A stretch of 63,839 bases of DNA, counting the filler, from Welwitschia mirabilis (taxonomy: Eukaryota): NCBI GenBank assembly GCA_051453625.1. It is 5 parts of one record of this genome, joined end to end, with 100 filler letters (N's around TTAATTAATTAA, not from the genome) between each part and the next. Parts side by side here need not be neighbours in the genome. Positions count along the whole stretch, not along the records: positions 1 to 21,514 come from JBOZIK010000001.1; positions 21,615 to 30,421 come from JBOZIK010000001.1; positions 30,522 to 58,732 come from JBOZIK010000001.1; positions 58,833 to 62,532 come from JBOZIK010000001.1; 1 more part is not named here. One strand, written 5' to 3'. The notes under the pieces are model-generated. The model was not told where the DNA came from and made no database searches. It saw only the letters and a program-made list of their open reading frames with translations. Within the stretch, counting starts at the first letter, position 1. Every line of letters starts with the position of its first letter. Below are positions 1 through 63,839 of this stretch, in pieces. The position numbers were made by a program, and so were the translations under genes.

Positions 1-167
1 CCATGAACGGTTGCAATGAGGACAACGACGCCTTCCATGTCCCTTCTGCATGCCGCGGGACTGCTGCCTAGAAGCTCTAATGGCCACGCCTCGCTGCTGG
101 TGGGTTTTCATTGCTCGCGGCCTCTCTGTTTGGGTGGCGGAAGCCATTACCTCCACCTTCTCTTCTT

Positions 168-581
168 GGCCTCGAACACGAATATAAAGCTTGTGAATCA
201 CTCCACTTAACACCAATTGGTTTTGGGCTGGAACCTCACTTGCTTTATATGCTATGCCCATTATGAAATATAATATGGTATTAGAGCGGGTTGCTCTTAC
301 GCCGTTGCGATAATGAACGACATGGTTGTTGATACCTCCTCGACATGATTGACTGTGTTCCGTGTTTGGCTTGGTTAGCCCACACATGAGGGGGCGTGTT
401 GAAAATATAAGTGGGTGTTGTCCCACAGTGGAAGATAGAAGTGGGTGATTTATCCCATATTAATAAAATAGAAGGCCTCGAACACAAATATAAAGCTTGT
501 GAATTACTCCACTTAATACCAATTGGTTTTGGGTTGGAACTTCACTTGCTTTATATGTTGGGCCCATTATGAAATTTAACA
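168..581 (+). mobile_element. TRIM (terminal-repeat retrotransposon in miniature) with truncated 5' LTR
   Basis: 168-275 is a direct repeat of 474-581. The complete 3' LTR is 397-581 (TGTTG...TAACA). PBS TGGTATTAGAGC lies at 276-287 and PPT GAGGGGGCG at 388-396, with a ~100-bp non-coding interior. The first ~77 bp of the 5' LTR are missing, so no TSD can be checked. Confidence 0.9.
276..287 (+). other. Primer-binding site (tRNA-iMet type) of the TRIM
   Basis: TGGTATTAGAGC is one mismatch from the canonical TGGTATCAGAGC and sits directly after the 5' LTR. Confidence 0.9.
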
Positions 582-700
582 CTGTGCCAAATGTTATCAT
601 TCTAAGTTAGTTCAGGGATTTCAGAGATGGAAAGAAGCAGTTCTCCTCTCAGGAGGAGAGACGAATATACACTATTTTTTTGCTAAGAAATCCCTGGCAC

Positions 701-1145
701 TCATCCTCGAGTGCCTGAGGAACGTCCTAGTGGAAAATTATTACAAACGACAATGTCTCCAGTATTCTCATCCAGGATATTCCTGGGAGCCCGAGAGAAA
801 GTATCCGAGATGCTGGACAAATGTCCGTCCTTATTCGCTGCTCCTTCTACCTGTCAACGATAAACTACCAACATTAGCTTAACAGAACGAATGCAGAATC
901 AAACTGAGAACCTTTAGCTCAAACTTTATTGGCTGCGAATGAATAAACATCTGTGACAAATGGAAAAGAGTAAGAGGACATATAAATGCCTGATATGCAG
1001 ACGTAGCGGCGCCGAAGAGAAAATCTTTGGGGAATTCGCTTCTGGCAAGTCCAGGGACCAGCCACGGAGAATGGTTTTCTGCAATGGCAAAGGCAAGAAC
1101 TGATAGCAGAAATGCAACAAGAAACTCGACGCAGAGGCGCGCCAT
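701..1145 (-). pseudogene. BGLU: Truncated glycoside hydrolase family 1 (beta-glucosidase) gene, 5' portion only
   Basis: Exon 1 (1145-990) gives a signal-peptide-like N-terminus plus LARSEFPKDFLFGAATSAYQ. An intron runs 989-851 (GC...CAG). Exon 2 (850-746) gives VEGAANKDGHLSSISDTFSRAPRNILDENTGDIVV. GH1 similarity stops before the expected DxYHRYKED, and the frame reaches TGA at 703-701. Confidence 0.85.
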
Positions 1146-1225
1146 CAATACTTAAGCAGTTTCGTACGACTGCCGAATGAAAGAATATGTGATGATGGGG
1201 ATGATGCAGTTGTAGTTGCAGAGCT

Positions 1226-1232
1226 ACTTATA
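1226..1232 (-). promoter_or_regulatory. Candidate TATA box of the GH1 gene
   Basis: TATAAGT on the minus strand about 80 bp upstream of the ATG at 1145. Confidence 0.4.
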
Positions 1233-1302
1233 TCATGACTAAACAGGGCAATGGAAATGACAAAGGTGGGAATGAGTGACATCGGCATTCACTCATAAGC
1301 CG

Positions 1303-1465
1303 AAGAAGCTAAACTGCCTCCCAAGTTATATGTACTAATGTATTAAGTTATATGTACTACATGCATTGAGGTGATAACACATGACATAGAATTTAAAATT
1401 TGTGGTGTGCATTTCAGCTCTGTACCACATTTAATATGAGATATTAGACTGTTTAACATGCTCCC
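1303..1465 (+). repeat. Diverged ~150-bp dispersed repeat, copy 1
   Basis: Aligns by eye with 2124-2274 (AAGAAGCTAAAC...TGCATTGAGGTGAT...TTGTGGTGTGCATTTCA...GACTGTTTA...GCTCCC). Confidence 0.8.
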
Positions 1466-2123
1466 CATCGTAAGCTGCGTTCAATAATGTATGATTCGGA
1501 GGCAAAACAAAATCGTATAGGAGGTCAGAAAGACTTTTGTTGCGCCAAATCGGACGCCTAAAACTTGCTGCACCTCCGGATTTTGAAAAGAAAGATATTG
1601 TTATCACTTGATTTCTGTTTCTATAATGGTGGCAGATAATGCTGCCGTTGCACGCTAGTGGAGGCATCTGCGTGTGCTTTGGTTGAGGGACCGAGTGCCG
1701 TCAGTGGTGTGAGTATCTTCGGTGGGTTTTGCAACATCTTTCACGTGGATTTAACTTTGACGTCAGACTCTGACAACCATGTGATACATTATTAGCGAAT
1801 CTTTTGATCAAATTTGGGTGGCCTTGGTGGAACATATTCTTTTATTCCACAAAAGGACTTTATGAACCTCTCATAAATGGGTGTTATGAAACCATATCAA
1901 TGGGTATTAATATAGCATATTAACTTTTTTTCAATGGGTATTAGTTTAATTAATAGGATATTTGTTTTCTATTTATAGATGGTGAGTTAAAAAATTTTAA
2001 AGGCTCTGTAGGTAATTAAATCAATTGTGATGGTTGTATTTCGGATGAGAGGTACAATTATAGAGTTTTAAATTTGACACCCCCTCTAAAGGACCGTTAT
2101 AAGTCCATGGTTATAGTTAAACA

Positions 2124-2274
2124 AAGAAGCTAAACCACCTCCCCAGTCCTATTAAATATGTGTACTGCGTGCATTGAGGTGATGACACGTTGCATATACA
2201 TTTTAAACTTGTGGTGTGCATTTCATTTATGCACCTCAATTAATATAAGATATAAGACTGTTTAGCCCGCTCCC
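2124..2274 (+). repeat. Diverged ~150-bp dispersed repeat, copy 2
   Basis: Partner of 1303-1465. It has an internal inverted repeat ATTGAGGTG (2173-2181) / CACCTCAAT (2232-2240). Confidence 0.8.
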
Positions 2275-3717
2275 TAAGAATAAACTTGGCAATAAGATAT
2301 GCAAGGTGCAGTCATAATCTTCTCCTCTGACTTTGACAAGTCTTAGCAATGCACTTGATGGTTTGCAAGAATGCCCACAGTAGCAGTTTCTTAGCAGTCC
2401 TTTCTGGGCAAGAGCAGAACCCATCCCCCTTCTTCATTTTTTTGCCCTCTAATTTTCTTAATCTTTCAACGAAACACTTCCGAAAGCCCGTTTCTATGTC
2501 TTGCGTGGTCTTAACAGAGGTTTCAGCTGTTGTTTATTGCTAAAGCATATAAGGCTGGGAAGAGGAAGTAAATGAGGGCGTCCGTTGTTTTTTCCCTTTG
2601 TAGTTTCTTCGCTATTTCTCTAAAATCTGGAACTGTGAGCTCAGTGGACTACTATCGAATTTTGGGGATAGAGAGAAATGGGCAATCGCTGCAACTCGTT
2701 GCTATGCACTGATGGTGCGTCTTTTCCCTTCATGCTTGCTGTAACACGCATTTGAGGTTAAGAAGGCAAAGCGAGAGATTGATATATGGGATGACCTTCA
2801 ATCTCTTCTGATCAAGCAACTTCAAAGTGAAACGACCGTAATAGAGTGCTTAAAGATCTTCTCATTCTTTGCGCGAATTACAATTTAGATTTACTTCTTC
2901 ATTGATTCCAGCTTGATTTTCTCTTTCATGCCGTCTTATTTAGAAAATACGCATCCCACTAAGGGGATAAAACTTTTCGGATTCCGATTTCTCAGTGAAA
3001 GGAAGGCACGACAGTGAATGAGAAAAATAAAGAAAGCAGATGTGAGATGAGATCTCGTGCAATGAATCGTTGAATTGACCAAGAAATGAGGGCACTTGCT
3101 TCAGCGCCAATGGCGTCAGGGTTTGTAAAACGCAAGCACCACTTCTTCACGAAAGATATTTTTCCTCTTTCTCCAAATTCATGCACTCAGTTCTAAAACT
3201 GNNNNNNNNNNNNNNNNNNNNNNNNNNNNNNNNNNNNNNNNNNNNNNNNNNNNNNNNNNNNNNNNNNNNNNNNNNNNNNNNNNNNNNNNNNNNNNNNNNN
3301 NTACATGCCACATGCAGAATACACTAAGCATTATATCAATGTCAGCTATTATAAGGTTGTCGCATTCTTAAAGAAATTATAATCTTTAAGACATGTCACA
3401 TGTAGAATGCTTCTAGCATATTTTTGTAACATGTGAAAATAAAATTATCTTGCAATGCCAAAAGATGTGCTTAAGGGATTCATCAAGGACGCAATGCAGG
3501 CAACAAGGAGTGTAACCAAAAAAGTACTTTAAACTAATATCATTAAAATTTTTAAAAATTTTGTATCATCCATAACATTTAAGATAACACTACATATTAC
3601 CAAAGAACTATGTTTAGTAGATCAAAATTTGATGGTGTCTTAAAACTTATCATGAATCTTATGGGGTTTAGGGGAAGAAGGGAAATTTATGGGTATTCAT
3701 TGCTCACACATTTTATC

Positions 3718-6700
3718 TAATTGATATAATGATGTCTTTTCTAGCTATAAGTGTAATACACGAAGACTTTTGAACTTATTCATTATTAAAAACTTTTAAA
3801 ATAGATATAGTAATTAATTGATAATAATTGATTAATAATGTTGTGAATAACAAAGAAGAGTGATATAAATGATTAATGACTTTTCTTTATATTATGGATA
3901 AATAAGCCCATTATATGCACATCCTTTAGTATGCGAATCCATAAAAATAATAAATGCATATGCCCTAGTAATAGATGAAGAATATTAGCATGAAATAATG
4001 CATGGAATTAGAAGCCAAAGTAGAAGAAGAAGCCTAATGGATGTTCAAAAGCAGAAGAATGCTTGAGAGACTTAGACTTGATGATGAAAACAAAAGATAA
4101 TTAAAAGCACAACTTGAAAATCCATGTATTGCACATGAGGAATGGAATTAATGATAAGCTTAGAAGGCATAAAAATGTATTTAATATAGAAGCCTAAGAG
4201 TATTCTACTAACAACACTTAAGAATTACTTGTAATAACCACAAAGAAAACAAAAGAAACCCAAAGGAATAAAACAATTTTCAAATCCATACTATATTAGT
4301 AAAGATTAAGAGATATAAGTCTAACTTATTCCATTATATAGGGGTAGCATTAGGTTGAATTTAGAGAACCCTAAAAAGAAATATGAAAGATAAAGCACAT
4401 ACTAAACATGCCTTAAAATAGACAGAAATAATTTACATTTTTTTTAAAGATAAGGAATCACTGCCTTATCTTTACGTTGTAACTAATAATAAATAGGAAT
4501 ATATTCTTTATAATTGGTTTGTCTAAATATAAATTAAAAAGAATTCTTCTAGAAACATCTTATTTTCCAACTATCTTAGGCTAATTGTAGAAACTTGGTT
4601 TTTGCAAGAATAGATGCCTATGGATCAATCATTCCTTCTTATTAGTTCTTTTGATAATGGTTCATATTCATTTCCAATCCTTTAATAGCTATATTTTAGT
4701 TCTTTTGATAATGGTTCATATTCATTTCCAATCCTTTGCTAGCTACATTTCATAGTTGATAAAGTACCATAGAAGAATTATTTCCTTAGCCTTAGAACTT
4801 TACTTTTTATCTCCTCTATGATTGTTGGATTTTCATAAACTTCTAGTATAGCATAATTAGCTTTTCACTTCCTTCATATGGCATGAAGTCTCTAATATTA
4901 AATATCCCTAATATTTGTAGAAGATGCATCTCTTATGCATTCTATCTAAGAGTTTCTTTATTATCCTAATTAGGCCAACACTATAATTGTTAAATTGTCT
5001 ACTTTTAAACTTGAAAATTATTGTATATATAAATATTTTATCATTATAGAATATGTAGGATTTAATTTCTACATTTTTGTCAGTGTGTATATGTCTTTTT
5101 CTTGACACTGTTACACTCTAATTTTATTTTTCTTATTGATAAGTTTAATCCATTACTCTTACAATTTCATCTTCCTTCTTAAAGTCATCCAATTGCTTAC
5201 CAAGTTCATGTATTACTCTTAATTATTAGTCAAACAATAAAAAGAAAGTATCTTTCCCATTTACTATGAACAAAATTATTATTTATAAATTTTATGAATA
5301 GTAATTGATATAATGATGTCTTTTCTACCCATAAGCATAATAGACCAAGACTTCTGAACTCATTTATTATAAAATTTTTAAAATAGACATAGTAATTAAT
5401 TAATAATAATTGATTAATAATGTTGTGAATAACAAAGAAGAGTGATCTAAATAGTTATTTATCTTTTTTATGTTATGGATTAATAACAACTTGATATTCA
5501 TATTATCTTATATATACATACTTCTAAAAGGACATTATATATAAATCCTTTAGTATGAGAATTCATAAAAATAAAAGATGCATATGCACTACTCAATATG
5601 AATAGATGAATAGCATTAGCATGAAATAATGCATGAAACTAGAATCCAAAGTAGAAGAAGAAGTCCAATGGATATGCAAAGGTAGAAGAATGCTTGAGAG
5701 ACTTAGACTTGATGATGATAATAAAAAACAATTGACAATATAGCTTGAAACTTCATGCATTGCACATGAGAAATGGAACTAATGATAACCTTAGGAGGCA
5801 TAAAAATGTATTTACTATAGAACTAAAAACACTTAAGAGTTACTTTTAAGAAGTAGAGAAAAAACACAAGAAACCAAAAGGAATAAAAGAATTTTCAAAT
5901 ACATAATTTATTAATAAATCTTAAGAGATACAACTCTAACTATCATATCCCAAGTTATATGTTCAATTCCATTATATAGGGGAAGGATTATGTTGAATTT
6001 AGAAAACTCTAAATAGAAATATGAAAGATAAAGCACCTACTAATCATGACTTAAGATAAGGAATAACTATCTTATCTTACATATTATATCTAATAATAAA
6101 TGGAAATATATCCCTTACAATTAGTTCATCTAAATATAAATTAAAAAGGATTCTTCTAGAAACATCCTATTTTCAAATTATCTTAGGGTAATTATAGAAA
6201 ATTATTTTTTTTACAAGAATTGATGCCTATGACTCAATCATTCCTTCTTAACTTATGATTAGTTCTTGTGACTATGGTTCATATTTATTTCCCATCCTTT
6301 GCTAGCTACATTTCATAGTTGATAAAGTACCTTAGAAGAATTATTTCTTTGGCCTTATAACTTTATTTTTTATCTCCTCTATGATTGTTAGATTTTCATA
6401 ACCTATTGGCGTAATACAATTAGATTTTCCACTTCCTTCACATGGAATGAAGTATTCAATATTGAATACACTTAATATTTGTAGAAAATCCATCTCATAT
6501 GCATTCTACCTAATATTTTTAAATATCCTAATAAGGCCAATTTTATGATAGTAAAATTTTCTAGCTTATAAACATGAAAATTGTTCTATATAAATGTGTA
6601 ATCATTGTAGAATTTCTAGGATTTAATTTTTTTAATTTTTTGCCATAGTATGTATATGCCTTTTTATTTACATTGTTACACTCTAATTTTTATTTTTCTT

Positions 6701-6868
6701 ATTGATAAATTTAATCCGTTACTCTCTCAAGTTCAATTGCGTTCTTAAAGTCATTTGATTCCTTGTCAAGTTCATGTAGTAATCTTAACTATTATTCAAA
6801 CTATAGAAAGAAAGGTATCTTTTTTACTTTTTATTAAAAATGTTAATATTTATAAAGTTTATAAATAG
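3718..6868. repeat. Old tandem duplication of a ~1.58-kb unit (3718-5301 and 5302-6868)
   Basis: Both units start TAATTGATATAATGATGTCTTTT and end with TTTAT(G/A)AATAG. They are collinear throughout, with many substitutions and small indels. Confidence 0.9.
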
Positions 6869-7910
6869 TAATAAATCCTTATAACTCCTTTATTGATTTA
6901 GCCTTAGACATATAAATGAGTTTCCCAAGATTTAATTCATATCTCATTTTGCCATTTTATCTATGAATGGATTATTATGCTAAAATTAAAATATGTACCA
7001 ACTAACTTTGTAATGTACATAAACATGCAGACAACACAAAATGAAGTGGAGGGAAACCAAAAAAACATATACCTATTTGAAATAATATCTTTAGGATAAC
7101 CATGAATGTTTTTTAACTCCAAAAATAGTTTTAGAATATTATTGATAAGTAGGAATGATGATGCATATTTTTATTAATACTAAAAGGTTTTTATGCCTTA
7201 AAGCTATGTTTTTTAAAGTACTTAGGAAATATTTATTTATAATCATTTAACTCAATATATTAGTAAGTTAATAGATTAGTGTATATTGTTATTGTTGCAG
7301 GTACAAAATGCCACTTGGCATGAGGAGAAGCAAAAAGATCAAGATGGTGAAAATGTAAGGACAACCTTACTAACCAAGCGATTTTCTTAGAGAAAGAAAA
7401 GAAACAACCTAACTAAGATTAACAAGAATCAAGAAGTATAGAGGGTACATCACTAGCTAAGAAGGGGGGTTTTTAGTAAGAGAACTCTAGCAATGAAACC
7501 TTGGTTGAGGGTCAACAAATGGAAACTCTAGTACATCTTGAAAGGAAATGTGACCAGTATTTTCGAAATTCTAGTGTTACTTACAAAGAGAAATACATGT
7601 TATTGTTAAGAACTTTTAAATCATAGTTAGCACCATTTTAATAGAAAGCTATCAATATTTTAATAGAAACCTGAAAACCCAAATTATTGAATATATTACC
7701 TTTGTTTACATATTGAAAAGTAGTGCAGACTCAATATCACATGAAAAAGTAATGTTTTACTAACGAGTATTTAGTTATGTTAATAGGCATAAAAAAGAAA
7801 ATATAAATAATGAAAGTTTGTGAAATTTATTAATTTAAATAATTTATATCAAAATTATAATATCATAAATATACTCAAAACGAAGGAAAAAAAGGGTAAA
7901 TAATTAGAAA

Positions 7911-8500
7911 AATAAACTTTTTAGATCAATAGTTTCTAATTTGAAATGTTCTTCTTACAAGGAAAGTGCTTGCGATTTAAAAAGAAACATATAAATTCGA
8001 AACATAGTAGGCTATCAATGCACCTCTTCTTGGGATTTGTATTTTTTGTAAAGTATTTGTTGTGATTTTAATTTGCCTTAGTTCATTCCCTTAATGTTAT
8101 TATTAATGGCTACCTTTCTTGTCCTCCATTACCCTTTTTAGCTTCCATAGCATTACAACTAGTACATTCTAAATCATTGTGTTTACTTCTTCATTATAGC
8201 CTTTGCAATTTTCATGAGCTTTTTTTATAGGGTGAATTTAATAATGCATAGACATATAAGGATTTATATATTTTGTATCTTAAAGTATAGTGCAAAAATA
8301 ATAAGGCATTATAAGAATAAACTTTTTGAATTGGCAGTTTCTAATCTTAAATGTTCTTATAGAGAAATTACTTGCAATTTAAAAAGAAACTTATAAATTC
8401 AAAACCTAGTAAGTTGCCAATTCTCCTTTTTCTGTAAAATTTATTTTTTGTGCATGTTTATTATGATTTTAATTCTCCTTATTCATTGCTTTGATATTAT
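7911..8500. repeat. Diverged ~190-bp direct repeat (about 7911-8100 and 8316-8500)
   Basis: Shared blocks AATAAACTTTTT...GTTTCTAAT...AAATGTTCTT...TTTAAAAAGAAAC...TAAATTC...TGATTTTAATT. Confidence 0.75.
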
Positions 8501-9073
8501 TGATGACAAATTAGTGATTGGGGATTTGCCTTTAGGCCAAAAAAAAAAAAAGAAGAAGAAGAAGAAGCCTTAAATAAATAAAAAAATGCAACTTTACACA
8601 TCATTGATTCCTATAGGGATTTGAATGTCTAACCATGAAGAAATCACTACCTAAATCTAATCTTAATTTTAAAGGTAACAAGTGAAAGTAACTAATTAGA
8701 ACAATATTCTTTTAGAAATTTAAATATTTAATTATAGATATTAAAACAAATGATAATTTTTATTTAAATTAAATAACTTTTCATGTCAAAACAAATGACA
8801 AGTTTCAAAGAGCATGTATGTTACACTTCACAGTTCACTACTTTTCTATAAGAATTCAAATAAAAAATAAATCTCTTCTCGTTCCCACTATAGTATATGA
8901 AAAGTAACAGAGTATAGATTTAATTAAGAGATATATTATGGGTTCTTCTATTTTAGATTAAAAGACATTCCCTTTACTATTGTACATATAAATATTTATA
9001 AAGTATTAGAAACATAATCTTTTTTTACTACTACAATAGCCAACTTTAATCTTTTTCTTCTGGTTTCCATCAG

Positions 9074-9345
9074 GCAAATCCATCACAAAGAGACTAGAAG
9101 ACTAATATCACTCCTTCTATATGTCCATATTATCATGAAGTATCTTTATTTGCTAAGGCCTTATGTGCTCACTAGAAATCCACAATAGAAATAGAATGCA
9201 TTCCCATCAAGAAAATCAATAGCGAAAAAATCAGAGGACGAATATTCCTTTTGACTATCCATTTCATGAAAAAGTATTTCTCTTTGGTATGGCCTTAGGG
9301 AGTCATGTAAGAAGCCATAATAGACAGATTACTGCTTATTTATAG
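9074..9345 (+). pseudogene. Decayed exon encoding two QALGGH-like C2H2 zinc fingers
   Basis: Finger 1 (9122-9183) reads CPYYHEVSLFAKALCAH*K(I)H with a 1-nt deletion. Finger 2 (9250-9318) reads FDYPFHEKVFLFGMALGSHVRSH. Both keep C-x2-C-x3-F-x5-L-x2-H-x3-H spacing, with most Cys codons mutated to TAT or CAT. A pyrimidine tract and CAG acceptor end at 9073. Confidence 0.7.
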
Positions 9346-10289
9346 AGTAAGGAGATTTTAGATTAGCAAACATCTTTTTTAACTTTTCTTTCACTATATA
9401 TCTTAAAGTCCAATGGGTGACATATTTCATTTACATTATTATATTTTTGGAAAATGTGTAAGCAAAGAAAATAGTTTTATGGTTTGAGCTTTTACAACAT
9501 TTTGAGGTATAGGTAACTGTGAGGACATATCTAACCATGATAGAAAAGAATAATAAATATTAAGAAAAATCTAAAATGGTTGGGATCTTATTCACTATGT
9601 TTAACATTTTAAAAATGAATCTACAAGTATAAATAATAAAGATTCAATATCTCATGATGGTGTTTCACTTGTAGCATCTCAACCTTTTAATATATATTGA
9701 TTAATGATAGGTGAGATTTACAGTTGATATTTCAAATCAACAATTTAGGTCATTTTAAAAATTAATGATTACTATAACCATATTATTAGTAGATATCCCT
9801 TTTTCTAGGATTTTCCTATTATTATGGTGCTTGACCTAAATGAAATGATCAATTTAACCATCAACCTATTATTCTCCTTTATATATATTAATGCTTGTAT
9901 TTTATCTTTGTGTGTAACATTTATTAATACACGAATTAGATTCTTTGATTGTTCTATTTTATCTCTATTATAAGAATGCTTTATTTAGTTCATTTATAAC
10001 ACAATAGTATCATAGCCTAATGAATTCTAGAAGCATTTTGAAAGTTAATGAAGAGAATCTTCTATATGGTGAAAATTGGTCATTCAAGATCTACATAACT
10101 AAAACAAAGTAAAGAAGATCTCAAAATAAAAGAGAAGAAGGCTTGTCTAAAACATTAAGACGAAATCCCCTCATTGAATAAGTAAAAAGAAAAAAAGGAT
10201 TTAATAAGATAATAACTCAATCACTAATGAATCTATTAAGACATCATCACACAACATGACATCGAGGATAAATCCTATCATCATTTCAA

Positions 10290-13200
10290 AATTCAAAGGT
10301 AAACAATTTGATGCATGGATAATTTGAATGAAAATATTCCTCAAGCTTGAAGATCTATGGGATGTTATACAAAATAAATTATGCCCGATACTAGAAAAAA
10401 ATCCAACAACAAATCAAATGGAGTTGCATAGATCAATGTTGAAGAAGGATTCAAAGTCAAAATGGGGAATTCTTACAAGTTTGAAAGAATGTCCTAAGGC
10501 TATGAAAAACATAGTTTATTTAAACAAATACTAATAAGAGGATGAGGTAGATTTAAAAGTGGGAACCAAGGTTCAAGTAGTAATAAAACCAAGGATGTTA
10601 AATAAGAATATTCATATCATACATTTAGATCATGTGAAAGAGGCACTTATCACAGAGAAAGATCTTTTAATCATTGTAGAAGATAATGATGTCAAGTTCG
10701 TAGAAATTGTTATAACTATGATAAGTATGGTTATTTTAAAATATGTTATTACAGTAAAGAGGCTACCAATTTTTTTGAATTATAAAGAATTGATCTACAA
10801 GAAAATCCATTAGTTTTTTTTGGTAGAAATTATGTGGCTTAAGTATTACTAGCACATGATAAAAAAAAGTGTGGTACATAAGTAGTAGCTACACCGACCA
10901 TATGTTAGGAAGCAATGACTTATTCAAACAATTGAAAGAATACCAAGGAGGTTTGATTTGATGTGGTGAAAACAACTATGCTTGTGTCTGTGAAGAATAC
11001 ATTATTAAGATATGTACAAATTATCATGGGTATTCTAGAATTTTGAATGTCCTCTTTGTGTCGCAACTCACTAATAATTTAGTAAGTGTAAAATAATTAA
11101 TGAGAAAATAATGCTTTATACATCATAATAAGGATAAGTGCAAAATTAGACATAAGAAATCTAAGAGTGAAATAACTCCTGAATTAAGTAATGAAAGAGG
11201 AATTTGTATTCTTGACATAAAAGAAGCTTTTACAAATCTTCAATTTACAATGAAAAAAAATGAAGAGCCAATAATGCATTGGCACAATAGGATTGGAAAC
11301 TTAAACTTATAAGGCTTAAATCATGTGGTAAGAAAAGAAATTATACTGGCTTTATATTATTATAAGAAGGTAAAATAGTTATATTGTAAAATCTATGCTA
11401 TAAGAAAAATTATTAAAAAATCACATCCACTACGATAAAAAATAAGCACTCAACCACTTCAACTCATCTTTGCATATCTATATGAACCTGTAAGAACATC
11501 AATCTTAGGATGTAGCAACTACATGTTAGTAATTATTAATGATGTTTTAAAATATAATTAGTTGTACTTCCTTAAATATAAATCAAAAGTAGCTAATTAT
11601 CTTAAGCAATGAATGGTTGGAATGCAAGTATGCTACATGTTAATAGTACAAAGACTACTGACTAATAATGGAAAAGATTTTTCCTAAAAAATGCTCTTGA
11701 ACTTCTGTGAAGAAAAAGGTATTTAGAATTAATGGATTGTGCCTTATAATCCACAAAAAAATGGATTATTAGAGAGAAAAAATCTAGCTATTATAAATAT
11801 TGCACATACAATTCTTCATTAAGCAAATCTTCCTTAAAAATCTGGGTAAATGTAGCAACAACTATAGTCCATGTTCAAACTTGAATACCAGCAACATCTG
11901 ATCTAGAAAGAACTTCTTATGAAAACTGATATGGAAGAAAAACTATTATTTATTTTTCAAAGTTTTTGATTGTTTATGCTTTATTCTTATACAAAAGAAA
12001 GGATTAGGAAAATTTTACTTAAGATATAGAAAATGTATATTTCTTGGCTATAATATATATGAACCTAGCTAAAGATGTTATGATCTAGATGCTAGAAAGA
12101 TCATAACATTTATGCATGTAAAATTTAAAGAAAATAGGTTTTTAACCATGGAACTAAAGAAGGATAAACTTAATGTAAATTCAATATGTCAAGAAGAGAA
12201 GTAACCCAAAAATCAACAAGAGTACTAGTCTAAAAGTGAACAAGATCAGTAACTCACAAATCAATGAGAGCAATAGTCTGAAATTGAACAAGAGGAATGG
12301 CCTAAAAATCAAGAAGACTTCAAGAATCAAGGAATCTCAAATGATAGAACTACTCATGAAGACTCTCAACCTATAAGAAAATAATCATGCATGAGAAAAC
12401 ACATTGATCCTTTTATCATAATAAAAGTAAAATCTAAATGATATGCTAGACATATCAAAACTATTAAAGATCTAGAAGTTAAGTTTGAGATACAACATCA
12501 TCAACAACTAAAGAATCATTAAGAAAATAGGTATGATTCAGTGCAATGAAGAAGGAGCTATATTAAATAAAAAAATATAAGACTTTAAAAGTATTTGATC
12601 TTCCACCAAATAAACAATCTCTTAATTTAAAATGAACTTATGAAATCCAACAAGCTAATGAAGGCAAAGATCATTGGAAAGACCACTTGATTTAGTTCCG
12701 CTAGGTCGTGGGTTCAAGGCATAATCTCATGCCTAAGGTATAGTATTCTAGTCTTCTCTCCTATGGCTAAGGATACTACTTTTCACTAGTGTATTGGTGT
12801 AAAAGAAGATCTAGACTTAGTTTAGGGGACAGTTTATAAGACCTATGATAGATACTAGATGAAGTGGCATGTCTAGATTGTGGTAGCTAGGACATGCAAA
12901 TAAATATTTAAGACTTTTATTAGAGAGTTTCAACCCATAGGACGATGAAGGGTCTTTCTCTTTGACATAATTTGAGGGAAAAAAAAAGGACTTACAAAAC
13001 TAAGATAAATGCAGATGAAAGCATAAATAGATATAAAGCTTAAATTTTTTTAAGAGGGTTCAAGCAACAAACACGAATTGATTTTGAGGAAATATTTTCT
13101 CTTATTACAAGAATGGAATTTAGGAGAACAGTCCTAGTAGTTGCATCTCAAATATCGTGGAATGGATGGCACATGAACATTAACTCTACATTTATCAATG

Positions 13201-14365
13201 GATGGTCAAAAGAAGACCTGTATGTTTAATAGTCACTTAGATTTGTATAAAAGACTAAGGAAAATAGGGTATTGAAGCTTAAAAGGCTCTACATTTCCTT
13301 AAACAAGCCCTTTAGGCTTGGTACCATTACCTCCATAATTACCTAATTTAGCTCTACATGGCCTTAAATAAGCCCTTTGGGCTTAGTACCATTACCTTCA
13401 CAATTACCTACTAAAGCAAGGATTTGTGTAATGTACATGTGAAAGAACCTTATACAACTATGCCCATGGCAAAAACCTCTTACTGGTATTATTTTATGTC
13501 AATGCATTAATATTCTATAGTGACCCCTTTATTCCTTGTTAAATATTCTAAAATAGAAATTAAAAAGAAATTCAAGACATCAAAGTTGGATCTCGTAAGA
13601 TATTTTTTGGGTGTAGAAATATAACAGAAGAATGGTTTAATCACAATATCTTAAAAGAAATATGTAAAAGAATTATTTCATAAATATGGTTTCTTGAATT
13701 CAAATCCCATTCAAACACTAGTTGTTCAAAATATTAAAATCAGCAAGGAGGATAATGGATTAGTCTTTAATAAGATAAAATATTACTCAATTGTTGAATC
13801 ATTGATCTATCTAATAAGAACTCATTCTAATTTGTAATTTGCAACCAACATTACTAATAGATTTATGGCTATATCTAAGTTTAAGCATTGGGAATTTATG
13901 AAAATAATTCTAAGGTATTTGGCTGATACATTAAACTTAGGATTAGTGTTTAGAGAATAGTCAAATCCAACTCTACATGATTTCTATGATGCTAACTAGG
14001 GTGATTGTCCTAATATTTTAAATAGTACTAGTGATAACATTTTTATGTTTGAAGAGTTCCCAATATCATGGATGTCTAAAAAATAAAGTATAATAGCATA
14101 ATCCACTGCAGAAGCCAAATCTATATCCATAGCAGGAGGAGTTTAGTAAGTAATAAGGATCTCACAACTATTTGCTAATCTTGGGTTTCTAATCTCTAAG
14201 CCTATTACCATCTACATAGACATCATAAATTACATTGTAATTGATTTGAATTAAGTTCTATACTAATACATAAAACATTTTGATTTAAGGTATCACTTCA
14301 CTTGTCATGCTATCAAAAAGATGCTGATACATCTCTAATATGTTCAATTAGTATAACAAAAGGCT
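10290..14365 (+). pseudogene. Copia gag-pol, many stops and frameshifts
   Basis: gag FDAW..MKIFLKLEDLWDVI (~10305); protease WYISSSYTDHM (10872); GAG-pre-integrase WHNRIGNLN (~11280); integrase PYNPQKNGLLERKN (~11740); RT ALHGLK*ALWA (~13351) and FYVNAL for YVDDL (13492); RNase H FYDAN*G (13982), STAEAK (~14102) and KHFDLRYHF (~14273). Confidence 0.92.
12647..12987 (+). mobile_element. Probable tRNA-derived SINE inserted in the copia RT
   Basis: It splits the RT motif KWTYKTK and is flanked by a degenerate ~17-bp duplication (AAAATGAACTTATGAAAT 12629-12646 / AAAAGGACTTACAAAAC 12984-13000) at a TT/AAAA site. It has an A-box-like AAGATCATTGG (12667-12677), a B-box-like GGTTCAAGGC (12711-12720) and an A-run at the 3' end. 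Confidence 0.7.
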
Positions 14366-15369
14366 AACTACAACATTCCAAGATGGTGTTTTACTTATAG
14401 TGTCAGCCTTGTTTGCTTACACCTTTTAAAACAAAAATATCTTTTACTTTAGGTTATATTTAAAAGATTATCAACTAGTTCAAGTAATCTTTAGAATGAA
14501 ACTACAAACAAAAAAAAAAAAGCAAAAGCAATAGCTTACACATAAAAAAGTATAGCATTGTCACTGCCTTAAACTAGGCATATGATTCATAATTTGAATT
14601 TGCCTCCTCTATCGAATGAAGGGTAATTCAAAGAGTTCATTAGTGATGTTAAAAAAATATTTTATACTCTAGACAGATGTTTTAGTTGGCTAAACTACTC
14701 GTATGCTTCTTTCAAGCTTATTATATTTGTATAATAACAATTTTTTATTTTTTTAAATTTTTTATATATAGGTTTGAATGATTTTAGATGGGAAGAATAT
14801 TTTTAATCTAGAATTTAATTTTAGAAAATTATAGGAGGTTCTGTTGAGCATGTAATAATTTATATTTTTCATGCCTAGGTTATAAACAAAGGGAGGTAAT
14901 AGGCATCTTAAAAGAAGAGGAAAATATATAAAGGAAGTCTTAGAGGAATAATATGAAGAAGATTTTATATGGGTTATGTCTATAATGTTATATTTTATAT
15001 AATTTTATTCTATTAATACAAAACATTATTTTATTTTTTATTTCATATTACTTATTATTATGTCATTTTTTAAACCTGAAAATCTTTGACTATGGATTCT
15101 TATTATATAACTATGCATCATAAGGGTATGAATGTTGTGGCCTTCATAGTATATTAAAAATTAAAGGAGAAGATATCATTGAAGAAGCTTATAACTATGC
15201 ATCTATGGTAGTGGTTGACGAGGTAAGAAAAAGCCATGAAATAAATATAAAAGATGATGTAGTATTTGATGTAGTACATTGAAAAGAATAAAGACCAATT
15301 CTAGGGAAAAAGAAAAGGAGGAATACAAGGTAAAGGAATAGAAACACCCTTACTAAGAATCTATTACAT

Positions 15370-16437
15370 CTAATCCACATTCTATGGAGGATTTCTTTCT
15401 CTAATAATTAATGCTCATTAGTTAAAGAGAACATATTGATATGGAGATGTATAAAGGAAGTACACAACTTAAGAAGCTATAAAATTAGATCCTTGTATTA
15501 GCAAATAAAATGAAATTGGAAATAGTATCTTCTAGGTGATGTGCCTTTGTAGCAAGTTGATGAAAGAAATGTGAAATAATGAAAGAAGAACATGATTTGG
15601 ATTTACTAAATTGGAAGATTATGATAATAACTCTAATAAAAAAGTTCCATAAAAAAATGGCATAATTTTTAGCTAGGGAATAAGTTCATGATGGAGTACA
15701 TAGAGTAATTTCATATATTATCCATTCAAGAAGGATTCTTTAATGAAGGAATTATGAAGATAATAGGATATGTTAATGATCTTATATTATCTATAGAAGA
15801 TAAGGATTCTATGTTTTATTCAATTATCATAGAAGAGATGTATTAACTTACTCCTCTCGAAAGAAAAACTATAGTACAAGTAGAACTAAGATATAATAAA
15901 GGAATGGAAAATATAAATAAAGTATCTAAAATTAAAGACATAAATAGAAGAATGTAGTAAGATCAAATAATGAAAATAATAAGAAAATGGAGGGGCAAAA
16001 CTATAGAGGTAATAAACTCTTTAGTGAAGATAGGAGACATGAAAGTTCTATTATTTTCTTTACCTATAAGTTAGCTAGACACAAATCCTTATAGTGTTTA
16101 GTTAAGAATATAAATAAAAAAAGAGTAACTAAAATAGTTAAGAAAAAAGAAAATAGTGAAAAAGCTAAGAAGAAGGGTATATAAGAATCACTAGTGTGAA
16201 AGGTGATAATATTTTCATTTGCAAAGTATTGATGTTAGAGACTTTATAAAAATAAGATCTAATAAAAAGAAATAAAATATTTTGAACAAGGTGTAGATAT
16301 AAGAATCAAGCATGTAAGATCAGCATAGATAGTGGTATCAGTAATAAAATAATTCCTAAGAAAGTGGTTTAAAAATTATAGTTAAAAACCACATTATTTC
16401 TTAATCCTGATAATATTACATGGTTAAAAAGGGATGT
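15370..16437 (+). pseudogene. CRM-clade (chromovirus) Ty3/gypsy gag-protease remnant
   Basis: gag-like NWKIMIITLIKKF and GNKFMMEYIE*FHILSIQEG...KIIGYVNDL. The protease region reads IF*TRCRYKNQACKISIDSGISNKII...VV*KL*L...NPDNITWL (DSG at 16328-16336), matching the CRM pattern LFxTxC...CxxIIDSGS...PYxxxWL. Cut off by an Athila-type LTR at 16438. Confidence 0.75.
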
Positions 16438-17097
16438 TGTTGTACTATCAAATTGTGTGTAATTCATAGGGTATTTTGAGTAGTTTTATAGGACATTAGA
16501 AGGGTTTATGCTAAGTTTCAATGATAATGAAGAGATAAGGCAAATATCATAAAAACATGTAATTTTCATTACATTTGATAATAATTTAGGCAAAATATAA
16601 TACTTCTATATGAAGTAGAATCCTTGTAATCAAAGAAGCTAATTTGACAGAAGAAAAACCTTTACAAACTCATTTTCCACCTCATTGATTAGACAACCGT
16701 ATAGATGATAAAAATAATGTATGGTAACTAGAATACTTATTAGACTAATCTAGTAGCTGACATGAATCCTGTATGATGTAGCATTATCTCATGTAATGTC
16801 TAAATGATCACTAAGACAACACCNNNNNNNNNNATAATACTTCATCAAACTTAACCAAATGCTTACCATGTGTCTTACACCTTCTTATGTAGTTATTAGG
16901 ATTTTACTACATTTGTTAGTATTTGCTATGTTCAGAGCATGTGTTTATAATAAATACCTCCTTCACCCTTGACTTCAACTTTATCTTCTTTAGCACTAGA
17001 AATTCTCATGACAGAAGATTAAAGGACAAGAGATCCATCCTTGTTCTTGTAGAGTGACATGTTCCTTAGTGTTGGATATGTATCCTTCATTGATGTA
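16438..17097 (+). mobile_element. Athila-type LTR fragment A, interrupted by element B
   Basis: It starts TGTTGTACTATC and shares blocks with the other LTRs (TAGGGTATTTTGAG, TTCTCATGACA...AGATCCATCC). It ends abruptly where LTR B begins. Confidence 0.75.
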
Positions 17098-20000
17098 TGT
17101 TGTGATACCAATTTATGATTATTTGATGGGGTTTTATGAGCAATTTTGTAGGACATTTGCACAAGTTTAGGTGTAATTCTGAGAATTTTAGATAATAAAT
17201 AGAAGATCTTAAAAATGTGAAATTCTTAGCAAGATTTGAGGAATTTAAGGCACATTCTGATACATAGAAATTTGAAGGAATATTATTAATAAAAATGCTA
17301 GATTTTTCTCCTTTAGATGAATAAAGAAGACCATCGTCCCCTTTGTCATCCCCATGATAGGTAGGACGACACACCATTAGATGCTGTTATGAACTGCTAA
17401 GTCATCTGCTGAGTCACCTACTGAGTAATATTTTATAAGAAGCTATTGTCCTCATCATCATTTGGATGATAGTGAAGATGACATTAACAATGTAATTGAT
17501 TCTAATAGCCAACCTATGACTATTTTGTTTATCTCTTATTTGTAATAAAGCATGTATTACAATGCCTTTTGTTTATTATTTTCTAGTCTATAATCCCATA
17601 AATAAGTCCTCCTTTGACTCTCCTCTCCATCTTCATTAGATCAGAAGTTCTCATGATAGGAGATCAAAGGGTGAAAGATCTATCTCAAGTATTACAGAAA
17701 GATGTTCCCTTGGTAGAGGGCTGTGCATCCGTCATTGAGGCCTGGCTATTTTGCAACCTAGATGTTTGATTCTTATTTAATATAAAATTTATTTTCATTT
17801 ATGCATTTAGATTTTTTATATGTCCCTTATGGTTTATGTTGCCTTTGATTTGGTTACAATTTCTTAGGTGATAAGATCTTAAAGGTAGCCTTTGTTAAGG
17901 TTAAAATTAAGTAGTTTACATTTATTTTGCATTTCATTTAGGTTAGGTTGCATTTGAATTTTTATTACATATTTATTTCTGCATTATTATTAAAGTTTGA
18001 TTACCATTCTCTTATGTAAGTCAATCCTTATTCTTCTCTTATAATTCTCTAATGAGATATGAAATTCAGGTTTACTCCCAACTATACGAGTGTGCTATAT
18101 TGTGCAATATATCTATTTTATTTGTGAATGAGAGGATCTCTTTGAGTATAAATATTTATGAAAATACACACCACAACAAATTGATGCTATTGCCAAAAAA
18201 GGTTGCTAAGGAGCATGAGGGTTTTCATTATTTGAGTGAGTAAATTGGATTTCTATTTGGTTATTTATTTGTAGTGATGTTGTATTTTAATTAGGAACCA
18301 TGAGTTTTCTATTTATAGTTTTTTGGTTCTTAGTTTTCAATTTTTTTTATTTTTTAGTTTTCCAATTCTCAATTTTCATTTTTTGATTTTTTAATTTTTT
18401 GGATCTCAGCTTTTATTTTTTTAATTTTTTGATTTTTGGTTTTCATTTTTTTTGGTTTTTTCATTTTTTGGTTCTTATTTTTTATTTTTTATTTTTTTTT
18501 GGTTTTTGGTTCTTTGTAGTCTATAATAATAGTTGTTGTCTCCTCTGTCATCCCCATGATTAGGTGGATGACTACTAATTTTTCTATTCTTTTGCCTTTT
18601 ATTTTTGAATTTTAGATTATAGTTTTCTGTGAGCATAATAATAATTCCATTATCTTCTATGTTATCTACATTATAAAAAGGATGATAATCTGTGTGTTTT
18701 TCTAGTTTTCAATTTTTTACTCTGTTGAATTTTTATTTTCTATTATCCCCTCTGTCATCTCTAGATAGATAGGATGACAGTCTGTTGTTTTTGATTTTCT
18801 TTTTTATTGTTTTCTGATTATATGATACTATGATATGATCAATCTAAAAAAAGAAATGTTAAAGAAAAGGGGCTACTAATAAAACAAGTATCAGAGAAGG
18901 ATCAAGAACATAATCTCTAAATGCATACAATATTTATTCCAAGTTTATTTTTCATTAAAATATTAAATAAAGAAAAACTCGATCCTAATTGTGCAGTTAT
19001 CTTCATCTTGAATTAAATTCTCTTTTTTCATTCTCCTTAATTATGAATTAGTGGTGCAAGGACCCTTCAGGAAATTCTTGCTAAAAGAAGAAGAAACTTG
19101 AAAAACTCTAAGGATAATAGTAAGAAAACACTTTTAGAACTTCTTGCAGAAAGAGGGATAACAACACAAAATGATGTTGAGGGTAGGGATTGAGCCCATT
19201 CCTCTTTTCAAACATATTATTAGTCCCCCTCTCCTTTTCAAACTTTATATAAGAATGAAAATTAAAATATTAAGGATTCAACCTTATACTATCATTTTTA
19301 TCCATTCCATCCATCTCCCATGAACTACTACGAGGAAAAAATGATTGATGAAATGAGGAAAAGTCTAGAAAACACCAATAAAAGCATAGGAAATACCAAT
19401 AAAAAACTAGAAAATTTAGTTGAGATACTTAAACAAATACTATTACAAAATCTAGGGGATAAGCAAAAGAGAAACAATAACAATTCAACTCTATCTTTCA
19501 ATAATAAAGGTAAGGATGACCATTCATTAGATAATGATATTGAGGTATTAGATTATATCCCTAAAATATATTTACTAGATGAAGAATACCTTTATGAAAA
19601 ATTTGAAAATTCTTTAATATATGGTAGACATAATGATAGCATTTCTCCTTCTAATGAAAGTAATAACATACAACAAGATGATGAGAATGATAAAAAAGAA
19701 GAAGATGATGACATTGAAATATTAGACCATATCCCTTATTTTCACATATTTGATAAGGAGGAAGGAGTTTCACCATTAAAATAGGCTTAATTATGAGATT
19801 AATAGAGATAATTACTAAGATAAAATCAATAAAAAAATCAACTCAGTAATATCAACTCAAATAAGGATTACAATTTAGAGTTAACATAATTATTCAGAGA
19901 AGAAAAGAAGTCAGATCAAAAAATATTAGAACATATTTCATAACATAATGAAGACAATGAAAGATTTACTTTTTATAATCTTTTTAATGATCTTTTTGAT

Positions 20001-21514
20001 GAACCCATAACTTAGAAAAGAAAAATAGTCCTCAAAAAAGGGAAAATGAAGAGTAAGATATAATCAATAATAAAGAATAGGAAGATATGATAAGTAAATA
20101 AAGAATTCAATCAAGTAATTCTTTAAATCACATCTTGTCCTTAAACGTAATGATACACATCATTTTAAGGACCTGACTCTAAAAATTTCATAATACTTTT
20201 CTTTGAAAAATTTATGTGCTATAAAAAGTAATATCTTTTGCTCTTTTAAAAAGCCAACTCTACCTTGTGCTTTCAATGATTATTCTTTTCAAAAACAAAA
20301 ACTTGAGATATCTTGAAAATCTAAATTATGACAAGACATGTCTTCTTGATCTAAATCCATGTTTAAAATTAAATGGTAAAGAGCTTCTTAGGTATGTAAA
20401 TCATATCCTAATCACTCATTCCAAAAAGTTTCTTATAACTCCATAGATCTCAAAATAATACCTCCCATGTTCAATATCAAGCTCTGAATGCGATTTATGT
20501 TTTAAATCCTTTATATTATAAGTTTGATAATAGATTGTTATTTCATGAGTTATATGAATTTTTTATCTCTTATATTATTGCTAAATTTCATGAAAATAAA
20601 ATGTCATGTGGTCATTGGAAAAAGCCTTGTTTTCCTACTAAAAATTCATGTCTTGAATAAAATGATAGAGAACATTTTAAAGAGCTTTAAAATCATCTTT
20701 GAGACTTTCTTTGAGACCTTTTCACAAGTTTTTTATAATGATACTCAGGATTCACAAAGTTTTCATAAGAGATTATTTCTCAATAATACTTATCACTCCT
20801 TTATCTCTTATTTGAATTCTGAAATTTGAACTATCAAAGTTTTATCTTTTTATTCCTTCTTATTTTAATTGATTTTACTTAAAAATTATTGTATACCTTT
20901 TATGCTTTATTAATTGATGAACATTTAGTTTGAGTCTTATTTCTCTGAAAATAATTCAAAATAGATCCTTCTTTATTTTTATTTCTTTTCAATAAAAGTA
21001 TTTAATATATTTTAGAATTTGAATAAAATTTTCTAGTGTTGGTGTTTGATTTTTGATTTTTATGATTTTAACTTTGATTTTATTTTCAGTTTCCTATTTT
21101 AACTTTTGATGTATGTCATCTCTTCTGTCATCTCCACAAAAATCAAGATGATAGTCTTTATTTTTATTTTATGCCTTTAGTTTTTTGCTAGCTTTGTATT
21201 TTCTATTGTTGGTTTTTATTTTTATCATCCTCTCTATCATCTAGACGATACGAAGGACGACTTTTAATTGTTTTTTTTGGTTTTCTATTATTTTGAGAAA
21301 ATACATTTTGATGGCTTTATTGAGATTTTTGACTTAATCACTTAAGAATTTTAGAAAGATAGTGGATAAAGGTTAAATTTATTTGAGTAACCATCTGAAT
21401 TTTCTCTTATCTTTTTCTTTGGGGATCATTATGAATTACTTGATCATCTTTTAAACATGACTTATGTATTTATTTTCATGACTAGTCTTTGACTTGGGCA
21501 TTTTATAGTGGTAA
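17098..21514 (+). mobile_element. Non-autonomous Athila-type element B (5' LTR plus interior, ends at a gap)
   Basis: LTR 17098-18178 (TGTTG...CAACA) is followed by the degenerate tRNA-Asp PBS TTGATGCTATTGCC (18181), from canonical TGGCGCCGTTGCC. No pol motifs are visible in the interior. Confidence 0.8.
19060..20830 (+). pseudogene. Decayed gag-derived ORF with an unrecognised C-terminal region
   Basis: The 19320-19784 ORF (DEMRKSLENTNK...LENLVEILKQ) resembles the gag coiled-coil of element E (EEMRKVQEKTNSNIENLVNVL, ~41863). The downstream part recurs at about 21920-22670 (+) and 30542-30780 (-). Confidence 0.6.
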
Positions 21515-21558
21515 NNNNNNNNNNNNNNNNNNNNNNNNNNNNNNNNNNNNNNNNNNNN

Positions 21559-21570
21559 TTAATTAATTAA
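21559..21570. other. Artificial scaffold spacer TTAATTAATTAA inside an N-run (also 30466-30477, 58777-58788, 62577-62588)
   Basis: An identical 12-mer with stops in all six frames is centred in four 100-bp N gaps. Confidence 0.95.
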
Positions 21571-24500
21571 NNNNNNNNNNNNNNNNNNNNNNNNNNNNNN
21601 NNNNNNNNNNNNNNAGAAGAGGGATTTATTATCAAAGAACATAATGAAGAAAGTAAAGAGAGCATTCAACCAAGTAATGATAAAGTCAACACCAAGGAGA
21701 AGAGGAAAAAAGAAAAAGCAATTAAAAATCAAACAAAATTAATAGAGAAAATACTTATACCTTTTAATGAAATAAAATAACTTAAAGAGTATCCACATGT
21801 TTATCCATATCTTACACTTGTACTTTCATGTAAAACCTTAAATGACATTCCTTCATCTACTCCTACTTCCACATTTTCTTGTGATCTTAATAATCATAAC
21901 TTCCTTTCTCTTTTCCATTTAAACATTCAAGTAATTCTCCAAATCACATCCCTATTTTTGAATTTAATAAGATACATCATTTTGAGGAGCCTAATTCAAA
22001 AATGTCTCAACGCTTTTTTCTTTTTATTTTAAAACTTTATGTGCTACAGAATGTAACATCTTTTCCTCTTTTACAAAGTCAACTCTACCTTGTGCTTTTA
22101 GTGATTACTTGTTCCAAAAACAAGACTTGGAATATATTGGAACTCTAAATTAGGTTAAATCTTATCGTCTAAATCCAAATCCATGCTTAGAATTAAATTC
22201 TAAAGATCTTCTTAAGTATGTTAAAACTATCTTAATCACTCATCATAAAAAGTTTCTTTTAAAGCCTTAGTCCTAAATAATACTATTAATGTCTCTTATG
22301 TTTAATATCAAGCTTCTAATAAAATATATGTTTGAAATTATTTACATCATAAGTATGGTAATAGATTGTCTTTCCATGAGTTATATGAATTTTTTGTCTC
22401 TTATATTGCTACTAAATATTATGGAGATAAAATTCCATTTGGTCATGATAATTGGAAAAGGCATTATTTCTTTATTGAAAATTCATATCTTGAATTGAAT
22501 GATAAAAAGCTTCTTAATGTTTCTAGACATTATACAAAGCCCTCAAAATCTTCTTGCATACTTTATTTAAATACTTTCTTACATGCATTATATGATGACA
22601 TGCATGATTTATGTCATTTCAATAATAGATTATTCTTCGATGGATTTATCACTTCTTTATCTCTTATTTAAAATATGAAATTTGAGCTATCAAAGTTTTA
22701 CTTTTAATTGTTTTTACCTTCAATTGTTTTTACTAAAATGTGATTGTACAACTTTTATATTTTATCAAAATTGGTGAATATTTGATTTGGTTTTCATTTT
22801 TCTAAAAGAATGCAATATCCTAGGAACATAGTATTAGGAATAAATCTTTATTTTTCCTTTTTTCAATAAAAGTATTAAATAGATTATAAATTTTAAATAA
22901 AATTTATTTTTAGTTTACTTTGGTATTTCCTTCTTTCTCTTATGTTTTCATGTTTTTTTTAAATTTTAAGAAATAAATTAATCTCTAGATAGCTAGATCC
23001 TTATCTTTTAGAGAGAGTACATTTTTAATGGCTTAGTTGAAATTTTTGATTTGAATACTAAGCAATTTTAAAAAAATGGACAAGGGTTAAAAAATCCATA
23101 AATCATAAAATATTAAACATGATAGAAGCAATTATCTTAAAAGTCATCTTATCACTATCTGAATTCTTTCTTAACTTATCTTTTGGTGGACATCATGCTA
23201 TTACTTGAACATCTTTTAAACTTAAATTATGTTTTATTTATGAAGTTACTATGACTATTAATTTTTTACTTGGTTATTAAAGTGATAAGATTATATTCAC
23301 CTAATATGAAGACATTTAAATATTTATAAACTTTATTTGAAGGAATATTCTTTGATTTTTGTGTTTTCTCTCAATGGTGTGAGACTTTGATTATTGGAGG
23401 TTGTTTTCATGCCAATTTGTGGGAATTTGATGGTGTATTTTGAGTACTTTTGTTGGACATTCATATAAGTTTTGATGAAATACTAATAACTATGAAGAAT
23501 TGATAGTATAATTAGTAAAACATGTGATACTTAGCATTTTTGATAGTTTCTCAGGCTTGTTCTGATATTGTAGAATTGGAAAAAGGACTTCACAAAGTAA
23601 AAACTAATTTACCTTGGAGAAAAGAGTAAAAGAAGACCATCATCCCCATAGTCATTCCCAAGACAACCAGGATGACTAGACTACTAATGTGGACAAAATC
23701 CTATAGCACTGATAGTATGACATGATGCACAGGGTAATAGGGCATCATCTGCATAGTTGTTTGGATGATAGACAAGACGATGGTATTGGAAATATAAGTA
23801 AGAAATACATGGGGCTAACGGTAGCACATGGCACACTACCCAAGCCATTAAGGTGGTGTCGTCCCCTCTATTGTGTGGACAAAAAATAGGACGACAACTA
23901 TTTTTTCATTGCTACAATAAATTTCATTATATAAGGTTTCCAACAATCCATGTGGGTTATTAGGGTTTTTGTTTTCCATCTTTAGGGTTTTTCCTTATTG
24001 CTCCGTCAACTTATGTGTATTTGATAGGGTATTATGAGTTATTTTATAGGTAAATTAATAGATAAATGCTTAGTTCTTATGATAATCAAGAACTGAAATA
24101 AAGAGAATGAAAACATGCAGTTTCCAGATAAATTACAAGAATTTCATGTAGATATGGATAAATAATATTTTGGATAATGATTNNNNNNNNNNNNNNNNNN
24201 NNNNNNNNNNNNNNNNNNNNNNNNNNNNNNNNNNNNNNNNNNNNNNNNNNNNNNNNNNNNNNNNNNNNNNNNNNNNNNNNNNAATGAAAACATGCAGTTT
24301 CCAGATAAATTACAAGAATTTCATGTAGATATGGATAAATAATATTTTGGATAATGATTCTTATAGACAATAAGTGATCATACTAACTGAAGATTGATAA
24401 AAAGCCTGTCATCCACCTCATTGGCCGAATGTCACTAATGGATGGCATCTTAAATAAGAAGATAACAAGTTCACATGCAGTTGATGAGAAGTTAGACTAG

Positions 24501-25699
24501 GAGCTAAACAAATATCTAATTGTCAGCCTTTGTTACCTCCTATATCGTTTGTATGATCTTGAAGATGATACTATTCTCTCATACTTTTATCAAATGTTTT
24601 TTTAAGTTATCACCACTTCTTTACGACTTTACTTTGCATGTCAGCTAGGGTTTCTTCTCTATTTCTCTATGAGTTTTCCTTCCTTTTTTATCTATAAATA
24701 AAGGTCTCCCTCTTAATCCCTAATCATCTTTGATAGTATCTGAGATTCTCGTAATAGGAGATTTTGGGACTGGAGAACCATCTTATAATCTAGAGAGATA
24801 TTACCTTTTTTGTTAGGCGGCGTTTCCTCCATTGAGGAATGACTACTTTGTGATACAAATACCTTTTATGCTTTTAATATGAATTATCTTCTTTTATGTT
24901 TAATATTTATAGGAATTTATTCCTCATAGTTTATGTTGTTTAATATTTATGACAGGTTTCTTCTATTATATAGATTATGAGGACAACCTTTGTCAAGGTT
25001 GAGCTTGATTAAATTAGGTGCATCGTTATTTTTTTCATAGATTTATTTTGCATCGCTATTTCAATTCCATGCATTACAATTTATTTCAGAATATTAGAGT
25101 TACCATTTTCTATCTCAAAATCAATTCTTATATTTCTATACTATTAGACTTCGATGGAATTATGACATTTAGATCACTTTTGACTATACTAGTAAGCCAT
25201 GTTTCTGTATCTTATTTGTAATTAATAGGATTTAGATCAAGGTTTGAACATCACATAAATATGTGCCATAATAAATTGATGTCGTTACTAGGGTAGGATG
25301 CTTAAAGATCAAGAGTTATTGTTGCTTTGATGGATATTTTAGATGTTTGCTACAACAGCAGTGTACTAGTACTTTGTAAGTTTTTTGTTTTAGTTTTTAT
25401 TTTCACTTCCCTTCATCATCCAGATGTCATAGTTAGATGACTGTCCCTTTTCTGCTTTTTCTTCTTTTTTGTGGTTCTATGTTTCTTCCATCTACATTAT
25501 CATCTAGATGATGTATAAGATGATACTTCAGATCTAAGACTGAATGGTTAAGATTGAAAAAGGCAAAAAATATTAAAGAGAGAGAAACCGTTCATTATAG
25601 AAAATATCAAAGAAGGTTTACTAAATTTTGAAATTGAAAATCAAAATAGCCCTGGTAAACTTTAGAATTTCCTAAAATTTTTTATTTTAATTTTGCAGA

Positions 25700-27660
25700 A
25701 GAGTTAGAATCTAATACCATGTCAATCTCTTATCAAAAACAACCTATCTCTTCGAATCCACCCCCTATTATTAGAACCATTACTTTTACTTCTCATTCTA
25801 CTCTAAGAGATCTCATAGCAAATAAAAGACTTTAAATCCAAAACCCCTTCGACTTACCTCTTGGTGATGATTTAGAACTGAAATACCTAAATGCTTATCC
25901 TACCTTTTAAGGAGAACCTGATAAAGATCCTTTACAACACATCGCTGAAATTGAATAACTCATTCTTACTTCTGGAAACGGTAAAAAGTGAATAACTGAT
26001 AGAACCTATATAGTCATTTTTTCCATTACATTATGAGATAAGGCTAAACTTTAGCTTAGAATAATCCCTCATAAGAGCCTGAAATCTTGGAGTCAAATTC
26101 AATAATCCTTTATCAAAAGATTTATAAATAAAACTACCATTCGAAAATGTCAGAAATATGTCACAAACTTCCAATAACTCCCTAATGAAGACTATGCCTC
26201 TGCCTACAAGTGATTCTTTGTTGCTTTACATTCAAACACTGTAGATGCCTTTTCAGAGGTAGAATTAATAGAGTATTTCTATAGTGAGTTAAACAGTCAT
26301 AATAAGTAACTTGTAGATTTCTTTTATGAAGGCAACCTCTTAAACCAAACTTTAGAAGATTCTTGGAAGATTTTAGAAGATTTAGTCGAAGTAAGTCAAA
26401 TTTTTCCAAAACCCTCATCAAGAGAAAATAGAATAGTAGGCCAAATCATTAAGGACTTAAAAGAAGTCAAGCATGAGAAAACTAAAATCAAAATAGAACA
26501 TAAATCAATTAGCATCATTAAGGATTTTACTTCTACCTTAGAAAAATACACCCAGATGATCCTTGATGATAAAGTGGTAACTGAGAAAAGTTAAATTATT
26601 ATTCCAACTTATGATTTATGCGAGGATAGTTATCACATCATGTAAGAGTGTCCTTTACTTCCTATATGTAAAGAGAGAATTTATGAAAATGTTCATGCTT
26701 TAAACCAAAGACCCTCTAACTACATTCAAAACTATAACCAAAGATAAGCCCCAAGTCACAATTTTCAAAATGGAATGAATGAACAACCTAACAATTTTTA
26801 AACACATTATCCTAACTCTCAACTATTTCAAGATAGGTTTGACCATTAAAACTTTCAATCCAACTATCCAAATAACTTGGAAAATCCTTCCAACTTCTAA
26901 AACCATAGCAATCCTCTTAGAAATTATATTGAGAAGTTGAGGTAAACTCAAGAGAAGACAAACACAAACATAGAAAACCTTGTAAACATTCTATAATAAA
27001 CCATGCTTGTCAATCAAAGACCATAAGGGAACCTTACCACTCAACCTTTACCAAACCCTAACAAAGTATGAAAAGATTATAAGGTGATGATAAGGAGTGG
27101 AAATGATACAACTCCCCCTACTCATGAGACTTCAGCTTCCCATAATGATAAGAACGATGAGGAAGAAGACATAGAAATCCTAGAAAATCATTTCTTCCCT
27201 TCTTCACTTAGCAACAAAAAGAAAGATTAGTTCCAACAGAAACTTACTACCCCATGGCTTAATAGGCTTAACATCAACTCCATCATTTCCTTGCACATTT
27301 GTCAATGTTTAGGATTAAAAAAATGAATAAAACCTACAAAAATTTCTTGGAGTTAATCGATTCTTCCATAAAAAGACCTTTAAGTATGATAAAGAACTTG
27401 GTAATTCAAATAGAGAAAGCTTTCTACCCCATAGATGTAGTTATTTTAGAATTTGAGAAACAAAATAGATATCCCCTACTTGTAGGTAGAGCTTTCTATG
27501 CAATAACTTATTGCATCATAGACACAAGAACTAGATTGATGAAATGTCATTTTAAAAATAAACAATTTTCACTATGAGTCTTTGATGCTATTGAAAAAGA
27601 TTTAAGAAATGATTTAGGTTTGGAAGAATATATAAAACCAACCTAATTTTCACAGAACCA
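25700..27660 (+). pseudogene. gag and partial protease of element C
   Basis: gag motif AYPTF*GEPDKDPLQHIAEIE (~25892) and LKSWSQIQ*SFIKRF (~26080). The protease C-terminal half reads IEKAFYPIDVVILE...PLLVGRAF (27410-27495). The catalytic D-x-G-A-S stretch appears deleted near 27270. Confidence 0.85.
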
Positions 27661-28246
27661 TCCAAACCTAAAGCAACTTGTAAAAGACCAAATCATAAAA
27701 ATAATGGTATGCACACATAGAAAATGATTGAAATGACATGAGGACTTTTAGAAATAATTATAAATATAGTAGAAGCATTTGTTCCCTATCCAAGTTCTTT
27801 CTTAGCTTACTCCTTAGTTAAATGTTATAACTTTACCTAATCATTTTTTAAACTTGATTTGTATATTACTTTATAAAAAATCATGTTTAGTTTTATACTT
27901 GCACATTTATAAGTGGTAAGATTGGATTCACCCAATCTTAAGACATTCCCATGTCTATGGACTGTATTTACAAGAAGATACCTTATTTCTTATTTTTCTT
28001 TTAATGGTGGTTAAATCTTAAGTTATCGAGGAGTGTTCTTTCCTATCTTTTACTTTAATTATTCACCTCAGTCTTTCTTAAGTGTGTGATCATGTGGGAA
28101 TAATTCTTTTTGTTCAAAAAAAAAAGGACAAAGAAAGAAAAAAAAGAAAAATATGATGTCCTACTGCAAGTACACCAGCTCAAATATTTCCAAGAGGAGT
28201 CTTTGACAGTGTAATACGATAGCTATGGGAACTCCATTAGGGGGTC

Positions 28247-31200
28247 TATTGCAATACAAATTTATGTAATCCTGAAGCTCTTTAGGTAAACCTGTAAATC
28301 ATATAACTTATAGAAAGACACATGCTAGTATAGACGGGAGTTCACCCAAATGTCATAATCCCAATGAAGGCACTAGGCTCAGAGTTAGAAAATTAATTTC
28401 CAAATGTAGTTTTTGATATTTTATCTTTTACTTAAATGAAATTAAATAGTAAAGTAAATACAATGCAAGATAAATGAAGACGCAATGCAATTGAATGTAA
28501 ATGAAGATGAGATTCTACTTAGATTCTAATCCTTCTGTCATAAGGACTAGCTTCTAGCCTTTCTGTCACAAAGACTATCTTTTCTATAATTTATATCAAT
28601 CAAGAAGAGCATTTAACTAATTCTTAACTAATATAAACTATTAGATCTACCAAGTAGAACATGAAATGCAATATGAAAATGTAATGAAAACCTACTACTA
28701 ACTAAGATCAACCTTAATAAAGATTGCCCTTATGATCTAAATAAATTATAGCTTGTCACTAACTAAGACTAACTTAAACCATAAGGGACATTTACAAAAT
28801 TAGAATGAAAAGAGTATTTGTATTNNNNNNNNNNNNNNNNNNNNNNNNNNNNNNNNNNNNNNNNNNNNNNNNNNNNNNNNNNNNNNNNNNNNNNNNNNNN
28901 NNNNNNNNNNNNNNNNNNNNNNNNNNNNNNNNNNNNNNNNNNNNNNNNNNNNNNNNNNNNNNNNNNNNNNNNNNNNNNNNNNNNNNNNNNNNNNNNNNNN
29001 NNNNNNNNNNNNNNNNNNNNNNNNNNNNNNNNNNNNNNNNNNNNNNNNNNNNNNNNNNNNNNNNNNNNNNNNNNNNNNNNNNNNNNNNNNNNNNNNNNNN
29101 NNNNNNNNNNNNNNNNNNNNNNNNNNNNNNNNNNNNNNNNNNNNNNNNNNNNNNNNNNNNNNNNNNNNNNNNNNNNNNNNNNNNNNNNNNNNNNNNNNNN
29201 NNNNNNNNNNNNNNNNNNNNATAGCTTGTCACTAACTAAGACTAACTTAAACCATAAGGGACATTTACAAAATTAGAATGAAAAGAGTATTTGTATTAAT
29301 GAAAAGAATATTACGTCCACTTACAATAGAATAACAACTCCTCAATGAAAGAGACATAGCTTAACACTAAGAAAACCCCTTTCTGTAGCTATTAGATAGA
29401 CCTCTTACCTTTAGGCTTCTGTCACCAGCATATCAAGTATAAAAGATGGTTGGAAGTAAAGGAGGAAAGGGGTATTTATAGTTTTATAATAAACCGTAAC
29501 CCTAGACATCCGTTAAGGAAATCCTAGCCACCTACATGGCCTATTTGGCACTAGTTACAATGCAATCTACTACCACAGTGTAAAAACAATTATTGTCCCG
29601 TCCATCGTCCACATGACAGTAGGGATGACACTGCCTTCTTGCCTTGGGTTGTGTGCCCATGTAATACTGTTAGCTCTGTGGGTTGCCTGTGCATATTACT
29701 GAGGCTGTTGTCCTATCGGTTATCCACATGACATAGGGGGATGATACCTTGGACTGTGTACCCATGTATTGTCATTAGTTACATTTGTTTTCCTCACATC
29801 CATCGTCCTTATTATCGTCTAGATGATCATGGGGATGATTCCCTACCATTATGTGCTGCTATCCAAGTGTTGCGCATGAGCCGTTCCTATGTAGTTATCT
29901 TTATGAGTTATCGTACCCTCTGTTATGGGGACGACAGTGGGGATGATACTCTTGCCAAGCTCCTCAAGTAGCATAAATTGGTATTCTTCACTTTTAGTCC
30001 TCCTTCATTATGATAAGTATTAGATTATGTCTGAAATGCTTCAATTATATCAAGAATTACATATTTTCATGATCATCTTGTTGTTTCTTCATAATCAGTA
30101 GAATTTCATCTAAACCTATATAAATGTCCTACAAAAGTACTCCAAATACATCATCAAATTCTTACAAATTGGCATTATAACATAGCCCCCTTTACTTAGC
30201 CTTGTCAGTCCCTCATAAAATAGGGTATCAACTAGATTGTGAGCCAATTTGACTAAGATAATCATCAACTAAAGAAATGGAATTTGATTTCTATTTATTA
30301 TGTAGGAATAGATTACAACAATTCATTAATACAATTACTGCTACAGTTATAAGCTCCCTACTTAAACTCATCACAATAGTCCAAATAAATGTCATACACA
30401 TAACAAGTTAGAGTGATAGTTNNNNNNNNNNNNNNNNNNNNNNNNNNNNNNNNNNNNNNNNNNNNTTAATTAATTAANNNNNNNNNNNNNNNNNNNNNNN
30501 NNNNNNNNNNNNNNNNNNNNNCCACTGCAATATTCCAAGATATTCTAAGTTAAACTTTTAAAAAGAATAATCCTGAAAAGCATAAGGTATAGTAGACTTG
30601 GTACAAAAAGGATGAATGTTACTTTGAGGATCATATAAAGGTTTATAAGGAAAAGATTGAGAGACAAAAGAAATAGACTCTTCAAAGTGATGGGTGTTAG
30701 GAGAGTCAAGAAAAGGAACATGGCCTTGAGAATTATATGAAGCTGTAATTGAAAGGGATGGAGAAAGATTATCATTTGTAAGATTATGAGGTAATTTTAG
30801 GATTAAAATAGAAGTAAAAGGGGGAGTGAAGGGAAAGATGTGATTTAAATTTGAACATGAAGGCATAGATGGGGAAAATGTAGAAGTATGGATAGAATAA
30901 ACAAGTCTATTCTCTATAAAGTTTGAATGAATCTCNNNNNNNNNNNNNNNNNNNNNNNNNNNNNNNNNNNNNNNNNNNNNNNNNNNNNNNNNNNNNNNNN
31001 NNNNNNNNNNNNNNNNNNNNNNNNNNNNNNNNNNNNNNNNNNNNNNNNNNNNNNNNNNNNNNNNNNNNNNNNNNNNNNNNNNNNNNNNNNNNNNNNNNNN
31101 NNNNNNNNNNNNNNNNNNNNNNNNNNNNNNNNNNNNNNNNNNNNNNNNNNNNNNNNNNNNNNNNNNNNNNNNNNNNNNNNNNNNNNNNNNNNNNNNNNNN

Positions 31201-34143
31201 NNNNNNNNNNNNNNNNNNNNNNNNNNNNNNNNNNNNNNNNNNNNNNNNNNNNNNNNNNNNNNNNNNNNNNNNNNNNNNNNNNNNNNNNNNNNNNNNNNNN
31301 NNNNNNNNNNNNNNNNNNNNNNNNNNNNNNNNNNNNNNNNNNNNNNNNNAGAATCATCATCATCAATAATTTCTAAGTTCTCTTCATTTTCCTCAAGGTA
31401 GAATGGAGTGGAATAGTTGTGAGGATCTTGTGTTATGAAAGATCCTTGAATATTTAATAGGTTTTATTGCAATATTTCAACTAATCTTTTTAAGTTTTTA
31501 TTAGTGTTTTCTTGGTTCTTCATCATTTCATCAATAATTTCTCCTAATGGATCTTTTTTCTTCTTTATAGTAGTTGATAAGAGATGGTCCTTCTTAGTAG
31601 TAAGGCATGGAAGATGATTGGGATTGAAAAAGATGATTATAAGAGGTGTGTCTAAATGAGGTGGAATCCTTACAATATGATAAATCTTCATCATTATATT
31701 AAAATGAGGTTTGAAAAGAAGAGGGGAAATAATAATTAGATTGAAAAGAAGAATGGGATTAATCCTTATTTTCAACATGAGTTTGTGATGGTTTTCCTCT
31801 TTTAGCAAATATTTCTCAAAGTGTTTTCTTACCAATTTCCTCATCATTTTGCAAGTTTCTTCTCCTTTTAGAAAGAAGTTCTACAATGGTTTTTCTATTA
31901 TGAGTCATTAAAACATGCAAGAAGAATAGAAGAAAAGAGTTTAATTTTAGAATGGTAAGGAAGATAGGTACACAATAAAGATCAAGGTTCTTAGATAGTT
32001 TATCATTTGAGATTACTATTTCTTAACACTCAAAAGATGTAACATCATTATTGCAAATTAACTATACAGAGAAAAGAAAATCTAATTCTGAGATAGAAAA
32101 AAATTCTAGAATTTGCATATCTATGTTGTACGTACCTAGATTTTTATGTGAAGTTAAATAATTCTTGATGTTTCTATTAATCTAGTTTCTTGTTGGCTGA
32201 TAGTTCGTCTTTCGTCCAAAATTCCTTGTATCCTTGCATGCACAAATAGTAAACAAAAACCAAAATCAAATGTAATGGACTATCGTCCACTTTGTTATAG
32301 GGACGACGGTTAGGACGACAATCACAAAAAAACTAAACTCTAAAAACAATAGAACTTTAGAAACTCAGAAAGAAAATTACTGAAACTAAGACTGTCATCC
32401 ACTTTGTCTTGTGGACAACAGATAGGATGAGAGTAAACTTTAAATAGAAGAAAAATTGCAAAAATAGAAAATAAATTCGAAATTTTAGAACTATTATGTC
32501 CTTTGTCATCTGGACAATAAAGAGCATGATAAGATCCCTAAAAGTTACAGAAAACAAAATTTTATAGAAATAAATCTACCCTAAATTACACTATAAATAC
32601 AACATTAATTCAAATAAATAACCTGAACAAAAAGATTCAAGGTACTTATCTGGTTAATNNNNNNNNNNNNNNNNNNNNNNNNNNNNNNNNNNNNNNNNNN
32701 NNNNNNNNNNNNNNNNNNNNNNNNNNNNNNNNNNNNNNNNNNNNNNNNNNNNNNNNNNNNNNNNNNNNNNNNNNNNNNNNNNNNNNNNNNNNNNNNNNNN
32801 NNNNNNNNNNNNNNNNNNNNNNNNNNNNNNNNNNNNNNNNNNNNNNNNNNNNNNNNNNNNNNNNNNNNNNNNNNNNNNNNNNNNNNNNNNNNNNNNNNNN
32901 NNNNNNNNNNNNNNNNNNNNNNNNNNNNNNNNNNNNNNNNNNNNNNNNNNNNNNNNNNNNNNNNNNNNNNNNNNNNNNNNNNNNNNNNNNNNNNNNNNNN
33001 NNNNNNNNNNNNNNNNNNNNNNNNNNNNNNNNNNNNNNNNNNNNNNNNNNNNNNNNNNNNNNNNNNNNNNNNNNNNNNNNNNNNNNNNNNNNNNNNNNNN
33101 NNNNNNNNNNNNNNNNNNNNNNNNNNNNNNNNNNNNNNNNNNNNNNNNNNNNNNNNNNNNNNNNNNNNNNNNNNNNNNNNNNNNNNNNNNNNNNNNNNNN
33201 NNNNNNNNNNNNNNNNNNNNNNNNNNNNNNNNNNNNNNNNNNNNNNNNNNNNNNNNNNNNNNNNNNNGAAAAGAGTATTTATATTAATAAAAAGAACATC
33301 ACATCCATTTACCATAGAATAATAGCTCCTCAATGGAAGAGGCACAGCCTAACACCAAGGAAACCCCTTTCTGTAGCTATTGGATGGACCTCCTACCTTT
33401 AAGATTCTATGTGAGAAGTGAAGGAGGGAAGTGGTATTTATGGTTTTACAATAAACTATAATCCTAGATGTCCATTAAGGAAACCCTAGCCACCTACATG
33501 GCCCGTTTAGCACTAGTTACAATGCAATCTACTGCCATAGTGTAAAAGTAGTTATCGTTCCATCTGTCGTCCACACAACAAGAGGGACAATGCCATCTTC
33601 TTACCTTAGATTGTATGCCCATGTGATACCGTTAGCTCCGTGGATTGCCCGTGCATGTTACTTAGGCTTTTGTCCTATCAGTTGTCCACATGGCATAAGG
33701 AACAACACCTTGGACTATGTGCTCATGTGTTATCGTCAGCTGCATGTGTTGTCCTCACATCAGTCGTTCTTACTATCGTTCAAACGATCATGGGGACGAT
33801 GCCCTACCATCATGTGCTGCTATCCAAGTGTTGCACATGAGCCATTCCTATGTAGTTGTCTTTATGAGATGTTGTCCCCTCTGGCATGGGGACAACAGTG
33901 AGGACAACACTCTTTCCAAGCACTCAAGTAGTGTAAATTGGTCTTTTTCACCTTTAATCCTCTTTAATTATGCTAAGTATAAGATCATGCCTGAAATACT
34001 TCCAATTATATCAAGAATTACATGTTTTCATGATCATCTTGTTGTCTCTCCATAATTAGCAGAATCACATCTAAACCTATATAAATGTCCTATAAAAGTA
34101 CTCCAAATACACCATCAAATTCCTACAAATTAACATTGCAACA
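28247..34143 (-). mobile_element. Non-autonomous Athila-type element D, nested in C in reverse orientation
   Basis: The 3' LTR is 28247-30182 with a PPT (minus strand GGCTAAGTAAAGGGGGCTA) adjacent from 30183. The 5' LTR runs from inside the 32659-33267 gap to 34143. The TSD is GGGTC (28242-28246) / GAGTC (34144-34148). The LTRs resemble those of E and the interior resembles B/F. Confidence 0.88.
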
Positions 34144-35803
34144 GAGTCAGTCAGCCATGTTTTGTGGGTCCTTACTCCTCTAATAGTGGTTGCACTCCCT
34201 TGATCATAAAAAGTGAAATACAACTTTTAGTATTCGCACTTGATCATTTCACTTTTAGAGATTTCGGTGAGTTTGTAAGTAGAAATAGATGAGTCCATTT
34301 CTAAGTAACTTTTGATTTTGACCTTAATTGTTCTACACACTTAAAACCTTGGATATCTCCATAACCACTACCTTTTCAAATTAACTTTATCAAGTTAATA
34401 CATTTTGTCATGCATATTTACTTAGGTAATGTTATGATGTTTTCGTTTGGAGTTTGCTACGTTAGTACTTAGAATAGGTAAACAATCTTCTTCTTGTTCT
34501 TTGCATCTATTTTCCCTCTGTCTTTCTTCTATTTCNNNNNNNNNNNNNNNNNNNNNNNNNNNNNNNNNNNNNNNNNNNNNNNNNNNNNNNNNNNNNNNNN
34601 NNNNNNNNNNNNNNNNNNNNNNNNNNNNNNNNNNNTTATTAAGTTAATATATTTTGTTATGCATCTTTACTCAAGTAATGTTATAATGTTTTCTTTTGGA
34701 GTTTCTACGTTAGTACTTAGAATAGGTAAACAATCTTTTTCTTGTTTATTGCATCTATTTCACCTATGCTTTTCTTTTGTTTTTATGTCTACTATTTTCT
34801 AGTCATTTCTGCATTTTCTTCTTTTTTTTATGAATTTACTCATTTAGTAGTTTTCATTCTAGTATTTATTACAATNNNNNNNNNNNNNNNNNNNNNNNNN
34901 NNNNNNNNNNNNNNNNNNNNNNNNNNNNNNNNNNNNNNNNNNNNNNNNNNNNNNNNNNNNNNNNNNNNNNNNNNNNNNNNNNNNNNNNNNNNNNNNNNNN
35001 NNNNNNNNNNNNNNNNNNNNNNNNNNNNNNNNNNNNNNNNNNNNNNNNNNNNNNNNNNNNNNNNNNNNNNNNNNNNNNNNNNNNNNNNNNNNNNNNNNNN
35101 NNNNNNNNNNNNNNNNNNNNNNNNNNNNNNNNNNNNNNNNNNNNNNNNNNNNNNNNNNNNNNNNNNNNNNNNNNNNNNNNNNNNNNNNNNNNNNNNNNNN
35201 NNNNNNNNNNNNNNNNNNNNNNNNNNNNNNNNNNNNNNNNNNNNNNNNNNNNNNNNNNNNNNNNNNNNNNNNNNNNNNNNNNNNNNNNNNNNNNNNNNNN
35301 NNNNNNNNNNNNNNNNNTCTTCTTTTTTTTAGGAATTTACTCATTTAGTAGTTTTCATTCTAGTATTTATTACAATTTTTCAACCTAGCTAGTTTGTTTT
35401 CCTTCTACCATAGTTTTCCTTTTTCATGTTTTTTTTCAGCTTCTATTTTTTTCAACACTATCACTTTCACGATTCTACCTAAGCCTAATCTTCCTGGCTG
35501 ATACTTCTTTTTTGAAATCCCTTTTAATGAACAGTCATCCACATGATCATCCAAACAACATAAAGGACAATGATCTAAATTTTTCTAATAGTCATCTTTG
35601 CATTGATGTCTGGATGACATGATTGGACAACAATGCGATATAAGCATGGCCTAAACCCTTTTTCCTCATTTTTCACTCTTTTTCTTGTCTTTTTCCTTTG
35701 TTCTTTTGAGAGACAGTGATTCCTCTAGCTAGTAATGATATTTTGGGACTTGTTCCACCTGATTTCATTGCCAGATTCATAACTTTTTATCACATTTGTA
35801 AAA

Positions 35804-37663
35804 ATGAGGTATGTTTTTTTCTTCTCTTGATTTTTCAATTTTTTCTCCCATTTTTCAGTCTTTCGACATCTAGTTTTCATGTATATTATCTATTTTTTCA
35901 TGATCTACATTTTGGAACTTACAGATCTAATTTTCACTACATATTTTTTGAGTTATGATTATTTTTGCATTTTATGAGACATTCTTATATTCTTACATTT
36001 CACACCTGTTTTCTCTCAAACTGTAAGTCAAATCATAGTGGTCCTTTAGACAAAATTGATCAGTGAAATGTGCTCTATAACTTTACTAGATTAGATTTTT
36101 CATTTGAGTATTTTTATTTTTTACTTCTCACGGGACACATTACATATGTAACATTTAGATTTTATTCATTTTTAGCCATTTCTTTTCTTGCGATTAGGTA
36201 ATTTGGGATGCATTGCATATTTTAGGAGTGGGAAAGGACATATTCCAACAATTTTTAATATTTTTTTCTGATTATGGGATCATTTATTATGCATCTATGC
36301 GATATTTTTATTATGTTTATCTAGTTTCGCATGATGAGTTTTGTGTTTATAGTTGAACAGGTCACATACACATAGATCTAGATAGGTAGATGCTTCAACT
36401 GATTTTGTAGAGCAGCTAGCAGGCTCTTTGATTTAGCCTGAGATATAGCGTGAGGAATCCATACACCTACAACCTTGACATGGATGATCCTTGAGCATAT
36501 AGATAGATAGCATTCGTGTCGAGAGATACTTTGATAATTGCATGAGACATATAGAGCCTGAGGTTGATCAGAGACTGACAGAGTTATAGCTCAGATGGAT
36601 TATAGATGCACATAATACATACTATGTTTCTAAGACAAGAGAGTTTTATGACACTATGCATATCTAGAGGCAACTAAACGTTTGTGGTCAGTTACAGGAT
36701 CTTATTATTGCGTACATTCGAGACCACAAGATTACTATCCTTCCATCTCACATCACAATTATCATAGTTCTCGAAGGCCTTGAGAGCTTACATATTCACT
36801 CAACTGGTGGAACTGAGGAGTGTCGAGCTTACAGTGCCATTTTAGATATTTCAACTGACATAACTACTGATCAGTGAGGAGTAAATGTTACCCAGCTGAC
36901 CACCACATCTAGAGTTTTATACAAATAACTGATTCATAACATCAGTCCATCATATCATAACAGTCACACTATGGTCGCACATCTATAGATTCTAGCAGCT
37001 TTTCATTAGGGGAAACAAATGGATTTATCGACCTTCATTTAGAGGTGACTTAGATCTATGATTGAGACATGCCATTTACAGACGCTTGGCTATCCATGCC
37101 TCCTCTCTTCTTTGTTTAGACAATTTGGGATCTCAGATCTTATAGGTGAGTGAAATTTCTCACATATATAGACTTCTGCTTGTTATTTATAGGATATGAA
37201 TATACAGGTACCAGAAGAGGTAGAGAGACCTCAGGCATAGAGACCTATAGTTGGAGCATCATTAGAGAAATTCAAGGCCCTTCTAGTTGAGAGTATTAAG
37301 ATCCTTATAGGATTTATGGATCATAGGATGCATACCTTAGAGTAACAGATCACATCCTTTGAGCAGAGAGTTAAGCAGTAGATCACAGCTATCAAGAGGA
37401 GAGCATAGCACACAGAGGATCAGATCATGGACATGTATTAGTGTATTGTCTTCATGCAGTAGAATGTGACTGTAGGCCTTCCAAACAATGTTACTGTAGA
37501 CCTTCTAGTCTCAGTACGTGTCTAGGAAGATGAGACGATCTAATCTATTATAGCATCTCTAGATGAATGTCTCCTGATAGATCATGATCCTTTTTCTTCC
37601 TCTTCCCCTACTCCTATACTAGTTCCTGATCTAGGATTTATCATGTGTAGATGGGGGGAGTGA
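35804..37663 (+). pseudogene. Athila accessory ('env-like', plant transposon protein / Transposase_32-like) ORF of element C, probably spliced
   Basis: One reading frame runs 36362-37663 with no frameshift, only stops explicable by C>T/G>A changes. Motifs are YYVSKTREFYDTM, IRDHKITILP, RVLYK*LIHNISPSYH and LGYPCLLSSLFRQFGI, followed by a coiled-coil-like stretch. ATGAG|GTATGT at 35804-35814 and TGAACAG| ending at 36360 join in frame. Confidence 0.75.
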
Positions 37664-40600
37664 TTATACATTGTATTTTGTATCTCTCCTTTCTACACTT
37701 TTTGTATTAAAAAACTCTCATTATTATATATAGACCTATCATTTTGCTTCAGCATGGTGTAAGCTTCTGTGTAATTATTTTTACATGGTTATCTTTCAAT
37801 TTATATGATGAGGATTGCATTTCATTTTGAGCACATCTTTTTATTTGACTGTTTATCATAGTAAAGGGCTACTTATTATGATTTTCTGGCTAATTATCAA
37901 TATTACTCAATTAACAAAATACCTGATTTTTGTCACAAGTTTTAGATTCTGAAAATATTTTGAAGAGCATGTCGTCCTCATTATCATTTGGATGATACAC
38001 TAGACGACCGATTTTTCTAATACTTTATAGGTACTTTTCAGTTTTTGAATTTTTTTTAGAAATTCAGTATANNNNNNNNNNAGATATCTGAGTTTTTTTT
38101 ATTATCTAAAAGTTGGCTCATAAATATGATTTACCATTTGGTTTTGTCAAGGACTAACAAGGCTAAGTGAGGTGTTATATTGCACCGCCAACTTATGTGT
38201 ATTTGATAGGGTATTATGAGTTATTTTGCAAGTAAATTAATGATAAATGCTTATTTCTTATGATAATCGAGAACCAAGATGAAGAGAATGAAAACATGTA
38301 GTTTCCATATAAATTACAAGCATTTCATGCAGATATGGATAAATAATATTTTGGATAATGATTTCTGCAAATAATGAGTGATCAGATTGACTAAAGATTG
38401 ACAAAAAACCTGTCCTCCACCTCATCGGCCAGACGTCACTAGTGGACGACATCTCAAATAGAGCATAATAAGTTCACATGTAGTTGATAAGAAATTAGAC
38501 TGGGAGCTAAACAAATATCTAATTGTCATCCTTTGTCATCTTCTATATCATCCGAACGACCATGAAGGCAATACTGTTCTTTCATACTTTTACTAAATGA
38601 TTTCCTAAGTTGTCGCTACTTCTTTATAACTTTACTTTGCATGTCAATTAGGGTTTTTCCTCTACTTCTCTATCAGTTTTCCTTTATTTTTGGTTTATGA
38701 ATAAAGGTCTCCCTTTCAATTCCTAATCATCTTCAATAGTACCTGAGGTTCTTGTGATAGGAGATCTTAGGACTAGAGAATCATCTTGTAATCTAGAGAG
38801 ACGTTACCTTGGTGTTGGGTGGCATTTTATCCATTGAGGAACGACTACTTTATGATACAGACGCCTTTTATGCTTTTAATATGAATTATCTTCTTTTATG
38901 TTTAATATTTATAGGAACTTATCCCTCATAGTTTATGTTATTTAAGATTCATGACAAGTCTCTTTTATTATATAGATTATGAGGGCAGCCTTTGTTAAGG
39001 TTGATCTTGATTAAGTTAGATGCATCATTATTTCTTTTCATAGATTAGTTTTGCATGGCTATTTCAATTCCATGTATTGCAATTTATTTTAGTAGATTAT
39101 AGTTACATATTTCTATCCTAAAATCAACTCTTATATTCCCACACTATTAGCCTTTGATGGAATTACGACATTCGGATCACTCCCAACTATACTGGCGTGC
39201 TGTGTTTGTGTATCTTACTTATAATTAATAGGATTTAGATCAAGGCATAAACATCACATAAATACACACCACAACATGCCTCCAAATTCCTCAATTAAAA
39301 ATCTATAATTAGCCTTCTTTTCCTTTATTTTCACCCCATCTTTTGTACCTGATACTTATGATTAAGGATTAATGGGCAAGAGGTCCATCTCCTGTTGTAG
39401 AAATGAGTGTCCTTGGTATCAGGTTATGTCTCTCTCATTAAGGTGCTATTATTCTAATTTGTAAGTTAATGTTGTTCTAATTTTAATTTGGATTAATATA
39501 ATTTCCTCTTTTATTTTAATATTGTACATATTCCTTATAGTTTAAGCTAGTCATAGTTAGTAATAAGCTTTTATTTATTTAGATCATAAGGGAAACCTTT
39601 ATTAAGGTTGACCATGATTATTAGTAGTACATTCGCATTGCTTCCTATTTTCTTTCATATTACATTTTAAGTTTTACTTGGATAGATCTCATAGTTTATA
39701 TTAATTGAGAACTAGTAAACACTCTTCTTATTTGATATAAGTTATAGAGGAGTATTCTTTGTAATAAGAAGACTGGGATCTAAATAAGATTTATTTCCAT
39801 TTTCATTTCTATTTCCATTTTCATTTGCATTTGCATTCCATTTCCATTTACTTATATTTCATTTCTATTTAAGCATTGCATTTACTTGTGTTATTTTCTT
39901 TGAAAGATAAAAAGAACTAAATACATTAGCAAAATCAATTTTATAACTCTAAACCTAGTGCGTTCATTAAATTATGACATTTAGATGAACTTCCATCTGT
40001 ACTAGAGTGCATTTTCTGCAATTTACATGATTTATAGGTTTATCTAAAGGATTTTCATATTGCATAAATTCACACCAACATTTTGGCATTATTGTCAAGG
40101 AAGACCATAAGGAGCTAAGAGAATTATTACTAACTAGATAAGTATCTTAAATCTTCTATTTAGTTTATCTATGTAATTGGTATTATATTTTTTCTACCTT
40201 AGGGGAAGATAGGTTTATTTCTGCAATTTAATTTCCTACAATTTTTTTGTGTTTTTCTTAAAATAACTTGTCATATTTCTTATCATTCCCATAACCTAAG
40301 AGGGCAATAGTCTGAAATTTTTTTTTGCATTTTTGTTTTTTCTTGAATTATCTTTTTTGTAAAATAAATCTTCTATCATCCTTTCTATCATCCCCATGAC
40401 TATATAGATGATAGTTTGCATTTTTTTGTTTGAGTTTCTATAATTTTGGATTTTTCATTTACTATGATCATCATCCTGCTTGTTGTCCTCATGACTAAAT
40501 AAACAATGGTCTATTATATTTTATTTCTCTATTTTATTAGTTATTTAAGCATGTAGGGATATAGTGAATACTGGTAAGAAGATGAAATATCAGAGAGAAT

Positions 40601-40799
40601 AAAACTTAATTGAAGAAAATATCAGAGAAGAATTAATCGACTTTGACTTAAATCCAAGTATACACACCCTAGGTATGCAAATTCCCAAAATTAAAAAAGA
40701 AAATTTTTTTGCTTTTATTATTTTAGAATTTTATTTTGCAAAAGAAAATTATAGTGTAGAAGGAGATCATATTGTTTCTTTGATAATATTAAATACTTA

Positions 40800-43700
40800 A
40801 AAAGTGTCACAAAAACAAAAGCAAGTAGCTTCTTCTAACACTCTAATCGTAATAGGAACTTCTTCTTCAAATGCAAATGTTACACCTAGGGATATAATTA
40901 CTAATAGAAAATATAAAATTCAAAATACTTTTGATTTACCTCCTCGAGATAATGTAGAATTAAGAAATTTAAGTTCTTACTCAATCTTTTCGAGGAAACT
41001 AAAAGAAGATCCTTTTCAATGTCTAGCTAATATAAAGCAACTTGTGCTTACATCAGAAAATGGGAAAAAAACATATTAGTGATTATACATATATGAAGTA
41101 TTTATAATCATGAAGTCAAATGCAAGAAGTATTTATTAAAATATTTTTAAGTGAAAGTACTATAAGAAAGAGAAGAAAAGAAGCAACCAACTTCTAACAA
41201 TAACCTCATAAAGATTATACAATCACTTATGAATATTTTATAATTACTAGTCATTCCAATCCTATTGATGAATTTTGTAAGAAAGAACTAGTAAATTATT
41301 TTTATAGTGGATTGAATGCTTCAACCAAACAACTTGTAGACTTTTCTTATGGAGGAAACCTATTGAACTTAAGCTTAGATGATGCTTGGAGTGTGCTACA
41401 AAATCTAGTAGAAATAAGTTAAACTTGGTTTAAGCCCACTAAGAAAAACTGTACTATATGACAAATTTTAAAAGACCTAAAAGAGGTAATACATGAAAAG
41501 AAAGAAGAAAGGGAGGATTCAACTAATTTGATAAAAGATTTTACTACTACTTTAGAGAAGTATATTGAAATGATAGTTGACACAAAAGTTATTAAGAATG
41601 AACCCTCAAATTCTAATTGTGACTTTATAAAGATGATTCTCATCCAACAAAAGAATGTCCCTTATTACCAAATTGTAAAGAAAAAATGTTTGAGGAAGTG
41701 TGTGCCTTTAAACAAAGAACTCCTAACTTTAAGAATTAATCACCATTTCAACAAAGACCAAGTGAAAAACCTCAATGAAAACCATTTGAAAATAGATTTA
41801 ATAATTCCAACTTCTAATCAAGTTCTCAACAAAATTTGAATGATTCCTGTAGAGAATCCATTGAGGAAATGAGAAAAGTGCAAGAGAAAACTAATAGCAA
41901 CATTGAGAATTTAGTTAATGTTCTTTAATAAATAATGCTTGCCAATCAAAGACTAGAAGGGTCCCTTTCTTCCCAACCAATACCCAACCCAAACGAAGTT
42001 AGGAGAGACTTAAAAATCATAATAAGAAGTGAAAAATATATAACACCTCCTACCCATGAGGTTTTAACTTCTAAACAAAATGAAGCAATTAAGAAAGATG
42101 ATGTAGAAATCTTAGACTCTTATAACCTTTCTTTCACATCATCTACTAAATCCTCCATCAAATATAATAAGGGAAGAAATTATTCACTTCTTAATTTGAT
42201 ATATTAAATACAAATCCCACATTTGATGAATACTTAAAAGCCTTAATGCAAGAAGTCAACATCAACCTTCCCTTTTAGAAACTCTTGCAAGAAAATCCTA
42301 AATATTATAAGTTATTAAAGGACTTAGTGAGAAGAAAGTAAAAACATGTCATCCCTAATAAAGTCTTTCTTACCCAATCTCTTTCCAACTTAGTAATGAA
42401 AAAATGTCCCAAATTCAAAGATCTTAAGGCTACAACTGTTAGTATTACCTTAGAGGAAAACAAAAAAATTAGGAAATCTTTGATTAACATAGGTGCAAGT
42501 GTAAACATCATGCCTCTTCATATATGTAAAAGACTTAGGTTAGAAAGCAAAGTTGAACCTACACCTATCATCTTAGAGCAGCTGATACCATAATCAAAAA
42601 ACCTTTAAGAATCATTAAAAATTTAGTCATCCAAATTGAGAAACCTTTTTATCCCATTGATGTTGTTGTAATTAAAATGGAGTATGATGGAGAGTATCCA
42701 CTACTTCTAGAAAGAGCCTTTCATGCTACAGCCCATTGTATTATTGACACTCGATCAAGAATAATAAGATACCACTTTAACAACAAAATAATTATCATTA
42801 AAGTCTTTAATGCTACTAAAAAAGACACAGGAACTAGTTTTAAAATTGAAGATGAATTGAGACCAACTTTATTTTTATAACACTGATCCATAGAAGAGAA
42901 ATTAATTATGCTACATGAGTTAACTTTGTATGATAACCCAATTGACATAGACTATCTTGAATCTAAGGATGAAATTTTTGAAGATGAAGAAGAAGTCCGC
43001 TATCTTTACTCAATAGAAAATATTTTTGAAGAGTGTCGTCCCTTGTACGTTGTCTGCATGATACATAGGATGATAGATTAACTTAACACCCATGAGCTTA
43101 AGAAGTTACCCAAAGGTCTAAAATACATCTTTTTATCTGAAAATAAAATAAAACCTCTGATAATTAGTGATATCTGATAATTAGTGATATTCTTATGACC
43201 TCACTCTTAGGATCAAAGAAAGATGCCTTTGCTTGAACACATAAAGACTTAGACGTCATTCCTCTTTCCATAATTTAACATAAAATCTATTTTGAAGACA
43301 ATGCCAAACCTATTAGGTAACCCTAAAAAATACTGAATCTAGCCCTTAAATAAATTGTCAAGAATGAAATCATTAAACCTATGAATGCTAGAATTATTTA
43401 TGCCATATATAATAGTGAATAGATTAGTCCTTTAATAGTAGTGCCAAAAAAAGGAGGAAAATGTGCACCAACTTTAGAAAACTCAATGAGGTCACCAAAA
43501 AGGATCATTGTACTTTACCCTTTCTTGATCAAGCTCTTCATAGAATTAAAGGTTATTCTTATTATTATTTTCTTGATGGGTATAGTAACTATAATAAAAT
43601 TTACATAGCAAGCGAAGACAAGGCTAAAGTCACCTTTACATCTTCATTTGGAATCTTTGCTTTCAAACAAATATCATTTGGACTTTGCAATACCCTAGAA

Positions 43701-46700
43701 CTTTCCAACAAGCCATGATGGGAATATTTTCTAATATGATAGAAGATTACATAGAAATCTTTATGAATGATTTCTCCATCTTTAGTGATACTTTCAAATA
43801 AATTATACTGAGATTAGAAAAAGTCCTTGATTAATGTATTGAAAGTGGGTTACACTTAAATTGGAAAGATAGTTTCTTCCTTGTCCAACATGGAATTGTT
43901 TTAGATTACTACATTTTAAAAAAAGGGATTAGGATAAATCCCACAAAAGTAGATATTATTAAAAATCTTAATCTTCTAATAAATGTTAAATAAGTTAGAT
44001 TTTTCCTTGGACATTCCAGTTTCTATTACTGATTCATTTATGACTATGATAAAACTTGTAACTCTTCAATCTCTACTTAAAAAAGATGTCAAATTTGAGT
44101 GGTCTAATTTATGCCAATTTACTTTTAAAACTCTTAAGGATAAAATTTCTTCTAAACCTATTATCATGAGTCTTGATTGGAATAAAGACTTCCTTGTCCA
44201 ACATGAAATTGTTTTGGATTACTATATTTCAAAAGAAGGGATAGGATGGACTCCACAAAAGTAGATATCATTAAAAATCTTAATCCTCTAACAAATGTTA
44301 AATAAGTTATACTTTTCTTTAGACATTACAGTTTCTATTGTCGACTCATTTATGGCTATGCTAAAACTTGTAAATANNNNNNNNNNTCTGCTTGAAAAAG
44401 ATGTCAAATTTGAGTGGTCTAATTCATGCCAATTTACTTTTAAAACTCTTAAAGATAAAATATCTTCTAAACCTATTATCATGAGTCCTAATTGGAACAA
44501 AGACTTTGAACTTATGTGTAACATAAGCAACATTGTTGTAGGGGAGGTTCTCGATCAAAAATATGAGAATGGATTCAAAGTCATATCTTACCTTAGCAAA
44601 ACTTTGACAAGTATCTAATCCAACTACACTACCACTAAGAGAGAAATGCTTGTTATCATCTTTTTCTTGGACCATCTTCAACACTACCTTCTTGGTTTTC
44701 ACATCAATATCTACATGGACACGTAGCCATTTATTATCTCATGATAAAGAAATATTCGAGTGCCAAACTTATTAGATGGATCTTTTTAATGGAAGAATTT
44801 AGTCTTACCATCATTAATAAGGCTGGAAAACATAATAGTATCACTGATAATATTTCTCAAACTATTTGTCCCATTGATAAAAAACCTATTAATGACTCCT
44901 TTCCTAATGAGAAACTCTTTGCAATTAAACAACTATATGCTATTTCTTCTTCTTACCCTACTCCTTGATATGCTGACATCATCAATTATCTAGTGACTAT
45001 GAAAACTCCTCAACATTGGAATCATAATCAATGAAAAACTTAGTGACTATGAGTGAAATGAGCCATACCTTTATAGACATTGCAAAGATCAAATTACGCA
45101 TAAACGTATGTGTGAATGTGAAACTTTAGAAATTTTAAAACTTTACCATGGTGGGGTTTATGGGGGATACTTTAATGGCTAAAAGATATCATGAAAATTC
45201 TTCACTTTGGTTTCTATTGGTTAACTCTTTTTAAATATTGATTTGACTTTTCTCAGAAGTGTGATGCTTGTTAATGTTATGGTATCCTCATTCGTTCTCA
45301 TGATATGCCCCTCAATTCTATACTTGAATGTGAGCCTTTTAATTGTTAGGAAGTTGACTTTGTAAATCCAATTTCGCCACCTTTAAATGAAAAAATTATA
45401 TTTTAGTAGCTATGGATTATGTCATTAAGTGGGTTGAAGCTGTTCTTACCACCAAAGATGATGCCCAAACTGTTTGTAACTTTGTTCAAACTCATATTTT
45501 TTAATTATTTGGATTTCCACATATTATCTTTAGTNNNNNNNNNNNNNNNNNNNNNNNNNNNNNNNNNNNNNNNNNNNNNNNNNNNNNNNNNNNNNNNNNN
45601 NNNNNNNNNNNNNNNNNNNNNNNNNNNNNNNNNNNNNNNNNNNNNNNNNNNNNNNNNNNNNNNNNNNNNNNNNNNNNNNNNNNNNNNNNNNNNNNNNNNN
45701 NNNNNNNNNNNNNNNNNNNNNNNNNNNNNNNNNNNNNNNNNNNNNNNNNNNNNNNNNNNNNNNNNNNNNNNNNNNNNNNNNNNNNNNNNNNNNNNNNNNN
45801 NNNNNNNNNNNNNNNNNNNNNNNNNNNNNNNNNNNNNNNNNNNNNNNNNNNNNNNNNNNNNNNNNNNNNNNNNNNNNNNNNNNNNNNNNNNNNNNNNNNN
45901 NNNNNNNNNNNNNNNNNNNNNNNNNNNNNNNNNNNNNNNNNNNNNNNNNNNNNNNNNNNNNNNNNNNNNNNNNNNNNNNNNNNNNNNCAAACTGTTTGTA
46001 ACTTTGTTCAAACTCATATTTTTTAATTATTTGGATTTCCATGTATTATCATTAGTGATTAAAAGATCCATTTCATTAATCACCTCTTTCAAAGATTTCT
46101 TCTATCCATTGATGTTGAACATAGAGTTGCTTTTGCTTATCATTCTCAAATAAATGGTCTAGCTAAAAACACAAATAGAGAGATCAAGAAAATGCTTCAA
46201 AAATTAGTCTCTGTTAATAAGAAAACTTAGTTTTTTAAACTTAATAATGTTCTTTAGGCTTACCATACTACTTGGCATAAATATTTAGGTTTCTCATNNN
46301 NNNNNNNGTATAGTAAAGTGTGTGTTTTACCAGTTGATGTTTGCTATAATTCTTATTGTTCCATCCATCGACTAAATTTGTTGATTTGAATGAAAATTTT
46401 AAAACTTGTTTAGCCCAACTCAACCACTTAGATGAAAAATGTACTCATGCCCTTATCATTAACGTATTCATAAGACTCAAGCTAAGTTTTAACATGATAA
46501 AAAAATTATTCATAAATAGTTTAAACCTGGCCAACTTGTCTTGTTGTATAACACCTGAGTACACCTTTTACACAACAAGTTGACTTCTAAATGATTAGGT
46601 CCATATCTTATCAAAAAATTATACTCGAATGACTCAGTTAAAATCTCTAATGTAAACACTAAAGAAATCCAAAAATTTAATGGATAAAGGTTAAAATTTT

Positions 46701-46790
46701 ATGAGTCATTTTATGATAAAAGCTTGAACATGATAGAAGTACTTGTCTTGGAAGCCCCTATTCAAGAGGAGGGCCTTCTTTTTGCCATTA
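40800..46790 (+). pseudogene. gag-pol of element E (gag, protease, RT, RNase H, integrase)
   Basis: gag KEDPFQCL (~41002); protease SLINIGASVNIMP (~42477); RT CTNFRKLNEVTKKDHCTLPF and YYFLDGYSNY (43460-43595) and IFMNDFS (~43757); RNase H NKDFELMCNIS (~44497) and LIRWIFLMEEF (~44770); integrase YILVAMDYVIKWVEA (~45398) and AYHSQING (~46135). Order is gypsy-type. Confidence 0.93.
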
Positions 46791-49700
46791 TTTAAATTCT
46801 TTCTTAACTTATTTCTTTGGTTAACATCATGTTATCACTTAAACATCTTTAACTTAACATCTATATTTACTTATAAAGTTTCCATGATGAGTAAGATTTT
46901 ACTTAGGCATTTACAATGATAAAATTAGCTTAATCTAATTTTCAGACATTTAGATGTCTATGAAATTAATCATAATGTCCTACCACAAGTTCCCCAGGGT
47001 AAATATTCCCATGAGGGGCCTTTGGTAGTGTGATATAGTAGTTGTAGGAACTTTACTGGGAGTTCAGTTAGCCATGCTATACTGGTCCTTACTTCTCTTA
47101 TAGTGGTTGCACTCTTCTCATCATAAAAAAATAAATCACTTTTTTTATTTATTTATTTTCAATACTTTCACATGATCACTCTACTTTTTAAATTTTAGTA
47201 TTTGTTTTAACATGGTAGCTTATAAGTCCCTGTATTTTAATAGCTTTTTATCTTATCATTCATTGTTTGATAACATTATTATACTTGACATCGTTATAAT
47301 CATTTCCTAATTAAGTATAATTTTATGAATTTATACATTATATTATACATCATTAATCAAGTGATTTTATGATTGTTGCTATGGGAATTTTTTAGGTTAG
47401 CATTTAGGGTAATAAAGTAATCTTATTCATATTCCTAGTTGTCCATTCTTATTTTTTTCTTTTGTTATTTTTTTGAAATTTTTTAAGATTATTTCCTTCT
47501 ACTTTTTCAACATCATACCATGGACCTAATCATTTTCTAGTTTCTTGTGATGCTAGAGGATTCTTATTTCTTTCTGGTAGGTTTTCTTAATCTAATAAGT
47601 TCTATCTTTTCATGCATTTAGGCACATTTGAGGTACATTTGAGTATTAATTTTCCCTTAGTGCATTTGCCTCTACTATCATGTTCCACTTATCCATCATA
47701 CATTTGCTTTTTAGGCTATTTATTTGTTTTCTTTCTCAAGTCACTCTCTTCTTTCCATTGCATTCCTGCCTTTTCTAGTTTTCTAACTTTTTCAGATTTT
47801 ACTTTTCTCTCCAAAATCAGCTATTTTGGATTTTTCCTTCCTCCTCCGTCATCCTCATGATAGAGGGAATGACATCTTTTTCTGTGTATAATGTAATTCT
47901 GGACATCTTGCTTCTCCTATGAGGGGGTAGGACATCTTTCTGGGTTTTAATCTATTATGATCATCACAAAGTTTACAAATTATTATCTTTCATAGTTTAA
48001 TTTGATGATGGGTTGTTTTGGATGAATTCTTCAAGTAATTTGAATAAATTTGTGAGCATTCATACAATTTATCATGCAAAATCCAATAGCACTTTCATAT
48101 GTTTCTCTATAGTCATGTTTGTTTAATCATCTAAATTATGCTACATTTATTATTTTTCCTTGCTTGTTGATGATACTAATGAATTTTAAAATATCATGTT
48201 CTAAAATAACATTACTTAAGCTATCATGATGGTCCATTGCCATTGTTCTATATTATGCATATGTAATTTCACTTTTATGAGCCATCAACTTATATTTTAT
48301 AATTTCTATATGTGTATTGCATTCATTCTATAATGACATGATTAAGTAAGGGGATTAGGAAATTTTTTCCAGTACTTGTATTAATTACCTATCAATAATA
48401 TCATCTTTTATGAACTTAATTTACATCTTGCAGGTATTGTTTTTAACTTAGACAAATTAGCTCATAATCTAGTTTATCACTTACTTTATCAGGGACTAAT
48501 AAGACTAAGTAGGGGGTTATATTACGATGCCTTTTGTGGGAATTTGATTGTGTATTTTAAATACTTTTATAAGACATTCATACAGGTTTTGATGCAATCG
48601 TGATGATATGAAGAATTGATAGGATGATCAACAAAACATGTGATACTTAGCATTTTTGGCTATTTCTTAGGCTTCTTCTGATACTTCAGAATTGGAAGAA
48701 GGACTTTACAATGCAAAAAATGATTTAACTTATACAAAAGAGTAAAACAAGGTCATTGTCCTCATAGTCATCCCCACGACACCCAAGACAACCAGACTGC
48801 TAATGTGAACAGAAGCCTGCAGCACCTATAATAGTATATGAGGCACATGATGATAGGGCATTATCTGCATAGTTGTCTAGATGACAGATAGGATGAGGAA
48901 TCAAGACTATGCATAGGAAACCCATGAGGCTGACAGCAGCACATGGAACACTACTCAAGCTATTAAGGTGGTGTTGTTTCCTTTGTCATGTGGACAACAG
49001 ATAGGACGACAACTATTTTTTCATTGTTGTAAAAAATTTCATTATAAATGGGGTTAAATGGCCCATGTGGATCGTTAGGATTTCTATTTCCCATTTTAAT
49101 GTTTTGCCTTTAAATTCCTCAATTGAAAATCTATAAATATCCTTCTCATCCTTCATTTCCATCTCATCTTTTGTACCCAATACTTGTGACCAAGGATTAA
49201 AAGGCAAGAGATCCATTTCATGCTGCAGAAAGGAGTCTTCTTGATGTTAGGCTATGTCTCTCTCATTGAGATGCTATTGTTCTAATTTATAGGTGGATGT
49301 TATTTTGATTTCCATTTGGATTAATATAATTTCCTCTTTTATTTTAATATTGTACATGTTTCTTATGATTTAAGTTAGTCATAATTAGTGATAAGCTTTA
49401 ATTTATTTAGATCATAAGGGTAAACTTTTTTAAGGTTGATCTTGATTAGTAGTAGTAGATTTATATTGCTTTCTATTTCCTTTCATATTACATTTTAAGT
49501 CTTACTTAAATAGATCTCATAGTTTATATTGATTAAGAACTAGTAAATACTCTTTTTATTTGATATAAGTTATTGAGAACTAGTCTATGCAATAGAAAGA
49601 CTAGGATCTAAGTAAGATTTATTTCCATTTCCATTTCTATTTCCATTTTCATTTTCATTTGCTTTCCATTTCCATTCACTTGCATTTCATTTCTATTTAA

Positions 49701-51908
49701 GCATTGCATTTACTTGTGTTACTTTCCTTTAAAGATTAAAAAAAACTAAAAATACATCAGAAAAATCAATTCTCTAACTCTAAGCCTAGTGCCTTTATTG
49801 GATTATAACATTTGGGTGAACTCCCATCTATACTAGAGTGTGTTTTCTACAATTTGCATGATTTACAGGTTTACCTAAAGTATTTCTAGATTTCATAAAT
49901 TCACACTACAATAGAGGTGTTCTTTCTTGTTTTTCATCTCATTTCTTTACCTACATCTTTGTGAGTATGTGGTTATGTGGAATTCATTTTGAAGAAGTAT
50001 GTAAAAAAGAAAACAATAGGAAAAAAAGTAAATAATAATAATCATTATCTATAGTTTTCATGCTTAAATACGTGATCACCATGATGTCCTATTACAATGG
50101 AGTAACTTTTCTTGAGAGGTATATTTTATAGTGTTGATAGCTATGGGAACTCTACTATGGGCTTAGTTGGCCATGTTTCATGGGTTTCTACTTCTTTAGC
50201 TATAGTTTTACTTCCCTTATTATGAATTAAAAGAAAATACTTCAAGTCTATGATATTAGTGGTTTTTAAAGTATAATTAGAGACATTGCTTATTTTCTAA
50301 ACTTATTATGCTTATAGTATTCCCACATGGTCATTTCACTTTTGAGGATTTGGATGTGATTTGAGGTGTTAGTAGGTGAGTTCATTTCTAATAGCTTTTA
50401 ATCTTAGCATTTAGTATTTGAAAAAATTAATTACTTAGCATCATCATAATTACTTCCTATTCAAGTAGTACTTTATGAAGTTTTTGCATGATATCATGCA
50501 TCCTTCATTAGGTGATTTTATGATTTTTTTCATGAGGATTTTCTAGGTTTGAATTTAGGGTAGGTAAATAATCTTCTTCATGTTTCTAAATTGTTCATTT
50601 TTATTTTGTTTTTCTTACTTATGTTCTTGGATATTTCAAAGTCATTTCCATACTTTTTCATCATAAATACTTAGGAATTAATTATTTCATAGTTATCTAG
50701 TTAATTTTTGTTTTCATTTGCAATTTTTCTTTCTAAAATGTAATTTTATTTTTGCAAATAACTTTTCTTTAGTTTATGATAATAATTTTTTCAACCTTTT
50801 TGAGTATTAGTTATTTAATTTTCTTCTTAAGTTTTGATTCATGTAGTACTCTTTTTCAATAATTATGAGTTTATGACACACTTATCTTCCTTAGGTTTAA
50901 CCTCCTTATCATGCCTTATTTCTTATAATTCTTAGCCATTTCCCATCTTTTAGACTCTATCATACATTTTTAAAACCTACTTGATGCTATCTAAGATTAA
51001 TTGATTTTGGTAATCATTCCAAATTTTTTGATCTTTTTGAAAAATTCTATCATCCTTTCTATTGTCTAGACGACAAGGCAGATGACATACAGATAATTTT
51101 TAAGTATTAAATCTTTACCTATCATCTGTTCTAGACTATTTTCTAACTTTTATTTCATGAATAGAATTCTGCTCTTAGGCCTACATGTTTTGCTTATTTA
51201 TACTTAACTTACATATGGATCTATTTCCTTCTTATGTTAATGCAATACGAAACATATTGGTTTACCTTTAGGAGGGGGAGGGGGAAATCATATATATATA
51301 TATATAAAGCAAATTTTAAATTTTTTAGAGTTATTTATACATTTTCATGAGACTTATCTAGAATGTACTAATATAATTTTGAATGTCTACTATTTGATTG
51401 GCATATATTATGGATAATGTTTAGTAAAATATGTACTTAACAATATAATACTTGAAATTTGTTTTTCTTGTAGGAATGATGCAAAAAATTCATGGGACCA
51501 TGGATGGGTGAAATAATGTTATGATTGATTATTTTTTATATTTCCTTATAAAGTATGCTTATAAAATCAATGTTTAATCTATGAATATCCTTTTTGAGTT
51601 ATTAGTTTTTTTGATTATATATGTACATCATTTATCTAAGTTATTATGGTCACATCTTATGAAAATTATTTTTGTTATGACATCTATTTTTTATCTTTTT
51701 GATGTGCTAAATGTTTTAAGTGTGGAGTTAATGCATTGGTAATTGTTTTGATCTTATTTTTTAATAAGCATGATTATGGGTAATTAATTTTATAGATTGA
51801 GCTTTAAAAACCTATTATTACCATTATCATCTAGATGACAATCTAGATGAAGCCATAGTCACTCCATCTACTAAAGTAAAATATTTCATTTTATTTAATT
51901 TTTTTAAT

Positions 51909-54900
51909 TATTGTGCTATCAACTTTCATATATTTAATAGGGTATTTTAAGTAGTTTTATAGATTCTTAGATAGATTTATGCTAGAGTTTCCATAATAAT
52001 TAAGATCTGGGATTAATAAAATACAAAAACACTTAATCTCCATGATATTTTACATCATTTAGAGAAGTTTGTAATACTTTCTACTTCTAAGACAGATTTT
52101 CTACAAATATTAAGGCCAATACATTGAAGGAATACTTGTTAAAAGCCCATTGTCCACCTCATCCTTCAGATGACAGTATGGATGATACAACAGCTAAAAC
52201 CAACAAAGATTCTAACTATGATCAACATGGTAGATGACGTGAACTACTTATGAGATGGCATCATCCCCTATATCATCTAGTTGATTAGTAGGATGACATC
52301 TCTTATAATCTCTGACTAAACATTCACCTAACTCTCACATTTGTTTTTTTTTTTTTTTTCTTTTTGGCACAATCATTAGGGGTATGCTCATGCTTGTCTG
52401 TTTATCTTATTGTTATGTGCCTTGTCTTAATAAGTATCAATTCCATCTTCCAGTCTATCTTATCTTTACTTTCATTGAAAATTCTCATGATAAGAGATCA
52501 AAGGGCCAGATATCCATTCTTAGTATAAACATCTTCTTTGGTGTTGGGCTATGCTTCCTTTATTGATGAATGGCTACTTTATAACATGGATGTGGTTTAA
52601 TTAATACAAAGACTTATTTTCCATTTTTTATACTTGTTTATTCTTATTATGCATAGCTTATGTTTCTTGTGAATCAATAATAGTTTTTTAAAGTGATATA
52701 GGTTATGAGAAAAAGCTTTGTAAAAGTTAAACATTATTGGTTTAATTGCATTGCTATTTTATTTCCTAAGTTAACTTTACATAAGTGTGTTACATGGTGC
52801 TTTCTTACATTAAAATTTATTTTTATTGATAGAATATAAAGTTTTTCTTATGGAAGTTAATTCTTTTTCTCTATCCTAGGCCTTTGATAGATTACAACAT
52901 TTGTATCAACTCCTATCTATATTATTCTATTGTGTTATGCAGATATCTAGTTTATTTGTAAATGATAGGATCTTCTTAAGATTAAATTATTTGTATAAAT
53001 ACACGTTATAATATTTTGGTATCATTACCAAGAAAGAATGCTTTGAGTTTAATATTTATCATTACTTTGTTAAGTATTTGGATGTCTAACTCAAAAACAT
53101 AAATGCGTATTCCATTTTTAGTGGAGAACTTAATGAAGATCCTTTATAACACATTGCTACTATAAAACAATTAGTTCTTACTTTAAGAAACGATAAAAAA
53201 AAGTAATAGAACTTACATGATTATCTTTTCCATCACTTTAAAAGGTAAGGATAAATTTTGATTAAAAACAATTTTTCATAAAAATTTAAGATCATGAAGT
53301 CAAGTTTAAGAATCCTTCATTAAAACATTTATGAGTGAAAGCATCATTAGAAAATGTAAGAAATAAGTAACCAATTTCCAATAACTACTTAATGAAGATT
53401 ACACCTATACTTATAAAAGATTTTTTATTTTTTCCCATTCAAATCTTATAGATGCTTTTTCTCAAGAATAATTAGTAAACTACTTTTATAGTGGACTCAA
53501 CAATTAAATAAAGCAACTAGTTGATTTTCCATGTGAAGAAAATTTGTTGAGCCTTACCTTAGAAAATGCTTAAAAAGTGTTAAAAGAGTTGGTAGAAGTG
53601 AGTCAAACTTGGCTTAAACCCTCATCTAGGAAAAACCAAACTGTAGATTAAATAATTATAGATATTAAGAAGGTTAAATAAGAAAAAGAAAAAATAAGAA
53701 CTGAAAATGAAGTAATAAATGTTATTAAGATTTTACCTTAACTTTAGAAAAATACATTAAAATAATTTTAGGTGCAAAGGTGGCAACTGAAAAAAGTGTA
53801 ATTATAGCTCCTACTTGTGATTTGTGTGAAGATAACTATCATGTTACAAAATAGTATCCTTTACTTCTAACTTAAAAATAAATAATCTATGAGGAAGTGT
53901 GTGCCTTCAACCAGAGGTTCTCAAACTTTAACCAAAGCCAAAACCAAAGTTAAATCCAAAATCACAATGACTTTCAACCTAGGATGAGTGGACAACCAAG
54001 TTTAAAATTTTTCAAACAAATCATCCTAATTTCCAACCATTTAAAATGATATTTAAGAATATAAACTTTCAATAAAACAACTCAAATAATCAAGCAATCT
54101 CATCCAACTCATAAAACCAAGCTAATCCTCATAGAAATTCTATTGATGAGTTCAGAAAAACATAAGAAAGAATAAACTCCAACATATAAAATCTTATGAG
54201 CATTTTACGAAAAACCATGCTTGATAACCAAAGTTCATAAGAGTCAATTGTGACTCAACCTTTGTTAAATCCAAATGAAGTTAAGAAAATTATAAGGTCA
54301 TGATAAGAAGTGGAAATGAGATAACTCCTTCCACTCATAAGGCTCACATAAGAAATATTCTACCCCTTTCCTTAATAGATTAAACACAAATCCTATTTTT
54401 AATACTCATTTAAAAGACTTAATGCAAAATATGAGTATTAATTTATCATTTTGGAACTTTTTCAAAAAAATTATAAGTATTTTAAGTTGTGAAAAGACTT
54501 AATTAGAAGGAAATAAAAATGAACCATTCTTAATATAGTCTTCCTAACTTAATCCATTAACAACTTAGTTTTATAAAAATGTCCAAAGTCTAAAGATCTA
54601 GGAGTAGTAACTAATAGCATCAATTTAGAAGAAAATAGAAGGATTAAGAAAGCCTTGATTAATATTAAAGCTAGTGTCAATATTATTCCCTTATACATTC
54701 ATCAAAGACTTGTGTTGAAATATAGAATAGAGCCTACATAGATTGTTTTAGAATTGATTATTTTAGAATTGGCTAATATCTTTGTTAAGAAACCTTTAAG
54801 TGTAATTAAGGAGTTGGTCAATCAAATTGAACAAGCTTTCTAACCTATTGATGTTGTTGTAATAGAACTTAAACATAATAATGGCTATTATTTACTTTTA

Positions 54901-56543
54901 GGTAGAGATTTTTGTGCAATAGCCCATTGTATTATAGATATGAGAACTGATTTAATAAAGTATCATTTAGGGAAAAAATAAATTTTCAATAAGAGTGTTT
55001 AATGCAGTTAAAAAAGATTTAGGAAATGATTTGAGTGTGGAAAAATAAATAAAATCAACTTTATTTTTATATACTATCCACTTGGAAGAAATGGTTAATG
55101 CTTTACAAATCAACTTTGTTTGATAATCAACTAGAAGTAGACAACCTGTATGTTTTTGATAAAGATCAACTTAATTTTGACTATCTAAAAAATAATTATT
55201 TTAATCTAGATAGTGGAGAAACTGAGTATGTTAATTGTGTAGAAGTCTAGAAACTAAGATTTCATATTTTAAGGGTGGTCATCCACTACTAACACCTAGA
55301 TGATAGTCTAAGATGATAGTAAAATTTCTTGAAAATTTAACCAAAAAAAATTTAAACTTAAATATGAATTTAAATCCTTATCTATTAAGTTGAAATACTA
55401 AATAAAGATCTAAACAAAACTTTAATAATTAATAAAGACTTTTTTCCTTAATAAGAATCAAGTCTAATCTCTTTTTTGCAATCTAATGTAAATGCATTTG
55501 CTTGGTTTCATAATGATTTAATTGCCATTTCTACCTTATTTATCTAGCATAAAATATACCTTGAGAACAATGTAAAACGTATTATATAACCCTAACATAG
55601 ACTTAATATTGAAAAACTTGTTAAAGATGAAATTATAAATTAATGGATGTTAGAATCGTTTATGCTATAATTGATAGTGAGTGGGTTAGCCCTTTAATAG
55701 TAGTACCTAAGAAATATAGGAAATGAAGGATGGGCACAGACTTTAGAAAAATGAATAAAGTAATAAAAAATGATTATTATCCTTTACTTTTTCTTGATCA
55801 GATACTTAATAGGATTCAAGGACATACATTTTATTGTTTTTTCGATGGATATAGTGGTACAACCAAGTTTGTATTGCTAGTAAAGAGTATGTTAAAACTA
55901 CTTTTAGTTCACCTTTAGTACTTTCATTTTTTAATGCATGCCTTTTAGGCTTTGTAATGCTTCTAATACTTTTAGCATACTATGATGGTTATTTTTTCTG
56001 ATATACTAGAGGATTAGACTAAAATTATTAATGGATGACTTCTCTATTTATACTAAAATGTTTGAACAAATCTTAGAATGATTAGAGATAGTCATTGATT
56101 GTTACATTTCTAGTGGCTTACAATTGAATTAGGAAAAGATCTTATTTTTAGTTGAAAGTGGAATTGTCCTAGGCCACCATATCTTAAAAGAGGGGATTAG
56201 AATGGACTCTGACAGAGTTGGTATTATTTAAAACTAAATTTCCCTTATAAATGTGAAACAAGCTATACTTTTTCTTATTCATTGTGATTTTTACTATCAC
56301 TTTATTCATGATTATGCAAATATTTATAAACTTCTCTACTCATTACTAAAGAAAGAACTTAAATTTGAATGGAATAAATCTTGTTAGCTTACTTTTGATA
56401 GGCTTAAATTTAAACTTTCTTATGCTTATATTGTAATAGAACTCGATTGGAAAAAAGACTTTGAATTAATGTTTGATATGAGTAATTTTATTATAGATGG
56501 GGTACTTTGTTAAAATATGGAAATGATTTTAAAGTTATATCTT
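51909..56543 (+). mobile_element. Athila-type element G (5' LTR, gag-pol up to RNase H), interrupted by H
   Basis: LTR 51909-53013; degenerate Asp PBS TTTTGGTATCATTACC at 53014; gag GELNEDPL*HI (~53121); protease ALINIKASVNII (~54652); RT DFRKMNK...FFDGYSG (55740-55860) and MDDFS (~56032); RNase H start DWKKDFELM (~56445). Confidence 0.88.
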
Positions 56544-58732
56544 TATTATGACACCAACTTATGTGTATTTAATAGGGTATTTTGAGTTGTTTTGCAGATA
56601 AACTAATAGATAATTACTTAGTTCTTATGACAATTAAGAATTAAGGAGCACAAAACGAAAACATGCAAATATCAAATAAAACACAAGAATTTCATGCAGA
56701 TATGGATAAATAGTATTTTAGATAACTATTCCTACAAACAACAAAGTAATCTGACTAACTAAAGATTAAGAAACGACTATCATCCACCCTGTTGTCCATA
56801 AGATAGTCAGGATAACAACTCTAATAGAGCAATAAATAGAGTTTTTTTGAGATAACTCCTAGTTAAACTGAGATCTTCCTACCAAACATAGTCATCCACA
56901 TCATCGTCCAGACATCACTAGTAGATGACATCTCAAAAACCAGTCAACAACAGTTTACATGCAGTCCGACAATTAGATAAACTGAAGTAGAACTAGAGTT
57001 CTAATTATTGATTCTCATCATCTCCTTCTTCATCTGGATGACCATTAAGATGACATTGTTTGCCCATAGTTTTACCAAATGTTTTCCTGAGTCGTTGTCA
57101 CTTCTTTATGACTTCACTTTTCATGTTAGCTAAAGTTTTTTCCTTTACTTCTCTATCAGTTTCCCTTCCCTTTTTGTCTATAAATAAAGGTCTTTCCCTC
57201 AATCCCTAATCATCTTCGACAATACCTGACATTCTCATGACAAGAGATCTTGGGACCAGAAAACCATCCAGTGATTATAGAAAGACGTTCCCTTAGTATC
57301 GGGTGGCATTTCCTTCATTGAGAAATGGCTACTTTGTAATGCAGACATGTTTATGCCTTTTAATATGAAGTATCCCTTTTTCTTTAGTATATGTAGGAAT
57401 CTCTCCCACATAGTTTATGTTGTTTAAGATTTGTGACAGGTTTCTTTAATTATATAGATTATGAGGGTAACCTTTGTTAAGGTTGAGCTTATTTAGATTA
57501 GGTGCATTGTTGTTCCTTTTCATAGATTAGTTTTGCATCGCTATTTCCATTTCATGCATTATAATTTATTTTAGTAAATTAGGGTTACATATTTTTTTCT
57601 TGAAATCAACTCTTTATTATCCATACTATTGGCTTTCGACAGAATTACGACATTTGAATCACTCTGACTATACTAGTGTGCTATATTTGTGCATATTATT
57701 TGTAATTAACAGGATTTAAATCAAAGCATAAAATATTGCATAAATTTGCACTGCAACAAATTGGTGCTATTGACAGGGAAGGCTGCTTGAAAATTGAGAG
57801 TTGTCATTATTTCAGTGGATATTCTGGATATTTGCTATAGTAGCAATGTACCAGTAGTCTATAAGTATTTTATTTTAGTTTTAAATTTTTACTAACCACT
57901 GACGTCCCTTTCATCATCCAGACATTATAGTCGGATGACTGTTTTCTTTTCTACTTTTTCTCATTCTGTGATTGTCTGTGTTTTCTGTCTCTATCATCTA
58001 GGTTATCATCTGAATGATGATATATAAGACGATACCTTCTGAGAACTAAAACTAAATGGTGAAAATAGGAAAAGGTGAAAAATACCAGAGAGAGAGCCAA
58101 TTCATTACAAAAAATATCAGAGAAGGTTTGCTAAATTTTGAATTTAAAAATCAAAATAGCCTAGGTACAAAAAAATTAGAATTTCCTAAAATTTTTGATT
58201 TTAATTTTGTAGAAGAGTCTGATTTTAATTCTAAAAAATCTAATACCATGTCAACCTCTTACCAAAAAAAACCTATCTTGCCAAATTCAACCCCTCTTAT
58301 TGGAACTATTACTCCTACTCCTCGTGTGCCTCTAAGAGATCTCATAGTAAATAAAAGACTTAAATTTTAAAACCCTTTTGACTTACCTCCAGGTGATAAT
58401 GTAGAACTTAAAAACTTAAATTCTTATCCTATCTTTCGAGGAGAACCTATTGAAAACCCCCTATAACACATCTCTGAAATTGAATAACTCATTCTTACTT
58501 CTAAAAATGGTAAAAAGTGCATAACTAATAGAACTTATATGGTAATTTTTCCCATCACATTACAAGATAAGGATAAACTTTGGCTTAGAACAATACCTCA
58601 TAAGAGCGTAAAATCTTAGAGCCAAGTTTAAGAAGCCTTTATCGAAATATTTATAAATAAAACCACCATTTGGAAATATAAGAAAGAAGTTACAAACTTC
58701 CAACAACTGCCTAACGAAGACTATGCTTCTGC
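56544..58732 (+). mobile_element. Athila-type element H (5' LTR, leader, gag start; same subfamily as C), ends at a gap
   Basis: LTR 56544-57758; PBS TTGGTGCTATTGACAGGGA at 57761; the leader and gag (58056-58732) are collinear with 25280-26205 of element C. Confidence 0.88.
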
Positions 58733-58832
58733 NNNNNNNNNNNNNNNNNNNNNNNNNNNNNNNNNNNNNNNNNNNNTTAATTAATTAANNNNNNNNNNNN
58801 NNNNNNNNNNNNNNNNNNNNNNNNNNNNNNNN

Positions 58833-58914
58833 TAATTGCATCTAAACCTGTATAAATGTCCTACAAAAGTACTCCAAATACACCATCAAATTCCTACAAA
58901 TTGGCATCGTAACA
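58833..58914 (-). mobile_element. Start of a reverse-oriented LTR (D/E subfamily)
   Basis: The reverse complement begins TGTTACGATGCCAATTTGTAGGAATTTGATGGTG, matching the LTR starts at 23402, 30182, 34143 and 48520. Confidence 0.85.
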
Positions 58915-61900
58915 AACAACAATAAATATCTCATTAGAGGAAAACAAAAAGATCATAAGAGCTTTAATTGACATTGGAATAAGTGTTAATATCATTCCAC
59001 TACACATTTTTAAGAGACTTGACTTAGAGGGTAGAATAGAGCCTACTCAAACTATTTTAGAGTTAGTAGACACTTAAGTTAAGAAACCCTTAGGGGTGAT
59101 CAAAGATTTAGTGATTCAAATTAAATAAGTTTACTATCCAATAGATGTAATTATCATAGAAGTTAAACATAACAGAGGGTACCCATTACTTATAGGATAA
59201 GCCTTCTGTGCATAGTCCACTGAATTATTGACATAAGGACATGAATGATGAAGTTTTACCTTAGAAATAAAATATTTACAATTAGAGCCTTTAATGTAGT
59301 TGAAAGATACCTAGGTGATGATGTAATAAACTTAGAAAATAATATTAAACCAATATTATTTATTTAACATTATTCCCTTGAAGAAAGAGAGTTGACTTTA
59401 CATAAGCCTATACTTTATGATGACCCAATTGAGATTAAAAATTTAGAAGCCATTGATACATCCAAATATGATCATAAATTTTTAGATTAGAATAAAAAGA
59501 AATAAAACCCTTATATGGCAAGGAATTCCAACTCTTAAATGAAAACTTATACCTTAAGAAAGATTATCCACTACATGAGCCAGAAATTAAAAATCACAAC
59601 TTGAATTTAAATATGAAAAATATTTTTAGTGAACTAGAACATATTTTCCTTTATAATGATTAAAACAAAACTCTTATAATTAATGAAAATATTTTATCAG
59701 AGTCAACATTAATCTCCCCTTTTACTTCCAAAATTTTTGCTTTCATGAGGTCTCATAGAGTTTATTTATTATCCCTTTTTTTCTCCAATTGATTTTACTT
59801 GAAAATAATCATATACCTTTTATGTTTTATTAATTAACAAACATTTGGTTTATATGTTATTTATTTGAAAGAATGCAATACTTTAAACCATTAAAACAAA
59901 TCCTTCCTTTCTCTAAATAAAATTTTCTAGTTTTGTTATTTCCTTTTCTATTCTTATTTAGATCATTAAAATAGATCCTTCCTTTATTTAAATAAAATTT
60001 ACTAATTTTTCTCTTTCCTTTTTAATTCTTATGATTTTGACTTTGATTTTATTTTTACCTTTCTATTTTGGTTTTCTATGCGTGTTATCCCTTCTGTCAT
60101 CCCCACAATAATCAAGATGATAATCTTTGTTTTCATTTTTTCCCTTTAGTTTTGTATTAGGTTTCTACTTTTTATTTTTACTTTCTATTTCTGTAATCCT
60201 CTTTATCATCTGGACGATGATAAGGATGACTATTAATCATTTTTATTTTTTATTATTTTGTGAAAATACATTTGGATGGATTTGTTAAGTTTTTTGAGTT
60301 AATCACTTAAGAATTTGAGAAAGTTAATGAGCAAAGGCTAAAAATATATGATTAACCGTCTGAATTTTTTCTTATCTTTTTTCTTTAGAGGTCATTATGA
60401 CATTACTTAATTATATTTCAAACATGACTTATTTATTTATTTTCATGACTAGTATTTAACTTGGGCATTTTATAGTGCTAAGATTAAATTCACTTAATCT
60501 TAATACATTCACACATCTATGAACTTTAGTTTGAAGAAAGATACTTTGTTTTAAATATTTTTCTCAATGGTTAAAATATCTTAGATTGTTTAAGAGTGTT
60601 CTTTTCTATCTTTATTTTATTAGTCATGTGGAATGTTTCCATTTGTAGAAGAAGAAGGGAAGAAAAAAGAGAGTGAAATAAGACCATGATGTTTTATATT
60701 TAAGATATTTCAAAAACATGATCAACATGATGTCCTACCACAAGTATATCAGGGCAAATATTTTTAAGAGAAACCTTTGGCAGTGTAATATTATAGCTAT
60801 GGGAACTCCATTGGGAGGTTAGTTGGCCATGCTTCATGGCTCCTTACTTCTTTAATTGTGATTACACTCCCCTCATGATGGATAATAAAATAATAAAAAC
60901 TTAAAGGATATAGGACCTGTGTTATTCTTGGTATCATTAGAGACATTGCTTATTTCTTAGAATCTTAGTCTTTTTACATGATCATTTCATTTTTTAAGAC
61001 TTAGGTGTTTGTTTCAAGATGTTGATAGGTGAGTTCATTTTTTAGTAACTCTTTTTTTTGATTATTTATTTCTTAAAGAATTTTATTTTATCATTATCAT
61101 NNNNNNNNNNNNNNNNNNNNNNNNNNNNNNNNNNNNNNNNNNNNNNNNNNNNNNNNNNNNNNNNNNNNNNNNNNNNNNNNNNNNNNNNNNNNNNNNNNNN
61201 AATCATTTCCTCATTATATGAAATTTGTTATACATCAGATCATGCATTTTTAAATTACGTGATGTTATGATTTATTTCATGAGAATCTGTTAAGTTAAAA
61301 TTTTAGATAGATAGGCCATCTTCTTTATGTTGACTATGTCCATTCTTTTTGTTTTCTTTTATTGTTTGGTTAGTTATTTCAAAGTTATTGCCATATTTTC
61401 TTATCAGCTTAGGACCTTAATACTTATGCTTTCCTTTCTCAATTTTTAATAAAGAATTGATTTCTTAACTAAAATTTTGTGATGTTTATTTTTAGCATTT
61501 TGGATTTCTCAACACTACTCATAATCATTTTATGATGAAACACTTTCATTGTTCACTCTTTTTTTTTTTTTTCATACATCTATATTTTTTAAATCTGACA
61601 TTTTTATACTCAACTTTGTAGTTAATTTAGAAAGTTGTTTAACATTCTAGAATATCCATCATCTATCTTCTTAATCTCATCTACTTTCTTTGGTTTATTA
61701 TCTAATATAGAATGTATTATTTTTCTCAAGAAGGATAGGACCCATTCTCATGGCTCATTTTTAAATTTGAAGTTATTTTAGAGCTTTTATGAGATATAAT
61801 TTTAAAATTTTTACTCTATATACATTATGCATTACATGATATTTTTCTATGAGATTGTTTTTGAGCGTATTTTATAATTTCTAAATGATTTTTGTAAGAT

Positions 61901-62380
61901 AAATTGGCTCACATTTGTGGTTTTTCACCTAGACTTTGTCAGGGACTGATAAAGGCTAATTGAGAGAATATGATGCACCACCAATTTATGGTTATTTGAT
62001 GAGGTTTTATAAGCTATTTTGTAGGACATTTGCATAATTTTAGATGCAATGGTGAGGATTTTGGAGAAAGAATGGAAGATCTTAGAAATGTGTGATTCTT
62101 GGCATAATTTAAAGCATTTGAAACATATTCTAATGCATGAAGGTATGAAAGAAGATTACTAAAAAAAAGGCTAGTTTCTTCTCATTGAAATGAATAAAGA
62201 AAACCATTATCTCTTATATTATTTTCATGACAGGAAGGATGATAATACATTTACATGCTAATTTAGACTACTAAGATACTATTGAGTTCTCTAATCAGTC
62301 ACCTTTTATAATGAGCTTCATGCCCTAGATCATCTAGATGATAATCAGAACAACCCCTATAACTAACTCTAATAGCTGAC
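58915..62380 (+). mobile_element. Athila-type element J: protease, long non-coding 3' region, partial 3' LTR (B subfamily)
   Basis: Protease RALIDIGISVNIIP at ~58958, with no RT or integrase after ~59740. 59760-60480 parallels 20850-21514. A PPT-like tract precedes an LTR at 61971 that aligns with the LTR at 17098. Confidence 0.75.
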
Positions 62381-62532
62381 TGTTGCGGTGTGTATTTATG
62401 CAATAATTTACGTTCTAATTTCAATCCTGTTAATTATAATAAGATGCAAAATACTACACGCTAGTATAGACGGAGTGATCCGAATGTCGTAATTCCGTCG
62501 AAGGCCAATGGTATGGACAATAAAGAGTTGAT
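62381..62532 (-). mobile_element. Terminal part of a reverse-oriented, CpG-rich LTR (C/H subfamily)
   Basis: The reverse complement ends ...GCATAAATACACACCGCAACA and aligns with about 57605-57758 and 39123-39276. Confidence 0.85.
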
Positions 62533-62632
62533 NNNNNNNNNNNNNNNNNNNNNNNNNNNNNNNNNNNNNNNNNNNNTTAATTAATTAANNNNNNNNNNNN
62601 NNNNNNNNNNNNNNNNNNNNNNNNNNNNNNNN

Positions 62633-63839
62633 TCCTTAGCTCATACCTCTTCTCATTATTTTCATCTATATAAACTTAGAATCATAAGGCTGCAAATCCC
62701 ATGGAACATTATACCTACATTAATTAATAACCATTAGCATATATAGGTAGAAAATATTTACTATGATAAAAGAGTAGTAGTATTTTGATACCTGCATATT
62801 TGTCTTCCATTTCATTTTCTTAAACATACTCTAGGCTTGCAAAACTGTATGTCTTTGAACACTATTTAAAAAAGTTGTATAATTGTGTTCTAATTGCTTA
62901 TGATCGAGGTCCTCTTTTTGTAATTGACATTGATGAAGTTCCACGTTTCTCCTTGGGATCTAAAGAAGTAAAAATTATTAAAAAAGCTATAAATATTAGA
63001 ATTAATAAAACATGTAAAAAAAAGAAAGATCTTTAACTTACAGCATTAAGTCTACTACACTCATCAAACCTATCATTCTATGCATGCATAATAGAATCAA
63101 AAAATCTCTTATCATTTGTAACTATTGTATCATCACTTCAGTTGAGGTATTCCATGTTAGAAGCTCCTTTTATCTATAAAAACTCATGCACATGTGGAGA
63201 ACCTCTATGTTACCACTCAAATCATGTCCATTAGTCTACAACATTAAATTCTTTCATTAGAATTACCTCTCTAAATTTTTTATGACAGTTATACACGTAC
63301 TCTGAGATAATGTGTGGGTTCTCAATGATATTTTGCAATCGCCATTGTCTAGCTTCTAATGGATGCTATGGTTTTTCACCGGGCATGATATCATGTAGAT
63401 CTAGCCAATATAAATCTGTAACACTTAAAGTAAAGAATACAGTAGGAGTTCCAAGCTGGGTAACCATATCTAATAGCTCACATTTGTTTTTTCTCTAGTA
63501 AGAAGGTGTGCCTCTTAGAGAGCTTCCATGTCTCATTAAGTTATCTATTATTTCTGTTGATGAACAATTATTCATCTGTTCATATAATTCCTCTATTATG
63601 ATTAAAACATCTAATATGTTCTTTTTGAAAAATACTGTTGTAGATATTAGTGTCCTATGTCTCATAATCATGATAAAAATATAGTACCTACATTGGAAAA
63701 TAATTTTTAAAAGGTTTTAATTTTGATCCATTAAAATACTCAAATAATAAAATAAATGAGAAATTCCTTACCGAAATCTTGGATGATAACCAAATCTTCT
63801 ATCTTTATATCTTAGCAGATGCTTTGCATACTCATGTAG
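62633..63839 (-). mobile_element. Helitron-like Rep/helicase gene fragment (Helitron2/Helentron type) with introns, decayed
   Basis: Minus-strand translation gives EYAKHLLRYKDRRFGYHPRFR, an intron 63771-63688 (GTAAGG...TAG), then YYIFIMIMRHR, LMRHGSSLRGTPSY*, ELLDMVTQLGTPTVFFTLSVTDLYWLDL, IIENPHI, the HUH motif FEW*HRGSPHVH (63221-63185) and NSVQRHT. It continues beyond the window. Confidence 0.88.

Follow-up and report, generated by a model that had tools for sequence, protein, structure and literature searches.

What is the palindrome that recurs through a group of decayed retrotransposons of Welwitschia mirabilis, and was it read as DNA, folded as RNA or left behind by replication? Athila-lineage elements shape plant centromeres and pericentromeres. 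A first-pass annotation of the window, i.e., the whole stretch of DNA that was analysed (63,839 nucleotides, filler included), had described about 45 copies of a nested palindrome between 17330 and 62352, arrayed at ~110 bp across one Athila family. All site evidence below comes from this one window of a draft scaffold, which is heavily decayed.

A dyad-symmetric box with four half-sites

A transition-tolerant scan of the window, with four heptads as template and C>T and G>A counted as half matches, recovered 51 box copies at a score of at least 34, all within 16672-62354. Their 38-bp consensus is GTCGTCC-N5-GTCGT-N4-ACGAC-N5-GGACGAC, with C>T or G>A decay tolerated at each letter. The box is dyad-symmetric: two GTCGTCC half-sites stand at a 12-bp step and are followed by their mirror image, making four copies of one half-site, and the sequence is unconstrained at the 5-nt gaps and the four central letters. 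This 12/0/12 geometry (38 bp) is exact in 41 of the 51 boxes. The earlier observation is confirmed, with two corrections at this level: many copies are paralogous, ~27 distinct sites underlying the 51, and the first copies (16672 and 16783) precede the proposed start. The two copies quoted individually, at 21223 and 32281, were recovered at 21224 and 32282.

Could AT-rich, transition-decayed DNA produce such boxes by chance or as a low-complexity artefact? The degenerate heptad RTYRTYY is indeed common, matching 268 times forward and 208 times in reverse across 45.8 kb, but a fixed-geometry scan gave 42 matches at a score of at least 34, whereas 100 dinucleotide shuffles and the reversed sequence yielded none. 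When 150 permuted heptads served as control templates, the median was 0 matches, and the two highest (17 and 15) were identical to the true heptad after merging C and T. Scan scores were bimodal (245 at >=22, 89 at >=26, 58 at >=30, and 51 at >=34), and the top score in positions 1-16600 was 32. Exact GGACGAC was observed 12 times on both strands; the expectation was 0.25, and none of 100 shuffles contained more than 2. Heptad autocorrelation, which uses no template, peaked at +12 between heptads of like orientation (31 and 22, with a median of 1); between inverted heptads the peaks were at +19, +31, and +7 (47, 29, and 16). These controls, the sharp offset peaks and the fixed positions in LTRs (see below) refute a chance origin, to which we assign practically no probability.

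Placement in LTRs, leaders and internal regions

The box-bearing elements are an abundant, decayed Athila-lineage Ty3/gypsy retrotransposon family, as had been proposed, an assignment that follows from a decayed tRNA-Asp/Asn-type primer binding site (PBS) after an AT-rich 3-nt spacer and from a PF20167 accessory ORF. The accessible text on ATHILA gives as criterion a 5' LTR terminus, a 3-6 bp AT-rich spacer and the PBS TGGCGCCGTTGCC (tRNA-Asp/Asn) (10.64898/2026.03.20.713144). Five LTR-PBS junctions of the form ..CAACA-AAT/TTT-PBS were found, with the decayed site at 18182..18194 (+, preceded by ..CACAACA-AAT), 25277..25289 (+, five differences from the published 13-mer, all transitions), 40084..40096 (+, host element, preceded by ..CACCAACA-TTT), 53017-53029, and 57762-57774. 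These candidates share 8-9 of 13 letters with the published sequence, the other differences being transitions, bar one transversion at 57762. As the degenerate PBS pattern alone is unspecific (18 chance matches per shuffle), it is the LTR-terminus context that makes the five calls convincing. The accessory ORF is real, though broken: at ~36593-37133 (+), aligned with relatives and translated with X at stops, it matches Pfam PF20167 (Transposase_32) at 51.1 bits (cut-off 45). PF20167 is linked to Athila-type 3' extra ORFs in the available part of one publication (PMC11728184), and the likewise Athila-type PF03078 was not found by Pfam search. Domain matches of the RT/RH/IN kind were confined to RT_RNaseH_2, at 94.4 bits, and the tail of an integrase, which follow the gypsy order.

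Half of the consecutive box gaps (25/50) measure 90-130 bp, compared with 2.0 expected under a Poisson model, and the 27 gaps below 200 bp average 106.4 bp (sd 13.6), which bears out the ~110-bp arraying. Eleven LTR copies hold 29 of the 51 boxes, with two to four boxes per LTR ~110 bp apart, and in ten of these copies the first box stands at +229 to +240 from the LTR 5' end. Among the ten LTR 5' ends found by probe, nine have their first box at +234 to +240 and the second at +342 to +357; the tenth is broken by a 100-N gap, and the first box of the eleventh LTR (48755) lies at ~+230. Measured from the LTR 5' end, the boxes occupy positions 230-590 bp, and a further 700-900 bp of LTR follow. 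The LTRs themselves fall into at least four sequence types that are no longer alignable around the boxes.

Two-box LTR arrays are present at 16672-16709 and 16783-16820 (LTR 5' end 16438; +234, +345), 17333..17482 (LTR 17098-18178; +235, +347), 52149..52297 (LTR 51909-53013; +240, +351), and 62206..62354 (LTR start 61971; +235, +346), as well as in both LTRs of a nested element, i.e., at 24408..24569 in its 5' LTR (23996-25273), where the 100-N assembly gap separates LTR start from array, and at 38412..38572 in its 3' LTR (38178-39276; +234, +357). Three boxes each are found at 23639..23895, in the 5' part of an LTR starting at 23402 and interrupted at 23996 by the nested element (+237, +342, +456), at 48755..49010 (LTR start ~48524, PPT-type junction 48505-48523), and at 56779..57054 (LTR 56544-57758; +235, +347, +473). 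Four boxes occupy 29592..29947 (+235, +343, +437, +553; minus-strand LTR from 30182, following a PPT-type junction) and 33554..33908 (minus-strand LTR from 34143); these two arrays pair at 81-87% identity.

Leader arrays lie 125-470 bp downstream of the primer binding site. Those with two boxes are 18535..18686 (353 and 467 bp past the PBS, with a weaker third box of score 31 at 18742), 25402..25524 (125 and 210 bp; gag homology begins beyond it, at ~25876), 40375..40507 (291 and 386 bp, with a weaker box of score 31 at 40270), and 57901..58033 (139 and 231 bp). The three boxes at 32282..32530, adjoining a minus-strand gag fragment, probably form another leader array whose context is interrupted by a 609-N run. 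Two-box internal arrays at 21115..21261 and 60084..60230 are orthologous (the latter with boxes at 60084 and 60193), and two single boxes lie at 51049-51086 and 51814-51851. The remaining boxes, single or paired, flank the accessory ORF (two boxes 57 bp apart at 35534..35631, upstream of it, and one at 37971..38008, 207 bp upstream of the 3' LTR start 38178) or fall in the protease-RT linker, where the two copies reported previously were recovered at 43038..43074, between the protease and RT regions, and at its positional partner 55278..55317.

In the literature found, as far as its accessible text goes, the non-coding signals named for the Athila lineage are the LTR-PBS and PPT-LTR junctions only, and a literature search (subscription journals outside its scope) found no publication of such a box in Athila. 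What is new is where the box stands, namely in LTRs, in leaders, in the protease-RT linker and on either side of the accessory ORF; the kind of feature itself is known.

Constraint on the boxes and origin of the arrays

C>T and G>A decay is the fate of methylated DNA after insertion. Among 805 pairs of non-orthologous boxes the stems differ by 5.0% transversions, a figure biased downwards by picking boxes with a template that tolerates few transversions, compared with 31% at the central four letters, 36% in the N5 gaps and 31.5% in optimally aligned flanks. Flanks of orthologous boxes differ by 8.6%, and information content is below 0.35 bit more than 2 nt outside the box on either side. The half-sites have been altered almost only by C>T and G>A decay, and the ~70-bp spacers have drifted to near randomness. 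Since the box is far better preserved than its flanks between non-orthologous sites, it behaves as a cis element that was constrained while the family was active, in agreement with the cis role suggested at first.

The spacers had been described as dissimilar, which is true of most of them (5 of 81 spacer or flank comparisons at z > 3), but four of the ten comparisons between true inter-box spacers do align (z 3.4-13.2), these being two orthologous pairs and thus two independent cases. Given that some neighbouring spacers can still be aligned, the arrays are, judged by their sequence, old tandem duplications with a constrained core; the label of a simple decayed tandem repeat does not fit them, as the core was retained and the spacers were not. 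Tandem Repeats Finder (score 40) detects none of the box arrays.

Such duplications could also be a functionless by-product of replication, in which reverse transcriptase stalls at the palindromes and then switches template, so that ~110-bp units are gained and lost in the non-coding regions that are known to be hypervariable in Tat/Ogre/Retand/Athila elements. Unit number does vary between copies, both 2 (24408, 38412) vs 3 (56779) and 3 (23639, 48755) vs 4 (29592, 33554), and the homology persisting among some neighbouring spacers is equally in keeping with this idea, as is the fact that abnormal strand transfers are a hypothesis already published in the accessible Tat/Ogre/Retand literature. 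In Logan contigs from two DNA runs (29469 and 26899 contigs, at a likeness of at least 80%), coverage of the family is lowest in the array bins (2256-2968 vs 11116-135424 in adjoining bins), and joints fall inside arrays, 13 of the 15 among those listed skipping 66-136 bp within two arrays. The undecayed inner pair ..ATCGTCCGGACGAC is present in one Logan contig. Template switching leaves unexplained, however, why one core sequence was retained at unrelated sites despite randomised spacers and why the first box keeps its +229 to +240 position across unalignable LTR types, and we consider a purely passive origin rather improbable.

Arrays of the Tat/Ogre/Retand elements (PMC7004042, PMC11963269, PMC6317226) are similar, in the available text, in their short monomers, their expanded non-coding parts, their non-chromovirus gypsy setting and a monomer number that changes from copy to copy. 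Those arrays can be recognised as tandem repeats and mostly lie between pol and the 3' LTR; these publications, where accessible, assign them no function. Here, in contrast, conservation is limited to the 38-bp core, and LTR and leader hold the main arrays. The short interrupted repeat cassettes (SIRC) of Arabidopsis thaliana, pericentromeric and also present in ATHILA2 and ATHILA6A, likewise combine short repeats, some of them palindromic, with unrelated spacers (PMC10342631); in the accessible text SIRC is a structural term derived from the output of a CRISPR finder, without motif or mechanism and with no defining sequence or function, and unlike the SIRC form some spacers here are homologous. 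Four heptad strings are absent from the one SIRC supplement that was searched (PMC10342631).

DNA site or RNA hairpin

Could the constrained box have acted in RNA? In the genomic RNA (or minus-strand cDNA), each box could form a hairpin of two stems, separated by a 5x5 internal loop and capped by an apical loop of 4 nt, which might act in packaging, in dimerisation, in the export of unspliced RNA or in making reverse transcriptase pause. A full-length transcript would include every box site (leader, linker, 3' internal, and 5' part of the 3' LTR), the variable parts of the box coincide exactly with the predicted loops, and natural copies do fold as two-stem hairpins (10 copies, z -0.35 to -3.9), seven of the ten reaching that shape at z <= -2.4. 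But covariation sought at the mirrored N5 positions was found neither in the 41 copies (60 Watson-Crick pairs vs 71.6 +/- 5.7 expected by permutation) nor in the 27 site representatives (39 vs 50.7 expected), pairing being no better than permuted, and the stems are conserved in sequence rather than co-varying. One sequence occupies all four half-sites at fixed 12/19/31-bp offsets, which is expected of repeated protein half-sites and needless for a hairpin, where a sequence common to outer and inner stems invites misfolding without a structural reason. Proteins usually contact RNA hairpins at their loops, which here are not conserved, and the asymmetric box centre is present in both orientations inside one element (CC[CA]C, the reverse complement of G[TG]GG). 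The lack of covariation and the identity of the four half-sites favour a double-stranded-DNA protein site; the hairpin, put forward as one option in the first-pass annotation, is weakened to an unlikely explanation that still carries appreciable weight.

We tentatively favour, with a confidence somewhat short of even, the view that the box is an enhancer-like double-stranded-DNA site for a candidate sequence-specific regulatory protein. This protein, either a host factor or the accessory protein of the element, would bind as a dimer of dimers, and the arrays would serve the element as multi-site regulatory modules, possibly enhancer-like in the presumed U3 (presumed from position within the LTR) and insulator-like or anti-silencing-like in the leaders. 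RNA reads placed on the window stem from diverged relatives, map to both strands and pass over the arrays, and they gave no transcription start. The enhancer reading is weakened by the leader, 3' internal and coding-linker positions, which are unusual for enhancers, and to our knowledge the heptad fits no plant factor motif. A box with constant sequence and constant distance from the LTR end across unalignable LTR types is a candidate for family regulation or recognition, and it provides a short probe for DAP-seq or EMSA as well as a seed for locating the family in other genomes.

Arrays of comparable design are known from other retrotransposons. The palindromic RM boxes of Sirevirus, located upstream of the LTR promoter and beside env (PMC2829016, accessible text), share with this box dyad symmetry, CpG, many copies in the LTR, extra boxes beside an env-like or accessory gene and retention across very divergent elements. 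They belong to Ty1/copia and have a CGG-CCG core, in contrast to the GTCGTCC/GGACGAC core of this Ty3/gypsy Athila family; also unlike them, as far as they are described there, are the four half-sites at a 12-bp step, the ~110-bp distance with variable spacers, and the copies in leader and protease-RT linker. The Su(Hw) region of gypsy (12 sites with AT-rich spacers in 340 bp of the 5' UTR; PMC2374998, accessible text) is likewise an array of a conserved motif with variable AT-rich spacers in a Ty3/gypsy 5' leader. There, an env-bearing element carries a non-palindromic 12-bp core with an identified binding protein, whereas here two to three leader boxes at ~100-bp steps are accompanied by LTR arrays and the reader protein is hypothetical.

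As a special case of the DNA-site reading, the boxes could be targets of the element's own accessory protein (PF20167/Athila-domain), a VANC-like or targeting device that would oligomerise on the four half-sites and the phased arrays (LTR, leader, and around its own gene). The PF20167-type ORF does lie in the same element, between boxes 35534/35591 and 37971; in the accessible literature a related Athila domain is published as poorly characterised and predicted to form oligomers, and a DNA-binding extra ORF has been suggested for Retand elements that carry tandem repeats. Yet a predicted model of a PF20167 relative stands at pLDDT 40.6, and Pfam gives no DNA-binding domain apart from PF20167 itself, so we regard this special case as a long shot. 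It is similarly doubtful that the bound protein would protect the element against silencing or guide it to a niche on the chromosomes.

The box also makes a connection with the so far unexplained accessory ORF testable. In VANDAL, a DNA transposon, short motifs arrayed in non-coding parts are bound by the accessory protein of the element itself, VANC. Binding is demonstrated there, the motif is unrelated to this box, and the likeness would lie in the idea of a motif array read by the element's own accessory protein, here a hypothetical one. If true, retrotransposons would have their own equivalent of the VANC system, and the long-unexplained extra ORF of Athila would gain a function.

The palindromic box and its recurrence

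The heptad GGACGAC occurs 12 times in exact form in the window, against an expectation of 0.25. When every position was scored against the template GTCGTCC-N5-GTCGTCC|GGACGAC-N5-GGACGAC with small freedom in its three gaps (2 for an identical letter, 1 for C>T or G>A, -2 for any other), the scores were bimodal, and 51 copies (ca. 27 distinct sites, all from one window of a heavily decayed draft scaffold) reached at least 34, every one of them within 16672-62354, the highest score in 1-16600 being 32. The box-free part of the window includes the region (13044-13410) of a Ty1/copia reverse transcriptase fragment (RVT_2, E 2.6e-08; 13044-13226, plus strand) that adjoins a 65-bp tandem duplication (13286-13410).

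The exact 38-bp geometry, GTCGTCC-N5-GTCGT-N4-ACGAC-N5-GGACGAC, is found in 41 boxes, and a scan with this geometry fixed gave 42 matches, versus none in 100 dinucleotide shuffles or in the reversed sequence; for 150 permuted heptads the median was 0. Degenerate heptads counted without any template show sharp offset peaks, at +12 for pairs of like orientation (31 and 22, median 1) and at +19, +31 and +7 for inverted pairs (47, 29 and 16). Half of the gaps between consecutive boxes (25/50) measure 90-130 bp, where a Poisson model predicts 2.0, and gaps below 200 bp average 106.4 +/- 13.6; they range over 85-126 bp, and we do not claim the ~110-bp period as an integer number of helical turns. 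The first-pass annotation had counted some 45 palindromes from 17330 onward at ~110-bp spacing; its count, example copies and spacing are confirmed by the template scan and the gap statistics. The first copies (16672 and 16783) lie just outside its range.

Across the 41 copies, the outer heptads and the inner GTCGT/ACGAC are conserved up to transitions, with purine/pyrimidine class holding in 93-100%. The middle four letters are of three kinds: CC[CA]C; G[TG]GG, which is CC[CA]C reverse-complemented; and CTAG, TTGG or TCAA, which are transition products of CCGG. An inner pair without decay, ..ATCGTCCGGACGAC, is present in one family contig from a public sequencing run. The left five-letter gap is pyrimidine-rich (C at box position 9 in 29/41) and the mirror position is random. 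Information content falls below 0.35 bit past two letters on either side of the box, and G+C is 41% in boxes versus 31% in their 60-bp flanks.

Athila-type elements bearing the boxes

Much of the nest of elements was resolved by self-comparison, by LTR, PBS (primer binding site) and PPT-type junctions, and with a 50-nt probe taken from the 5' end of the LTR. An Athila-type element (23996-39276; LTRs 23996-25273 and 38178-39276, 84% identical) is inserted in the 5' LTR of another, splitting that host LTR into 23402-23996 and 39277-40080, and a 5-bp duplication is common to both break points (TTCCT and TGCCT). The host element continues with a PBS at 40084, then gag, protease, reverse transcriptase, RNase H and integrase, and its 3' LTR starts at ~48524; a further element lies on the minus strand, with LTR starts at 34143 and 30182. 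The ~50-nt LTR 5' terminus, found at 16438, 17098, 23402, 23996, 38178, 51909, 56544 and 61971 on the plus strand and at 30182 and 34143 on the minus strand, is common in purine/pyrimidine code to all LTR types in the window, the remainder of the LTRs having diverged, and could be used to seed searches for the family. An (ATTTCC)n microsatellite sits at the equivalent place (39792-39870 and 49621-49698) in two LTRs of the same type (39277-40080 and 49105-49906).

A Pfam search of 142 stop-to-stop pieces found copia reverse transcriptase, gypsy RNase H and otherwise only weak chance matches. When its stops are read as X, the best pol region matches RT_RNaseH_2 (94.4 bits) and, behind it, the tail of an integrase, i.e., gypsy order, and an unbroken 76-aa RNase H piece has relatives in Streptophyta gypsy clusters only. 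The reverse transcriptase and RNase H of this best-preserved pol are crossed by a tandem duplication of 312 bp (43876-44506; 2.0 copies, 86% matches), which, because a 10-N gap lies inside it, may be an assembly artefact. At five junctions the LTR terminus (..CAACA) is followed by three AT-rich letters and a decayed 13-letter PBS, whose differences from the 13-letter reference are all transitions bar one; a 2026 preprint (10.64898/2026.03.20.713144) names this succession as the hallmark of the ATHILA 5' junction. A purine-rich tract is common to two plus-strand junctions between internal region and 3' LTR, with a decayed version on the minus strand at ~30190-30215. The accessory ORF, a broken 3' extra ORF at 36593-37133 (plus strand), matches Pfam PF20167 above cut-off; one relative was found in a representative library, and 11 PF20167 proteins in a larger one can be aligned with it. 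A study of sunflower (PMC11728184) likewise describes PF20167 in a 3' extra ORF of Athila. The accessory ORF proposed in the first-pass annotation thus holds up, and its Athila label for the box-bearing elements is supported by two lineage features, the LTR-PBS junctions and the PF20167 extra ORF.

The window has a G+C of ~28%. Past the first 4 kb, CpG is depleted to an observed/expected ratio of 0.09-0.37, the signature of prolonged C>T decay. The 3106 N of the window are made up of gaps of 100 N and 10 N whose flanks are duplicated, of longer runs, and of four contig linkers of the form 44N-TTAATTAATTAA-44N; N runs and assembly joins lie at 21515-21614, 30422-30521, 58733-58832 and 62533-62632, and at 24183-24282, 28825-29220 and 45535-45987. 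This is therefore a stitched draft scaffold in which adjacency across those points is not guaranteed in the genome. Positions 1-4000 are higher in G+C (38.7%) and CpG ratio (0.69) and show a faint likeness to glycosyl hydrolase family 1, under the Pfam cut-off, at 882-1151 (minus strand); they probably represent a host gene bordering the repeat block. Positions 3718-5305 and 5302-6872, also outside the Athila block, form a ~1.6-kb tandem duplication at 76% identity, and the window holds no tRNA genes.

Placement, origin and conservation of the arrays

LTRs hold 29 of the 51 boxes, spread across 11 LTR copies. The first box starts at +234 to +240 in nine of the ten LTRs found with the probe, a 100-N gap interrupting the tenth (23996), and at ~+230 from the junction in the eleventh (array 48755); later boxes follow at +342 to +357, +437 to +473 and about +552. 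By their box flanks, which can no longer be aligned between groups, these LTRs sort into four groups or more. Eight boxes make up the leader arrays at 18535, 25402, 40375 and 57901, 125-470 bp after the PBS, and the array at 32282 is probably another. Near the accessory ORF, two boxes lie upstream of it and one 207 bp before the 3' LTR; the protease-reverse transcriptase linker of each of two elements has one box, and the remaining ones (21115, 60084, 51049, 51814) are internal or of unassigned context.

None of the box arrays was reported by Tandem Repeats Finder, and when spacers and flanks were aligned locally, with transitions tolerated, only 5/81 comparisons rose above shuffles at z > 3. 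Among true inter-box spacers, 4/10 comparisons are clear (z 3.4, 4.4, 10.3 and 13.2), although these are two orthologous pairs and hence two independent cases. The dissimilar spacers of the first-pass annotation are thus the rule but not without exception. Reverse-complementing the spacers yielded no match between any two of them, which rules out a large inverted repeat over whole arrays. Given that some spacers still align and that unit number varies among copies (2 versus 3, 3 versus 4), the arrays are tandem duplications of old date, most of their spacers having diverged past recognition.

Two public DNA runs, one each of two organisms, gave 29469 and 26899 short contigs that align to 24283-26200 at a likeness of at least 80%, so that the family is very abundant in both. 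Summed word depth, which does not equal copy number, is minimal over the LTR array (2256-2968 versus 11116-135424 beside it) and also low across the PBS-leader array stretch (652-4390 versus 64042 and 11388-58065). Thirteen of the 15 joints listed, each a single contig and most with intervening sequence not known, skip 66-136 bp inside the LTR and leader arrays. Low depth and joints within arrays fit hypervariable spacers and unit number. In one RNA run, the 235 aligned reads (209 of them less than 90% alike, in both directions) cover only 24283-24346 and 24667-25242, mainly the 3' part of the LTR. Diverged relatives are their source, and neither the boxes nor a transcription start can be seen in them. 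A metagenome scan with the full box returned no loci, and with the half box 44 single-match loci without arrays (G+C 46-72%), which are unrelated microbial DNA.

Transversions separate the box from its surroundings. Stems of non-orthologous boxes differ by 5.0% (805 pairs), a figure biased downwards as the box-finding template tolerates few transversions, which is the same as in orthologous boxes (4.4%, 15 pairs) and lower than in orthologous flanks (8.6%). Non-orthologous centres (31%), five-letter gaps (36%) and flanks (31.5%, optimal alignment) are near random, so that the box is kept better than its flanks; the contrast with gaps and centre, which lie outside the template, and the bimodal score are unaffected by the bias. 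For transitions the order is reversed (28% and 23% in stems versus 16% in flanks of orthologous boxes), the outcome that methylation of these C/G-rich boxes, with decay following insertion, would predict. The boxes might be a functionless by-product of template switching, which would account for the turnover of units but leaves the kept core and fixed position unexplained, and we regard this as improbable.

Candidate roles of the box

We tentatively propose, with a confidence somewhat short of even, that the box is a putative dimer-of-dimers protein site on double-stranded DNA, arrayed in the LTR in an enhancer-like manner. The box has four half-sites of one sequence at fixed offsets, parted by sequence-free gaps of constant length, and its asymmetric centre occurs in both orientations within one element; together these have the look of such a site. 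The arrays keep a constant place within the 5' third of the LTR, which points to U3 as their presumed location, and several copies per LTR match the repeated enhancer-like motifs in other LTR elements of plants.

Alternatively, each box could form an RNA or cDNA hairpin: every box site would be in genomic RNA, the free parts of the box are the predicted loops, and 7/10 natural copies fold with z <= -2.4. The mirrored letters of the five-letter gaps, however, pair no more often than those of permuted boxes (60 versus 71.6 +/- 5.7 in 41 copies; 39 versus 50.7 in 27 site representatives), which rules out a continuous 38-nt hairpin for want of covariation in these gaps, and the stems are kept as sequence, not through compensatory change; both results argue against an element of RNA structure only. 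We consider the hairpin unlikely, if less so than the template-switching by-product. A special case of the protein site on DNA, in which the accessory protein itself reads the boxes, is the least probable of these readings; the fold of one PF20167 relative, predicted with an 11-row alignment, is an unusable model (pLDDT 40.6, pTM 0.20). To our knowledge, neither plant factor motifs nor the 12-bp step of as-1/ocs elements offers a sufficient match to the heptad.

A search of one literature library found in print neither a four-half-site box in the Athila lineage, nor its constant distance from the LTR end, nor its recurrence in LTR, leader, pol linker and around the accessory ORF. Hypervariable tandem repeats are in print for Tat/Ogre/Retand elements (PMC7004042, PMC11963269, PMC6317226), and SIRC is a descriptive class that takes in ATHILA2 and ATHILA6A (PMC10342631), one supplementary file of which contains no occurrence of the heptads. 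Repeated palindromic boxes in LTRs are described for Sirevirus in PMC2829016, and a protein-site array in the gypsy leader in PMC2374998. The leader arrays of the Welwitschia elements are reminiscent of these Su(Hw) sites of gypsy, and the boxes next to the accessory ORF of the RM boxes that Sireviruses carry near env.
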